From contig CBDHHL010000032.1 in NCBI GenBank assembly GCA_965263355.1, forward strand, positions 2,528,001-2,592,000: a stretch of DNA of 64,000 nucleotides. Reading direction: 5' to 3'. This document shows positions 1 to 64,000 of this stretch, in pieces (position 1 is the stretch's first letter; the number at the start of each line of letters is the position of its first letter). The position numbers and the translations under genes are program-made. The stretch is from Leptolyngbyaceae cyanobacterium (GTDB lineage: Bacteria; Cyanobacteriota; Cyanobacteriia; Phormidesmidales; Phormidesmidaceae). The notes beneath the pieces were generated by a model. The model did not search any database. It saw only the letters and a program-made list of their open reading frames with translations, and was not told where the DNA came from.

Positions 1-141
1 AATCACTTGCATATTTTCATCTCTTCCTACTTGCCCTGCAATATATAAGATATCTCCCACCTTTATTCCAGGACAATAGCGATATTTTTCGTACAGGATT
101 TCCATGCCTTCAGGAATTATAATCTCGCGCTTAATACCCAT
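1..141 (-). CDS. RidA/YjgF family protein, N-terminal part (runs off the window)
   Basis: Own translation of the minus strand from ATG at 141: MGIKREIIIPEGMEILYEKYRYCPGIKVGDILYIAGQVGRDENMQVI, with the RidA-type Y..G.KVGD.LY.AGQVG pattern; GAGG RBS upstream. Confidence 0.7.
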   Translation of the reverse strand, partial: MGIKREIIIPEGMEILYEKYRYCPGIKVGDILYIAGQVGRDENMQVI

Positions 142-259
142 ACCAAAATCCTCACAATGATCTCTAATGATTGAATTGTAATAATTAAATTTATTATAAG
201 CGGTGCCTTGGGAAACAATTTTGAAAACACGGCACAGCAGATTCTCAACCCTAAAAAAT

Positions 260-544
260 ATGGCAAGAATGCACATTGAGTTTATTCAATCACAGGCTAT
301 TCAACCCCAATCCTGGGAGATAAAGGGATTGCCTACCGGTGCCAGCACACGCATTCTCAGCATCGATCTTGAAACCGGAGACTGTAGCGAATTGGTTAAC
401 TGGGACAAAGGCTGGGAGATTGATTCCGGTTACTTTACCTGTGACATAGAGATTTTTGTTCTCAGTGGTCAGATACAAATTGGTCAATTTTGTCTGAGGT
501 CCTATACCTATGGCTTTTTTCCAACTGGCATTGGTTCCGTGTAA
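260..544 (+). pseudogene. truncated cupin-like (DUF4437-like) protein
   Basis: MARMHIEFIQSQ...RILSID.ETG..EIFVLSG cupin-like N-terminus; only 94 aa; the stop lies inside a MITE/IS-end-like sequence CATTGGTTCCGTGTAA. Confidence 0.5.
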
Positions 545-630
545 GGTACCTCAGGACTCGCTACCAGAATCAGGTCACGACTAGCATGACTTTTTTGCCT
601 CGCTTTGCGTAAGTCGTATTGATAAAACTG

Positions 631-3252
631 TTATAGCCAGTTGCCTAATAGGATATAGGGTGACCAGTAAATGGGGTGACGATATAGAGGATCTTGCAAT
701 AGTTTTAATTGTGCTTGTCTTAAGGCTTCTGCTCTGGTGACATCAGAATCTATCAAGGCTTTATAGAAATGGCCAATCAGTTTTGCCGTGGCCTCATCAT
801 TAACAGACCACAATGTCGCTAATGTGCTGCGAGCACCCGCCCTGACAGCGGTGCCGGCTATACCAAGAGCGGCTTTCTTATCGCCTTTAGCGGTTTCACA
901 GGCACTGAGCACCAATAATTCAATGGCGGTGTCACCATTAAGTGCATTAGTTTGGAGTGCCTGATCTAATTCGGTGACATTAATGCGATTGTCCCAGGAC
1001 AGAATAAAGGTATCCTTTGCAGCAGAGCTAAATTGACCATGGGTGGCAATATGGACGATGGGGAAACTGGAGGATTGCAGTTCTTTCTTTAAGGAATCAC
1101 GGGTAAATGCTTGATTCAAGAGCACTTCTCCTTGAGGAATGGTTGCTCGGATGGCATCCATTTCTGATGCCACATGACCTAGGGGTGCAAAGCCCTGGCG
1201 TCCCTCAGTTAGACCTGCTGCCAAAATCTGGATATGCTCTCTGGGAATAGGTTGGGGAGAGATCAGTTTGAGCCCCGGTGTAAGAGCAACGTTATAGTCT
1301 TCGATTAAAAAGTGTTCTCCATCATGCAATGCTCCCATAGGGACTACCTGAAGGGGTTTGTCGGGAACAAAAACAAGGGTGCTTACACCGCTGTTTTTTA
1401 GATCCATCGCAACAGGACGAATTAGCCAATCGTAGAGCTGTTGAGATGGAGCCAGATAATTTCGTCGACTGCGAATTACTAAAGTTTCTCGTAATTGTTG
1501 TGTGAGGGACTCGATCTCAGCTTTAGAAACTGGTGTGGAATAACTATATAATGGACGGTTAGGTAACCGTAAAATGACCTCTAATCGATCTTCCAGAAGA
1601 ATTGGATAAAAAATTGCTGCTTGCGAATCAATTTTATCAATTTGGATAGGCTGTACATCCATGCAAGCTTCCTTAAAGAAGTCATCTAACTCTGCTAGCT
1701 GAAGAGATTCAATAACATCACGTGCCTTTTCCAGATCGTTTTCGTTAATAGGCTGGCCAGGTTCAGACTGGAGTAAAAGATCAACCAATCCTCGATAAAT
1801 GGGTTCGATACTTTCTTTGAACGAGAATTGTAAGTCAGAACTGGTGGCAACTAAATCACCCCGTAGAGTTTTGAGGATATTAACAGAATTAGTGTAAGAT
1901 GCGATCGCATCCTCTCGCATCCCCTGATGTTTCAAAATCCGTCCTAACTGCCATTGCCACCGATAAGCAATATCCGAGGCATTCAAAGTCTGAGCCAGGT
2001 TGAGCGCCTGTCGCGTTAAGTCAATTGCCTCATCCCACTGTTTAGCCTGTTCATACACATTCCCCAACTGTCCTAGGGCATAGGATTCGACCCGCTGGTC
2101 ATCAATTAACCGGGCTTGCTGAATAGCCTTAGCTGCTATCTGAGCAAGAGATGTCCAATCTGGAGCAGATGTGCCAGTATATTCTTGATACAACTTTGTA
2201 AGATTATGGACTAAGTTAACTTGTCCATAAATAGTGGTGTGGCTAATCGGCAAATCCTCTAATTGGCCCATGATAGTCTTGCCCAAAGATCTAGCCTGCT
2301 CTTCTTGCCCTGTCGTAACCCACAATCCTAATTGCGCTAGCTGGCTTCTCAGCTGTGTTTCTGGTGGCAGAGATAACTGGGCCGCTTGTTGATAGTATCC
2401 CTCAGCGGCAGTCAAATCTTGTTGAGCCTGAGCTGTTTTACCGAGACTAATCAGCGTTTCCCCTATTTCGTCAGGAAGTTGTAATGCTTGCGCAATGGTC
2501 AGACTTTGGCCCAAAGTCTGACGAGACTGTTCTAGTTGACCAACAACTCGTAGCAGGTTGCCCAGACGTCGCAGCGTAATGACATGTAGCTCGGACTCAG
2601 GTTGATTTGTCAAAGTGTCCCGTACACCAACCAGTCGATCAACTGCCCGTCGATAAAAACCTAAATCGTATAGTGCTTGGCTTTGGTTCAGTTGACTTTG
2701 AACCACACCCGTTACATTATCAATTTGCTGATAGATCTCTTCAGCCTGTTGCCAGTGGAGTAGAGCCTCTTCTGCTTGCCCCTGATTAAGCTGGAAATTA
2801 CCTTGATTTGTTAAAATCTGAGCATAGCTTGGTAGCTGTATTGTAGGTACATCCACTACATCCGGTAAGAGGTCCAGACTACTGCCCATGGCTTGAGATG
2901 CTTCCAATCCTTGGCCTATTTTTTGATAAGTTAGGGCTAAGTTACTGAGGATTCTTGCTTGCCCCCAAGTGTTGCGTTGCGTCTGATATAGTTGCAGTGC
3001 CTGTTGCCAGGTAGTAATGGCTGCCCTATATTGACCTGATGTATATAGATTGCTGCCGCATTCTTCTAATTGAAGCGCATCTACACATGGATGCTCAGTA
3101 GTTAGCGCAGTAGTCTGAATGCTGGTATGTTTCTCTGCCATACTTGCTGAGAATGCAGGGGCTTGATTAGACCAAATCCAGCAAATAGTAAATCCTAAGA
3201 CTACCCAAATGGGAAAAAATAACTGACGTCGGTACCGGTGATTAGGTCGCAT
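631..3252 (-). CDS. exported TPR-CHAT (caspase-HetF family) protease
   Basis: Signal-like N-terminus, TPR repeats, FVPD motif, catalytic HIATHG and LSACET, LATLWSV, C-terminal YWSPYILLGNWL. Confidence 0.93.
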   Translation of the reverse strand: MRPNHRYRRQLFFPIWVVLGFTICWIWSNQAPAFSASMAEKHTSIQTTALTTEHPCVDALQLEECGSNLYTSGQYRAAITTWQQALQLYQTQRNTWGQARILSNLALTYQKIGQGLEASQAMGSSLDLLPDVVDVPTIQLPSYAQILTNQGNFQLNQGQAEEALLHWQQAEEIYQQIDNVTGVVQSQLNQSQALYDLGFYRRAVDRLVGVRDTLTNQPESELHVITLRRLGNLLRVVGQLEQSRQTLGQSLTIAQALQLPDEIGETLISLGKTAQAQQDLTAAEGYYQQAAQLSLPPETQLRSQLAQLGLWVTTGQEEQARSLGKTIMGQLEDLPISHTTIYGQVNLVHNLTKLYQEYTGTSAPDWTSLAQIAAKAIQQARLIDDQRVESYALGQLGNVYEQAKQWDEAIDLTRQALNLAQTLNASDIAYRWQWQLGRILKHQGMREDAIASYTNSVNILKTLRGDLVATSSDLQFSFKESIEPIYRGLVDLLLQSEPGQPINENDLEKARDVIESLQLAELDDFFKEACMDVQPIQIDKIDSQAAIFYPILLEDRLEVILRLPNRPLYSYSTPVSKAEIESLTQQLRETLVIRSRRNYLAPSQQLYDWLIRPVAMDLKNSGVSTLVFVPDKPLQVVPMGALHDGEHFLIEDYNVALTPGLKLISPQPIPREHIQILAAGLTEGRQGFAPLGHVASEMDAIRATIPQGEVLLNQAFTRDSLKKELQSSSFPIVHIATHGQFSSAAKDTFILSWDNRINVTELDQALQTNALNGDTAIELLVLSACETAKGDKKAALGIAGTAVRAGARSTLATLWSVNDEATAKLIGHFYKALIDSDVTRAEALRQAQLKLLQDPLYRHPIYWSPYILLGNWL

Positions 3253-3328
3253 AGATCTGACATATAGGAATCGACGATTAGCGCAAAAATGAACAAAAAT
3301 GAAACTATAAAATTAGTAGCGGAGCATT

Positions 3329-5950
3329 CTAACTTGATTGACACCGAGGGTAAAACTGCTGAGAACTATTATGGGAATGATTAACAGCTTGAGATGTCAA
3401 AATAATCTCTCCCTCTAAACCTGTCATCCAGCCTTGAGCTTCAACCAGTTGAGATAACTCAGGAGATTGAGACTGCAACCCTGTTTCCAACATTGCAGGT
3501 GCTATGTGTTGAGTTTGCTCTAGAAGATGGTTGCTATAGCCCAAGTCGGTAAAAAGATGTCGCTCTTGAATAGCAGCTTCAGGGGTGAGCGGAAGCCCAC
3601 CTCGGCCTGTTATGGTGAATCTGCCTGTTGTTGCAGTATTGACTGTGCCACAGGATTCTCCCACCTGATTAGTAGCATCCGCTAAGCCTTCTGGTAAATT
3701 AGTTAACCCTTGATCCGGTTCAACATCGGGACGGTTAATAATTACTGTACCATCTGTTCCAAATTGGGAACTGGCATCAATATCATTGGTACCATTGCCT
3801 GTCATTGCAGGTCTCTCGGCCAAACCTAAAATACTGGATGCTGTAATTTGAATATTGCCGCCAGGACCATTAATAGCTCTAGCAAGAACGTCACTATCTT
3901 GTCCTGGTATCGCTATCAAAAATGGTGTATCAATAGTTATGTTGCCACCAGAGCCACCATCTCCAGCTTGGGCAGAAATCCGACCAGCTTCATACAGAAT
4001 AATGTCTTCAGCCGCATTTAGAGTAACGTTACCACCGTCAGTGGTTTGAGTGGAAGCCGTTATTTGAGCCCGAGAGATTAACCTAATTTGATCCGCAGTA
4101 ACATCAATTTCACCCGCTTGGCCATTTCCCTGACCAATGGCAAACAATCCTGATGTACGGGTGTCATTCCCGGTAATCTCCAGTCGATCCATATTGCGCA
4201 GTGTGATACTGCCTGCAGTGCCTGAGCCTAAGGCTGTTGAACCTATGACTGCACTATCCGCTAGCTTGAGCAGTCCAGCCTCTATGAGAATTTCACCTCC
4301 TTGACTGGTAGACAAATTACCAGTTACTTCACCTGGTTGCACCTGACTGATAATACCGCTGGACCCGTTTTCTGATTCTCCTGTCAGGATGACCACATCT
4401 GCCTGGACAGTAATTTGTCCACCATTTCCAGCATCACCAAAGGTGGTGGCTTGTATTTGGGAGCCATCTTGAACGGTTAACTGCCCTGTAGTTAGCCAAA
4501 TATTGCCGGCATTTCCCACATCAGAAGTGACAATACCAATACCTGGTGGAGCATTTGGATTCTGCAAAAATTCATTTGCAAGGGTTTTTAATGAGGATTC
4601 CTCTTGGAGGGATGTTTCAGTGGCAGCAGTTATGCGGAGATTACCTCCGTTTCCAGGACCATAGGTGTTGGCTACAATAATGGCATTATTCTGTAAACGT
4701 AGGGTTGTTGTTTCGATGCTCACATCTCCCCCTTGGCCAATTGCTCCAGCTCCTACCTCAGTACCTAGCCCGCTGGCATTCAGGGCAACAACATTGGCAT
4801 AGGATTGATTTTGTCCTTGAATGGTTACATTGCCACTATTACCTGGTCCCTGGGTTTCTGAGGAAAGAACTGATCCGTTAGTCATGGTTAGCTCATCGAC
4901 ACTGATATTCACATCAGAACCTTGAGCTAAGCTAGTTGTAATTCCTTGAATGGCAGAGTCAGTTAAGTTTAGTTGCGTAGCATTGAGATTCAGCTCTCCT
5001 CCCTCAAAAGAACCAAACGTGATGCCAAAAATTCCTGAACTGTCTAGGGTTACCTCATTACCATGTAGATTCACTTGACCGCCACCAGGGCCGCCCACAT
5101 CAATCAATGAACCCAGTATCTGGATATCCTGATGGGTATCAGCGGGAGCATAACTAAATTCAAAACCTTGGGGTGCTGTTGACAAGCTGATTTTGCTTTC
5201 TGGACTAACACTACCCAGGACAATATTGCCCCCTGGTGCTGTTAGATTCCCTCCTAGAAGATTGATGTCACCTCCGATTAGAGCCAGGGTATTAAACAGA
5301 TTGAACAGTCCTGCTGGAGCCCCTAATGTGTTGACAGCTGAAGCTGCTTGAGACTGGTTCACAATGGGAGCAGCTATGTTGCCAAACTGCAGGCCAACGG
5401 GAGTACTAACCGTTAGCTGTACTGGTTCTGTAGGTGCTCCGGCAATAAACTCATCACCATTGAGAAAATTGACGCGTTCAGCTGTGCTAGCAACAAAAGC
5501 ACCTCCATTAAGGCTCAGCTCAGCATTTGGGCCAAATGTGATCCCAGCGGGGTTAAGTAAAAAGAAGTTAGCGGCTCCTGGCCCTACAACAAGATTTCCT
5601 AAAATGTTTGAAGCCTGAGTTGGATCGCTGACCCGACTAAAGATATTGGTTGCACCGCCATCATTAAAGATGACGGCTACCCCCTCAGGAATACTAAACT
5701 CGCTGAAACTATGAAAAAGATTATTTCCAGCAACACTAGCCCCTGTAATAAAACATGTGGTAGTGCAGTCAGCGCTGCCGGCCAGTGTAGTTGCGGTCGA
5801 TCCATCGGCTACCACGCGTATTTGAGCATTGGCTGGCATGGTAGAAAGCAGGAACACTAATCCATTAACAAGCCATGGAGCAGTAGATAGCTGATTAGCT
5901 AATTTGGCAGTAGCACTAAGGAAATAGCGACGAAGATCTTGTATGGCCAT
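3329..5950 (-). CDS. filamentous haemagglutinin N-terminal (TPS) domain exoprotein, TpsA-like
   Basis: NLFHSFSEF, IFSRV and NPAGITFG TPS motifs; G/T-rich beta-helix repeats; C-terminal GRGG and EAQGW motifs. Confidence 0.92.
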   Translation of the reverse strand: MAIQDLRRYFLSATAKLANQLSTAPWLVNGLVFLLSTMPANAQIRVVADGSTATTLAGSADCTTTCFITGASVAGNNLFHSFSEFSIPEGVAVIFNDGGATNIFSRVSDPTQASNILGNLVVGPGAANFFLLNPAGITFGPNAELSLNGGAFVASTAERVNFLNGDEFIAGAPTEPVQLTVSTPVGLQFGNIAAPIVNQSQAASAVNTLGAPAGLFNLFNTLALIGGDINLLGGNLTAPGGNIVLGSVSPESKISLSTAPQGFEFSYAPADTHQDIQILGSLIDVGGPGGGQVNLHGNEVTLDSSGIFGITFGSFEGGELNLNATQLNLTDSAIQGITTSLAQGSDVNISVDELTMTNGSVLSSETQGPGNSGNVTIQGQNQSYANVVALNASGLGTEVGAGAIGQGGDVSIETTTLRLQNNAIIVANTYGPGNGGNLRITAATETSLQEESSLKTLANEFLQNPNAPPGIGIVTSDVGNAGNIWLTTGQLTVQDGSQIQATTFGDAGNGGQITVQADVVILTGESENGSSGIISQVQPGEVTGNLSTSQGGEILIEAGLLKLADSAVIGSTALGSGTAGSITLRNMDRLEITGNDTRTSGLFAIGQGNGQAGEIDVTADQIRLISRAQITASTQTTDGGNVTLNAAEDIILYEAGRISAQAGDGGSGGNITIDTPFLIAIPGQDSDVLARAINGPGGNIQITASSILGLAERPAMTGNGTNDIDASSQFGTDGTVIINRPDVEPDQGLTNLPEGLADATNQVGESCGTVNTATTGRFTITGRGGLPLTPEAAIQERHLFTDLGYSNHLLEQTQHIAPAMLETGLQSQSPELSQLVEAQGWMTGLEGEIILTSQAVNHSHNSSQQFYPRCQSS

Positions 5951-6773
5951 ATGAGTGCAAAGTCTCTACAGCAACTGAGATTGCCAAGGGAATGAAAAAA
6001 TTGTGCTCACGTTCAGGATAGTCGTTTTGCTTTAGAGGAAACTACGTTTGAATTTGGACGTGGTTTTAAACTTGGGGAGTTAATCAGCTTTTTTGCTTTT
6101 TTGTATTGCAAACATAACAGTTGAAAAACCAATACATTTCCAAGAATACCCACTTAAGATGCCTGAATATTTATTAGAAACACATATTTTTGTTATTGGC
6201 TAGAAAGTCCCTAGATAGGGCATTACAGGAATGCTGAAGTCTCAAATACGCCAAATTGATATATCAAAACACACTTAAAGGTTGATTGATAGAGATTCGA
6301 TAAATACTTTTCACACGGTTAAAGAGAAATGTAAGTAATTCGTATTTGGAGCGATATATACCGTCTGTGAATCTATGGAGCTTTAAAGCAATCGAAATTT
6401 TACTAATTTGGTAAATACACTGAAATTTATAGTCTACTTCATTAAAAGTTTAGAGAAAACCTTCTAAGAAATACGTATTTGTAACGAGGACAATACATCC
6501 TATCAATTTTTTTAAGTATGGCTGTTCAGTAGTCACACGTTTTTGCCCATAACTTAAGTCTACGTGCAAGCACGATGGTTCAGGCTTGGTATTGGTAGCA
6601 ATATATACGCAAAGCCACCTGTTGATAGAGCGCAAAGAGCTTTCGGCTCCACAAGTACTTAAGTAGACATCATCAGTACAACACCTACTAAAAAGCCGTA
6701 ATTCTTCTTTCTCACTGTTGGTTATTAATTCACTAAATAGTCTGTCGTTACTGATATCTACACAATCCCTGGC

Positions 6774-8030
6774 ATGTTTAATAAATCTCTCACTAAGGTA
6801 TTCCCTCTTCGGCTGCTGATTAGTACTCTAGCTACAGGTACTATGGCACTTGGTTTTCAGCAAAATGCTCAGGCTCTAACTTTCAATTTTAATTTCACTG
6901 AAGATACTCCTGCGATTTACGTCACCAGGGTGAATCAGATAGGAGATGTCTGGAGTAACTATATTCATGATGACGTAACTGTAAATATTAATGTTGAAGT
7001 CGGGGCGTTGCCCAGCGGCTATCTGGGTGGGGCTCGACCTAGTATGGTAAAGGTAAATTATGCTGATGTTGTCCAACAATTGGAGTTAGATCGGCTTTCA
7101 GATCAAGATCAAAGTGCGGTGGCAAATTTGCCCACTTATCAGTCTTCAGTAGGTGAAATTAGCATTGCTCGGACAATTAATCAGACAAGTGATGCCACTG
7201 GTCTTGTCCACACTGATACTAGTGCAACAAATCTTTGGCTTACACGAGCCAATGCTAAAGCACTGGGAATTGTATCTGGTAATGATACTACGGTAGATGC
7301 CGTTATCCGTTTGAGTGATCAGGTGGCTTGGGACTTCGATCCCAGGAATGATATTATGTCTGACCGATATGATTTTGCAGGAACTGTTTATCATGAGTTA
7401 ACTCATACCCTCGGATTTTTAAGTGGGGTTGACGTCCTAGACTACAATGCCAAAAATGGTATTTTTCTCTCTGATGATAGCTATGACTACATTACCAGCA
7501 TGGATCTATTTCGCTACTCTGAGATAGTTAAAGGTAGTGGAACAATTGACTGGACAGTCGATACGGACACCGAATACTTTTCGGTAGATGGTGGACAAAG
7601 TCAACTTGCAGAGTTTACTAATGGTTCTGCAGCATCTGCCAATGCTGACAATTATCAAGTTAGTCACTTTAGAGATGGCACCAACAGTGTTATGAGACCT
7701 ACTTTATCCAAAGGTGAGCGGTCTCTGCTGACAGGGCTTGATCTGCAGGTCATGGATGTCATTGGCTGGGATCGAGCAGCAGGTAGCCAAACTAACTATC
7801 AAAACTCTACCATTTCATATCGTTCTGATGGTGATAGCTTTGATGGAGCGCTGTCTTGGGGAGGGTGGAGTAATACTGGTTATAACTACAATTTCTGGCA
7901 GGAGGATGGATTCCTTGCATCTTCAACAGAGGAATCTTCTAATCACCAAGATGTTCCAGAACCGGGAATGCTGATGGGGGTGGGTGTGATCGCACTTCTC
8001 GGACTTAAATCTCTAAAAAAATGTTCATAG
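6774..8030 (+). CDS. PEP-CTERM-anchored zinc metalloprotease (NF038122-like)
   Basis: Signal peptide ending AQA, LTRANAKALG, HELTHTLGF zinc motif, MDLFRYS, C-terminal VPEP + hydrophobic helix + basic tail. Confidence 0.88.
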   Translation: MFNKSLTKVFPLRLLISTLATGTMALGFQQNAQALTFNFNFTEDTPAIYVTRVNQIGDVWSNYIHDDVTVNINVEVGALPSGYLGGARPSMVKVNYADVVQQLELDRLSDQDQSAVANLPTYQSSVGEISIARTINQTSDATGLVHTDTSATNLWLTRANAKALGIVSGNDTTVDAVIRLSDQVAWDFDPRNDIMSDRYDFAGTVYHELTHTLGFLSGVDVLDYNAKNGIFLSDDSYDYITSMDLFRYSEIVKGSGTIDWTVDTDTEYFSVDGGQSQLAEFTNGSAASANADNYQVSHFRDGTNSVMRPTLSKGERSLLTGLDLQVMDVIGWDRAAGSQTNYQNSTISYRSDGDSFDGALSWGGWSNTGYNYNFWQEDGFLASSTEESSNHQDVPEPGMLMGVGVIALLGLKSLKKCS

Positions 8031-8033
8031 TTT

Positions 8034-8876
8034 TTGACAATGTCAAAACTATTTTGCTCATTTAGTTCTTCATGGGGGAATAAAACTATGGCCAAGCGCT
8101 ATCAAAAATTATTAGCCATTAGCTTTGGCGGACTACTCTGCTTAAGTTTAGAGATAACGCCTAGCTTTGCAGGGACGCCAACACAATCAGATGTTCCTGT
8201 GCAGGGGCTGCCAGGGCGTCGTCTAGGTGGTGGTACCCGTAATCCTGATGGTGGTTATGTAGAGCAGATGCCGCTAGTGGCGCTGATTCCTGAAAACAAC
8301 TTAGGCATTACCACAGCAGCATTGCCAAAGTTTCTCTTTTACTTGCCAGCTGCCAGTGAGGTAAGAGATGTTGAATTCGTATTGTATGACGAAGCAGATA
8401 ACCTCATTTATGAAACAACAGTATCGGTTTCACCGATGGCGGGCATTTTTGGCGTGGATTTATCTTCAGCAGAAGGACTAGCTCCATTACAACTGGATAA
8501 AAACTACCATTGGTACTTTTCGATTATTGCCGATGATCGAGCCCAAGACATGTCTGTGGATGGGTGGACTCGTCGAGTTGAGTTGGCAACATGGGTTCAA
8601 GAACAGTCATTGAACTCTGATTTAGCCCTACGACTGAAATCAGCTACCCCATTAGAACAAGCACGATTGCTCCATCAAGAAGCTCAGCTATGGCATGATG
8701 CAGCCATAATTTTAGAAAACCTACAACAGACTGAGCCTGACAATCCATTAGTTGCTGAGGAATGGAATAATCTACTGCATGCAGTGAATCTGACAGAACT
8801 AGGCTCAGTATCGATGAATCGAGTCTCTATTGTTAGTTTAAGAGATGATGCTAATATTTCCAGCTTGATGGATTAG
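8034..8876 (+). CDS. DUF928 domain protein (true start probably downstream, at MAKRY)
   Basis: Signal-like segment, PGRRLGGGTR, P.FLFYLP, YHWYFSI, LWHDA motifs. Confidence 0.85.
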   Translation: MTMSKLFCSFSSSWGNKTMAKRYQKLLAISFGGLLCLSLEITPSFAGTPTQSDVPVQGLPGRRLGGGTRNPDGGYVEQMPLVALIPENNLGITTAALPKFLFYLPAASEVRDVEFVLYDEADNLIYETTVSVSPMAGIFGVDLSSAEGLAPLQLDKNYHWYFSIIADDRAQDMSVDGWTRRVELATWVQEQSLNSDLALRLKSATPLEQARLLHQEAQLWHDAAIILENLQQTEPDNPLVAEEWNNLLHAVNLTELGSVSMNRVSIVSLRDDANISSLMD

Positions 8877-11403
8877 CTAGTAATGCGGCTGCTTTGTGCG
8901 AAGGCACTGGTTTCGAAAAAAAGTACCCCTGACCATATTCGCATCCCCAATTTTTGAGCTGGGTAGCCTGCTTAGCTGCCTCAATTCCTTCGGCAACAAC
9001 ATTCATGTTCAGGTTGTGACTGAGGGCAATGATGGTCTTGACAATTGCCTCATTTTCAGAGGCTTCATGCATGCGGATCACAAATGAACGATCTATCTTG
9101 AGAGTGTCTACAGGAAAACGGTGTAGATAGCTAAGAGAGGAATATCCAGTACCAAAATCGTCGATGCCAAGTTTAACGTTAAGGGCTTTTAAGCGCAGTA
9201 ATCCCTCAATCGAGGTTTCGACATCGTCCATCACAGCACTCTCGGTTAATTCCAGTTTTAATGTATCAGGTCGTAGGCCAGTTTCTTGAATGATATTTTG
9301 AATATTCTCAACCAGGTGTTTGTCTGTGAACTGGCAACCGGAAAGGTTAACGCTCATAAAAATCGGTGGGGTTTTGGGAAATTTTTGATGCCACGCTTGC
9401 ATCTGGAGACAGGCTTCTCGCAACACCCAATACCCCAGGGGGACGATTAAACCGCTTTCCTCAGCCAGGGAAATAAAGTTGCCGGGATAGATTAGACCTT
9501 TTTGAGGATGTTGCCAACGCACTAGGGCTTCAAATCCTCTAACTAACCCTGTCTTTAAGCAGACTAGGGGTTGGTAATGTAGCTGTAGATGATTTTGTTT
9601 GATCGCCTGGTGTAAATCAGCTTCTATGGAAAAACGGTTGACTGATTGGGCCAGCATTTGTGTGGAAAAAACTTCATATCGAGCCTTTCCCATCGATTTG
9701 GCTCGATGCATGGCGATATGGGCATCACGAATAATTGCCTCTGGTTTTTGATGACATCCTTTTTCACTGAGGGCAATTCCGATACTGGCGGTTAGATTCA
9801 GCTGTTGTGTTTTCAGGTATACTGGCTTGGTTATGCTAGCCTGTAATCGGTCAGCTAACGCGGTAGCCGCTTTGGAGTTGGGGCATTGCTTTAGTAAAAG
9901 AACAAAGTCATCTCCATCTAGCTTGGCTAGGTGACTCTCAGATGGAAGATTCGACCGTAGTCGAGATGTTATTATCCGTAGTAGTTTATCTCCAGCTGCA
10001 CGACCAAAATTGTTGTTAATAAGTGTAAACCGATCAATATCAATAAACAGAACTGCTAAATTTTTGTTTGCTTCGTGAGATTTTTTTTGTAGGACTTTTT
10101 CCAGGGTTTGAATAAAGAATTTGCGGTTAGATAACCCTGTGAGTTCGTCAAAAAAGCTGTGGTAAAACTCCTTGTAACCTAAGGCCATAATGCCCGCAAG
10201 GCTGAACCCTAATGTAGGAATAAAACAAGGAATCCAAACAGTCTGCGTGAGGCTAAAAAAAGTTATGGCTACAATACCTGAAACCCCACCAAGGCTTGTC
10301 AAACTGAGAATACTCAATCGCTTTGAGTGGTAGATGAGGAAACTACCTGCCAGGGTCCATAGCCCAATCCACACTATTTCTAGAGCGTCTGGCCAAAATT
10401 GAAGCAGTGGCCTTTCTCCTGTGACAGCGCTTAAAATCTGACTGGTCATATGGGCATGAATAACCACACCGGGCAAGACAAAATCATTGGTCTTGGATGA
10501 GCTGTAGGGTGTGTAAAAATAATCTTTCTCACTTAGTGCTGTTGTCCCAATTAAAATGATTTTGTCTTCAATCCAGCTGGGATCAAATCGGTTTTGTAAG
10601 ACATCACTGAGGGATATTATTCTTGCTGGTTGACTGGGAGAACGATACTTTAAAAGCGATTGGTACCCAGCATTATCAATGGTTTGGTAGCCACCAGAAC
10701 TGCGGTTTAACCGCTCAAAGTGGGTATCGCCTATCTGCATACTCTTTGCTGTAAAACTAGGCTCAGGATCAACGTTGGGATTATTCTCAGCGAGATAGTG
10801 CAGACTTAGACGCAGCGATAGGGAATAAAATTTTTCCTCCCCTAAGGCTGCAAACATAAAATGTCGTCGGACTACACCATCTGGGTCAATTACTAAGTCA
10901 TTAAAGGCAATTTGGTCGTGGGGGACACCTGGAGGTGGGGGAACACTCTCATAATCTGGACCGCCTAAATTTTCAATGGAAATAACGTTTTTGGCCTGCA
11001 GTTCCTTTTTTAAAAGCTGGTGCCCTCGGGAGTGGGGAATATCTCGATAAATGTCTAATCCAATGGTGGTGGGATTATGCTGCTGTAGTTGGGCCAATAA
11101 TTTAGCGATGACTTCGTCAGCTAGCGGCCAGGTTTGCTGAGCTTGAATATCGTCTTCAGTGATACCTACGATCAGGATGCGGGGATCGGGAGGAGAGACA
11201 GGTTGCGATCGCAGCATCCAATCATACATGGCTAGCTCTAATGGCTGAGACAACCCCAGTTGACGCAAACCAACCATTGAGCCAGTTACAACAATTGCAA
11301 TCAATATTAAAGGCCAGTATCCTCGAAAACAAGCTGCTTGAAAGGCATTTAAGGGCATAGACACTGCCGCATAAATTTTCTTTTTCAGGAGTAATAGCGG
11401 CAC
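8851..11403 (-). CDS. CHASE2-GGDEF-EAL protein, likely c-di-GMP phosphodiesterase
   Basis: CHASE2 (DPRILIVGITE, GLDIYRD, D.DGVVRR, PGVVIHA), 3 TM helices, degenerate DGDDF, intact EALVRW and DDFGTGYSS. Confidence 0.92.
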   Translation of the reverse strand: MPLLLLKKKIYAAVSMPLNAFQAACFRGYWPLILIAIVVTGSMVGLRQLGLSQPLELAMYDWMLRSQPVSPPDPRILIVGITEDDIQAQQTWPLADEVIAKLLAQLQQHNPTTIGLDIYRDIPHSRGHQLLKKELQAKNVISIENLGGPDYESVPPPPGVPHDQIAFNDLVIDPDGVVRRHFMFAALGEEKFYSLSLRLSLHYLAENNPNVDPEPSFTAKSMQIGDTHFERLNRSSGGYQTIDNAGYQSLLKYRSPSQPARIISLSDVLQNRFDPSWIEDKIILIGTTALSEKDYFYTPYSSSKTNDFVLPGVVIHAHMTSQILSAVTGERPLLQFWPDALEIVWIGLWTLAGSFLIYHSKRLSILSLTSLGGVSGIVAITFFSLTQTVWIPCFIPTLGFSLAGIMALGYKEFYHSFFDELTGLSNRKFFIQTLEKVLQKKSHEANKNLAVLFIDIDRFTLINNNFGRAAGDKLLRIITSRLRSNLPSESHLAKLDGDDFVLLLKQCPNSKAATALADRLQASITKPVYLKTQQLNLTASIGIALSEKGCHQKPEAIIRDAHIAMHRAKSMGKARYEVFSTQMLAQSVNRFSIEADLHQAIKQNHLQLHYQPLVCLKTGLVRGFEALVRWQHPQKGLIYPGNFISLAEESGLIVPLGYWVLREACLQMQAWHQKFPKTPPIFMSVNLSGCQFTDKHLVENIQNIIQETGLRPDTLKLELTESAVMDDVETSIEGLLRLKALNVKLGIDDFGTGYSSLSYLHRFPVDTLKIDRSFVIRMHEASENEAIVKTIIALSHNLNMNVVAEGIEAAKQATQLKNWGCEYGQGYFFSKPVPSHKAAALLANPSSWKY

Positions 11404-11484
11404 GAAAGCAAAACCGGCTGTGGTGTGACCCCAGATTACCCGGAAGGCCCATAGGGATAACGGTGAGGGGCCAGCTCGCTCCTA

Positions 11485-12825
11485 TTAAAGGGATTGAAAG
11501 ATGCCTTGCTCCAGTTGGACAACCGCCGACATTATTCCCGTCTCTGGATCATTCAAGAGTGACTGTTCCACCCCTTGTAAATAGTCTACCAAATTGGTTT
11601 TGAGCACGGGACGTTCCAACTCCACCGTATGCTGATAATCCCAAAGATCCCAAATAAAAATCCCAACACCTACAATCGGATCCACTAAACTGGTGCCCAA
11701 CTCAGCCGCCACCGTTCCCCCTGTTTTCGCCGCTAATTTAGAGGCTGCAGTTCCAGCTAACTTAGAACTGGCTTTACTACCGATTTTGCCCACAGTAGTC
11801 AATACTAGCGGCTTGGTTAGCAGGTAACTACTGCCCCCGACCAACATCTTGAGCGAAAGATTGGAGAGAGTCCCTTCCGTATCTTGAACTGTGGTGGAAA
11901 TATCGGACAAATATCGCTCCCATTGCCCTTGCGGAATTCGATATTTCACTTGCACCTGATCCATATTCTGGCGCAATGCGAGTAAATAATGATTGATGGT
12001 TTCTGTGGTGAGATTTTCCAATTGGATTTGGGCCGTTTGAGGGACTAACACCTGTTTTGCAAACTGTTTTTGAAACTCCCCCGTAAAGCGACTAATCACG
12101 GCCTCATTGGCCGTCATCTGATGCGGGTTCACCCTATGGAGCGCAGCTGATGACACCCATACCAGAGGCGTCATAAACTCGATCTTTTTCTGGTTTAAAT
12201 AACCAAAGTACCAATCAAGGAAATGGTCTACTCGACCTTCTAACTGGATTTCCCAATCATCTAGCTCAGCCTTTGCAAATTCCTGGGCACTTTGATGGGC
12301 GGTTTGAACTGCCTCTACTAGGGCTTTATCTAAATTCGCCCGCCTGGGGATTGCCGGAACCGTTACCTCCGTTAATGGTGGCCTTGCCTGTTGCACTGGG
12401 GAAGGTGAAGAGTAAAACAAGAGTGCCTTCCCCACCAAGGGGATCACCACTACTAAAATAATTGCTCCCCAAATGAAGGGTTGGAGCGATCTCAATAAAT
12501 TACTCCATGCGGCAATTCGCTCGGTCTTTTCAGAATAGGAGGTCTTTTTAGAGTCAGGTGGTTGAGGCGTTAATGCTGAAGATGTTGGAGTTGCACTTGA
12601 TGTGGTCGGTTGACTCAGACGGTTGCGACCTTGGGAAATGCGTTTAGCTTCATCAGGGGAAGCATGCACCACGATTTCCTCAAAGGAGGACCGGGGGGCG
12701 GAGGGAGAAAAAGAGGATGCATCAAGCTTAGAGTCACTCGCTGGCTCTGCACAGTCGGATAGGTCTGGCTGTTGTTTATTTGGTTGCTGTTCCATGGTTG
12801 CTACCTCACACATCATCAAGGGCAC
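11485..12825 (-). CDS. hypothetical membrane-anchored helical protein
   Basis: Long ORF; low-complexity N-terminus, one TM helix, Gly/Ala-rich hydrophobic C-terminal segment. Confidence 0.7.
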   Translation of the reverse strand: MPLMMCEVATMEQQPNKQQPDLSDCAEPASDSKLDASSFSPSAPRSSFEEIVVHASPDEAKRISQGRNRLSQPTTSSATPTSSALTPQPPDSKKTSYSEKTERIAAWSNLLRSLQPFIWGAIILVVVIPLVGKALLFYSSPSPVQQARPPLTEVTVPAIPRRANLDKALVEAVQTAHQSAQEFAKAELDDWEIQLEGRVDHFLDWYFGYLNQKKIEFMTPLVWVSSAALHRVNPHQMTANEAVISRFTGEFQKQFAKQVLVPQTAQIQLENLTTETINHYLLALRQNMDQVQVKYRIPQGQWERYLSDISTTVQDTEGTLSNLSLKMLVGGSSYLLTKPLVLTTVGKIGSKASSKLAGTAASKLAAKTGGTVAAELGTSLVDPIVGVGIFIWDLWDYQHTVELERPVLKTNLVDYLQGVEQSLLNDPETGIMSAVVQLEQGIFQSL

Positions 12826-13311
12826 CTAGATTCCTAAGATACCCATTTATGACCCAGTTGAATCAATTTTCTTTGCTCAGAGGCCGAGTAGGGTTCATGG
12901 TGACGCACCTAATCTTCAATCACCAAGGAGGTAAGCTGTAGGACAGGCAGTCACACTTGGATAACCATGGCCGCTTACCGAAATAATATCTGCCCACCAT
13001 CACTCTGCAATTTTACCAAATCGAACATGGAGACAGAGAGAATGTAAGGCCTGTTGAAAGTCCCCGAAAAAGTTTACAAGTTACGGTGGGCAAGCACAGA
13101 GATTAGCAAAGCGCAAAAGCTCTTCAGAAGTTGTTGCCCACCCTAGGTTTACTTCTTAGGTTTTACACTGGAACTGTTCTCACCCTACCTCGCGCTAATT
13201 AACCGATAATGGAAGTCCGGCCAGGTTCGGGGATTCTCACCCAGCAAATTTAGTTGAGGGGTGAGCGAAGACGAACCCCGGATGAATTGTGTAAGCAACT
13301 CACTGGTTCGG

Positions 13312-13812
13312 CTAAAAATTTGATTTAGAGGCTGAACCGGTTTCGATTAAAAATCTATTTCTGCCTTTCTCACCAAAGTCCACCTGATGTTGTTTATTCG
13401 GGTAATCTTTCAGAATTGAGTTCCAAAGTTTTGATGCGGCTTGATTACTTGCAGAATAAGAGATTTCCCACAATCCTGTGTATTTATTTAGGAGTTGTTG
13501 TGATACCAATGTTCCAATACCTAACCTTCTATATCTTCTCAGTATAAAAAATTCGGCAATCTGGTAATCCCAATCCTCATTTCCAGGATTCATACGCACC
13601 ATCACGAATCCTGCTAGATTTTTATTTATAGATATTAGATATGCGTGTCTTTCTTTCTCCTGAAAATATGCCTCAAACCAGCGATAAGCAAACATACCAT
13701 CTAGACCAATCTCGAATTGGTCAAATTCAGAGTAGTCATGCATGCAAAGATGTACCAAGTTCCGGAGAATAGATTTCTCTGCAATAGTCACGCGTTGTAA
13801 TTCGATGTTCAT
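13312..13812 (-). CDS. GNAT family N-acetyltransferase
   Basis: IAEFFILRRYRRLGIG acetyl-CoA motif and N..A...W; visibly AT-rich compared with neighbours. Confidence 0.88.
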   Translation of the reverse strand: MNIELQRVTIAEKSILRNLVHLCMHDYSEFDQFEIGLDGMFAYRWFEAYFQEKERHAYLISINKNLAGFVMVRMNPGNEDWDYQIAEFFILRRYRRLGIGTLVSQQLLNKYTGLWEISYSASNQAASKLWNSILKDYPNKQHQVDFGEKGRNRFLIETGSASKSNF

Positions 13813-13925
13813 TTTCTAGTGTGTTTGGTGACTGTCTGACAAGCTATCACAAATGTCTTTTATATAGAGATTGGTTGTGTTATCAGTTTTTTGCTCAGTA
13901 CGGTATTACTTCCAGGGATAAACCT

Positions 13926-14678
13926 TTAAATATCTTCAGAATCCCATTGATTTTGTGCCGTCCCAATATATATAACTCGCGTATCATCATCGAACTGCAC
14001 CTGAAACCCGCCAGTTTTCCAAAAGTGCATCAGATTAGCCATCTGATCTAAAGGATTACGGCCAAATAGGTCAAATCCCTGTATCGTCACTTCTGAAAAC
14101 CCCGCTTGCACCAGCAGTTCCTCCAGCTCCTCTGGCCTCACAAACTTTTGCCAATCATGAATCCCTCGGGGAATCAATCGTAGTACATCCTCCAGCAGCC
14201 AGATCATCAGCACCCGCGACTGCCAGGTGCGATTAATCGTATCAAAGCAAAATTGCCCCCCTGGCCGCAGCACCCGCCCAATTTCCGCCACCGTCGCCGC
14301 CGGACTCTCCACATGTTCCAACACATCCACACAGACCACCACATCAAAGCCGTCATCTTCAAACGGTAGGGTTTCCCCCACCCCCACCCGATAATCAATC
14401 GTTAGCCCCATGGCCGCACTATGGCCTTCCGCTGCCTCAATACAGGCCGCCGACTGATCAATGCCAGTAACTTCCGCCCCCCGCTGAGCCAAAAACTCAC
14501 AGGTATACCCCCCACCGCAGCCTACATCCAACACCTTCAGACCATGCCAATCAGAAATCACCCGATCAAAATACTCAAACCGCAGAGGATTCAGCTTACT
14601 TAGCGGAAAAATTGTTGCCGTCTCACTCCACCACTGGGCGGCCTGTTGGTCGTAAAATGCAAGGTTGTTGCGTTCCAT
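13926..14678 (-). CDS. ubiG: UbiG-like class I SAM-dependent O-methyltransferase
   Basis: WW...L..LNP.R, VLDVGCGGG, DVLEHV, TINRT, H.W.KF..PEEL. Confidence 0.8.
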   Translation of the reverse strand: MERNNLAFYDQQAAQWWSETATIFPLSKLNPLRFEYFDRVISDWHGLKVLDVGCGGGYTCEFLAQRGAEVTGIDQSAACIEAAEGHSAAMGLTIDYRVGVGETLPFEDDGFDVVVCVDVLEHVESPAATVAEIGRVLRPGGQFCFDTINRTWQSRVLMIWLLEDVLRLIPRGIHDWQKFVRPEELEELLVQAGFSEVTIQGFDLFGRNPLDQMANLMHFWKTGGFQVQFDDDTRVIYIGTAQNQWDSEDI

Positions 14679-14697
14679 AATAGTTGTGGCAATATCC

Positions 14698-15432
14698 GTG
14701 GCTCAGGTCTCTATTATTATCCCAGTCTTAAACGAAGCCAGTTGCCTGGGCCGCACCATACGACATCTAGACATTCTGGACCCGCCTGCTAAGGAAATTA
14801 TTGTCGTTGATGGCGGCAGCACCGATGATACCGTAGCCATTGCTAAAGACCATGGAGTCAGGGTAATCTTTGCTGACCGACCGGGCCGCTCGGTGCAAAT
14901 GAACCTGGGGGCAAAACAAGCAACTGGCGATATTTTGTGTTTTCTCCATGGAGATACCAGGGTACCAGACGATGTCGTCGAGGTCATAACTGTGACCCTG
15001 ACAAATCCAGCCATTGCCTGCGGCGGCTTTATTTCTGTTATGGCAGGACAACAAATCACCCGTTGGGGCATCTCGTTGCACAATACTATTAAAACCCATT
15101 ATGCCGCACTGTTGTTTCGGCCCCATCGTTACTTTTGCGACGGATTACGAGTTCTGTTTGGAGACCAGGTAATGTTCTGTCGGCGGTCAGACTTTTGGAC
15201 CTGCGGTGGTTTTGATGAGAGCTTACCGATTATGGAAGACGCAGATTTGTGTGCAAAACTGGCGCGTTTGGGCCGTATTTACCAGGTAAATCGACTGGTA
15301 CAGTCGTCTGACCGTCGGGTGGCTAAATGGGGACCGCTAAAGGCCAATTTTATTTATCTGGTCATTGGTGGCCTGTGGGGCATGGGTGTGCCTGGAAAAT
15401 GGCTAAAGCGATTTTATGAAGACGTGCGTTGA
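14698..15432 (+). CDS. GT2 glycosyltransferase, TIGR04283-like family
   Basis: VSIIIPVLNE, VVDGGSTD, QMNLGA, FLHGDT, GDQ.MF, PIMED, SS.RR; GTG start at 14698 inferred. Confidence 0.85.
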   Translation: MAQVSIIIPVLNEASCLGRTIRHLDILDPPAKEIIVVDGGSTDDTVAIAKDHGVRVIFADRPGRSVQMNLGAKQATGDILCFLHGDTRVPDDVVEVITVTLTNPAIACGGFISVMAGQQITRWGISLHNTIKTHYAALLFRPHRYFCDGLRVLFGDQVMFCRRSDFWTCGGFDESLPIMEDADLCAKLARLGRIYQVNRLVQSSDRRVAKWGPLKANFIYLVIGGLWGMGVPGKWLKRFYEDVR

Positions 15433-15433
15433 T

Positions 15434-16138
15434 TTAACGCCCATTTAGTTGCCAACTGTAGGGCAGGTAAACCACTTTTACAGACTCTGGTAGCTGAGCA
15501 GCGGTGTAATAACGATCGCAATATTTCACAATTGAATCTGCCACTGTTAGAAAATCAGCCTTATACCATTTTAAAATCTTGCTGCAGTAGAGAGTCTGGC
15601 TAGCGGCATCGTAGCGGACTTTGGCTGGGTTGTTGATAAAGCGATCGCAATCCTCCTCCAGCTGCTCTGTCAGCTTATCTGGTCCATAGGCCTCTGCCCT
15701 TAACAGCGGACAGCCAATGGATGCACATACCAGGGCAAAATGAATACGCGGGTCGAGAAACTGCTGGCGCAGGATATCGTGTTCGATATTGTTCAGGCTT
15801 AGAGATCGACCGTTTAAGGTGTAGACCGTTTTAGTAAAGAACTGCAGAAAGGCTAGCCAGTTGGGAATGCCAAGCACCTTGGGCCGAATGGACGTAATCG
15901 GGTACTGATGGAGCACTTGCCTGATAGTGAGGGCGTTGTAGAGGTTTAGGAGAGTTGCGATCGCCTGCTTCCTGGTTAATTCCTGCAGGTCCACATTACC
16001 CATCTCGGTCAGCCACTGTTCCAGTTCCGGCAACGATTCTTGTCGCCATTGACCATAAGCAACCCGACCTTGGTCGTTAACATAGTTTCGCAGTAGCTTA
16101 TCCCAGCTAGCAAAGATGCTCATCTCCCCACTCCCCAT
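15434..16138 (-). CDS. DUF547 domain protein
   Basis: NLYNALT, SLNNIEH.ILR, DPRIHFALVCASIGCP, SKILKWY..DF, Y.W.LN. Confidence 0.9.
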   Translation of the reverse strand: MGSGEMSIFASWDKLLRNYVNDQGRVAYGQWRQESLPELEQWLTEMGNVDLQELTRKQAIATLLNLYNALTIRQVLHQYPITSIRPKVLGIPNWLAFLQFFTKTVYTLNGRSLSLNNIEHDILRQQFLDPRIHFALVCASIGCPLLRAEAYGPDKLTEQLEEDCDRFINNPAKVRYDAASQTLYCSKILKWYKADFLTVADSIVKYCDRYYTAAQLPESVKVVYLPYSWQLNGR

Positions 16139-16333
16139 CTTCCCAAAAACTTCAAACCCAATGAAATGTCAGACTAACTTCAATCACACAAATTTAACCA
16201 TTATCTTGTCAAATCACCTTGAATATATAGATGGAGAGTGGGGTATTAACGTAGACAATGCATCAGTTACCCATGCCGTGAACCAACTTGTTATCAACAA
16301 TATTTAAACTTTTGTAACGACTCCCAGGTATTC

Positions 16334-16362
16334 GCAGATTTTTTACTGCGGTTTTTTGAGAT
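16334..16362 (+). promoter_or_regulatory. conserved bipartite motif GCAGAT-N17-TGAGAT (putative alternative-sigma promoter)
   Basis: GCAGAT at 16334-16339, TGAGAT at 16357-16362, T-tract before the second box; about 110 nt upstream of the 16471 ORF. Confidence 0.65.
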
Positions 16363-16470
16363 CCCCTGAGGCGAGTAGTTGTATGCCGTCTGGCTATCAA
16401 TGTCAGAAACATAGAGCAGTTAATAGGTGCTTGTAATTAGCCGTATCAAATTTTTGGGAGAATCAGGCAA

Positions 16471-17526
16471 GTGTTTGTTACCATCCTTCGAGTTCGCTAC
16501 AGGTTGCTGATAGTCGCAACAGCTCTGATACTGGCATTTGTAAGTGTATTTTTGGATGTTGGCAGTTCCTTTGCTACACAACCTCGAAACTTTCAAGTCA
16601 TGCGAGCTGCTAGACCACAACCACCCCATGACGCTATCATTGGGTGTCCACCTCGTACATGTGGTCCCCAGCGTTTAGCGAATGGTAGTGCACTCCTTAG
16701 CTCACCACTTACCATACGTGATCCTCAAACGGTTAGTAATAGTCGGTTTGTAACTGTTCAAGGAGCATCTTCCAATGCGGATGATATTGTTCAGCTTGTA
16801 GATGATGCCGTCTCCGTATGGGAAAAGGCATTTGAGCCTGCTAGTTTTCCCAACATTACGATCCATGTGGGCTGGGCCGATTTTGGGATAGGGGGGCTCT
16901 CTGATCAGAATGGTTCACTGGCACCAGATCCCGACTATCCAGAATCTTTTATGGTACCGAGTGATGCCATTGGGCTTCACATTTGTGGTGCTCCCATATC
17001 GTCAAATCAGAGCCCCGACCCTTATGTTGATTCTTCAGGAAATGGCTGTAGACCCGCTGCTTTAGATGAAGTGACTGTCTTATTTAATAGTGAACCACTG
17101 TCATTTGACTACAGTGGGCAACAAGGTGACATAAAACTGTTGTTAGATAGCAATCCGTTCAATGCTTTAATCTGGGATAATTTGCAGACTATTCCACTGA
17201 AAGGAAGCCGACTAGAATTGACCCCTGATGTGGTTGACCTTTTTACTGTTGCCTTACATGAAGTGGGGCATGTGCTTGGGTTTTCTGAGATTAATCCAGC
17301 TGTAGAAGATTTGATCAATCAAGGTCCTCTCTTTGACGCCGCCCATATCCCTGCTGAGAAGCCATCCGTTATGGCTGAGTACTTGGCAATGAATACACGA
17401 AAGTGTCCCACCCCGGATGATGTAGAGCTGATTCATGCGTTTGGCTCCTATGTGCCAGAGGCTTCTGGATATGCGCCCAGTAGTTTAACCCCCTGCCAAG
17501 AGTCACCAGCAAGGTATGTTCCATAA
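16471..17526 (+). CDS. secreted zinc metalloprotease-like protein
   Basis: Hydrophobic N-terminus, DLFTVALHEVGHVLGF zinc motif, SVM Met-turn-like motif, several cysteines. Confidence 0.75.
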   Translation: MFVTILRVRYRLLIVATALILAFVSVFLDVGSSFATQPRNFQVMRAARPQPPHDAIIGCPPRTCGPQRLANGSALLSSPLTIRDPQTVSNSRFVTVQGASSNADDIVQLVDDAVSVWEKAFEPASFPNITIHVGWADFGIGGLSDQNGSLAPDPDYPESFMVPSDAIGLHICGAPISSNQSPDPYVDSSGNGCRPAALDEVTVLFNSEPLSFDYSGQQGDIKLLLDSNPFNALIWDNLQTIPLKGSRLELTPDVVDLFTVALHEVGHVLGFSEINPAVEDLINQGPLFDAAHIPAEKPSVMAEYLAMNTRKCPTPDDVELIHAFGSYVPEASGYAPSSLTPCQESPARYVP

Positions 17527-17745
17527 TTGACTAAGTATGTTGACCTAATCATCATTGCTCAGTCCAATGGAACCTCGGTACTTAAAGCATAGTTGAATAA
17601 TCTGTTTAACCCGTGCTTAGACTTGAATTGAGCTTAATGCTTCTAAAAATTTAAGAAATCTTGCCTTAGGACATATTTCCTAGCCTGAGGCAAGGTTTCT
17701 CTTTTAGGCTAATACCGATTTGTTTTAGAGCCATTCTTAGCCCCC

Positions 17746-20358
17746 ATGATGACTCAAATACTTTCCTCCCGGATAACGGAGGTTACTGCCTACTTATTTG
17801 CTTACCAAAGATTAGTGCTAATGGGGGGAATTTCCTCATTAGGGTTGATCTTTGGAACCGCTGATGCGATCGCACAAGTAACTCCCGATGCGGCATTACC
17901 CATAGGAGAAAATACTACTGTTAACCTTAATGGAGGAACCTATGACATTAGCGGTGGTGCAACCCGAGGTAGTAATTTATTCCACAGCTTTGACTCATTT
18001 TCCCTGGGCACGGGTGAGGAGGCTTTTTTTAATCATGCACCAACCATTGATACAGTTTTAAGTCGGGTTACAGGCGGAAGCGCGTCCAATATTGACGGTA
18101 CGATTCGCACACCGATTAACAGTATCGCCGATCTGTTTTTTATCAATCCGCAGGGAATTGTTTTTGGTCCCAATGCCGCCCTTGACATTGGTGGCTCTTT
18201 TATTGCCAGCACTGCTACCCAATTGACCTTTGCAGATGGAACAACTTTCAATACGGCTAATCCTCAAACTACGACACTCACCATCAGTCGTCCCTCGGGG
18301 TTAATTTTAGGAGAAAAATCAGGCTCCATTGAGAATCAGTCAACTGTCGAGCTTTTCCCAGGTTTTCCTGTAGGTTTGGAGGTACTTTCAGGAGAATCAA
18401 TCATACTTGTGGGGAATGGCCTTAATATGACTGGCGGTAAGCTAACCGCTTTCTCAGGTCGAATTGACATAGCTAGCCTGGCACCAGAAAGTACTGTAAG
18501 CTTGTTGCCCGCAAATGGGGTTAACCAATCAGGTTGGATGTTGGATGATGAGACGTTAGAAGGGCTAGTTTTTCAAGATATCCAACTATCTAGTTCCTCT
18601 CGTACCAATAATTTGTTTTTTAATTCCTCTCTTATTGATACATCGGGCGATTTTATAGGCAATCCAAATGGGACTCTCCGATTGTGGGGGCGGCAGATAC
18701 TGTTGAGTGGAAGTAACCTGTTAAACAATAACTATGGCATTTCTCAGGGGGGAGATCTAACCATAGTCGCATCGGAAAGTTTACGTTTAAATGATCTTTC
18801 TTTAATCTCTACGGCTACAGCTAGTGATGGAGAGGCAGGCAACCTGATATTAGATGTTCCTGAAGGGATTGTTGAACTAAGTAATGATAGTCAATTATCT
18901 GCACAGTCAGGTTTATTTATTGGTAATGGGGCTACTGGAGCAGCCGGTACATTAACCATAAATACGACAAATCTGAGTGTTAAAACGGGTTCGGTTGTGA
19001 CAACTGGAGCATTAGATGATGCCCAAGGGGGAACACTGATTATTAATGCTCCTGACGGTTTTGTAGAAATTGTTGGTGTGTCCCAAAACAATAGCGGTAT
19101 TAGTTTTAGTAGATTAGTTAGTGCTGTCAACGGTACACAACCTGCCGGAGATATTCAAATCGATACAGGCGCGTTGTTAATTCAGGATGGCGGACAAATC
19201 ATATCTAGCACCTTTGGTAGAGGCAAAGGAGGAAACACAATTATTAATACCACCGAATCGGTTACAGTTACAGGGAATGTAGGAGGTGCTCCTAGCCAAA
19301 TTTCCTCATCTACAGGTGAGTTTGAAGTATCCGATCCCAACTTAATTACTGGAGATGCGGGTTCTGTAAACATTGTGACTGGACGCTTAGTGGTGCAAGA
19401 CGGAGGGACTATTTTTACGACCACCAATGGTCCCGGTCAGGGAGGGGCGTTAACAGTAAACGCAACTGAGATAATCTTAGACGGCAATGGCAATAATTTA
19501 ACTGGCCTATTTGCTCGTACTAGAGGGGCTGGCAATTCTGGAATTTTAGAGGTTGAGGCCGATAGCCTTCAAATCCGGGACAGTGCTCGGATCACGGTGA
19601 GTACCGATGACAATCTCCTTCCCACGGAGTTAGGTACTGTCCGTGATGCTACCATTAATGCGCGCACCATTACCCTGGACAATGGTCAAATCACTGCGGA
19701 GTCTCTCACGGGTGACGGGGGTAATCTTAACTTTATGGTGGACGACTATATTCTGCTACGCAACAACGGTCTAATTTCTGCCACGGCGGGCACGGCAGGG
19801 GCTGGAGGGGCGGGGGGCAATATCATTATTGATGCTGATTCAGGTATTGTTGTGGCGATCCCAGAAGAAGATAGCGATATCAGAGCCAATGCCTTTGAAG
19901 GACGAGGGGGAAATGTCATTATTACCGCTCAAGGTGTGTTGGGTCTAGAACGCCGAGAAGCGCCCACTCCCCTAAGTGACATTACAGCCAGTTCCGAATC
20001 AGGCATCAATGGCACGGTTGAGGTGAATACTCTGGCATTTATTCCCTCACCAGAACGGATTGTTTTGCCGTCAGACGTTATTGATTCTTCTCAATTGTTG
20101 GCTCAGGGGTGTGATCAATTGAGTGCTGGCTCAACCAGTCAGGGAGAGTTTTATATTTCGGGACGGGGGGGTGTGAGTCCGTTAACCTCTGGGATATTAG
20201 GCAGTGATGAGGTGATCGATGATCTACGCTTGCCTGAGACTTGGGACGGTTCTAGTTCGCTTACAGAGGCCCAGGGATGGTACAGAAGTGATGTGGATGA
20301 GATAGTGCTAACAGCTGTTCCGCTGCCTGAGGTGACTCGTAGTCGATGCCGCTCTTAG
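17746..20358 (+). CDS. filamentous haemagglutinin N-terminal (TPS) domain exoprotein, TpsA-like
   Basis: AQVTPD, NLFHSF, SRVTGG.AS.IDG, NPQGIVFG, beta-helix repeats, GRGG and EAQGW tail. Confidence 0.93.
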   Translation: MMTQILSSRITEVTAYLFAYQRLVLMGGISSLGLIFGTADAIAQVTPDAALPIGENTTVNLNGGTYDISGGATRGSNLFHSFDSFSLGTGEEAFFNHAPTIDTVLSRVTGGSASNIDGTIRTPINSIADLFFINPQGIVFGPNAALDIGGSFIASTATQLTFADGTTFNTANPQTTTLTISRPSGLILGEKSGSIENQSTVELFPGFPVGLEVLSGESIILVGNGLNMTGGKLTAFSGRIDIASLAPESTVSLLPANGVNQSGWMLDDETLEGLVFQDIQLSSSSRTNNLFFNSSLIDTSGDFIGNPNGTLRLWGRQILLSGSNLLNNNYGISQGGDLTIVASESLRLNDLSLISTATASDGEAGNLILDVPEGIVELSNDSQLSAQSGLFIGNGATGAAGTLTINTTNLSVKTGSVVTTGALDDAQGGTLIINAPDGFVEIVGVSQNNSGISFSRLVSAVNGTQPAGDIQIDTGALLIQDGGQIISSTFGRGKGGNTIINTTESVTVTGNVGGAPSQISSSTGEFEVSDPNLITGDAGSVNIVTGRLVVQDGGTIFTTTNGPGQGGALTVNATEIILDGNGNNLTGLFARTRGAGNSGILEVEADSLQIRDSARITVSTDDNLLPTELGTVRDATINARTITLDNGQITAESLTGDGGNLNFMVDDYILLRNNGLISATAGTAGAGGAGGNIIIDADSGIVVAIPEEDSDIRANAFEGRGGNVIITAQGVLGLERREAPTPLSDITASSESGINGTVEVNTLAFIPSPERIVLPSDVIDSSQLLAQGCDQLSAGSTSQGEFYISGRGGVSPLTSGILGSDEVIDDLRLPETWDGSSSLTEAQGWYRSDVDEIVLTAVPLPEVTRSRCRS

Positions 20359-20394
20359 GCGAGACCATAGGACAGTTTTGACGGGTATTTTAAT

Positions 20395-23022
20395 TTAGGA
20401 CCAATTGCCAATTAACATATAATTTGCCCAGACATAGGGGGTGGTATATCCATAGTCATTAATCAGAGACAACTGTGCCAGACGTACAGCTTCAGCAATG
20501 GGGGTATCTGGCTGGGAGAGGGCTTGATAAAAACGAATCATAAACTCTGTGTTGGGGGTATCTTGCGCTGTCCACAGGGTAGATAAAACGCTGCGGGTGC
20601 CTGTTCTGGCGGCTAGGCCAGCTAATCCTAAAACCGCTCGTTTATCACCTTGGGCTGTCTCACAGGCACTGAGTACCACTAACTCTAAGGGGTGTACGCC
20701 ACCTTGACTGCCTAACTGGATCAAACCATTCAAGTCCTGAGCTGAAATCTGTTCTTGGTAGGCGACTAAATAGGTTTCATCAGGGTCAGAGCTAAAGACG
20801 CCATGGGTTTTCCAATGAATGGCTGAAAAATCACCTGTTTCTAGCTGGGCTCGCAGATTGTCGCTGGTAAATGATTCGTTGAGCAGCACATTCTTACTGT
20901 CTACGTATTGGGCAATGCCATCTAGTTCTTCTTCTAGCTTAGCAATTGGGGAAAATCGGGTTGCTTTAATTTCTTGTGGTAGGCCAATGCCGCCCATCAA
21001 TACTTGCAACGATGGGGTGTCCGGCTGAGGAGTAAATAGTTGTAAGCGGGGGGCGATCGCAACCCCATATCCCTTTTCAATCAAATACTGCTCTCCATCA
21101 TGGAGCACCGCCATGGGAATATTTCGCAATGCCCCATCTGGAACAAATACCAATGTCTTAGCTGGGGTTTGAGCTAGTTCCTTTTCTAACGGACGAATCA
21201 ACCAGTCATAAACGGTTTGGGCATCTGCTATAACATCGGGTGTTTTACTGGGGTTAGTCAGACTGGATTGCAGTCTGGCCAGTGTCTTGTCCGCTATATC
21301 TTGAGGGATAAGAGATTCTCGGTATACGGTTGTCTCTGTGGCTCCGGGCAACTGAGCGATGACCGCGATGCGATCGCTTAAAATGATGGGATAAAGGATA
21401 GCAGTTTGGTCATCTTGCACCTGTTCTACTTGACTGGCATCCAGAGTACAGCCCAGATAGTTTTCTAATTCTGCCAGCTGTAGCTGATCAACAGTCTGAA
21501 TCGCCTTTTTTAACCCATTGGCATCCTGCTTCTGTTCTGACAGTAACAGCTTAATATACTGACGATAAACGGGCTCTACATTATCCCGAAAAGAAAACTG
21601 AACATCAGTATTGACGCTCAATAAGTTATTGCGCACCTGTTGTAAGCTCTCAATAGCTGCTTGATAGCTCTGAATTGCCCCCAGACGATCGTTCTGGTGT
21701 TGTCGAAGTCTGCCGAGTTGCCATTCCCAGCGATAGCGAATTTCAGGGGCTTGTATGGTTTCTAAGCTTAACAACGCCCGCTGAGTCAAAATCTGGGCAT
21801 CTGTCCATTGATTAGTCTGTTCATAGAGTGTGCCTAACTGTCCCAGGGCGTATGCTTCAGCCCGTTTATCCTTGAGGGTACGAGCCTGAGCAATCGCTGT
21901 TGATAACAGGTTGGCAATTTCTTCAGGCTGTAAGGCTATCGAGCTATTGTTTGTTTTCTCGGCGAGGGTTAATTCTGTCGATGATGACCGTGCTTTCATC
22001 AAACTCTCAGCCAGATGAATATAGCCATAGATAACCGTGCGACTGATGGGCAGTTGCGCAATCGCCTGCTTTACCTGGGGCAATGTTTCCATTGCTTGGG
22101 TGATCCGATTATGCTCAACCCGCAGTCGAAATAGATTTAACTGAGCCAGGGGCGCATTATTGATGTCAATGGCGCGTTGGTAAGCTGTCTGAGCTGATTG
22201 GATATACTGCTGAGTCTTGGCTTGACGACCAATGGCATCGAAGCGATTAGCCATGGCCCAGGCTGTATTGCCCAGTTCTAATAGGATATTGCTAGCTGTT
22301 TTGGGGTGGGTGGTGAGGGATAAACTCTCCTGGAGTACACGTTGAGCAGTTTCTAAGTCTCCGATTTGTCGTAGGGCACTACTTAAGCTGTATAACCCTG
22401 TTGCCTTGAGGTCATCATCGGGCTGTTGCTGAATGTGTTGATAGACAGCTTGCAAAACAGCTTTTGCTTGATGATTGAGCCCCAGATATTGTAACACTCG
22501 GGCTTGGTTGATGTTTGCGATCGCTACCCCCGCCAAATCGCCCGCTTGTCCGTAGAATTGTCCGGCTCTTTGCCAATCGCTCAGGGCTGCCTCAAAGTCA
22601 CTCTGCAGCCACCGGAGTTTGCCTTGGGCATTTAGCACCTTGGCATAAATCACAGTCTGGGTCGATGAATAGGTTGTAGAGTCGACTGCTTCAACTAACT
22701 GCAAGCTAGCTGTTAGACTTTGGCTTGCCTGATCAAGTTGCCCCAGTTCCTGTTGAGCTAATGACAGATAGCTTAAACTCAATGCCTGGCCCCAGTTATC
22801 CCCTTGACGCTCAAATTCTAGACTTGCCCGTCGCCATTGCTGAACAGCCTTCGAATATTGCTCAGTTTCGTAATAGCCTAAGCCCTGTTGCAGTAAACCC
22901 TGATGTGTTTCAGCTGCCAAAACTGTTAACGGGCTTATATCCCTAGAGGAAATATCAATGATTGTCGGCATTAATACAGTGAGTATAAAACTCATCAGCC
23001 CGATCAGTAACCATCGCAACAT
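20395..23022 (-). CDS. exported TPR-CHAT protease
   Basis: Signal-like N-terminus, TPRs, FVPDG.L, catalytic HWKTHG and LSACET, W..Y.LIGNW. Confidence 0.93.
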   Translation of the reverse strand: MLRWLLIGLMSFILTVLMPTIIDISSRDISPLTVLAAETHQGLLQQGLGYYETEQYSKAVQQWRRASLEFERQGDNWGQALSLSYLSLAQQELGQLDQASQSLTASLQLVEAVDSTTYSSTQTVIYAKVLNAQGKLRWLQSDFEAALSDWQRAGQFYGQAGDLAGVAIANINQARVLQYLGLNHQAKAVLQAVYQHIQQQPDDDLKATGLYSLSSALRQIGDLETAQRVLQESLSLTTHPKTASNILLELGNTAWAMANRFDAIGRQAKTQQYIQSAQTAYQRAIDINNAPLAQLNLFRLRVEHNRITQAMETLPQVKQAIAQLPISRTVIYGYIHLAESLMKARSSSTELTLAEKTNNSSIALQPEEIANLLSTAIAQARTLKDKRAEAYALGQLGTLYEQTNQWTDAQILTQRALLSLETIQAPEIRYRWEWQLGRLRQHQNDRLGAIQSYQAAIESLQQVRNNLLSVNTDVQFSFRDNVEPVYRQYIKLLLSEQKQDANGLKKAIQTVDQLQLAELENYLGCTLDASQVEQVQDDQTAILYPIILSDRIAVIAQLPGATETTVYRESLIPQDIADKTLARLQSSLTNPSKTPDVIADAQTVYDWLIRPLEKELAQTPAKTLVFVPDGALRNIPMAVLHDGEQYLIEKGYGVAIAPRLQLFTPQPDTPSLQVLMGGIGLPQEIKATRFSPIAKLEEELDGIAQYVDSKNVLLNESFTSDNLRAQLETGDFSAIHWKTHGVFSSDPDETYLVAYQEQISAQDLNGLIQLGSQGGVHPLELVVLSACETAQGDKRAVLGLAGLAARTGTRSVLSTLWTAQDTPNTEFMIRFYQALSQPDTPIAEAVRLAQLSLINDYGYTTPYVWANYMLIGNWS

Positions 23023-23034
23023 TGCTCTATTTCC

Positions 23035-26000
23035 TTACTCGTTCTGTCCACATCGTTCTTGTATGGCTACAGGTGAAGTCGTTAAAACAGCATCGCCTGT
23101 AGCACTCATAAACCAGCCTTGAGCCTCAGTTATAGGTCCATTGTCAGACCATGTTTCTGGTAGTCGTAGATCATCCACAATATCCTGAGGGTTGAGGATC
23201 TCCAGTAAAGCAACTCCCCCTCGACCCGATGTGTAAAAGGCACCTTGTGATCCAACTGTAGTTAGATCACATCCCTGGATGATTAGCTGCGAAGCGTTCA
23301 GTAAACCATCCGGTAACATCACTAACCCCTGGGCAGGATCGACACCCAGATTGTTAATCTCAACCGTACCACTCAGACCAAACTCCGAGCTGGCTGTAAT
23401 GTCACTTAAAGGAGTGAGTTTTGGCCTAGCTTCAATCCCTAAAGTACTTTGGGCATTGATATTTACATTGCCACCGCGTCCTTGAAATGCGTTTGCCGTA
23501 ATATCGCTGTTTTCTTCAGAAACAGCAACCACAAAACCTAATTCAGCAGCAATATTAATGTTTCCTCCATCTCCTAAACCCTGCTCTATGCCAGCATTAG
23601 TTGAAATTAAACTTCCTCTTCGTAAGAGTAATGCATCTTGGAGCTGTAGGAAAATGCTGCCTCCTCTGTTGCTAAATGTCTCGGCAGAAATAGACGCATT
23701 GTCAGCTAACGTCAGAAGATCTGTTTCCAACTCTATAATGCCACCAACACCACTTCCCCGACTATCAACTGCAATTGATGCACCATCACTAACCGTGATA
23801 ATTTTGGGATTAATGAGTGAATTGATAGAAATATTACCTCCATCGCCCCCTGCACCTCTCTCAGTATTGGCAAACAGTCCACTTTGTGCACCTGTTAGAC
23901 TGATCGAATCAGTGATATCCAGCGTTATATCTCCAGCATCTTCTGCCCCGGAAGTTGTAGTGCGAATTTGAGCACCGCCATTAACGGTAAGTGTATCAGC
24001 TAAAATTAGAACGGTTCCACCCATTCCATCGACAGTAGATGCGGAAATGCTAGCTCCATCTTGAACTGACAAATTAGGAGTAACGATTTTTGTGTTACCG
24101 GCATCGCCTGTTGCCTGTGCTTCAGTAAATAAGCCGCTAGAAGCACCTAACCCATCCAAAACAACTCCTGTTAGTAAAATTGACTCTGTTGCTTCTACGG
24201 TTAAATTTCCCCCACGGCCTGCCCCAAGGGTGGCAGACGAAATTTGTCCCCCCCTTTCTACGATTAGACGTTTAGTTGATATCTGGGTATTTCCGGCGTC
24301 TCCAGAGCCATTGGTCTGGGAAGACAGAACAGTACCAAACTGTCCAGAAGTGCCAGTCACCTGTATTAGGTCCGAGGCATTGATTGTTAATCTTCCTCCT
24401 GTTCCTTCATTCAAGGTTGCCGATGAAATCTGGCTGCCGTCCTGCATAATTAAGTGGCTTGTGTTGATTTCTAAGTCTCCAGCAGGGCCTGAGCCATCAG
24501 CTTGGGTTAAGATTCGACTACCTTGCTGAGTAATGGGAGAACTTCCTGAAAGTTGTAGTAAATTATCCACATTAATTGTTAACTTTCCACCTGCTCCTGA
24601 TGCAAGACTACCAGCACTGCCAGCCTGTACTTGAGCACCATTTTGGACCAAAAACATAGGCGTATTTATTTCGAGATCGCCTGCATTTCCTGCCCCTTCA
24701 GTTCGGGAAAATAAACCACTTCTACGCAGTTCATCTGTCGATGTACCAGTAAGCTGAATGGATTTTGATGCTGTGACAGTCAGTCTGCCAGCATTTCCTG
24801 GGCCAAAACTACCAGAACCAGCTTGTGCACCATTATTTATTAATAGACTAGGTGTGACAATAGACAGATCACCTGCTGCCCCGCTTCCTTGAGTAGAACT
24901 AAACAACCCGCTTGAGAAACGAGTATCGCTGCCTGTGCCGCTGAGTTGAACAGACTCTGAGGCATTGATATTTAAGGGACCACCTGTCCCCCCATCAAAG
25001 CCCGCAGATGAGATAAATCCGCCTGCTTGAACGAGTAATTCTCCAGTGGTAATGCTAATGCTGCCAGCTGTTCCAGTGCTACTGTCTGCTATACTAAGCA
25101 AGCCGCTGCCAAATCCCCCCAAGGATTCTCCGACAATTTGCACTGAGTCGGAGGCCTCTATGAGTAGTTCTCCCCCGGAACCTTCACCAAATGTTGCTGT
25201 TGAAATCTGTCCTCCATCCTGAATAATCACGTCTGGTGCAACAATCACTAGGTTTCCTGAATTTCCAGAGCCAAATGTTTGCGAAAAAACTCCACTTCCA
25301 AATAGTCCACTGGGGGTAGTACCAGTCAACCGAAAAGACTCGGAGGCTGTTATTATTACATTTTCACCAGGCGTTGGGCCAAAATTGAGCGCTTGAATCA
25401 GGGAGCCGTCCTGCATTTGAATGGATTGCCCCCACATTTTCACCGCTCCGCTGCGAAACCCATAGGTATTTAGGATAGCCCCTTCTTCAAGGGAGATATT
25501 AGCAGGCGATATACTGTCAGGAACATTTAAATTTAGGCGCTCATTATTACTAATAAGATCGACATTTCCAGCTCCGGAAATGCTAACTAAATCTATCTGC
25601 CCTTCCAGGGCATTGAGTCTTCCCCCAATGAGAGAAATATCTCTACCCAACAATAATAAACTTTCTCCATCTGGAACTCTGAGTCCTGATAGGGCCGCTC
25701 CAAAAGGATCAAATCCAGCCGGCGCAATAGACTGACTATCTATTGCGCCGTTAGACGCACTAGTAAAGAAAAACGCGGTAGGATCAATAGAAAGCAATGA
25801 CGATGACTGAGGTTCAGATGCACTAAATACGGCTTGATCACCGAATCGGATTGCATTAGCTGTGCTAGCAATAAATGAACCGCCAATGTCGAGTTGAGCG
25901 TTGGGACCAAAGATAATACCGTTGGGGTTAAGAAGAAAGAAATCGGCAGTGCCATTGGCTCGAATAAATCCATCGATATCGGAAATAGAATCGCCTGTCA

Positions 26001-26307
26001 CACGACTAAAAATAGTCTCAACTGGGTCTGGGTTGTTGAAAATAGCTTCACCGCCTGTCGGCACTGAAAATTCTGTGAAGCTATGGAATAAGTTATTGCC
26101 TTGTTGGGTGCCGCCTTCAATAGTACAAACAGTACAGCCAGCTTGGGTATCAGAGGGACTTGGCAACGTATTGTCTGGGATAATTTGGCCCAGGGCAGGA
26201 GGGGTTAACTGACAAATCAACATTGGTGAGATTGCAAGGTTCCCACCAACAATGGCACCGATCACAAATCGACCTGTTTGTTCAATACCTTGACCGACTT
26301 TTTTCAT
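23035..26307 (-). CDS. filamentous haemagglutinin N-terminal (TPS) domain exoprotein, TpsA-like
   Basis: QIIPD, NLFHSF, SRVTG, NPNGIIFG, many beta-helix repeats, GRGG and EAQGW tail; 12 bp upstream of the CHAT gene. Confidence 0.93.
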   Translation of the reverse strand: MKKVGQGIEQTGRFVIGAIVGGNLAISPMLICQLTPPALGQIIPDNTLPSPSDTQAGCTVCTIEGGTQQGNNLFHSFTEFSVPTGGEAIFNNPDPVETIFSRVTGDSISDIDGFIRANGTADFFLLNPNGIIFGPNAQLDIGGSFIASTANAIRFGDQAVFSASEPQSSSLLSIDPTAFFFTSASNGAIDSQSIAPAGFDPFGAALSGLRVPDGESLLLLGRDISLIGGRLNALEGQIDLVSISGAGNVDLISNNERLNLNVPDSISPANISLEEGAILNTYGFRSGAVKMWGQSIQMQDGSLIQALNFGPTPGENVIITASESFRLTGTTPSGLFGSGVFSQTFGSGNSGNLVIVAPDVIIQDGGQISTATFGEGSGGELLIEASDSVQIVGESLGGFGSGLLSIADSSTGTAGSISITTGELLVQAGGFISSAGFDGGTGGPLNINASESVQLSGTGSDTRFSSGLFSSTQGSGAAGDLSIVTPSLLINNGAQAGSGSFGPGNAGRLTVTASKSIQLTGTSTDELRRSGLFSRTEGAGNAGDLEINTPMFLVQNGAQVQAGSAGSLASGAGGKLTINVDNLLQLSGSSPITQQGSRILTQADGSGPAGDLEINTSHLIMQDGSQISSATLNEGTGGRLTINASDLIQVTGTSGQFGTVLSSQTNGSGDAGNTQISTKRLIVERGGQISSATLGAGRGGNLTVEATESILLTGVVLDGLGASSGLFTEAQATGDAGNTKIVTPNLSVQDGASISASTVDGMGGTVLILADTLTVNGGAQIRTTTSGAEDAGDITLDITDSISLTGAQSGLFANTERGAGGDGGNISINSLINPKIITVSDGASIAVDSRGSGVGGIIELETDLLTLADNASISAETFSNRGGSIFLQLQDALLLRRGSLISTNAGIEQGLGDGGNINIAAELGFVVAVSEENSDITANAFQGRGGNVNINAQSTLGIEARPKLTPLSDITASSEFGLSGTVEINNLGVDPAQGLVMLPDGLLNASQLIIQGCDLTTVGSQGAFYTSGRGGVALLEILNPQDIVDDLRLPETWSDNGPITEAQGWFMSATGDAVLTTSPVAIQERCGQNE

Positions 26308-26455
26308 ACTATCCCTGATTTGTCAATAAAGTGCGTTTAATAGCTATCTACCTATCTATAGGATTTGCTAATTTGCATAGTTTTTAGGGTAGCAAATCCT
26401 GGCTGGCAGCCATTGTTGTTAGAGATACTACGATGTAGGCTTTAAAGCTTAGAAA

Positions 26456-26495
26456 AGGGTATTTCCAGTAATAAAGCAATTACTAGAAATACCCT
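26456..26495 (-). terminator. hairpin terminator after the RTX gene
   Basis: AGGGTATTTCCAGTAAT / ATTACTAGAAATACCCT inverted repeat with T-run on the minus strand. Confidence 0.6.
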
Positions 26496-26534
26496 GATGA
26501 ACTGACTGGGAGTTCAACTCTGGTGCAGTGAATA

Positions 26535-27854
26535 CTAGCTCACTGCAATATCAGTATGGGATAGGGTAGGTGACCCTGACAAAATTGCCACCTGTACTTG
26601 CTGTTGACCACCCACTCCATCTGCATCAAAGAATAAGGCACCTGAGGTATTATCGTAAATCAGACGATGGTCAGCTGTCGAAGCACTAGACCCCAGGGTA
26701 AATTCATTGGCACGCAGTGTTCCCCGAGATATGCCGAAACCCGTGGCATAGAGTAAAATCTTATCGCCAGCCTGGGCATCAAAGTCTTGAAAGGTGTCGA
26801 TACCACTGAGGGGGCTAGTTAACGTGAAGTTATCGCCATCAGCTCCCCCGATCAAAGTATCGTTACCGGCATGACCTACTAAACTGTCAGTACCTACTCC
26901 TCCCATCAACGTATCATCACCATCATAACCTTTAATAACGTCGTTTCCATCATGTCCTTCTATATAGTTATCAACTGAATTACCGTAAATTCTGTTACTT
27001 AGATTATTGCCAATGCCTTTTTGGGCAGTATCTCGCAGCTGTAGAAACTCAACATGGGCCGACATCTGATGGTCTACATGGGCAACGACCGTATCATATC
27101 CCTCATTCGCTAGTTCAATAACTTGGTCATTTACACTGTCAACAACATAGGTGTCGTCCCCTTTGCCACCCACCATGTAATCATTACCAGTGCCACCATT
27201 TAAACCATCGGCACCCTCACCTCCAATAAGAGTATCGTTACCGCCGTACCCTAACAGAGCATCATTACCGTCTCCGCCAGACAGGTCATTTTGGTTGTTA
27301 TTGCCAATGATACGATTGTTTAGATCATTGCCAGTCCCATTCTTTGCTGCATCTCGAAGTTGTAGATCCTCAACATGGGAGGGGAGAATATAGTCGATAT
27401 AAGAAACTACAGTATCTTTTCCCGCATTTGCCGATTCAATAACCCGATCGCCCACATGGTCAACATAATAGGTATCGTCGCCCTGACCTCCTCCCATTGC
27501 ATCCTGGCCAGTCCCTCCATTTAGGTGGTCGTTACCTGCGCCCCCATAAAGATTATCATTATCTTCTCCTCCGGACAGGATATCATCGCCATCTTCACCC
27601 CATAGGCGATCACGTCCCTTACCACCATACAGAGTATCATTGTCATCACCGCCCCAAAGCTGATCAGTACCATCAAGACCATATAAGAGATCGTTGCCAT
27701 CTCCCCCATATAGTTCATCACCTAAAATACTTTTTGATCCCCCAGTTAACGTATCGTTACCACCAAGGCCATAAATAAGATACTTTTGCACTGGTGCTAG
27801 GTCAGGGGCTTTAAGATCATCATCATTGGGGGTACCAGGGATGGTAATAGTCAT
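26535..27854 (-). CDS. RTX/haemolysin-type calcium-binding repeat protein
   Basis: Many GGxGxDxLxG nonapeptides, no signal peptide, cyanobacterial C-terminal LFFDADG.G module. Confidence 0.9.
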
Positions 27855-27931
27855 GGTTAATTCTCCAGGTATCGATTTCAGAGCGATATTTACAGCTTGC
27901 TGAGAGTTTGTTTACTGTAAACAGTTGAAGG

Positions 27932-27960
27932 GTCTCAAAAAAATCAGTAGGTAAATCTGC
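27932..27960 (-). promoter_or_regulatory. conserved bipartite motif GCAGAT-N17-TGAGAC
   Basis: Minus strand reads TTGCAGATTTACCTACTGATTTTTTTGAGAC, about 78 nt upstream of the RTX ATG. Confidence 0.7.
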
Positions 27961-28350
27961 AAGGGTATAAATCTTGTTACAAATGTCTGTTGTTGTCTAG
28001 GGTAAAAGACATCTGCAACTATGGCATCGTGCCTATAATGAAAGGCTTTTCTATGAGACAAAATAGCTATTGTCGAAACCATAAATTTGATTTTTAACAG
28101 ACCCTAAGTTAGCTTTCTTATAAGTTAAATCGCCTTTGAAAAAAAGCAACTTTTTTAGCCGCTCACAGTTTTGTGCAACAAAGTTTGCCTCGTCTGCTAA
28201 TAACTGTTTTGTATTACTCAGCAGATCTGCCAAATGGTTAAAGGGATAAATCTGCACATAGTGAGGAGAGAGACAATGACTTGGACGGCCCATGGGAATA
28301 GAAATTGACCATGATAGAATCTCATCATAATCAAATTCTCACAAATTGCG

Positions 28351-28375
28351 TGGTTCCCCTTTGTCAGGGGAACCA
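28351..28375 (-). terminator. hairpin after the repeat-protein gene
   Basis: TGGTTCCCCT-ttgtc-AGGGGAACCA perfect stem just downstream of the stop at 28404. Confidence 0.5.
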
Positions 28376-28403
28376 TCAGGGATAAGAACATTTATGCTCC
28401 TAT

Positions 28404-29642
28404 CTAATCGGTGATAGCAATTACACCGGTTTGATTGGCCCAAGATGGCACATTCTCATTAGTGGCTGCCCAAGAGCCTGTGCCAGTAGAGAACAATACA
28501 GGCACCGTATTCCAGGGACCGCCCGGACGATGGAAGGCAATGTCTGTGTGGTAATCTGCGTTAAAGTCGCCTGAAATCGCCACCACACCAGGCTGATTCG
28601 CCCAACTGGGGGCACTATTGTTAGCACTAAACCAAGAGCCAGTACCATTAGCGAGTAACACAGGTACCGTATTCCAGGGACCGCCTGGACGATGGAAGGC
28701 AATATCTGTGTAATCATCTGAGTTAAAGTCACCTGAAATCGCTACCACATCAGGTTGATTCGCCCAGCTGGGGACATTTCTGTTGGCACTAGCCCAAGAG
28801 CCATTGCCGTTAGAAAATAATATAGGCACCGTATTCCAGGGGCCGCCTGGACGATGAAAGGCAATATCTGTGCGCTCATCCCCATTGAAATCTCCTGGAA
28901 TGGCAATCACATCCTGCTGATTTGCCCAGCTAGGGGCGCTTTGGTTAGCATCGGTCCAAGAGCCATTACCATTAGATAGCAATACAGGCACCGTATTCCA
29001 GGGACCGCCAGGACGATGAAAGGCAATATCTGTGCGCTCATCCCCATTGAAATCTCCTGGAATGGCAATCACATCCTGCTGATTTGCCCAGCTGGGGGCA
29101 TTCAAGTTAAACGTAGTCCAAGAGCCATTACCATTGGACAGTAACACAGGCACCGTATTCCAGGGGCCGCCTGGACGATGAAAGGCAATATCTGTGCGCT
29201 CATCCCCATTGAAATCTCCTGGAATGGCAATCACGCCAGGCTGATTCGCCCAGCTAGGGGCATTCTGATTAGTGCTAGTCCACGATCCGTTGCCATTAGC
29301 AAACAATACAGGCACCGTATTCCAGGGACCGCCTGGACGATGAAAGGCAATATCCTCACGACCATTTCCATCGAAATCTCCTGAAATCGAAATAACCCCC
29401 GGTTGATTGGCCCAAGATGGCACATTCTCATTCGCACTAGTCCAAGAGCCGTTGCCATTAGCAAATAATACAGGCACCGTATTCCAGGGACCGCCTGGAC
29501 GATGAAAGGCAATATCTGCCAGCTGGTTATTATCATAACTTGTATCAGCAAATGCTGGCGTTGAGTCGGTTGCAGTATAGGCCGGAAGCATAAGCAACAT
29601 CAAGCAAACGCGCCGAAACCGCTGAAGGTAGTTCACCATCAT
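28404..29642 (-). CDS. secreted FG-GAP/VCBS-like repeat protein, 7 x 54 aa (predicted beta-propeller)
   Basis: Signal peptide ending AFA; seven DIAFHRPGGPWNTVP repeats at 162-bp spacing with GDFNGD-type Ca-binding loops. Confidence 0.88.
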   Translation of the reverse strand: MMVNYLQRFRRVCLMLLMLPAYTATDSTPAFADTSYDNNQLADIAFHRPGGPWNTVPVLFANGNGSWTSANENVPSWANQPGVISISGDFDGNGREDIAFHRPGGPWNTVPVLFANGNGSWTSTNQNAPSWANQPGVIAIPGDFNGDERTDIAFHRPGGPWNTVPVLLSNGNGSWTTFNLNAPSWANQQDVIAIPGDFNGDERTDIAFHRPGGPWNTVPVLLSNGNGSWTDANQSAPSWANQQDVIAIPGDFNGDERTDIAFHRPGGPWNTVPILFSNGNGSWASANRNVPSWANQPDVVAISGDFNSDDYTDIAFHRPGGPWNTVPVLLANGTGSWFSANNSAPSWANQPGVVAISGDFNADYHTDIAFHRPGGPWNTVPVLFSTGTGSWAATNENVPSWANQTGVIAITD

Positions 29643-29851
29643 TCAAATCCCCTTTTTTGAAAGTTGTAGACAGATTGAGTAAGATCGCCATAATGCTTAC
29701 TCTTTAGTGCTGAAACCGTTGTTGACAAAAAATACGCTGTTTCTATACTTTTCAGCGAATGGGCATTGTTTCTCTCCTGATCAAGGGTGACGGAGAGCAG
29801 CAACCGGCAAATGTATTGTAAAAATCATCTGCTATTGGGTTGCCCATAGTA

Positions 29852-29880
29852 GTCTCAAAAAATCAGGAGAAAGAATCTGC
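29852..29880 (-). promoter_or_regulatory. conserved bipartite motif GCAGAT-N17-TGAGAC
   Basis: Minus strand reads TTGCAGATTCTTTCTCCTGATTTTTTGAGAC; lies between the upstream terminator and the repeat-protein ATG. Confidence 0.7.
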
Positions 29881-29936
29881 AATCGTTCAACTTATTTACA
29901 TAGGTTTACATTTACTCGAATAAGCGTATAAAAGAG

Positions 29937-29970
29937 CGCACCATCGACCGATACATCGGTCGATGGTGCG
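29937..29970 (-). terminator. intrinsic terminator of the sigma-DUF1822-CHAT-DUF928 operon
   Basis: 16-bp perfect stem CGCACCATCGACCGAT / ATCGGTCGATGGTGCG followed by CTCTTTT on the minus strand. Confidence 0.7.
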
Positions 29971-29995
29971 TTGAGTTATTTTGTTAGTTAAACAC

Positions 29996-30733
29996 TCACT
30001 CTTCTAGGGGAAGAACTGCACCTGAAAAGGTCATCGTGGTTAAGTCGTCCGCCTGAATAGACTGTAACAGTGAGCGCCAGTGCTCTTGTAATTGAGGATC
30101 TTGTGGAGATTCTTGTAAGCGTTTTGCGACCAAAGCCAAGGTGTCGTACCAGATCTCTGGTGAGGGTGATTGAATCTGTGGCGATTGTACTGATGTCGGT
30201 GCCACCCGCTGGACTGCACCATCAAGGGTTAAGTCAGGCTGAGCGTCTGGATTATCTTTACAGTGAATCTGAAAATACCAACGATAGGGTTGATCTTCCT
30301 TAAGGGCATATTCTGGGAGACCAGGTAAGGTGATGCTGACAATGCCAGGGGAGTCAGGTAGAGTGAATCGGGTACTATAGTGGCGTTGTTCTTCTCCTGG
30401 CCAGGGGAGTAAGGAGAATTCTCCATAGTCTATTTGCCCTGCGCCAAACGGGCTAAAAAATAAAAAGGTGGGATGGGCTTCTGTTGTACGTACAGGGTTT
30501 TCAACAGGAATAAGGGCTCTCAATGTTTCACCGACTTCATTACAGGATGAGTCTGTGGGATTTAGGCCACCACCAGGGGTGGTACGATTGGGGGGAAGAG
30601 GTGTCTGCGGAGGTTCCGGGGGGCGTTGGCTGATGATTTCTTGAGCAATTGACTCAGCCAAGCCGATTTTGGGAAGAATAGCCCAACTTCCTAAAAATAA
30701 GCTCGATAAAATAGCAAGTTTCCAAGCAATCAT
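29996..30733 (-). CDS. DUF928 domain protein
   Basis: Signal peptide, PP.RT.PGGG, ALIP, T..HPTFLF..P, Y.WYF.I.C, IWYDTL. Confidence 0.88.
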   Translation of the reverse strand: MIAWKLAILSSLFLGSWAILPKIGLAESIAQEIISQRPPEPPQTPLPPNRTTPGGGLNPTDSSCNEVGETLRALIPVENPVRTTEAHPTFLFFSPFGAGQIDYGEFSLLPWPGEEQRHYSTRFTLPDSPGIVSITLPGLPEYALKEDQPYRWYFQIHCKDNPDAQPDLTLDGAVQRVAPTSVQSPQIQSPSPEIWYDTLALVAKRLQESPQDPQLQEHWRSLLQSIQADDLTTMTFSGAVLPLEE

Positions 30734-30761
30734 GATTAAGTCTGAGAGGCAACAGAACAGA

Positions 30762-33233
30762 TTACGGAGTAGGCATTAGTGTTCTCATGATAGCCACACA
30801 GCTGACTGCTAAAAATACGGAAAAAATTGCAGGAACTACAGGAAGCCAAAGCCCTTGTGTCAGAGCGACAACAGATACTTCTGTAAGCCCCCAAGTTATA
30901 CCTATCATTGCAGATATTAGCCCTAGAAAGACACCTAATTTGGTAATTCGTGTCTGGCAAAGATATAGCCCACTAGCAACGATGCTGCTGATTAAACTCC
31001 ATCCTAAAATCCAGAGAGCAACTGCCCAGGGTAGGATAGGCCCATGGGGTAGTTGATTAATCAGTGGTCGTTGGTCTAACACTGCACTTAGCAACTGACT
31101 AACCATATGAGCATGGACCCAAACTCCGGGCATTTCGCCATAGGGGGTCTGGACGCTGTCCCTGGATACGGGGGCTGAATAGCCAATTAATACGAGGCGA
31201 TCGCGCACCATGTCCGGACTGAGTTGCCCCATTAGCACCGACTGAAGTGAAACAACCTGCCCCGGCTGGGCGGCACGGTAGTTCACCATGATCTGGCTAC
31301 TGAGACCGTCCAAATTTTGATAGGCTCCAAATCGATGGGATAAGGGACGAAAAACAGTTTCGCCAAACTGCCAGTGGTCGTCTTCTGTAATTGTTAGGGG
31401 GGTGACTTTCGCCTGGTCTAGAAAACGGTATGCTAGCTGAAAACTCAAGCTGTAAGGAGTGGCACAGTTGGACTGGTTGGCCACCAGATTGGGTGCATAG
31501 GAAAGCAGTTGGCGACGGACCACTCCCCTGGAAGGAAATAGGGTCGTTTCTGTTGACAACGTACCGGGCATGCCCATAGATGACTGTTGGAATCTCTGAT
31601 CCAATAACAAATTACTAAATCCTACCTGCCCAATTTGTTGGTCGTCTGATAGTTCTGGGGGCGACCCATAGTCTTCGGCTTCATGCCCATAAAAACAAAT
31701 GGTAAACAGACTAGGATGCTGGTGAAACTGATCGATCAGTTGTTCACGCCCGTTGCCTCTGGGTCGAAAGCGATGCATATCCAGGGCGATCGCAACTGGC
31801 TCAAATTGCTGTAATGCCTCCACTGCCTGGACCAGGACGTTATCAGAGAGGGGATAGCCCCCCAACTCATCGAGATCGCTCTGACTAACTTCCACGACCA
31901 AAATGCGGGAATCTATCACCTCGGCGGGGCGCGATCGCAACAAATGATCATAGGCCGCCAGTTCAAACGGTTGTAAAAGTCCTAAATATTGGACACACAG
32001 CGCCAGCGCCGTCATCACCAAACTAATTACAATGGGCTGCCACCAGCGCGAGGGGCACGGCGCAACAGCAGCTTGAGCAATAGCAGCTTGAACAGGCACC
32101 GATGGCGGGTTAGCGGGTTTACCCTGGAGTGTTTGCCAATCAGGGGGAGGAACCAACAGGTTTTGATAAATAACCGGTAGCCAACTGGCACAGGGGTACT
32201 GATGCTCTAACCCCTGGAGTCGCTCCCGTGCTTGCCTGGCCGATAGATACAGCGAGTCTCCCCTGGCAAAGGCCTCTAAAAAATAATTGAGAAAGGCTGC
32301 AGCCACCTGATCAACCACAGGCTCTCGCATTACCAGAATTTGGGGAATTGACAACTGCTGGAGCGCCTGCACCAGCCCCAACCCATCACAGGAATTAAAG
32401 ATCGCTAACTGCAGTCCCTGATCGATGGCCTGACGCAATCCATAGCGCAATTCAGATAGGGTCAAACTATCAGTGGGGTTAAGAAAAATGCGTCCCTGAT
32501 TGCGATAGGTTTCACTATGGCCTGCAAAAAATAAAATATCCCACGGTCTCTCCCAAAGGTGATCATTAAGCTGTTGCCGGTCAGGTTCCACTAAAAATGA
32601 GACCTCCGCCTGGGGCAACTGAGCCAGCAACTGCTGATCGGCCTCAACATTTATACCCTGGCTATGGCCCAAAATCGCTAATATTCTGACCGGGTGAGGA
32701 GATATTGCGCTAGGAACAGCACGTACCGTCTCATATTCAGCAGTCCCCAGGGCAATTTCAGCATAGGGATAGCGCTCAAAAAAGTCCCACTCATGCCAGG
32801 GAAGTTTTTGCACATCACTGTTCTGGGTACGAATCAAAAACCGAATGGTCTCATCCCGGCTAAGTTCTTCTCGCAGACGACGATCAATCGGTTGAAATGA
32901 GGCGGCATTTAACCACGCCTGAAATCGTTTACGCAACAGGTGAGCAGACTGTTGACAATCCACCAGACGTTGATTGATGGAGCCTTTGTAGATAATCTTT
33001 TGTCCCTTAATGCGGGTATTAAGTCCCAATGGACGATAGATATCCTGCCAATGGCGCCGTAATTGGGCCAGCATCACCGCATCCGGTGGCAACTGCCCTT
33101 TAACTTTGAAAGCCCCTAAGTCATTAGCCAGGACTTCCAAGGTTACCTGAAACCCTGCCGTCTGAAACTCTCCCTCTAATTCTAAAATTACCCAACGTCC
33201 ATCCATGGTTTCTTTGGCAGCATGCATGCTCAA
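30762..33233 (-). CDS. membrane CHAT-CHASE2 protein
   Basis: LPWHEW, catalytic FFAGHS and IFNSCDG, WLP, TM helix, CHASE2 (ILVVEV, VVRRQLL, PGVWVHA), 3 C-terminal TM helices. Confidence 0.92.
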   Translation of the reverse strand: MSMHAAKETMDGRWVILELEGEFQTAGFQVTLEVLANDLGAFKVKGQLPPDAVMLAQLRRHWQDIYRPLGLNTRIKGQKIIYKGSINQRLVDCQQSAHLLRKRFQAWLNAASFQPIDRRLREELSRDETIRFLIRTQNSDVQKLPWHEWDFFERYPYAEIALGTAEYETVRAVPSAISPHPVRILAILGHSQGINVEADQQLLAQLPQAEVSFLVEPDRQQLNDHLWERPWDILFFAGHSETYRNQGRIFLNPTDSLTLSELRYGLRQAIDQGLQLAIFNSCDGLGLVQALQQLSIPQILVMREPVVDQVAAAFLNYFLEAFARGDSLYLSARQARERLQGLEHQYPCASWLPVIYQNLLVPPPDWQTLQGKPANPPSVPVQAAIAQAAVAPCPSRWWQPIVISLVMTALALCVQYLGLLQPFELAAYDHLLRSRPAEVIDSRILVVEVSQSDLDELGGYPLSDNVLVQAVEALQQFEPVAIALDMHRFRPRGNGREQLIDQFHQHPSLFTICFYGHEAEDYGSPPELSDDQQIGQVGFSNLLLDQRFQQSSMGMPGTLSTETTLFPSRGVVRRQLLSYAPNLVANQSNCATPYSLSFQLAYRFLDQAKVTPLTITEDDHWQFGETVFRPLSHRFGAYQNLDGLSSQIMVNYRAAQPGQVVSLQSVLMGQLSPDMVRDRLVLIGYSAPVSRDSVQTPYGEMPGVWVHAHMVSQLLSAVLDQRPLINQLPHGPILPWAVALWILGWSLISSIVASGLYLCQTRITKLGVFLGLISAMIGITWGLTEVSVVALTQGLWLPVVPAIFSVFLAVSCVAIMRTLMPTP

Positions 33234-33268
33234 GATTAGAGAATCACACGTATCTTATAGCGGTTATG

Positions 33269-34228
33269 CTAGACATAAAACAGCTCGGTGATAACGGATT
33301 GATTCAGGCTAATCTGCACCGTAAAATTTTCGCCAGATACGGCACTAAATTGAAATTCTAAGCCTTCACTCTGGCGTCCTTCAGCTTGCAAAACGGGTAT
33401 TTGAGTCTCATCCATCACTACCACTTGTAGGCAGGGGGGTAAGTAAGTATCTTGCCCCGCCGGGTATAACTCAACGGTAATATCAAATGTCTGCCGCTCT
33501 TCGATGGGGGTAATCCCCACTAGAAATAATACCTGAGTCTCAGAAACATGACTCAAGGTCAAAAATTTACCTTGCTTAATTCCCGTAGCCTCTGGCGCAA
33601 TTACGTCTCGATTGGTCAATGAGGTTCTAAAACTGAAGGCAGGTGTCTGCCAATCTTCAAGCAGCTGATTTAGGGCGGTCCAACTGTCATCAACAATCTG
33701 ATCTAACCAACCCTGGAGCCTGGTGGGAGACAATGCTGGAGCCACAGTCTCAGGCACAACCTGCTTTAAGTAACTCGGAAACCGATCGATAGACTGTAGC
33801 GCCTGGATCGGTATGGGTGTTGGCTGTAATTGGGGGAGAAAGCCCAACAACGTTGCTTCGGTTAGGGAGTTATTGAGCTGTACAAACAGATAGCCAATGC
33901 GGTCATCCCAGGCTTCTTCGGGAATGTCTAACTGGGTTTGGGCGGGTAAAACAGCACAGCATTCCAACCGTCCTCCATCAGTAACCCACAAATCCGCCGC
34001 GTTACTAAGAACCTGAACAACCGGATTCCAGCTGTCACTTTTCTCTAAACAGGCGTCTATCCCAAGACAGGTTAAGTAAAATTTTACAGCCTGTACACTT
34101 AGCGTGTTGAGATAGATCTGTTTTGCCTTTTGAGCATTGCGATGGTGATTATAAAACTGTTGCGCTAACTGATGAAACCTATGGGTTAGTGGAATTGTAA
34201 ACGTTGTTGATGGGCAGTGGGGAGTCAT
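33269..34228 (-). CDS. DUF1822 family protein
   Basis: A..IYLNTL.V.AV..YL, S.SWNP, ADL, GRLEC, DRIGYL.VQL, A.LLGF; C-terminal Ig-like LP..L...GE.F.V domain. Confidence 0.9.
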   Translation of the reverse strand: MTPHCPSTTFTIPLTHRFHQLAQQFYNHHRNAQKAKQIYLNTLSVQAVKFYLTCLGIDACLEKSDSWNPVVQVLSNAADLWVTDGGRLECCAVLPAQTQLDIPEEAWDDRIGYLFVQLNNSLTEATLLGFLPQLQPTPIPIQALQSIDRFPSYLKQVVPETVAPALSPTRLQGWLDQIVDDSWTALNQLLEDWQTPAFSFRTSLTNRDVIAPEATGIKQGKFLTLSHVSETQVLFLVGITPIEERQTFDITVELYPAGQDTYLPPCLQVVVMDETQIPVLQAEGRQSEGLEFQFSAVSGENFTVQISLNQSVITELFYV

Positions 34229-34312
34229 TGATTTGTATGGGCGTAGAAGTTATCACACAAGCAAGAAGAAGATTAGTTGGCAGTCATCAGGGTCTCCAAG
34301 GGCAGTGGACGG

Positions 34313-34346
34313 TGTGTAGGGGCATTGCATGCAATGCCCCTACACA
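34313..34346. repeat. GTAG-type REP-like perfect palindrome
   Basis: TGTGTAGGGGCATTGCATGCAATGCCCCTACACA (34 bp). Confidence 0.75.
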
Positions 34347-34383
34347 GAGGGCAATGGGCAATTTTTAGTTATATACAAACGCT

Positions 34384-35040
34384 TTACTCTAATTGGGTTG
34401 TTATATAGTCTTTGAATTTAGGTGCAAATTTAGTCAGGCATCGTAGATAAAATGAACTCAAGGTGACGATTTTTACATCGAGTTCAGCCGAAATTTCTTT
34501 CCATGAATAGCCTCCTAAAAAGCGTAGAGCGATATGCTGAAAATTAGCGTTGGGCTTTTTGCGGATATAGGTTTGCTTAAATAGTCCATCGCGATCGTCT
34601 TGAATACATTGAATGACTTCTTCGGATAGGGAGGGGGTGGATTGCGATCGCAACTCAAGCGACTCCTGTTTATCCAGGGCATCCAAGGTAATCCGTTTAA
34701 CCTGGGATAAATCCATGCCTTTCGGAGCCGTCGGCATAAAATCTCGACTCGCCTCAATAAAGAACCGTTTTCTCATCAAGAAATTGGCCCACTGCAGCAC
34801 TTCCCGCCGATGGTCATAGCGTTCGATATCCTCACATATATAAAGAAACAACCGTTGTTGGGCTTCAGCATAAATGTCCTCATAGAGGCCACAAAACTGT
34901 CCCTGATGGGGCCGCACTAATTTTTTAGATCGATAGATTGTATCGACTAAACGAGCCAGCGCCCGCTGCCGCTCCGGCGTTTTAGGAGGATACTGTTGAG
35001 CCTCCATAGCAAGTTGTTTCAGCTGTTGATCTAAGGTCAT
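34384..35040 (-). CDS. ECF-like sigma-70 family factor (cyanobacterial type)
   Basis: Region-2-like DIY.EA.Q..F.YIC..I..YD and W.N..M..RF; region-4 HTH GYSWKEIS.EL......LSSFY.RCL; start taken at MTLDQQL. Confidence 0.8.
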   Translation of the reverse strand: MTLDQQLKQLAMEAQQYPPKTPERQRALARLVDTIYRSKKLVRPHQGQFCGLYEDIYAEAQQRLFLYICEDIERYDHRREVLQWANFLMRKRFFIEASRDFMPTAPKGMDLSQVKRITLDALDKQESLELRSQSTPSLSEEVIQCIQDDRDGLFKQTYIRKKPNANFQHIALRFLGGYSWKEISAELDVKIVTLSSFYLRCLTKFAPKFKDYITTQLE

Positions 35041-35110
35041 GCGTCCTGGAAGCAAGGCAGACTGAGCACAGATTACTAACGCAAACGTTTTGCCCAGCCC
35101 TACTAAAGGC

Positions 35111-35139
35111 ATCTCGCAAAATAAGGTGCCAAAATTTGT
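35111..35139 (-). promoter_or_regulatory. variant motif ACAAAT-N17-CGAGAT upstream of the sigma-like gene
   Basis: Same 17-nt spacing and orientation as the three GCAGAT-N17-TGAGAY sites; about 71 nt upstream of ATG 35040. Confidence 0.45.
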
Positions 35140-35193
35140 GGACTACAGATATTTTTGCAAAACTTTACAAATATAGATACCCAAGCCCTAACT

Positions 35194-35376
35194 TCAAAGT
35201 TCACGTTCCTGGAACTGGTTAAATACCTGGCCCAGTTCTTTTGCTCTACCTGTAAAAATTTTGGTTAGTGTTTGGCTTTCCAAGTCAATGGGACTCTCTG
35301 TAAATGGGATTGCGGTCAGTCCCAGACGGCGGATATTGTTCCGAGACTTTCTAAAAATTTCTCTAGGATTGCTCAT
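35194..35376 (-). pseudogene. N-terminal fragment of a P-loop/AAA-type ATPase
   Basis: PF..SP...IFTGR.KEL pre-Walker-A pattern; stops before any GxxxxGK; start overlaps the TPR gene stop. Confidence 0.5.
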
Positions 35377-36092
35377 GCGAATGCTTTAATATCCTCATTA
35401 TTTAGCGTGCGTTTGGAAATGTTGTACAGGCTATCCACTTCAGCGATTTTCTCCGGTTGCTGTAACTGTTCGTAAAGGTTACGGGCCTGTTGAAAGGTGG
35501 CCATGCTTTCAGGGGGAGCGATTTCTAGAGCTTCGGTGAGGAGGGTGATAACAGTGGAGAAATCTGTTGTTGTTTGGGGGGAGTCTGTTGTTAAGGAAGC
35601 GCGTTTAAGGAGAGCTTCTGCTAATTCACTTTGATTGCTGACCCAGTCATAAGGATAGGATTTACGAGTGAAGACTTCGGCAGCTTTCTGATATATAGCA
35701 ATAGCACGGTTGAGATTGTCTGAAGGATCTCCATGAAGAGATTCATTGTAAGCATTGGCCAGGTTTTGTTGAGTTCTAGCCCAATCTTCAGGAAATGTGA
35801 TGCGGGTGTAAATCTGAAGGGCATTTTGGTGATACTCAATGGCCAACTCCAGGTTATTGGCCCGAACTCCTCGGATGCGATCACCGTAAACAATCCCTAA
35901 CCAGTCTTGAGTGCCTGCCCAATCTTTCGCAAACTCCTCGCGGGTAAAATACTTCAGCGCATTCTTAAACGCCGTCAAAGCCTGCTCCAAGTTCTCTGCC
36001 CGTTCCCCTGTCCGACGCTTATAACACTGACTTCCCAGACCATATTGCTGACTCGCCCAACTCTTGTCCCTGATTTCGTCCATCTTGCCCAT
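35373..36092 (-). CDS. TPR repeat protein, probably an internally deleted remnant
   Basis: WA..Q..LG..Y..R..G.RA.NLE.AI repeats typical of long cyanobacterial TPR-CHAT proteins, but no CHAT domain; TGATG coupling to the Uma2 gene. Confidence 0.65.
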   Translation of the reverse strand: MGKMDEIRDKSWASQQYGLGSQCYKRRTGERAENLEQALTAFKNALKYFTREEFAKDWAGTQDWLGIVYGDRIRGVRANNLELAIEYHQNALQIYTRITFPEDWARTQQNLANAYNESLHGDPSDNLNRAIAIYQKAAEVFTRKSYPYDWVSNQSELAEALLKRASLTTDSPQTTTDFSTVITLLTEALEIAPPESMATFQQARNLYEQLQQPEKIAEVDSLYNISKRTLNNEDIKAFA

Positions 36093-36673
36093 CAATCCTT
36101 CCAAAGCCAGTTAAGTAAAAGAACAAAACTAGGAAGTATCGTTTCTCCCATCAGCCGATCTGGTCGATCAACAACACTCATGTCACCATTACCATAGTAA
36201 ATCTCCACCTGCTGCTCTTGAGGATTAATCAACCAGCCCAGCCGCAACCCATTAGCCACATATTCCCGCATTTTCTCCTGTAAAGGACCGAGACTATCGC
36301 TGGCAGACCGCAATTCGATGACAAAATCTGGACAAAGGGGCAAAAACTTATCTGGAGCTGGGTTTAGGGCATTAATGCGATCGCAACTCACCCAGGCCAC
36401 ATCAGGGGACCGTACCGCCCCATTAGGTAACCGAAACCCCGTAGACGAATCAAACCCCAAGCCCGACCCATCCTGATCCGCCCAGTTCGCCAACTGCTGA
36501 CCAATTTTTAGATTGCGATTACCCGTTTCCCAACCCGTTGGCGGCATAATTAACAAATTCCCCGTAGCCGTAAGTTCTAACCTCAAACCTCGGTTGGCTT
36601 GACACAGCCGATAAAACTGCTCATCATCCAGAGCAAGCGCTGCAGCTTTCATATTGAGGGTAAGGGCAACCAT
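36092..36673 (-). CDS. Uma2 family endonuclease (DUF820)
   Basis: ELTATG.L.IMPPTG, FDSSTGF.LPNGA.RSPD, PDFVIELRS, G.RLGWLINP. Confidence 0.95.
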   Translation of the reverse strand: MVALTLNMKAAALALDDEQFYRLCQANRGLRLELTATGNLLIMPPTGWETGNRNLKIGQQLANWADQDGSGLGFDSSTGFRLPNGAVRSPDVAWVSCDRINALNPAPDKFLPLCPDFVIELRSASDSLGPLQEKMREYVANGLRLGWLINPQEQQVEIYYGNGDMSVVDRPDRLMGETILPSFVLLLNWLWKD

Positions 36674-36768
36674 AGCGATATTTTTTGTAATGTTTCCATA
36701 GTGCCGTTAGCGTCAGCGTAACGAACCAAACATTTTGAAATCAAAGATTAAAAGGAGAACTTTATCTT

Positions 36769-36897
36769 AGATCTTGCACCTGGTGATGAAGCATGGCCCA
36801 CCTTGAACTAAAAGTTCCAAGGCTAATCGAATCAAAACCCTACTTCTGGGTGGAATTCGTTGGTTCATCGTAGGGTGCCAACATGTTGGCACCCTAC
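36769..36897. repeat. dispersed repeat (AGATCTTGCACCTGG-headed) plus GTAG-type REP palindrome
   Basis: 15-bp identity with 46629-46643 and similar downstream layout; perfect palindrome GTAGGGTGCCAACATGTTGGCACCCTAC at 36870-36897. Confidence 0.6.
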
Positions 36898-37008
36898 CAG
36901 GGTATTACCCTGGTGCAGTATTGGGTTCAATGACCCAGCATCCAAACTACTTTACGTCTTTCATCCCCTGCGCTACCTTTCCCATAGATAACTATCTTCC
37001 GCTTTCCC

Positions 37009-38181
37009 ATGTTCAACCGGCGTCGCTTTCTCGTGCTCAGTAGCCTAACCATTGGAGCCTGTTCCAGTCGCCCCATCGCTGAATCGATTACGACCAGCAG
37101 CTCCCCCGAAGCCGCCAGTACTTCTTCTGCTCCCGTTACCCCTGCTGCCCCCAAACGCCATCCCAACTTTGGTAAAGCCATTGGCCCTGAAGAACTCTTT
37201 GCCCCCAAACGTGGCGATGTGCGCGCCGTGGTGATCAGTGACCTCAATTCCCGCTATGGCTCTGTAGACTACCGTCGTGAAGTGATGAAAGGCGTCTCCA
37301 TTCTGCCCGAGTGGGAGCCAGATATTGTGTTATGCGTGGGTGATATGGTGGCAGGCCAAACCACGTTTATGAGTACTCCCGAGGTGGAAGCCATGTGGGA
37401 CGGGTTTGATAGCCTGATTCTTAAGCCGATTCGAGCGGCAGATATTCCCTATGCGCTGACCATTGGTAATCACGATGCGTCCAGCCAAACCTACGAAGAT
37501 GGCAGCTATATTTACACCATTGATCGCGAGGTGACCACCCGTTACTGGCAGGCGCACCAAAATGAGTTGGACCTGCAGTATGTTGACACTGGCGATTTTC
37601 CTTACTATTACAGCTTTAAGCAGAACGATATTTTTTATATCGTGTGGGATGCGTCTTCGGCCAATGTGCCCGCTGCTCAGGTAACTTGGGCGGATAAACA
37701 GTTGGGCAGTGCCGCTGCTCAGGAGGCAAAATTTCGCATTGCTATTGGGCATTTGCCGTTGTATGCCATTTCCCAGGGGCGCGATCGCTACGGCGAATTC
37801 CTCAATGACGCCGACCAACTGCAGGCCGTATTAGAGCGTCACAATGTCCACACCTATATGAGCGGCCACCACCACGCTTACTATCCTGGTCACGCTGGCA
37901 ATCTAAACCTGCTTCACTGCGGAGCCCTTGGCAGCGGTCCTCGCACCTGGCTTTATCGCACCGATGCTGCCATGCAAACCCTGACGGTACTAGACTTTTT
38001 CTTTGATACTGGCGAGACCGTTTACACCACCTACAACATGAATCAGATGGCTCTAGTGGACACAGAGACCCTACCAAGACAGATCGTTGGACCCACCGGA
38101 CGTGTCCTAAGAAACGACGTTACTTTATCTGACTTGACAGCGGAAGAACAAGGACAGACCTACGTTCGAAGTGACAACTAA
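37009..38181 (+). CDS. Tat-exported calcineurin-like metallophosphoesterase (putative lipoprotein)
   Basis: NRRRFL twin-arginine motif, IGAC lipobox, SDLN, GDMVAG, GNHD, GH.P, SGHHH. Confidence 0.88.
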   Translation: MFNRRRFLVLSSLTIGACSSRPIAESITTSSSPEAASTSSAPVTPAAPKRHPNFGKAIGPEELFAPKRGDVRAVVISDLNSRYGSVDYRREVMKGVSILPEWEPDIVLCVGDMVAGQTTFMSTPEVEAMWDGFDSLILKPIRAADIPYALTIGNHDASSQTYEDGSYIYTIDREVTTRYWQAHQNELDLQYVDTGDFPYYYSFKQNDIFYIVWDASSANVPAAQVTWADKQLGSAAAQEAKFRIAIGHLPLYAISQGRDRYGEFLNDADQLQAVLERHNVHTYMSGHHHAYYPGHAGNLNLLHCGALGSGPRTWLYRTDAAMQTLTVLDFFFDTGETVYTTYNMNQMALVDTETLPRQIVGPTGRVLRNDVTLSDLTAEEQGQTYVRSDN

Positions 38182-38316
38182 GTGCTTTCTCGGATTACCT
38201 TTGTGTCTTTTGTGTCATGAAGTGACAACTAAATTGATACGGAATCTACTGTTAAATCACGTATAAGGAAAAGTTGTGCCAATAATTTGTCTCTAAAGGC
38301 GAATTAGTCATAATTC

Positions 38317-38577
38317 ATGCCTTCTGTGGTGGTTAAGCAAATCCGTTCGTGGCAAATTCCTCCTAATGTACCGAACCAGCCAGCCGAATTAGCAATCGGA
38401 GCAACTGTCCGGTTAGCCATAGAATTTGATGGCCATGGCTATTGCTTGTTAGCTACAGAAATTGATGGAGTCTATACCCTGAGCGACTGGTATCCATCCC
38501 TAAAAGCCGCTGAAGAAGAAGCGGCCCAAACATTTGGGCCAAAATCAAAGGATTGGGAAACGATGGGTTTGCAATAA
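38317..38577 (+). CDS. small hypothetical protein
   Basis: 86-aa ATG ORF filling the gap before glgB; DW...L..A...A...FG.....W pattern. Confidence 0.55.
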   Translation: MPSVVVKQIRSWQIPPNVPNQPAELAIGATVRLAIEFDGHGYCLLATEIDGVYTLSDWYPSLKAAEEEAAQTFGPKSKDWETMGLQ

Positions 38578-38580
38578 TTT

Positions 38581-40881
38581 CTACGCCAACCCAGATGGGG
38601 CTGCCGATGCTGTTTTTGTCGGATCCAGCTTAAACACTACCGTTGCCAATGGAGGCAGGGTCAAGTCCAATGAATAGGGTCGATTGTGATAGGTCCAATC
38701 ATCAGACCATTTGCCGCCTAAATTGCCCATGTTGCTACCACCAAATTCGCGGGCATCACTATTAAAGATTTCATGGTAGTAGCCCTTGCCAGGTACACCA
38801 ACACGATAGTGACTGTGGGGCTGTGGGGTGAAGTTGCAAACAATCACAAGAAACTCATTGCTATCTTTAGCACGGCGAATAAAGGACACAACGCTATGTT
38901 TGTTATCGCTGCAGTCAATCCATTCAAATCCTTGCTGGTCAAAGTCTTGAGTATAAAGGGCAGCTTCACTACGATAGGTAGAATTAAGCTGCGCTATAAA
39001 TGTTTTGAGTTCTTTATGGGATTGATACTGAAGTAGATGCCATTCCAGGTCGCCCCAAACGTTCCACTCACTCCACTGGCCAAACTCCATGCCCATAAAC
39101 AGAGTTTTCTTACCCGGATGCATAAACATATAAGTATAGAGACAGCGCAAGTTGGCATACTTCTGCCATTCGTCACCGGGCATTTTGCCAATCATGTTGC
39201 TCTTGCCATGCACCACCTCATCGTGGGATAGCGCCAGCATAAAGTTTTCGCTAAAGGCATACCAGATGCTAAAGGTAACATTGTTCTGGTGGAACTGACG
39301 AAACCAGGGATCCATGCCGAAATAGTCCAGCATGTCATGCATCCACCCCATGTTCCACTTGAGATTAAAGCCAAGACCACCCACATAGGTGGGCCATGAC
39401 ACCATCGGCCAGGATGTCGACTCTTCGGCAATGGAGACAATGCCAGGATAGTAAGTAAACAATAAATGGTTTACCTGACGTAAACAGTTGGCCGCTTCAA
39501 TATGTTCACGACCGCCATAATCATTGGCAACCCATTCGCCATGTTTACGCTGGTAGTCCAGGTAGAGCATAGAGGCCACAGCGTCTACGCGAATGCCGTC
39601 AATGTGGTACTTGTCAAACCAGAAGAGAGCATTGGCCACGAGAAAATTACGCACCTCATTGCGGCCATAGTTAAAAACCAGGGTGCCCCATTCCTTGTGT
39701 TCACCTTTGCGGGGGTCGGCATGCTCGTAAAGATGGGTACCATCAAAGAATGATAGGCCATGACCATCCTTAGGAAAGTGCCCAGGGACCCAGTCTATAA
39801 TTACCCCGATGCCGTTTTGATGGCACTGATCGATGAGGTACATTAAACCGTCAGGAGAACCATAGCGAGAGGTGGCGGCATAGTAACCCGCTACTTGATA
39901 CCCCCAGGAACCATCAAATGGATGCTCGGCTATGGGTAATAGCTCAATGTGGGTGAAGCCCAGTTCTTTAACGTAGGGAATCAGCCGTTCAGCAAGTTCT
40001 CGATAGGTGAGAAAACGGGCTCCAGGTTTTAGGTCTGCAACCGTGACAACCGGGGCTTCAGTACCGTCTGGTTGTTGGGCGGGGGTGCCAGATGATTCAT
40101 GCATCCAAGACCCCAGGTGTAATTCATACACTGAGATGGGGCTGGATAAAGGGTCCTGGTGACGACGTGTTTCCAGCCAAATGCTATCTTGCCAGTCGTA
40201 GCTGTCGAGATCGGTTACGATCGATGCGGTTTTGGGGCGTACCTCATGTTGGAAACCATAGGGGTCAGCTTTTTCATAGATATGACCTGCATGGTTTTTG
40301 ATTTCATATTTATAGTGGGCCCCAACGGTCAGCTCGGGAATAAACAAGCCCCAGATGCCACCATAGCCAATGTTCATCTGGTGCTGGCGACCGTCCCAGC
40401 TGTTAAATTCTCCCAATACTGATACATTGCGGGCATTGGGTGCCCATACAGCAAAATAGACACCGGTTACACCATCAATTGTTGTGATGTGTGCTCCTAG
40501 TTTTTCGTAAATACGGTGGTGATTCCCTTCGCCAAATAGGTGGGCGTCATATTCAGTGACTAGCGGAGACTGGAACGCATAGGGATCGTAGATAACCTTT
40601 TCACGTTCATCTGAACAATAACGCAACTGGTAGCTAGCTAAATCTTCAACATCGAGCACACATTCAAAAAAATCCTCATGATGGTCATTAACCATCGGCA
40701 CTTCCTGACGGCTGTCGGGCAGTATGACCCAGGCAGACTCGGCTTTAGGTAAATAAGCACGTACTGTCCATTTATCTTTACCATCCATCTGAATACGATG
40801 GGGGCCTAGCACCTCGTAAGGATTGTGGTGATAATTGCCAACAATCCGATCGATTTGCTCTGAGGCCGTTGTTAATGCCAT
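38581..40881 (-). CDS. glgB: 1,4-alpha-glucan branching enzyme
   Basis: [64 protein letters not shown]. Confidence 0.98.
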
Positions 40882-41668
40882 AAAAGTCTTAACCTAAGCG
40901 TGTATAAAACGTGCTTTTAAATAAGAGGGATGCGCTAAAGCACTGTCTTTGCTCGCGCAAAGACTATGAAGATTAGGTTAACAGAACGTTTCCCAGTGAC
41001 ATCGTCTCCATAGATGGTTCCAAGAAGTATTAACCCAAAGGTGACCTTCACTTTACATTACTTTACGGCAAATTCTTTGACGAGCTCCTTGTAGAGACTG
41101 CGTACAAATCTAGAAGCTGTGGCGGCTCTACGAAGCTTATCCTTTTCGTTTGGCCTAGCGTACTTGTAGTGCAATCTGAGGGATGCGACATGTCTGGGTA
41201 CGTCCATATGCTTTGCTGCAGCATTGACAAGTTGATGATTTAGCCAATGGTTCTGTTTTGAATCGCCTAATGTATCAGTGAATAGGATGAGATCGCAGCT
41301 GCATCTGGCTTATCTGCCTTATTAAAAATATTTTTGTAACGGCAATAAGCCCTAACCTGAATTTGACTAACCAGTCTAACGTCTTTCCCATTTTTCTTAA
41401 GCTAGTCCATCCACAGATATGAGTACGAGCCAGTAGGTTCTAAGACGTAACAATCAGCCTCTTGTTATGTAGGCAGGGGGGCCATACCGGTAAACTCGTC
41501 CGGATTTTGATTCTCGTATGTATGGGTTTAAAAAGCTATCCCATCTGGTGAAGTATAGAAGTGATCTGTTTGTTACAGAAGAACGGGCTACCAATGGAAC
41601 AAATCAAAAGGCACTATACATCAGGACAAAATAATCAAGGATGTTTGGTTACTCTGACGCTGCCCGAT

Positions 41669-42148
41669 CTAGGAGACATCACGCTTCTCTCGCTTAAGCT
41701 TAGCTCTGCGTCGCAATAGGCTCAAGGTTAATTTATTGTCCTGCTGACGATATTGCATAATCCAAAAGGCTTGCCCACTCCATAGGCTTGCTCGATAGGA
41801 TGGCCATGCACAATTAAGTCCATGCCAAATATTCTTTTTCAGCCTTGCTGCTGGAGGTTTTCCATCGGAGATCGCAACCATCCGCTCCCGCAAATCTTCA
41901 TCAACACCGACGGGCATCTGTTCCTCAATCACTCGGGCATAAATAATGGCTCTTAACTGCCGATGCTCGTGCCGATGCAGCGTGAGTAAACCAGTGACAA
42001 CGTTATCTAAAAAGTATAAAAACTTAGGGTTTGTCCACTGAAATAACCCATGCTCAAAACATTGAAAAATTAATGGCTCTGCTTCTATCCAATCATGGTG
42101 TTCTAACTGGTTTAATTGGACGATGGGATTGGGGTTGTGCGATCTCAT
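41669..42148 (-). CDS. hypothetical protein
   Basis: 159-aa ORF with GGAGG RBS, 12 bp downstream of the 42161 ORF. Confidence 0.6.
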   Translation of the reverse strand: MRSHNPNPIVQLNQLEHHDWIEAEPLIFQCFEHGLFQWTNPKFLYFLDNVVTGLLTLHRHEHRQLRAIIYARVIEEQMPVGVDEDLRERMVAISDGKPPAARLKKNIWHGLNCAWPSYRASLWSGQAFWIMQYRQQDNKLTLSLLRRRAKLKREKRDVS

Positions 42149-42160
42149 GGTATCAACCTC

Positions 42161-42520
42161 CTAGTTCCAGGGTAACCAACCATTTAATCGCTTGGCCATC
42201 ACAAATGCATCAGCCGTAGTTTGTCTAGGGTCAGACAGATCTTCCATAGTTTCCTCAGTGATAGTGTAACCATCACCCCAAACATTCATTTCTTCTGCAT
42301 TGCCGAGGTCTACCTCTTTTCGGGGCTTACCCATCTCAAACTTAGCTGCACCATTAACCATCATGTAAACCACCTGGGGCGCATTCAGTGCTTTAAGATC
42401 GTCCATCAAGCTACGGTAGCTGCCATCAAAGTGATCTAAGGCTTCCTGCAGAATAGCTAGCTCTGCCGGTTCCAAGTGGGCTGCTATTTCGCTCGGGACT
42501 GACCTGGGTTGTTTAGCCAT
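42161..42520 (-). CDS. hypothetical protein
   Basis: 119-aa ATG ORF with globular composition; no recognised motif. Confidence 0.6.
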   Translation of the reverse strand: MAKQPRSVPSEIAAHLEPAELAILQEALDHFDGSYRSLMDDLKALNAPQVVYMMVNGAAKFEMGKPRKEVDLGNAEEMNVWGDGYTITEETMEDLSDPRQTTADAFVMAKRLNGWLPWN

Positions 42521-42774
42521 GACGTTTGCTTTAGTTTTGACTAGTTAAACTGACGGCAACCCTATAGATATTTCCATAATTCCTTGTGGAAACGAAGTTG
42601 CTTTCTTTTAGGTCAGGCCAGAAGGAAATGCCCTACGCAGAAGCCCGTATGGATGAGCCGGCTAGCATTAAGCTACACGCCCGAATAATACTTTTATTAA
42701 AGATTAAAGTATGTAACAATCGCCGTCTGTTATGAGCCACGTCCAAGTTGAAACCTGTAGGTTCTTCCTTTTCC

Positions 42775-43221
42775 TTATGGCAAAAACGGAATTACTGGCT
42801 TAAAGGCCCGTCGAGCATCTAACAGCAGCAGGATAAAGCTAATTTCTGGGGTGAGATTAAGGGTACGGGTGGTTTGGGCGGTAGCCAGGTCTGCTTGTAG
42901 CTGGGTATAGTCCGCTGGGGATAGGGGGATGCCATCTAATGGAGAGCGGGCTTCAAAAATAATTTCTGTCCTCAATATTTCTTCTGGCACATCGTCAGCA
43001 GGGGGAAGCACAATCTGATCTATAGTGACTCCCGAAGTCGTAGCAGGATTAACGATAGGGCTAGACGAACGGACTGGGGAACTAATGGATTGGGCCAGGC
43101 TCCAATCACTGAGGTTAAACCACAGTCCAATACAGCCAATACTAATCCCAAAGACTTTCTGCCAGGACATCATAGGTTTACAGAGATGTTTGGATGGAAA
43201 ATTTCCGCTATCGTGATGCAT
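42775..43221 (-). CDS. conserved cyanobacterial exported hypothetical protein
   Basis: Signal-like segment followed by LPP.DD.PEEILRTEII.EARSP.DG.PL...Y. Confidence 0.7.
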   Translation of the reverse strand: MHHDSGNFPSKHLCKPMMSWQKVFGISIGCIGLWFNLSDWSLAQSISSPVRSSSPIVNPATTSGVTIDQIVLPPADDVPEEILRTEIIFEARSPLDGIPLSPADYTQLQADLATAQTTRTLNLTPEISFILLLLDARRAFKPVIPFLP

Positions 43222-43233
43222 TGCTATTTATGA

Positions 43234-43980
43234 TTGCTGCTGTGGGCAGCGCTAAGGAGTTCTATGCCTAGCTTTTCCATATTTAGTTTAATCGGTCGTT
43301 TAGCCCCTGTGGGTACAGCCTTATCACTATGGACCATGGCTGTCCCTGGGATGGCTCAGACAATTCTTGAAGAGCAAGTTGAGTTTCAGCCGCAGCAAGA
43401 TACGTATACGTTTATGGCCGATGCAGGTCAAACCGTCATCATTGAGATGATTAGCGAGGAGTTTGATACGTTTATTACGCTATTAAACCCGGCTGGTGAA
43501 ATCCTGGAGCAGAATGACGATTACAACGGTACGTCTCAGGCCACTATCGTTGCAAATTTGCCAGAGAGTGGTGAGTATACTTTGCTGGCTGGGTCATTTT
43601 ATGGACAGCTGGGGGGTAACTATCGGGTTTCTGTAAAACCGGCTACTGACTATCAGTGGGTATATGACCGGGCTTTGGAGTTAATGCAGTCTGAGGACTA
43701 CGGTGAAGCGGCTGAGGCTTACGCAGCGGCCATAAAGCTGCAGCCTAATCAACCAGATTCGTATTTGGGTAGAGCCGATGCCCTATTACGTCAGCAGGCG
43801 CTTTTACTGGGAGAAGAGTTTCGTGGGCCGGATGATTTGTCTGAGGAAACCCGTGCGAACATTGTGGAAAATTACGAAAAAGCAGCTCAGCTCTACACGG
43901 CTAATGGTCAAGGGGATTTTGCTGCCCTGATTCGAGAACAGGCAGAGTTTGTTCGGTCTGGTCAATTGCCTGAACGCTGA
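43234..43980 (+). CDS. exported PPC (pre-peptidase C-terminal) domain + TPR protein
   Basis: Signal peptide, YTF...AGQ.V.I.M.S..FDT...L..P.G....NDD, then TPR helices; start probably slightly downstream. Confidence 0.8.
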   Translation: MLLWAALRSSMPSFSIFSLIGRLAPVGTALSLWTMAVPGMAQTILEEQVEFQPQQDTYTFMADAGQTVIIEMISEEFDTFITLLNPAGEILEQNDDYNGTSQATIVANLPESGEYTLLAGSFYGQLGGNYRVSVKPATDYQWVYDRALELMQSEDYGEAAEAYAAAIKLQPNQPDSYLGRADALLRQQALLLGEEFRGPDDLSEETRANIVENYEKAAQLYTANGQGDFAALIREQAEFVRSGQLPER

Positions 43981-44316
43981 TTGAAGGCCTTGAGGGGATT
44001 GCGCAAAAATTAAATTCTCATTTTTACCATTAATACGCTTCAATTTTTTTAGATTTATGGGAAATTGGCTATTTCTTTACACGATGGTCAAAACTTTCCG
44101 GATGGCCATGGGTCTTTAAGAATGTGTGAATGAGTAGATGAACCTTGACATATCCCTCACAGATAATGCTGGGGGATTTTTTTTGTCGTTAATTACCTCA
44201 AAGTTGAATCCTTGCGAATTACTAGTCGACCGTATTCCCCCCTCACTGCCTGAGCCAAAATTTTGAACTTGACGAATTACTAGTAGTATTGTGGGCAATG
44301 CTGTTGCGCTGATACT

Positions 44317-45291
44317 GTGCCTATGCCTTTATCGTTTGAGCAGGCCAGCCGATATGAACTGTTAAAGTTGGTTAAAGAGTTAACCCACAAGCTAGAGGTG
44401 TCGGAGGCCCAAAAGCATGATTCGGAGATTTTGTTAGATACGGTTGTGGAGCATTCCACTTTATTGGAACATGAGCTTCAGCAGGCGGAACGCCATGTCA
44501 GGGAACTGAACGGGGTTTTAGAAGAACGGGTCAAACAGCGAACGGCAGAATTAGAAGCGGCCAATCGCAATTTAGCGAGGGAAATTGCTGAACGCAAACA
44601 GGCCCAGGAAGAGGCTTTGACCCTAGCTCAACAGGTACTACAACAGCGTTCTTTAACCATTGAACGGATCTATGAGGCGGTGCATAATGGTCCCTTGCAG
44701 GAACTAGCAGTGCTGCTGCGTGCAGATATTAGTTCGTTTTCGGATCAGCAACTGCGATCGCAACTCCAAAAAGTCAACACCGATCTCCGAGGCATTTATC
44801 AATCCATGCGTGGAGCCGTTGATAATCATAATGAAATCCTTTGTTTAGAGGGTGGGTTGACCCTGGATCTCAGCACCGACTTACCTGGCCTGCTATTACA
44901 AACCTTTGAACATACCCTAGAAAGAGACTTTCCAGGGTTTAAGACAATTCTGTTTCAGATTACTCCAGACTTTAGCCCCCTGGCGATAACGTCATTATCC
45001 CTGGACCATAAACGTGGACTCTGTCTCTTTTTGCAGGAGGCCCTGTGCAATGTAGGCAAACATGCCCTGGGCACCACCCGGTTAGACGTGCTCTGTAAAC
45101 AACATCAAGATAGCTATTACCTGGGGATTGTTGACAACGGTCAAGGAATGAGCCTGGATATGGACTCAGGGTCTGATCAGCAAGGAACCCGTCAGGCAAA
45201 ACGGTTGGCTGACAGTCTAGCGGGCACCTTTCAGCGGCGCTGTAATGTGCCTCAAGGCGTGCGATGTGAGTTGGTGTGGCCAGCAGGCTAG
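44317..45291 (+). CDS. soluble sensor histidine kinase (HisKA_3-like + HATPase)
   Basis: Coiled coil LEERVKQRT.EL, H-box HNGPLQ, N-box QEALCNV.KHA, DNGQG, QGT.QA. Confidence 0.85.
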   Translation: MPMPLSFEQASRYELLKLVKELTHKLEVSEAQKHDSEILLDTVVEHSTLLEHELQQAERHVRELNGVLEERVKQRTAELEAANRNLAREIAERKQAQEEALTLAQQVLQQRSLTIERIYEAVHNGPLQELAVLLRADISSFSDQQLRSQLQKVNTDLRGIYQSMRGAVDNHNEILCLEGGLTLDLSTDLPGLLLQTFEHTLERDFPGFKTILFQITPDFSPLAITSLSLDHKRGLCLFLQEALCNVGKHALGTTRLDVLCKQHQDSYYLGIVDNGQGMSLDMDSGSDQQGTRQAKRLADSLAGTFQRRCNVPQGVRCELVWPAG

Positions 45292-45365
45292 ATGGGAGGT
45301 TGCCAATGTTGGCAACCTGTTTCCGTCAGGTTTCCTGATTTGGAATATAACTCGATTTTTGGTTC

Positions 45366-45743
45366 GTGATACTAGGTTACATAGCACTCACGACCATCGG
45401 GTATCGCACCATGCAAGACTATCCTTCCTACACACGTCTCAATAGTTACGACCTTAAGGCTCTATCAAATTATCAGCAGAGCCCAACTGTAGCCGTTAGA
45501 CAAGCCGTTAGCCAGTGGCCTGCACAGCAACCTGTTACGGATCTGGCCAAATCAGAGCTGAGGACAAGCAATGTCCATAACGAAATGTCTGGTTCTGTAA
45601 TGGATTGTTTAATGCCCCTTGGTCTGATTATGTTTTTGCTTTTATCTAGCAGCGTATTGTTGGGCTTTACTGCAGATCGATTGGCCCGAGGAATGATTAT
45701 GCTAATAGAGCATCAAGCTAAGCTAGAAGTTGTTGTTCGCTAA
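45366..45743 (+). CDS. hypothetical protein with one TM segment
   Basis: ORF between kinase and regulator; hydrophobic C-terminal helix. Confidence 0.35.
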   Translation: MILGYIALTTIGYRTMQDYPSYTRLNSYDLKALSNYQQSPTVAVRQAVSQWPAQQPVTDLAKSELRTSNVHNEMSGSVMDCLMPLGLIMFLLLSSSVLLGFTADRLARGMIMLIEHQAKLEVVVR

Positions 45744-45857
45744 TCTAAAGTTGATCCTCTAAATAGGGTTGCCTGGTGAGCGTAGAATTTGCTGTTAGTT
45801 TTTTATGGCTAATGGTAATAGCCATTATGGTGGTGCAATCGGTTGCAGGAAACTAGT

Positions 45858-46535
45858 ATGGACTCAGCCAGAGAGATTTCGAATAAGCAAATTTTTTTGG
45901 TCGTTGACGATCATGAAGCGGTCTTGCAAGGTACGGTTCCTGCCCTGCAGAAGGCCTATCCTTGGGCGGATATTTTTACAACCCAGGATTATGAATCAGC
46001 GATGCAGATGATGGCTAAGGTGCAGCCTGAGCTGATGGTGGTTGATCTCAGTATTCCAGAGCGGGCGGGTGAGATGGCCACCCCGGATGTGGGATTGCGG
46101 TTGGTAGAGACATTATTGACTAGCAAGTTAGCCCCTAATATTGCGGTACTGAGTACGGATATTAATCCTCTGGTGCGATTAAAGGCCATTATTAAGGTAT
46201 CGGGGTATGAGGGGGGCTTCGCGGCGATGGATAAGTCGTTGCCGTTGCAGGAAATGCTGAACTATGTTGACTTTGCTATGCGGGGTTCAGTGTATTTGCC
46301 ACAAAAGGTAAAGTCCCGCCCTGAGTTCCATCCCAAATGGCTAGAGCTGCTACAGTTGCGGTTTCAGGAAGGGTTGACGGACAAAGCGGTGGCCAAACGC
46401 ATGGGGACTAGCGATCGCACCATTCGTAACTACTGGGTGCGAATCCAGGATGCATTGCTAATTGGCGATGAACCGGACAAAGACTTAAAGGTACAAATTG
46501 AAATTGAAGCTCGTAAGATCGGGTTGATTCATTAG
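45858..46535 (+). CDS. NarL/LuxR-like response regulator
   Basis: VVDDH, VVDLS phosphoacceptor, C-terminal HTH GLTDKAVAKRM..S.RT.RNYW. Confidence 0.9.
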   Translation: MDSAREISNKQIFLVVDDHEAVLQGTVPALQKAYPWADIFTTQDYESAMQMMAKVQPELMVVDLSIPERAGEMATPDVGLRLVETLLTSKLAPNIAVLSTDINPLVRLKAIIKVSGYEGGFAAMDKSLPLQEMLNYVDFAMRGSVYLPQKVKSRPEFHPKWLELLQLRFQEGLTDKAVAKRMGTSDRTIRNYWVRIQDALLIGDEPDKDLKVQIEIEARKIGLIH

Positions 46536-46628
46536 AATCTCGTCTTTGTCTAGGGTAGCGATCAAATGATCAGTCAGTAGTTGGTCCCAATTAGCTATCA
46601 GATATCGAGGCTCCCTTCAAAGGAACTC

Positions 46629-46800
46629 AGATCTTGCACCTGGCAAAGAAGCGTTACCCTGCCCTGGTTTTTAAACCCAGGGCTAGCTGGTCAAAACCCA
46701 CTAGAAGGGGTTCGTAGCTTGTAGGTGATCCCAATTAGCATGAGTAGTTTTGTCACTTTAGCGACAGCACCCAATTAGCGTTGGGTTTTGAACCCAGCGC
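46629..46800. repeat. dispersed repeat with REP-like hairpins
   Basis: AGATCTTGCACCTGG head shared with 36769; hairpins GCCCTGGTTTTTAAACCCAGGGC and GCGTTGGGTTTTGAACCCAGCGC. Confidence 0.55.
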
Positions 46801-47351
46801 CCAGAATTGGAAGTAAGGACAGATTCTAGACCATTAAACGGTTTGTTTGTATCTTGTAAAAGATTGAGTTCATTTGCTTAATAACCGCTAAACACCCGAG
46901 AGAATCTAAAACTAATCAAAAGATATTTAAGACCATTACCAATACTCAAATATTCAAGCAAAGTTTACTAAGGTTATCAGACCTAATCGAAGATATACAC
47001 GTTTGGCAAGACGAAAAATAAAGACTGAATTAATTAACATTGTCAATTGCTTCAGAAATGTTAATTCCAGAATGCTGGGCATTGATTTCAGTTCAATTTC
47101 AAAAAATGTTAACTTGCCAGAGATTAAGTGTTTGTACGGTTATTAGATATAATCAACTCTTCTTATTCTGAGAATAATTCTTTTTTTAGATTTTACCCTT
47201 AAATTTATTCAATTTTGTGGGTAGTGTTTCATGTGTTGTTTTACATGTATAAAGACTTTTAATTCAAATTAAAAAGAGATTTTTTATCCTGCTATATACA
47301 AATTTTGAGATCCGTAAAAACCCTTATGAACAATACACATAGGAGCCTGCT

Positions 47352-48479
47352 ATGCAAAACTCAGAGGTTGTTGTGCCTCACCTTTCTTCTCAAACACCTT
47401 GCTTGGCCAGCGCCCAGTATCAGCAGACGGATTCAAAAAATATTCTATTGATTGAAGACAAATTGGGCGATGTGTTTTTAATTAATTGGTTCTTGGGCCA
47501 AGAAGTCACACTTATGTTTGAGCTAACTTATGTTGACTCACTCACTGTAGCCATGCAATCTCTCAGTAGAGAGTACTTTGATGTTGTGCTAGTAGATTTA
47601 GAGCTACCGGACAGTCAAGGAATAGATACCTTGCTAAATATACGTAGGAAATATCCTAATATACCCATTGTTGTCCTGGCTGACTCAGAGGATGAGGCAC
47701 TGGCCACTCAGTTGTTGAGGTATGGTGCCCAAGACTATTTGATTAAAGAAAAAATTAGTCAACCTTGGTTGAAGAAAACGATTACACTAGCGATCGCCAG
47801 ATCGCAGTGGGAGAACCAGCAACACCAGCACAAGCAACAGTTGGAACAATCTAATCAAGTCTTAAAAGATGAAATTAGTGATTGCAAGGGTGAGCTTGAT
47901 TCCTTAAGAGAAACGTTGCAAAATCTGTCAACTATCGCCTCAACCGATGGACTGACCGGCATTGCTAATCGTTATTGTTTTGAGAAATATCTGGAGCAAG
48001 AGTGGTTACAAGCCTATCAGACCCAAAAACCGCTCTCGCTAATTATGATCGACCTGGATTATTTTAAGCAATATAACGACAGCTGTGGCCACCTACAAGG
48101 TGATATATGTTTGCGGCAGGTTGCTCAATCTTTTCATAAACGTCTAAAGAAACCAAGAAAATTAATAGCCCGCTATGGAGGCGAAGAGTTTGTAGTAGTT
48201 TTACCTGATACATCTATCCATGAGGCGAGTAGCGTTGCGAGAAATCTAGGATGGGGTATTAGAGCCTTAGCTATTCGTCATCCGAGTTCAGTCATAAGCA
48301 GTTGGGTAACTGCCAGTTTTGGGGTGGCTTCAGCGCTACCAAAATCCCCTATTTCACCTGCCAAGCTAATAGATGAGGCCGATCGCGCCCTATATCTAGC
48401 GAAAGCAAAGGGGCGCGATCTCGTTGCCTATTTTCAACTATCATCTCTTGTCACTCAGCCAATTAGCTGTGCAACCTGA
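47352..48479 (+). CDS. receiver-GGDEF diguanylate cyclase
   Basis: REC domain (LLIED, VDLELPD, GAQDYL.K), coiled coil, DGLTG..NR, D.D.FK.YND..GH..GD, RYGGEEF. Confidence 0.93.
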   Translation: MQNSEVVVPHLSSQTPCLASAQYQQTDSKNILLIEDKLGDVFLINWFLGQEVTLMFELTYVDSLTVAMQSLSREYFDVVLVDLELPDSQGIDTLLNIRRKYPNIPIVVLADSEDEALATQLLRYGAQDYLIKEKISQPWLKKTITLAIARSQWENQQHQHKQQLEQSNQVLKDEISDCKGELDSLRETLQNLSTIASTDGLTGIANRYCFEKYLEQEWLQAYQTQKPLSLIMIDLDYFKQYNDSCGHLQGDICLRQVAQSFHKRLKKPRKLIARYGGEEFVVVLPDTSIHEASSVARNLGWGIRALAIRHPSSVISSWVTASFGVASALPKSPISPAKLIDEADRALYLAKAKGRDLVAYFQLSSLVTQPISCAT

Positions 48480-48552
48480 AGAAATTGAGATTACCAAGGG
48501 ACGGGACGAGGATCAACGTTAGCCGGGAAATTTCGGTTAGGTCAGAAGTCGG

Positions 48553-48686
48553 CACTGGTTCCGTGTAATGGGAAAAATGCCTGAAAGGCCTATAGAGTAA
48601 CGATTTTAGCGATCTTCTTCTAGATCGGCTGTATCCCTTGCATTACAAGCATTTTGGCTGAATCATCCCATCAGGCGGAACCAGTC
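48553..48686. mobile_element. 134-bp MITE-like element
   Basis: Terminal inverted repeats ACTGGTTCCGTGTAATGGG / CCCATCAGGCGGAACCAGT (16 of 19 match); no target duplication visible. Confidence 0.7.
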
Positions 48687-48831
48687 CCTACTTGAGCGAT
48701 CTGGTCGGGTGAGGTACGAGAAGATGTGAGCGGTCTTGGTTGCTTAACCCTATGATGACATCGTATTGTGCAAGTTGCCCTTGACCTTGTAGAACGCAGC
48801 GATGCAGTCTATCGGTTGAAGCTGACTCAGA

Positions 48832-49854
48832 ATGATAGCCATGTCAATCAATGAGAACTATTCGCAAACACTTGACCTGCAGGATGTGACTAAAGCGTCT
48901 ACAGCGTTGGATGGGATCGTTATACGTACGCCGCTACTTGAAAACGCTGATGTCAATGAACAGCTTGGCGGTCGTCTGATGATCAAGGCTGAGTGTGCCC
49001 AGAGAACAGGAGCTTTTAAGATCAGGGGGGCCTATAATCGCATTCGACAGTTGACTCAGGCCGAAAAAGCCCGAGGGGTTATTACCTATTCATCGGGCAA
49101 TCACGCCCAGGGCGTAGCATTGGCCGCTCGACTTCTGGGAACGTCGGCGTTGATCGTCATGCCTGCAGACGTTCCACCCTCCAAAATGGAAGCCACCCAG
49201 GCCCTGGGAGCCAAGATCGTTACCTTTGAACGTGATTATGAAAATAGTGGTGAGGTGGTTGAGCGATTGCGCCGGGAAACTGGGCGGGTCGAGGTGCCAC
49301 CCAGTGGCGATCTACAGGTTTTGGCTGGGGCTGGCACGGTGGCGTTGGAGCTGTATCAGCAGGCACACGGGTTAGACGCAAACCTCGATGCGGTGTTGAT
49401 TCCATGTGGTGGCGGTGGTCTAACGGCTGCGACGGCTATAGTTATGCGTGCTCTCTCGCCGTCAACGCAAGTGTTTGCTGTAGAGCCTGAGCTATTTGAC
49501 GATACTCGCCGTTCGTTAGCGACGGGTCAGCGGGTGACAAACTCAGTTGGGCAACGGACGATTTGTGATGCGATCATGACGCCAACGCCAAATTCTCTGA
49601 CGTTTCCGATCAATCTGGACTTGCTTAGCGGGGGGTTGGTGACCAGCGATGAAGAAGTACGTGCTGCTATGCTGTTTGTCTTTGAGCATTTCAAAATGGT
49701 GGTCGAACCGGGCGGTGCTGTAGGGATCGCGGCGGTCCTGAGTAAACGCATAGACATTACGGGAAAAACAATTGCTACCGTCGCAACTGGTGGGAACATC
49801 GATCCAAATCGGTACTTCAGAATCTTAAAAACTCCTGAATTAGCAAAGGAATAA
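48832..49854 (+). CDS. PLP-dependent threonine/serine dehydratase family protein
   Basis: K.E..QRTGAFK.RGA, SSGNHAQG.A, P.GGGGL, VEPGGA, TGGN.D. Confidence 0.92.
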   Translation: MIAMSINENYSQTLDLQDVTKASTALDGIVIRTPLLENADVNEQLGGRLMIKAECAQRTGAFKIRGAYNRIRQLTQAEKARGVITYSSGNHAQGVALAARLLGTSALIVMPADVPPSKMEATQALGAKIVTFERDYENSGEVVERLRRETGRVEVPPSGDLQVLAGAGTVALELYQQAHGLDANLDAVLIPCGGGGLTAATAIVMRALSPSTQVFAVEPELFDDTRRSLATGQRVTNSVGQRTICDAIMTPTPNSLTFPINLDLLSGGLVTSDEEVRAAMLFVFEHFKMVVEPGGAVGIAAVLSKRIDITGKTIATVATGGNIDPNRYFRILKTPELAKE

Positions 49855-49858
49855 TGCG

Positions 49859-50521
49859 ATGCTACGCAGATTGATGGCTGAATGGCTAGGAACCTTTACA
49901 TTGTTGGCAACCGTCGTTGGCTCCGGGATTATGGCCGAGCAGCTGGCGGGGGGCAATGTTGCGATCGCGTTACTGGGCAATACAATTCCGACAGGTGCAA
50001 TCCTCATGGTGCTGATTCTGGTGTTTGAATCGATCTCTGGGGCTCATTTTAACCCTGCTGTCACGCTGGTCTTTATGTTGCGCAGGGAAATCTCAGCCAG
50101 GGAATCATCACTATTCGTAGTGGCTCAGGTGATCGGCGGCATTGCGGGGGTATTCGTTGCCCATATTATGTTTGACAATCCATTGATCGATCCTTCAACC
50201 ACTGTGCGCACAGGGCTGGGCCAATGGGTGGGCGAATTTGTCGCCACCTTCGGCCTGATCGGTACGATCCTGGGTTGCGTCAAAGCCCGCCCTGCAGCCG
50301 TGCCCTATGCTGTCGGTCTTTACATTACCGCTGCCTACTGGTTTACCTCGTCGACCTCCTTTGCAAACCCAGCTGTGACCATTGCCCGTGGATTATCTGA
50401 TACCTTCGCCGGGATTCATCCGGCCAACGTAGTGCCATTTATAGTCGTGCAGCTGGTCGCTGCTGTGCTGGCCAATGCTTTTTTTCTTTGGCTGCTGAAT
50501 GAGAAAGGCTCAACTCTCTAA
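49859..50521 (+). CDS. MIP/aquaporin family channel (AqpS-like subfamily)
   Basis: SGAHFNPAVT and AYWFTSSTSFANPAVT; hydrophobic throughout. Confidence 0.9.
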   Translation: MLRRLMAEWLGTFTLLATVVGSGIMAEQLAGGNVAIALLGNTIPTGAILMVLILVFESISGAHFNPAVTLVFMLRREISARESSLFVVAQVIGGIAGVFVAHIMFDNPLIDPSTTVRTGLGQWVGEFVATFGLIGTILGCVKARPAAVPYAVGLYITAAYWFTSSTSFANPAVTIARGLSDTFAGIHPANVVPFIVVQLVAAVLANAFFLWLLNEKGSTL

Positions 50522-50615
50522 CCATAGAAACAAATATGCGATTTACAGGCTAAAAGCAGTCCAGTGGAATGAGGCAACTGGTACCCACGGGGCATGCAGT
50601 TAAACCAGTTAGGTT

Positions 50616-50852
50616 AAACTTTCTGGATAACTCCGAGCCTGGGGGTATTATCCAGAAACTTTCTGGGTTATTTGCTTATAGGGGAATGGCCCTGACGTAA
50701 GCATAAATCAGTGGCTGAAACCCTTGGAAATTAGTGCTCTGTCATGTCAATCTTGACCTTATGTCAGCGCCATTCGCTTATAGGGTGTTTATCCAGAAAG
50801 TTTCTGGATAACTCCGGCTGGAAGGTATTTATCCAGACAAAGTCTGGATAAA
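50616..50852. repeat. cluster of TTATCCAG..CTGGATAA palindromes
   Basis: Units at 50616-50630 (half), 50648-50670, 50789-50811 and 50828-50852. Confidence 0.8.
50684..50775. mobile_element. 92-bp MITE with 18-bp TIRs and 10-bp target-site duplication
   Basis: GAATGGCCCTGACGTAAG / CTTATGTCAGCGCCATTC; flanking direct repeat GCTTATAGGG at 50674-50683 and 50776-50785. Confidence 0.85.
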
Positions 50853-50941
50853 CGATAGTTAGCTCGCGACATCCGGCTCCATACTATAGATTTCAATTAT
50901 GCAAAAGCATACTTTTCAATGAAAAGGAGATTTTACTTTCC

Positions 50942-51859
50942 ATGAAAAAACGAGGAGTTATTGTTGGCCCTTCTCTCAAAAGAAATTCATTTGACGCAGC
51001 CGTGCCAAAAGAAGAGCTAAATAAGTTATTGCTTTATTGGGATAAAATTTCATATCCAAATTTATGCATTGGGAATCCTAACCCGATGATGATGAGTGTG
51101 AATCTGAAAGCGGCTACACATATGCAGCTACTGGTTGATGCGGGATTTCTTTCAGTTGACGATGTCGAAGTTGACCCAGCAACTGTTTTTCCTGATTTCT
51201 GGAGGACTGGAACAATTACAGTTAGTCATCCTCAGGACTTGCTAAAACTCAACGTAATAGGCCAGATTGAGCTTGCAAAAGAACGTCTAAAAAACGGAGA
51301 AATATGGAGTATTGCTCAAACCGGTTTATCTTTAAGCTTCCCTTCTAAACAGCAAGAGGTATCTAATTACCTTACGGAATTATCCTTGCATAATTGCTTG
51401 CCTGCACCGACTCCGGATACATCGACTGAGAAGATTGTTGAGTTTAAGGAAGCTAGAGCTGACGAGCTATTACAACTACGAGAGACTATAGAATCTTTCA
51501 GAAGTGCTATACTAAATTCACAAGAACCAGAGAGAGAAATTGCTCTGATAGGTGAAGAAATCAGCAATTCCCTTGTGACCTTGCATCGTGTGCTAGATGA
51601 AAAGAAAATCGAGCATTTCTTTGAGACATTAAAGGTATATCTGGATATTAAGCCAAATGATTTGGTCACAATTGGGGCAGGGTTACTGCTCACTGGCACA
51701 GGTATTCCAATACAAGCTGGTGCTGCCATTGGATTGAGGGCTAATGTGCTTATCAAAGCGGCTGAAAGGTTAATCGTTGGTGTAGAAAGAGTTCCTGAGG
51801 AGTTAAGAGGATATATGTATTTGTATGAGGCGCAAAAACAAGGAGTAGTTTCTAGATAG
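50942..51859 (+). CDS. DUF6236-like protein
   Basis: RG.I..P, LLYWDKI.YP, LP.P......I.EFK..R.DEL..LR, Y.YL pattern; AT-rich. Confidence 0.65.
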   Translation: MKKRGVIVGPSLKRNSFDAAVPKEELNKLLLYWDKISYPNLCIGNPNPMMMSVNLKAATHMQLLVDAGFLSVDDVEVDPATVFPDFWRTGTITVSHPQDLLKLNVIGQIELAKERLKNGEIWSIAQTGLSLSFPSKQQEVSNYLTELSLHNCLPAPTPDTSTEKIVEFKEARADELLQLRETIESFRSAILNSQEPEREIALIGEEISNSLVTLHRVLDEKKIEHFFETLKVYLDIKPNDLVTIGAGLLLTGTGIPIQAGAAIGLRANVLIKAAERLIVGVERVPEELRGYMYLYEAQKQGVVSR

Positions 51860-52019
51860 GGCAGACGTTGTCATTGATCCCAGCAATTCCAAATTCAAAA
51901 AAGTTTACGTCACAGCCATCAGCTAGTCGTTCCGGAGTTAAAGAGTGTAACCTCCAGCTAACTAACTGTAGCTGTAGCCTCCTAGAAACCTGTAAAATTG
52001 ACTTAAGGAGGAGGAAAAA

Positions 52020-52247
52020 ATGAGCTTATCCATCATTGATCAAGTCATTGAACAGTTAAGTAATATGCCGCAGTCCTTACAGCAGCAAGTTCTTCAATTT
52101 GCTCGTATGTTAGGCCAAGTTAGAGTTCAAGGTACACCTAGCCACAAGCTGCTTAAGTTTGCTGGTTGTATCCAATCGGATGATCTAACCCTGATGCATG
52201 ATGCTATTGAGGAAGGTTGCGAACAGATAGACTTGAATGAGTGGTAG
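52020..52247 (+). CDS. putative antitoxin (partner of PIN toxin)
   Basis: 75 aa, strong GGAGG RBS, LL.FAG.I..DDL..M..AIE.GC..ID.NEW tail, overlaps the toxin start. Confidence 0.8.
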   Translation: MSLSIIDQVIEQLSNMPQSLQQQVLQFARMLGQVRVQGTPSHKLLKFAGCIQSDDLTLMHDAIEEGCEQIDLNEW

Positions 52248-52626
52248 CTATTTACTCGATACCAATATCATCATTGGTCTATTTGCTGGGCAAGCATCGA
52301 TTATTAACCATCTTCAGCAATCTGATGAAATTTTTATCCCCAGCATTGCCCTTGGAGAGCTACATTATGGTGCGCGGAAGTCTGGGCGAGTTCAGCAAAA
52401 TCTAGAACGGATTGAAGAGTTTGTTGCAGATGTCACTGTTATTGACTGTGATGTTGCTACCGCTCGACAGTACGGTGACGTTAAGAATCGATTGAGAGTA
52501 AAAGGACGTCCACTACCGGAAAATGACATTTGGATCGCAGCACTGGCTCTACAGTATGATTTAGTATTGGTTACGCGCGATGCACATTTTCAGCATGTGG
52601 AAGGTTTGCAAACCGTTCGATGGTAA
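52237..52626 (+). CDS. vapC: PIN-domain VapC family toxin
   Basis: LLDTN, GEL.YGA, G.P...ND.WIAA.A, LVTRD.HF. Confidence 0.93.
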   Translation: MSGSYLLDTNIIIGLFAGQASIINHLQQSDEIFIPSIALGELHYGARKSGRVQQNLERIEEFVADVTVIDCDVATARQYGDVKNRLRVKGRPLPENDIWIAALALQYDLVLVTRDAHFQHVEGLQTVRW

Positions 52627-52639
52627 TTTGCGACAAGCC

Positions 52640-52723
52640 AGCTAACACTGCGTTGCAACGGCGGAGCATAAGCGGTTGATCAAACGCTAAAGTTACTACC
52701 GCCGTTGAACTTCACCGTTAGAG
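52640..52723 (+). other. attC-like integron recombination site (84 bp)
   Basis: R'' AGCTAAC, 5-nt spacer, L'' GTTGCAAC, GGCGG/CCGCC stem, L' GTTGAAC, 6-nt spacer, R' GTTAGAG; 13 bp after the vapC stop. Confidence 0.8.
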
Positions 52724-53368
52724 ATTTTCCGAATTTCTCGAGAAATAAGTTTGCAAGTAACTTAGTGTTAACCGTTTAGTTTCAGACACCAAGCGTTGTC
52801 GAAACTTAGTCTCTTGTCCCAGGGAAAGCCACAGAAGCGTCCCAATTGTTTTGACAAGCACGAAGGCGATCGCATGGCAGTCCGATTCTGTTAAAGTTGC
52901 ATCCCATCGAGCGTGCTCACGAGTCCAATCCTCGATGAGCTGGGTATCTAATGCTTCTTCCATCCGTTCGAGTTCTGGCAAAGCCCCTTGGGCTTGGGTA
53001 AAGATGGCGTGATAGCCCGGATGCTCTGCGTAGAAGCGTTCGATCGCATCTACAAGCTCCTCCACGTAATCGGGCAAAGAAATGGGTAAGTCTCTCCCAG
53101 TTGCTGAGGTTAATAAATGTTCGCGTAGGAGCTCCCCATATCGCTCGGCAAGTGCGTACAGTATGGCGGTCTTGTCTGGAAAAAATTGGTAGAGCGTACC
53201 GATGGGAACCTGCGCACGAGCTGCAATTGCATTGGTGGTAGCGGCAGTATAGCCTCCTTCAATGAGAAGTTGCTCAGCAGCATCCAGTATTCGATTAACC
53301 CGTTCTCGACTGCGGGCCTGCCTGGGCTTACGACGCATTTTTGGGGGCTGTGAGGCAGATTCCGTCAT
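52718..53368 (-). CDS. TetR/AcrR family transcriptional regulator
   Basis: R.P.Q.RS, ILDAA, TTN.IA.RA.V..GTLYQFF.DK; start at MTES. Confidence 0.93.
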   Translation of the reverse strand: MTESASQPPKMRRKPRQARSRERVNRILDAAEQLLIEGGYTAATTNAIAARAQVPIGTLYQFFPDKTAILYALAERYGELLREHLLTSATGRDLPISLPDYVEELVDAIERFYAEHPGYHAIFTQAQGALPELERMEEALDTQLIEDWTREHARWDATLTESDCHAIAFVLVKTIGTLLWLSLGQETKFRQRLVSETKRLTLSYLQTYFSRNSENL

Positions 53369-53452
53369 TCTCAAATTGACTCCATTTGGATTCTTACGGG
53401 AATTAATCCCGCATCTGTTGACAAACCCTAATCTCTTATTGTAGTTTGATGC

Positions 53453-53476
53453 AAACATGAGTTTTTACTCATGTTT
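53453..53476. promoter_or_regulatory. probable TetR operator
   Basis: Perfect AAACATGAGT-tttt-ACTCATGTTT palindrome just downstream of a TTGACA...TAGTTT promoter-like pair (53418-53447). Confidence 0.7.
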
Positions 53477-53563
53477 AGACTGTAGCTACAAATTATGGAG
53501 TTAAGCCTCTAGGGGCGTCCCAAATGACTAAAAGTGATTTCTCATGGCCAACCGACCAAAGGT

Positions 53564-53697
53564 CAATGGTTCCGTTGGCTAAGAAGAATCGCTGAAATCC
53601 CCAAGCAGCCTAAGTTTGGGTTGTCTGGGGCAAGAAATTCTGAAACCTCTTCTGGGAGAGGTTTACAGCCATTTTGTCTCACGCAACTGAACCAATC
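53564..53697. mobile_element. 134-bp MITE-like element
   Basis: Ends CAATGGTTCCGTTG / CAACTGAACCAATC; same length and same CTGAAA offset as the 48553 element. Confidence 0.6.
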
Positions 53698-53725
53698 TGA
53701 CTGAAGAACCTTACAGGAAAAAGCA

Positions 53726-54946
53726 ATGGATACAACTACCCACCCCTGGCCGACAGGCAGAAGTACACGCGCTGCATTCGAGGAACGATTCGGTTCTGAT
53801 AACGCTGATTTTATGCAAGAGGCGATGCATACCGGCGATCCGCTCGCCGACGCAGTCGTTGAGGCCATCCAAGAAGATAGCCAAGTTCGGGCCCAGCTTA
53901 ACCAAGGCGTGAAAAATGGCTTAGCCTCTGTTGAAAATCCGCATCCGGCTGTCGTCGCTCTGCTGACAGAGTGCGAGACCATGCCGGACCTTAGCCCCTT
54001 CTTGAGCCATGAGGAGCTTCAAGAGGTCTTAAGAAGAGGAAACAGGCCCTGGTACGTTTTCCCGCAAGTTGTTATCGACATAGGACTCTCCGCTGGTTCG
54101 CTGACACAGCTTTACACCTCTCTTCCACTCACCACTGTGCTCAACGGGACAGGTCGGCTCATTGAGGGGGTCGGACGCCGACTTGTAGAAACCTCACACT
54201 GGCTGGATACGGCCATGTACCCCGGCAATATGCTCCCAGGTCGCCCAGGATATGTCGAAACTGTACAGGTGCGCATGATCCATGCCTATGTGCGCTGGGC
54301 TAGCCTGAAAAAAGGCTATGACACAGCTGCTCTGGGTACGCCGCTCTCCCAAAGTGAGATGGGTTTTAGCTGGTACAGCTTTTCGATGACGTGCCTAATA
54401 GCGGCAGAGGAAATGGGATTCAGCTTGACACCAGCCGAGACTGCGGAATTCTATACCTATTGGGGATATCTGGGATATTTGCTCGGTATCAACCCTCGTT
54501 ACTATCTGGGGGTGACAAATCACAAGCAGGCCATGCAGGGCTGCTTAATGGAGGAAATGGTCAAAGGATCTATTCAAAATGACGGTGGTGCTCTGTCGAA
54601 AGCAATGAACACTTCTATTGGGATGGCTGCAGAAGGTGATTTCCTCAAATCAGAAATTGATGCCGATCCCGTAGAGGTTATCGAATGTTTGGTTCATCGT
54701 TTTCACGGTTACACCGTGGCTGAAAGTTTGGGGGTACCGTTTCATACCGAAACCTATTTCAAACTGGGTATGTATGTATCTTCCGTGCGCAGCGAACAAG
54801 CAAAACTGAGAAACAATCCAGAAGAATGGAAGCTCGCAATCAGTGCCAATCTGAAAGCAGCCGCTGACAAGTTGGGTACCGGTATTGGCGGACAAACGTC
54901 CTATCAAGCAGCCGCTGCTGGTACGTTGGACTCGCATGAGATCTAA
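53726..54946 (+). CDS. MpaB/rubber-oxygenase-like (DUF2236) protein, copy 1
   Basis: GDPLADA, TGRL, RR..ET..W, VRMIHA.VR, G.P.SQ, W.Y.G.LLGI. Confidence 0.85.
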   Translation: MDTTTHPWPTGRSTRAAFEERFGSDNADFMQEAMHTGDPLADAVVEAIQEDSQVRAQLNQGVKNGLASVENPHPAVVALLTECETMPDLSPFLSHEELQEVLRRGNRPWYVFPQVVIDIGLSAGSLTQLYTSLPLTTVLNGTGRLIEGVGRRLVETSHWLDTAMYPGNMLPGRPGYVETVQVRMIHAYVRWASLKKGYDTAALGTPLSQSEMGFSWYSFSMTCLIAAEEMGFSLTPAETAEFYTYWGYLGYLLGINPRYYLGVTNHKQAMQGCLMEEMVKGSIQNDGGALSKAMNTSIGMAAEGDFLKSEIDADPVEVIECLVHRFHGYTVAESLGVPFHTETYFKLGMYVSSVRSEQAKLRNNPEEWKLAISANLKAAADKLGTGIGGQTSYQAAAAGTLDSHEI

Positions 54947-55095
54947 AGCGATTTCCAGGAGTAAAACTGCTGGAGAAAGAGTGGGACGTTAAGCGTTCCA
55001 TTCCTTTCCTTTTCTCTAAGGTTTTAGCTTTCAGAAATCATCTGAGTGCTCTGTTGAAAATTCGTGTTGAGAAAGAACTGAAGTAAGAGAAAGTC

Positions 55096-56316
55096 ATGAC
55101 TACAACAACTACGGCAACCCACCCCTGGCCGACAGGCAGAAATACACGCGCCGCTTTCGAGGAACGATTCGGTTCTGAAAACGCCGATTTTATGCAGAAG
55201 TCTATGCATATCGGCGATCCGCTCGCCGACGCAGTCGTTGCAGCCATCTACGAGAACAACAAGGTGCGAGCCCAGCTTAATCAAGGTGTGAAAAATGGCT
55301 TAGCCTCTGTTGAAAACCCGCATCCGGCTGTCGCTGCTTTGTTAACACAGTGCGAGACCATGCCAGACTTCAGCCCCTTCTTGAGCCAAGAAGAGCTTCA
55401 AGCGCTGGTAACAAAAGGTCCTATGTCGTGGTACATCCTTCCGGTAATTGTCACTGACCTCGCACTCACTGCTGGCTCACTCATGCAGCTTTACTCATCT
55501 GTTCCCATTGCAACTATTCTGGCTGCAACAGGTCGGCTCGTTGAGGGTGTGGGGCGTCGAATTGCAGAAACTGGGCAGTGGCTTGATGCGGCCATGTATC
55601 CCGGCAATTGCCTCTTGGGTCGCCCAGGATATGTCGAGACGATTCAGGTCCGTATGATCCATGCTTACATGCGTTCAGGGAGCTTGAAAAAAGGCTACGA
55701 CACAGTGGCATTGGGGATGCCGGTATCTCAATGCGATTTAGCCTATACCTGGTCTAGCTTTACGATAACGTTCCTGATCGCTGCCGAGGAAATGGGGTTT
55801 AGCCTGACGCCATCCGAGAACGCGGAGATCTATAAATTTTGGTGGTACCTCGGACATTTACTCGGCATCGACCCCCGTTTTTATGTCGGGATCACAAACC
55901 ACAATCAGGCAACGCAGAGCTTCTTAATGCAGGACATGGTCAAAGGCAATATCGCAAGTGATGGCGGTCTCCTGGCTAAGGCAACCAACGATATTACTGT
56001 CCAGGCTTCGGCAGATAAGTTCCAAATCGATGCCGATCCCATGGAGGTTATGGAAAGCTTGGCCCAACGTATTCATGGTCAAGCCGTTTGTAATAGTTTG
56101 GGGATCCCCTTTCATGACGAAACCTATTACAAGCTACGTTCGTTCATAGCAGTACTACGTAGCGATCACGCAAAGCTGCGAAACAACCCAGAAGAATGGA
56201 ACCTAGCAATCAGTGAGAATCTCAAGGAAATCTCCGATCGCTTAGGTGCTGGTATTGGTGGGCCGACATCCTATCAAGCTGCCGCTGCTGGCACGTTAGA
56301 CTCCCATGTAATCTAA
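55096..56316 (+). CDS. MpaB/rubber-oxygenase-like (DUF2236) protein, copy 2
   Basis: Same motifs; near-identical N- and C-termini to copy 1; both 406 aa. Confidence 0.85.
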   Translation: MTTTTTATHPWPTGRNTRAAFEERFGSENADFMQKSMHIGDPLADAVVAAIYENNKVRAQLNQGVKNGLASVENPHPAVAALLTQCETMPDFSPFLSQEELQALVTKGPMSWYILPVIVTDLALTAGSLMQLYSSVPIATILAATGRLVEGVGRRIAETGQWLDAAMYPGNCLLGRPGYVETIQVRMIHAYMRSGSLKKGYDTVALGMPVSQCDLAYTWSSFTITFLIAAEEMGFSLTPSENAEIYKFWWYLGHLLGIDPRFYVGITNHNQATQSFLMQDMVKGNIASDGGLLAKATNDITVQASADKFQIDADPMEVMESLAQRIHGQAVCNSLGIPFHDETYYKLRSFIAVLRSDHAKLRNNPEEWNLAISENLKEISDRLGAGIGGPTSYQAAAAGTLDSHVI

Positions 56317-56331
56317 ATTCTGTTCCAAATT

Positions 56332-56628
56332 ATGAACAAAAAATTCTATGTAACAGCAAAATTCACAGCCAAAGAGACTCGGGTGACAGACATGATCACT
56401 CTGCTTCAGAAGCTTACAGCCGAGACAAAATCTGAAGCTGGGTGTTTGGATTATGGCTACTACCAATCTTCAGAAGATTCCAGAGTTTTTACCTCGATTG
56501 AAGTATGGAAAACCCCTGAAGCTGAAGCCGCTCATTGGGATACCCAACATCTGCAAGATGCCCTAACCCAGTTGCCTAAACTCATAGATGGCGAGGCTGA
56601 AGTGACGAAATACCACAAGATCGCTTAA
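56332..56628 (+). CDS. antibiotic biosynthesis monooxygenase (ABM) family protein
   Basis: T..EAGC..Y, F...E.W.......H....H. Confidence 0.88.
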   Translation: MNKKFYVTAKFTAKETRVTDMITLLQKLTAETKSEAGCLDYGYYQSSEDSRVFTSIEVWKTPEAEAAHWDTQHLQDALTQLPKLIDGEAEVTKYHKIA

Positions 56629-56667
56629 TCCAATTGAAGGAAATAAGCCAACAAAAAGGAGTTGCCC

Positions 56668-57462
56668 ATGAGTAAAGTCATTATGATTACGGGTGCGGGT
56701 TCCGGTCTGGGAAAAGGAGCAGCCTTGGGACTTGCGAAAAAGGGACATAAGGTCATCGCGGGAGTACAAATTTGGCCTCAAGTTACTGCTTTACATGAAG
56801 AGGCGTCGAAATTAGGGGTTGAGTTAGAAGTCTTTAAGCTTGACATTTTGAGTGAAGTAGATCGACAAAAAGCCCTCACCTATGACATCGATATTCTTGT
56901 CAATAATGCAGGTATTGGGGAGACAGGACCGATCGCTGAAATCCCGATTCAGCTTGTGCGAAATGTTTTCGAGGTCAATGTATTCCGTACGTTGGAACTC
57001 ACTCAGCCTTTTGCTAAAAAATTCGTCGAAAAAGGCAACGGTAAGATTATCTTTGTGTCTTCGATAGCCGGACTTTCAACCTATCCCTTTTTTGGCCCTT
57101 ACAATGCCTCGAAGCATGCGCTAGAGGCGATCGCCCAGAGCATGAAAGATGAATTGAAAGAATTTGGTGTTCAGGTCTGCACCATTAATCCTGGCCCCTA
57201 TCGCACTGGATTCAATGACCGCATGCATGACTCAGTCTTTCAGTGGTATGACCCCAAATCTAACTTCACCAAAGAGCAGCCGATGCGAGACAGTCAAGCA
57301 GATACTGCATCTGAAAATGGGCAGTTTGACCCTCAAGCCATGATCGATCTAATGGTTGAGACGATTCCAGTCGAGCACCACAAGTTCAGAACTATGTTGC
57401 CGGAGGCGTTTGTGGAGTTCTGTCAGGATTACCAGAAGCGGATGTGGGAGGAGGAAATCTAG
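56668..57462 (+). CDS. short-chain dehydrogenase/reductase
   Basis: TGAGSGLG, NNAG, SS.AG, YNASK, PGP..T. Confidence 0.93.
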   Translation: MSKVIMITGAGSGLGKGAALGLAKKGHKVIAGVQIWPQVTALHEEASKLGVELEVFKLDILSEVDRQKALTYDIDILVNNAGIGETGPIAEIPIQLVRNVFEVNVFRTLELTQPFAKKFVEKGNGKIIFVSSIAGLSTYPFFGPYNASKHALEAIAQSMKDELKEFGVQVCTINPGPYRTGFNDRMHDSVFQWYDPKSNFTKEQPMRDSQADTASENGQFDPQAMIDLMVETIPVEHHKFRTMLPEAFVEFCQDYQKRMWEEEI

Positions 57463-57825
57463 CATTCCTACTTGCAACAGAGTGTTCCAATTGCGAGATG
57501 AGCAAGAAGCCCAATATTCTCTCCAGCTTTCATTTCCTTCCGCTAAAGAGGCTTTATGTTGTGGTGATTTTGAGTCGTTTTTTAGGGCTGTTGCGGTTGC
57601 TAGAAGAGGTGGCCGAGTTTGCTGATTTTTTGACGTCTCCGATCGGCTCAACAGTCATATTTTGCATGCTGAGCGATCAGGTCTTTGTTCTGATGGGCTG
57701 CAATATTCCATCATCGGCAATCCTGTCAAGCACCGTTGCGCTTGCACTTCATTGCATGATCGATCGCCGTTAGACTCGCATGTGCTCTAAACGCTCTACT
57801 ACAAATTTATATTGAGGAAGAATCC

Positions 57826-58269
57826 ATGAAAGCTACAGCGTCACTCAAACACATGGGGACCCTGACAGTGAGGCTCGGAGATGAAATCGTTGTTGGCGAC
57901 GGACCCAAGGGCACCCGCCACGTCATAGATGTGCGTTCAGCCGAGTTGGTTGCTGAGGGCATTTATGCAACGCTTGCCACCAACGATGCTGCCGATTGGC
58001 TCACCCTCAGTGACAACGGTTCCCTCGGGGCGATGGATGTCAGGCTGACGCTCAAGACTGACGATGGCGCGTTTATCTACGCCGAATATGCCGGGCGTAT
58101 TGAGATGGAAAAAGGTCTACTAGCGACCGCACCGACATTCCAGACGGGTAGTGAAAAATATGCATGGCTCAACCGGGTGCAGGCTGTCGGAGCAGGCATT
58201 GTAAACGATGACAACTCTCTCCTCATTTACCAGCTCTATGAAGTGGTCATCGCGGTTGATAGTGATTGA
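57826..58269 (+). CDS. DUF3237 family protein
   Basis: G.GP.G.R, DW, D.R.TL.TDDGA.IY..Y.G, P.F.TG..KY.WLN. Confidence 0.85.
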   Translation: MKATASLKHMGTLTVRLGDEIVVGDGPKGTRHVIDVRSAELVAEGIYATLATNDAADWLTLSDNGSLGAMDVRLTLKTDDGAFIYAEYAGRIEMEKGLLATAPTFQTGSEKYAWLNRVQAVGAGIVNDDNSLLIYQLYEVVIAVDSD

Positions 58270-58525
58270 TGCGATCGCTCAGCGTAAAACCGCTACTCGT
58301 CTCTCCTCATATCTGCTTCTGATTAGGAAGTATTTGTATTCTGGGGTCTCTGTAACCTTGAGACTATCTATTCTGTTTAACCACTCTCAATTTTTAAGGT
58401 TGTTGCGGCTGCTAGAAATAGATCATTTTTCTGCATGTCTCAACCACTCATCATGGTGGACACGTTCTCCCAAAGCGTCATTCATTTGCCATGTGACAGT
58501 TAATCCTAGAAAAGGAAACCTAGAG

Positions 58526-59770
58526 ATGGATCAAAGTTCATTTGTTGATGCATTGACCGCTAAGGCTGGCTCTAAATTTGTCCTTTGGCAAGGATCAACC
58601 GCTGAGACACACCCGCTCATTGGTTATATCCGTACCAACTGGAGTCAGGATCCTTACTCCTTTGGGTCCTATTCCCATGTAGCCAAAGGATCCAGCCAAC
58701 GGGATCGGGGTGTGATTGAAGCTCCCATCGACAATCGGATTTTCTTTGCTGGGGAAGCAGTCCACCCGAGATATAACAGCAGTGTGCATGCCGCCTATGA
58801 ATCAGGTCTGAGGACGGCAAAGCGAGTTGGCAAAGCTAACGTTGGTCGCATCGCGATCGTTGGTGCTGGTATCAGTGGCCTCGCTGCGGCACATACGCTG
58901 GCTAACCACGGTCTTGATGTCACCGTCCTGGAAGTAAGAGATCGAATTGGGGGACGGGTCTGGACAGATCGAGGTCTCGGGACGGCGGTGGATCTGGGTG
59001 CTAGCTGGATTCACGGAACCGAGGGCAATCCGATCATGAGGCTGGTTGATGCCGTTGGCCAAGAGGTTGTACTCACGGAGAATAACCGCCGCATCATAAA
59101 GGGGCGAGGGGGACGAGTCATGACTGACAAGGACGCCCCGGACTGGTTGGAAGAGGTCCTTGTTACTCAGCATACTGCAGCAACTGCGAGGAACAAGCTC
59201 AACACTTGGCATTACGCGCTTGACAGGCTGTTTCGGGGTGACAATTTTGGCTATTACGGGCCTGATGTCAAGTTTCCCAATGGCTACGATACGATTTTTG
59301 CGGCCTTTGCCGGTGATTACGAGGTTAGGCTTTCATCACGGGTCGAACGGATTTCACTCACTGATGCGGGAGTTGAGATGGGAATCCAAGGTCAAGCCGT
59401 AACTGCCTTCGATGCGGTGATCGTCACAGTCCCTTTGGGTGTACTCAAAAAAGGTGTCATTGCCTTTAATCCCCCCCTTTCTGAACGTAAACAAGGTGCG
59501 ATCGCTCGGTTGGGAATGGGGACGCTTGACAAGGTATATCTGCTATTTAAAGAAGCGTTTTGGGATAATGATCCAACCTGGATAGTTACGCCAGAGAATG
59601 ACTTACCCCCAGGGCAATTTAATAACTGGCTCAACCTTCACCGCTACCTTGGTGTACCCATCATTATGGCCTTCAATGGAGCTACCTCAGCCCTTGATCT
59701 GGCTTGTCTTTCGGATGAAGAAGTGGTTACTCGTGCCCTCCGTACCCTTGAGATTGCTTATCCTGTTTAA
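58526..59770 (+). CDS. flavin-dependent amine oxidase family protein, circularly permuted
   Basis: AAAGGA RBS and ATG at 58526; W..DP.S.GSYS and FFAGE...VH.AY.SG come before GAGISGL..A and E.RDRIGGR. Confidence 0.85.
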   Translation: MDQSSFVDALTAKAGSKFVLWQGSTAETHPLIGYIRTNWSQDPYSFGSYSHVAKGSSQRDRGVIEAPIDNRIFFAGEAVHPRYNSSVHAAYESGLRTAKRVGKANVGRIAIVGAGISGLAAAHTLANHGLDVTVLEVRDRIGGRVWTDRGLGTAVDLGASWIHGTEGNPIMRLVDAVGQEVVLTENNRRIIKGRGGRVMTDKDAPDWLEEVLVTQHTAATARNKLNTWHYALDRLFRGDNFGYYGPDVKFPNGYDTIFAAFAGDYEVRLSSRVERISLTDAGVEMGIQGQAVTAFDAVIVTVPLGVLKKGVIAFNPPLSERKQGAIARLGMGTLDKVYLLFKEAFWDNDPTWIVTPENDLPPGQFNNWLNLHRYLGVPIIMAFNGATSALDLACLSDEEVVTRALRTLEIAYPV

Positions 59771-59814
59771 GTCAGAAAGTATACTGATTCTTCAAATGCA
59801 GGTGGAGCTTAAAA

Positions 59815-60447
59815 GTGACTGATATGCCGATTCAACGTCTAATGCGACTCAGCGACATTATTTTCGCCGTAGCCATGACCATTCTGGCTATCTTCTTTGA
59901 TCCTATACCGCTGGATAACATCTCACCGGAAACAGCAGCTCAATTGCTTATACAGCAGTTACCGGATCTAGGAATTTATGCCCTGACGTTTATCACTCTG
60001 GCATTCTATTGGTTTACCCATGTGCATCAGTTCAAGCACTACCAAAGGACCGATGCGGTTCATACGTTCTTGACGCTGTTTTCCCTCTTATTTGTAGTGC
60101 TGTTTGCCTATGCCAGTGATCTCTCAGGAGCTTATGAGGGCGTATTTGCCATCAATCTGTTCTACAGCATGGCAGCGATAGGGGTGGGTATTTTTTCCAC
60201 TGCTGCGTGGATTTATGGCACTCAAAATCGACGGCTAGTGGCACCTGAGTTGTCCGACGAAACCATTCGCCACATTCGTCAAGAAAGCTATATTGAACCC
60301 AGTATTTATCTACTGGCAATTGGGACAGGTTGGCTGGTTTCCTGGGGATGGAGCATCACTGTGACATTAGGTTTTCCGATCGCTTTTCTGATTCAGACAA
60401 CGGTGTCTCGCCGCCAAACAGAAGAAACTAAAGTTGCCTTGGAGTAA
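59815..60447 (+). CDS. TMEM175 family (DUF1211) membrane protein
   Basis: RL..LSD..FA.AMT.L signature, W..H...F, about 6 TM helices. Confidence 0.88.
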   Translation: MTDMPIQRLMRLSDIIFAVAMTILAIFFDPIPLDNISPETAAQLLIQQLPDLGIYALTFITLAFYWFTHVHQFKHYQRTDAVHTFLTLFSLLFVVLFAYASDLSGAYEGVFAINLFYSMAAIGVGIFSTAAWIYGTQNRRLVAPELSDETIRHIRQESYIEPSIYLLAIGTGWLVSWGWSITVTLGFPIAFLIQTTVSRRQTEETKVALE

Positions 60448-60482
60448 TACCAGTTACTTATGATTAAAGGTGATTAGCTTGG

Positions 60483-60566
60483 AGCTAACAACTGCGCAGG
60501 AGCGGACGGATTGGAAATGCTTGATATTTGCCAAGATTCTGGCCGCCGCTCAGCTTCACGTTATGC
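60483..60566 (+). other. attC-like site (84 bp)
   Basis: AGCTAAC...GCAGGAGCGGACGG...CCGCCGCTCAGC-ttcac-GTTATGC, 35 bp after the TMEM175 stop; extra A in the stem as in canonical attC; spacers slightly non-canonical. Confidence 0.7.
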
Positions 60567-60617
60567 GTGCGAAGTTTGAATAGACTGAACATTGGCCTAG
60601 CGTCATACAAGGCTATT

Positions 60618-61594
60618 TTATATTTGCTGCTTTAAGTAATCACGATACCAGTCTAAAGTGCGCTGAATTCCTATTTCCAAAGGTGTTGCATGATCGCCAA
60701 AATAATCCACCGAGACGCATCATCAAATGCTTGGACATATTTGCTATGGTCTACTATAAATGGCTGTTCAAATTCGTACATCATTTCAACAACTTCCCGT
60801 GCTTCAAGCATAAATAATCCACCGAGACGCATCATGCATTTTCCCATACTACTTATTTTGGGCGAACGCTCAGCCAGTTGAAACGCCAGGGTCAGAAACT
60901 GGCGAGTGGTCACTGTTTGGGCATTGGGAACATGCCAAATCTCTCCTAATGCTTCTGGCTTTTCGCCTAATATTACCAGTGCTTTGCCAAAATCATCGAT
61001 AAATGTGTAGGTATGAGGAATATCCAAATTACCGACTGCCTGGGCTGTTTTACCCTTCAAAATTGAGGGGAAGACGCGTTCCCCCATCATAGACACCAAA
61101 ACATTGGGGCCATAGAAGTCTGAACCACGGGCAATGGCCACCTGCACCAATCCCTGTTGATGCGCTTTGAGCAGTGCCTCTGTCATCTGAGCCCGTGTCT
61201 GTCCCTTACGGGTAGTAGCCGCATTAGGCAAGGCTTCATGCATCGCTCCAGAGACTTCTCCATACATGTAGAGATTTTCAGTGACGACAAGTTTAGTCTG
61301 GTTGGTGGCTACCCCGGCGACAATACTGGCCTGTAATTTGGGAAACAGTTCAGTCCACTGGGTGTAGTTGGGCTGGGCACATTGATAAACTACGGTTGCT
61401 CCTCGGGTTACAGCTTCCACCTGGGCGGCATCATAGGCATCTGCTGCAATCACCTCTACAACTTGAGGGACATCGGCTTTACCACTGCGATTGATCATCC
61501 GAATTTGAACATCACGCTTGAGGAGTTCACCCATAACGGCCTTACCCACAGGCCCTATTCCAACGATAACGTGGAGATTTTTCTGAGTTGTCAT
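60618..61594 (-). pseudogene. NAD-dependent epimerase/dehydratase, frameshifted near the 3' end
   Basis: G.GPVG, NLYMYG, DFYGP, TF..D; removing the 26-bp insert at 60698-60723 restores ...AFGDHATPLEIGIQRTLDWYRDYLKQQI*. Confidence 0.8.
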
Positions 61595-61622
61595 AGGGAT
61601 ACTTGAACGAACGACTATGCCA

Positions 61623-61653
61623 ACGGTAGAGTCTCCCACTGTGTGAGGGTCAA
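61623..61653 (-). promoter_or_regulatory. MerR-type promoter/operator
   Basis: TTGACC-19 nt-TACCGT with dyad CTCACAC-A-GTGGGAG inside the spacer. Confidence 0.8.
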
Positions 61654-61661
61654 GGGGAGGA

Positions 61662-62391
61662 TCAAGTTTTTTGGGTAACTTTCAATGGCTCAATTGGAAC
61701 TTGTAGTTCTACCACCACCGGTTCATCGACCCCTCGCTCCGTTTCTCGGCCAAATAAATGGACTTCTTGAATAGCGCCAGTGCTGGTGTAGTGGTTCATG
61801 CCAAATTGCGATCGCAACCTCCATATCAATAGCCGTTTCGGTATATCCCGCAATATGATAAAGAATGACTTCATGACCAACTGGAGTAATTTTATAATGC
61901 TCTAGCCAGGTGTAGAGCTGGTCCATCGTCCGGCATCGATATTCAGGCATATCCGCGACAGTAGGCACTATCAAACGGCTTGAAGCAAGCCAATAGGCAG
62001 ACACCGGTTTAACAATCACATCGTAGGGAGAAGATTGCTCTACTTGCTCAAGTTGCTTTAAGCGCACAGAAAGGCGAGTTAACTGAACCTCAGCATCTTG
62101 AACTTTTTGCAGCAGATCTTGTTGTTTGGCCTGAAGCATCTGTTTTAGCTGAGTATCAGGCAAATCTTTTTTCAGTAAATCAGCAATTTGCTTTAACGAT
62201 AGTCCCATATCCCTCAGAGCCAAGATTTGGTTTAGTCGAGGCAATTGCTCAATGGTGTAATAGCGATAACTGGTTGAGCAATCGATGTGGCAAGGGAGGA
62301 GTAGTCCCAACTCATCGTAGTGGCGCAGCATTCGTACAGACACCCGCACTAGTTGAGAGAAATCACCAATTTTTAACAAAGTATTTCCCAT
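61662..62391 (-). pseudogene. MerR family regulator with GyrI-like domain, internally deleted/frameshifted
   Basis: KIGDFS.L..VS.RMLRHYD..GLL HTH; the GyrI-like C-terminus (GMNHY..TG.I.EV.L...VVELQVPI) continues in another frame from about 61805. Confidence 0.75.
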
Positions 62392-62474
62392 CCCATCGTT
62401 TGCCAGATCTGGAAAATGAATTGAACAAATAGTCATGAAGATCAATGTCCGAGCAAGACAATTGACAAGTGTTT

Positions 62475-62858
62475 TCACATACGGCGTCGACGCATGACCA
62501 TAGAATGCCACGGAATAAACGCAAGAACACTGATTTCGACCACCGTCGCAACAATCATCGGCGGGTCAGGGAGTCCGACCTGGCTCATAGAATAAAGGCG
62601 AGCCACACCACCAAGCGCCATCGTAATGAACATAATCCGCATTACCGGGCCTGCAATCTCCAGATTGCGCACGCACCAAATGGTCAGAAAGAACACAAGG
62701 GTGAACCAAATCGCGTAGAATCGCAGCTGATTGTCGAGATTGGCGGTTACTTGATCTGTCGGAACGAACCGCCCGGCACCGAAGATAAAGTTGATGATCC
62801 CAACCATCAGTGGAATCGTGGCGACAACGAGCATTGTGATCTGAAGGGTACGTCTCAT
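62475..62858 (-). CDS. DUF4345-like membrane protein
   Basis: LDNQLRFY, GG.ARL.S....G.P, E; four hydrophobic helices. Confidence 0.75.
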   Translation of the reverse strand: MRRTLQITMLVVATIPLMVGIINFIFGAGRFVPTDQVTANLDNQLRFYAIWFTLVFFLTIWCVRNLEIAGPVMRIMFITMALGGVARLYSMSQVGLPDPPMIVATVVEISVLAFIPWHSMVMRRRRM

Positions 62859-62995
62859 AAATTGACTTCCTTTGATGATTACATTCCAAAGCACTTTGCG
62901 ACAATTCTTTAGAAGGCCGCTTTAGGCGTAGCTAATTTGAAAAACATTACGCATTTGCTTTATGACATAGGCACTCAATGCCATAAGTTTTCCTG

Positions 62996-63034
62996 AATCT
63001 GAACACCGATCAGAATATGATCGGTGTTCAGATT
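62996..63034. promoter_or_regulatory. probable TetR operator
   Basis: 17-bp perfect arms AATCTGAACACCGATCA / TGATCGGTGTTCAGATT next to a minus-strand TTGACA (63035-63040) in the divergent gap. Confidence 0.7.
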
Positions 63035-63079
63035 TGTCAAGAAGGTACGATGTGAAAGTTGCAGGGAAACGTTTTAAAG

Positions 63080-63676
63080 ATGCGAACGGATGAACGAGAA
63101 CGCTCTGCCTATCATCACGGTGACTTACCCCGTGTCCTGCTGGCAAAAGCAGTCGAGTTGCTCGATGAACGCGGTGTTGAAGGATTTAGTCTGCGCGAAG
63201 TTGCTCGTCGGGCCAAAGTCGCTGCAGCTGCTCCATCTCATCACTTTGGGAACGTTTCGGGCTTGCTGACTGCCGTCGCGACAGAAGGCTTTCGACAATT
63301 GGCTTCAGATTTCAAAGATGTGCTCAAGCAAGATTTAGAGCCGGTAGAGCAGGTTATTGGTATGTGCGAAGCCTACATCAATCACCATCAACGATACCCT
63401 GGTACAGTTTCGATTATGTTTCGTCGGGAGCTTCTGGACAATAACAATGCTAGCCTTTTGGAAGTGCGTCCCAAGTCGCTCCATTTGCTAAAGGACGCAG
63501 TGCGTAGTGCTATTTCAGAAGATGCATCAGGAGAGCGGGTTGACTGGGTCGCCAAGATTTTATGGGCAACGATGCATGGCCTGGTCACGCTGCAGATGGA
63601 AGACAGTGAGATGCTGAGCGCACGAGTCGCATTTGCGGCACGCTCTGTGCTTGCTGGCTCCGATTCTAAAATCTGA
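63080..63676 (+). CDS. TetR/AcrR family regulator (WHG-type C-terminus)
   Basis: YHHGDL, SLREVARRA.V...AP.HHF, LWA..HG...L. Confidence 0.92.
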   Translation: MRTDERERSAYHHGDLPRVLLAKAVELLDERGVEGFSLREVARRAKVAAAAPSHHFGNVSGLLTAVATEGFRQLASDFKDVLKQDLEPVEQVIGMCEAYINHHQRYPGTVSIMFRRELLDNNNASLLEVRPKSLHLLKDAVRSAISEDASGERVDWVAKILWATMHGLVTLQMEDSEMLSARVAFAARSVLAGSDSKI

Positions 63677-63837
63677 ATAACATTGTTAATTAACTCTATT
63701 GTGCAATGGGGCTATATAATATTGAACTTTGCGTTATGAGCACTCTGTTTGGCCCTTGAGGCACAGGCTATAGACAGAAAGAGAGATAAGCGATAGCTTA
63801 CCTCTCGGTGCGTGAATAAACGTCTGGGCAGATTTTT

Positions 63838-64000
63838 TTAATGGAGCGATGGGTTGTGGCGAATCAAGTCCATAAACTCTTGACGCGTGCGGGCATCGTC
63901 AGCAAACACCCCTTGCATCGAACTAGTGACAGTCCAAGAACCTGGCTTCTGCACCCCGCGCATCACCATACACATATGAGACGCTTCGACGACAACTGCC
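63838..64000 (-). CDS. folE: GTP cyclohydrolase I, C-terminal part
   Basis: Own translation: [53 protein letters not shown]. Confidence 0.95.

Follow-up and report, generated by a model that had tools for sequence, protein, structure and literature searches.

A putative three-part promoter for the ECF-type sigma factor of a cyanobacterial CHAT-CHASE2 gene module

Filamentous cyanobacteria hold many caspase-like (CHAT) signalling cassettes. For the cassette considered here, in which a sigma-like gene is joined to genes for DUF1822, CHAT-CHASE2 and DUF928 proteins, no described output was found in the literature, and the question arises as to which promoter the sigma-like protein reads and which genes it may control. 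The cassette was analysed within a stretch of 64,000 nucleotides, hereafter the window, from a Leptolyngbyaceae cyanobacterium (GenBank assembly GCA_965263355.1, contig CBDHHL010000032.1, positions 2,528,001 to 2,592,000). A sequence-only reading of this DNA had proposed that the motif GCAGAT-N17-TGAGA(C/T) is the promoter of the local ECF-like sigma factor, which would regulate itself and nearby targets. Conservation, co-occurrence, concerted change of the -35 box and a predicted ECF fold all speak for that proposal. Judging from sequence comparison, the motif is probably a three-part promoter recognised by the ECF-type sigma factor that is encoded next to it, and would serve the sigma's own four-gene operon together with a few other genes, mostly for exported proteins.

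The operon and the core motif in the window

The operon lies on the minus strand in the order sigma-like gene (34384..35040, with the start ATG at 35040 supported by homologues), gene for the soluble DUF1822 protein, a predicted anti-sigma factor (33269..34228), CHAT-CHASE2 gene (30762..33233) and DUF928 gene (29996..30733). It is followed on the same strand by a gene for an FG-GAP repeat beta-propeller protein with seven 54-aa repeats (28404..29642) and by a gene for a protein with RTX calcium-binding repeats (26535..27854). The CHAT-CHASE2 protein comprises an N-terminal domain of about 190 aa, a CHAT caspase-like protease domain (E 2e-13) whose His239 and Cys282 are intact and precede the first transmembrane (TM) segment, and a CHASE2 domain (E 1.5e-51) beyond that segment, followed by three more TM segments to give four in the protein. 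The HetZ/PatU3/HetF system, presumably a possible parallel to this module, was considered and set aside, as HetZ models miss the sigma and its 12 relatives and HetF matches through the CHAT domain only.

Three hairpins were located on the minus strand, namely a terminator ending the sigma operon (29937..29970; -29.7 kcal/mol, z -8.1), a hairpin behind the propeller gene (28350..28374; -26.9 kcal/mol, z -4.1) and a terminator-like hairpin behind the RTX gene (26456..26495; -26.1 kcal/mol, z -6.6). All three of these hairpins, which had been described earlier as insulating the genes, do fold; the one behind the propeller gene lacks a U-run directly behind it. The remaining candidate target is a Zn-metalloprotease-like gene on the plus strand (16471..17526) whose product has a hydrophobic N-terminus. 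All three candidate targets had been described as genes of secreted proteins; the RTX and FG-GAP assignments are borne out by Pfam, whereas the protease was recognised from a weak M10 match below the cut-off together with a visible HEVGHVLG motif. No toxin or enzyme domain was found in the RTX protein by profile search.

Exact matches to GCAGAT-N17-TGAGAY occurred three times in the 64-kb window, whereas shuffled sequences gave 0.03 on average and none of 100 shuffles reached three. The coordinates and strands first noted were correct, each copy is oriented into its gene and a T-tract precedes the second box. The putative -35/-10 boxes are GCAGAT N17 TGAGAT for the Zn-protease gene (16334..16362, plus strand, predicted +1 at about 16369) and GCAGAT N17 TGAGAC for both the RTX gene (27932..27960, minus strand, predicted +1 at about 27925) and the propeller gene (29852..29880, minus strand, predicted +1 at about 29845). 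The variant ACAAAT-N17-CGAGAT reported ahead of the sigma-like gene was likewise found, and would represent the operon's own core boxes (35111..35139, minus strand, predicted +1 at about 35104). Since the first pattern had been read off the window sites themselves, the meaningful test is a model trained on other genomes. Such a model, built from 24 sites, returned exactly four sites in the window (47, 47, 42 and 26 bits) and scored everything else at 6 bits or less, the best score among 20 shuffled windows being 7.8 bits. Looser matches at 13537, 43533 and 60122 lie inside coding sequence and were not returned by the trained model, and in the same scan the TPS, TPR-CHAT and PEP-CTERM protease genes of the window were without a site; for the source organism the regulon scan covers the 64-kb window. 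The three minus-strand sites are covered by contigs from a public sequencing run that differ by no more than one letter per contig piece, this run being possibly the window's own source and not an independent one; among four DNA runs compared with the window, diverged coverage of the promoters was not found.

Transcription starts were predicted at the purine 12 nt past the base that opens the second box, on the basis of a conserved pyrimidine-purine step in the homologues. With these starts, GCAGAT takes position -35 and TGAGA position -12, and the centre of an upstream repeat lies at -58/-59. Term searches of published tables of transcription starts gave no occurrences in PMC4143802 and PMC3610870 and, for the selected subset of starts in PMC5580265, no site in the -35 position among the rows listed, results that weigh neither for nor against the promoter reading. 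The T-tract in the spacer is frequent in target sites of the window's clade but is not conserved across the sigma family, so that this part of the original description applies to the clade.

Conservation of the element and its upstream repeat

Homologues of the sigma were detected in at least 66 of 301 genomes of a phylum sample (E <= 1e-5, up to 10 candidates per genome scored) and also in 14 plasmid records, with a patchy, multi-copy distribution. The nearest named relatives, from Leptolyngbya sp. PCC 7375 and Adonisia turfae, are 86% identical. Motif discovery upstream of orthologous sigma genes, which had been suggested as a check, was performed on a promoter set of 72 loci taken from 60 fetched phylum loci, 14 closest relatives, 3 plasmid loci and the window, with four near-duplicates and the partial matches excluded. 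By a model that was trained on these same upstream sequences, its seed coming in part from the window, 42 of the 55 closest sigma homologues are preceded by a three-part element of more than 17 bits, and none of the 17 most distant ones is; in 120 shuffles the highest score was 15.8 bits. The -35 box differs among sigma clades, being GCAGAAT in the window's clade and GC(G/A)TAAAA, CCGTAAAA, GGATAAAA and GCCTAAAT in others. The window's own sigma promoter deviates from the -35 consensus (ACAAAT), which counts against the proposed reading, and comparison by eye of recognition-helix residues with the -35 variants gave no one-to-one correspondence.

The third part of the element, missing from the sequence-only reading, is a direct repeat WWTGTAAM-NN-WWTGTAAM found 14-15 nt upstream of the first box at all four window sites, and its reverse complement equals the published consensus of HLR1, the RpaB site. 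HLR1 has been described as two 8-nt direct repeats (G/T)TTACA(T/A)(T/A), 2 nt apart, which are bound by RpaB and activate when centred between -66 and -45 (Riediger et al. 2019, PMC6525291, bioRxiv 10.1101/443713); the repeat centre at -58/-59, counted from the predicted start, would fall inside this activating range. The reverse HLR1 is perfect at the propeller promoter (29895..29912, minus strand, 0 mismatches), has 1 mismatch of 16 at the Zn-protease promoter (16301..16318, plus strand) and 1 at the sigma promoter (35154..35171, minus strand), and has 5 at the RTX promoter (27976..27993, minus strand), where the proximal half alone is intact. When both strands of the window were searched with up to two mismatches to HLR1, the only matches were those at 16301, 29912 and 35171, each of which belongs to a motif site. 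Among 51 sigma promoters with recognisable core boxes, the reversed HLR1 was present within 3 mismatches in 33, the forward one in 1 and the reversed one at a control position 40 nt higher in 0, while the repeat was poor or absent in 18. An NtcA site (GTA-N8-TAC) occurred in 0 of these 51 promoters, and a sigma-54-like TGGCAC in the spacer of the window's sigma promoter had, by eye, the wrong spacing; both candidates were discarded.

The two boxes proved insufficient to define a regulon. A relaxed two-box pattern gave 178 genome-wide matches against 134 for the control, which is near background, and the two-box pattern in five genomes gave 19 matches against 19, with 3 of the 19 being of the intergenic three-part kind. 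As the pair of boxes does not by itself stand out from background genome-wide, most of the specificity comes from the third box. The bipartite -35/-10 motif first proposed is upheld for its core boxes, which are conserved at sigma genes, but has to be extended to a three-part element.

Candidate readers of the element and its targets

In an order sample of 150 genomes, the window-type pattern was present in 9 of the 10 genomes that carry the window's sigma clade (defined at E < 1e-100) and in 3 of the 140 that do not (Fisher p 3e-11), a comparison in which most of the 10 clade genomes had contributed training sites and kinship was left in the statistics. Two of the three sites in clade-lacking genomes lie in coding sequence, and a control pattern occurred in 2 of the 150 genomes. 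In 6 of the 10 clade genomes a site is found on a different contig from the sigma, and about 13 of the 15 sites in these ten show, by eye, the distal half-repeat, which the pattern does not demand. In the phylum sample the link between sigma and motif was weaker (11/33 versus 6/84 genomes of at least 4 Mb, p 8e-4, kinship kept). The -35 octamer of sites other than the sigma's own agreed at 7.03 of 8 positions with that of the sigma promoter in the same genome, compared with 5.39 +/- 0.29 after permutation (0 of 10000 permutations as high); this test comprised 19 genomes with kinship kept and excluded 12 genomes for which no own promoter had been scored.

Further sites were sought up to 10 kb away from the 72 sigmas. 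A spacer of 17 gave 19 of them, whereas shuffles gave 1.3 and six other spacer lengths gave 4-11; one of the 19 is duplicated, two come from the window and 17 lie outside long ORFs. The strict pattern gave 38 sites in 17 of the 301 genomes of the phylum sample, and the control pattern gave 0. Thirty sites were fetched, among which 6 are sigma promoters, 0 lie inside a long same-strand ORF and 3 overlap an opposite-strand ORF. No gene follows 3 of the 30, which belong to three genomes, so relic sites exist. The domains of 27 proteins, hand-picked from behind the sites, were then tallied. Domains typical of exported proteins (RTX, subtilase, trypsin, CAP, propellers, DUF3466) occur in 12 of them and 3 belong to type I export machinery; the others comprise 2 haem-oxygenase-like/cupin enzymes, an M50 peptidase, an HTH protein and 8 proteins without a family. 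On this tally the output appears to be mostly, but not only, exported, so that the exoprotein set suggested earlier describes the greater part of the targets.

The motif is very unlikely to represent dispersed-repeat, terminator or structured-RNA sequence. The site at 16334 can form a 6-bp hairpin ahead of a T-run, but this hairpin is not significant (z -1.4), the other two sites are unfolded (z -0.2 and +1.0) and the sites have no Rfam match. The spacer is fixed in length and variable in sequence, similarity between the four sites is limited to the boxes, and none of the five largest repeat families listed for the window covers them; the dispersed repeat that had been named as one possible refutation of the promoter reading finds no support here. 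Unlikely as well, though less so, is the explanation that the sites are promoters of a different, lineage-wide factor, such as a sigma paralogue or a transcription factor, with the sigma operon as one target among others. A motif-type sigma was not detected in 4 of the 17 motif-positive genomes (G240, G204, G067 and G234), G240 giving no sigma homologue whatsoever in three genome searches; several genomes have more distant DUF1822-linked sigmas; and the -35 variants could track the host lineage instead of the sigma, as the octamer test keeps kinship. Against this, the exceptions are fragmented assemblies, two further genomes (G176 and G200) carry interrupted sigma copies, the distant sigma paralogues are without the motif, and within the order the window-type motif follows the patchy sigma clade in the proportions given above.

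A separate alternative concerns the third box alone and leaves the core promoter to the local sigma: the upstream repeat may be an UP element, that is, phased A/T tracts bound by the alpha subunits of the polymerase, or may be bound by a protein specific to the module. ECF sigmas usually need no activators, which counts in favour of an UP element, and the repeat has its A and T tracts spaced by about 10 nt, which places them one and two helical turns upstream of the -35 box. About 25% of predicted ECF promoters carry UP subsites (PMC7776599). A factor reading tracts would not, however, need the G of each TGTAA half, which is conserved among the sigma homologues (0.67 and 0.87), and the three window sites that fit HLR1 at 0-1 mismatch of 16 are the sole such sites in 64 kb. 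We consider the UP element or module-specific site a plausible explanation of the repeat, but on balance lean towards binding by RpaB or a close OmpR-type regulator.

The predicted switch and known systems

If the three-part promoter is read by the local sigma, the protein itself should be recognisable as a sigma factor. It scored 16 bits against the curated sigma profile TIGR02937 (cut-off 42.9) and had no Pfam match, while 6 of its 12 relatives match the profile (best E 4e-10). The protein was classed as a divergent ECF-type sigma, with no assignment to a named ECF group. A search of PDB sequences gave best E values of 0.36-0.41, to SigK and sigma-E. The structure model built from 112 sequences had a mean pLDDT of 83, with a low-confidence, short disordered linker at residues 104-134, compared with 46 for a model from 12 sequences only. 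In the predicted model, residues 1-99 match the ECF sigma-2 domain of SigC (Z 10.0, rmsd 2.2, 84 aligned) and residues 137-215 the sigma-4 domain of SigR (Z 6.5, rmsd 2.6, 64 aligned), Z values that are modest for helical folds, although the top matches are nearly all sigma factors. Foldseek with this model returned nothing at E <= 0.001, though its list consisted entirely of sigma factors. The models thus present the window protein as an ECF-type sigma. The model of its complex with DUF1822 scored 0.88, against 0.39 for the best control, a mark that 116 of 157 solved pairs and 2 of 215 mismatched pairs attain; the runs had at least 87% contact agreement and a partner pLDDT of at least 78. In this model, residues 8-155 of DUF1822, a protein with no TM segment, cover sigma-2 and the recognition helix of sigma-4, which supports, but does not show, that DUF1822 is the anti-sigma of this sigma.

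A mechanism may be proposed on these grounds. GCAGAT would act as the -35 box and (T/C)GAGA(T/C) as the -10 box, and at rest DUF1822 would keep the sigma's two DNA-binding domains bound. A ligand or signal at the outer CHASE2 domain, perhaps involving DUF928, would activate the inner caspase-like domain, and the activated protease would free the sigma from DUF1822. The freed sigma would then initiate at the motif, amplifying its own operon and switching on a few exported proteins, assisted by a helper on the direct repeat (centre -58/-59), for which the OmpR-type regulator RpaB is the most likely candidate. Promoter activity, start sites, RpaB binding, cleavage and signal are what we infer from the computed evidence. 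A stricter form, which we put forward tentatively, is a two-key switch in which a mobile, caspase-gated ECF sigma transcribes a secretion regulon only with RpaB on the upstream HLR1. Such a switch would constitute an activator-dependent ECF promoter class coupling an outside signal to the photosynthetic state, with -35 variants keeping paralogous modules separate. Binding of RpaB to the third box would extend the reach of RpaB to an alternative-sigma regulon, and the natural -35 variants could supply orthogonal sigma/promoter pairs for cyanobacterial engineering. The targets, which include proteases, RTX and propeller proteins and a type I exporter, suggest remodelling of the surface or surroundings and not cell death.

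The gene module has been known since 2021, when EACC2-caspase neighbourhoods with an ECF sigma, DUF1822 and a TM plus CHASE2 caspase protein were described and a path from sensing through protease activation to a sigma-driven response was proposed (Kaur, Iyer, Burroughs and Aravind 2021, PMC8195603). The window module has the same gene set, with a catalytic His-Cys caspase domain, TM and CHASE2, while the available portions of that paper give no promoter, targets, DUF928 partner or anti-sigma label for DUF1822. In line with the earlier statement that no promoter was described for this sigma family, a literature search found no published promoter or regulon for it, the supplements of Kaur 2021 and Todor 2020 and subscription papers lying outside its scope. 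The motif we regard as real, and its reading as a promoter as well supported computationally; the putative promoter with its HLR1-like third box, the predicted starts, the target list and the predicted anti-sigma turn the 2021 computational prediction into a pathway that a single reporter could test.

Group 4 ECF promoters are bipartite with a 16-18 nt spacer, about half of these ECFs are autoregulated, and nearly half of ECF regulons have at most 3 promoters (Todor et al. 2020, PMC7776599). The window module resembles them in its two-domain sigma and in a bipartite motif with a spacer of such length upstream of its own gene, but differs from the ECFs treated there, as far as that account extends, in that its sigma stays below the cut-off of the curated sigma HMM and the putative promoter has a base-specific third box. 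With published HLR1 sites the third box shares the two 8-nt repeats 2 nt apart (0, 1, 1 and 5 mismatches at the window sites), whereas here the repeat is always reversed, fixed at a predicted -58/-59, above a non-sigma70 core and ahead of exported-protein genes; an HLR1 site paired with an ECF-type promoter is not described in the available portions of the HLR1/RpaB work (PMC6525291, bioRxiv 10.1101/443713). The known cyanobacterial group 3/4 sigmas SigF, SigG, SigH, SigI and SigJ, of which SigF is autoregulated (PMC2758279), are likewise alternative sigmas with their own promoter type, but the window's sigma family, in contrast to these as there described, is patchy, multi-copy and also plasmid-borne. 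Sigmas released by proteases are known from Csx29/Csx30/CASP-sigma (PMC10028731) and DdvA/DdvS (PMC11506125). Compared with the available descriptions of these systems, the window module is without the CRISPR parts of the former and differs from both in that its protease domain is cytoplasmic and carried on a membrane sensor, its predicted inhibitor is a separate soluble protein, DUF1822, and its apparent output is exported proteins.

Targets in other genomes and sites followed by hairpins

Two kinds of target were noted among the sites recovered from other genomes. At two sigma loci (L161 and L005:4065-9708), the site is divergent from the sigma gene and directed into genes encoding an HTH protein, a C39-peptidase ABC transporter, HlyD and a PPIase, a type I export set that may have the RTX targets as its cargo. 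A gene encoding a haem-oxygenase-like plus cupin enzyme is led by a site at five loci (L152, L157, L159, L160 and L014:4231-5589), and several genomes with this target belong to the window's clade; the enzyme is a non-secreted target that recurs in that clade.

At four further loci a hairpin with a T-run was found within about 60 nt after the conserved site. In three of them (L108, L122 and L123, from genomes G067, G204 and G010, respectively), site and hairpin are followed by no gene, only by the end of a convergent gene, and in the fourth (L104, G176) by a DUF5122 propeller gene. A relic promoter and a short RNA are both candidate readings of this arrangement.

Sigma genes and their upstream regions

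In the branch that includes the window (core boxes at window 35111-35139; L001 and L002), the sigma gene's own putative -35 box shows more degeneracy than the corresponding boxes of its targets, and the feedback loop would be weakened as a result. Interrupted sigma genes at L138 (G176) and L140 (G200) retain strong promoter sites of 39 and 32 bits, respectively, and L140 has two further sites less than 5 kb away. The motif was absent upstream of a group of distant sigma paralogues (L083-L096). Several of these have in common another sequence in that region, which includes AATA(C/A)TAA(G/T)ATATTCTTGC and is possibly their own promoter.

Other genes of the window

The stretch 17746-26307, between two motif-led genes, holds a pair of TPS-domain genes in convergent orientation and one TPR-CHAT gene, whose His and Cys motifs are visible; the trained motif model detected no site belonging to any of these three genes. 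Elsewhere, a tandem pair of genes (53726-56316), each encoding 406 aa and assigned to the MPAB/rubber oxygenase family by domain matches, adjoins a TetR gene. Domain matches also revealed a second CHAT cassette (631-11403) comprising TPR-CHAT, a TPS-domain protein, a PEP-CTERM metalloprotease (NF038122), DUF928 and CHASE2-GGDEF-EAL. Domain annotation found no sigma gene in this cassette, and scanning of the window with the trained model found no motif there. The cassette may have c-di-GMP, not transcription, as its output.
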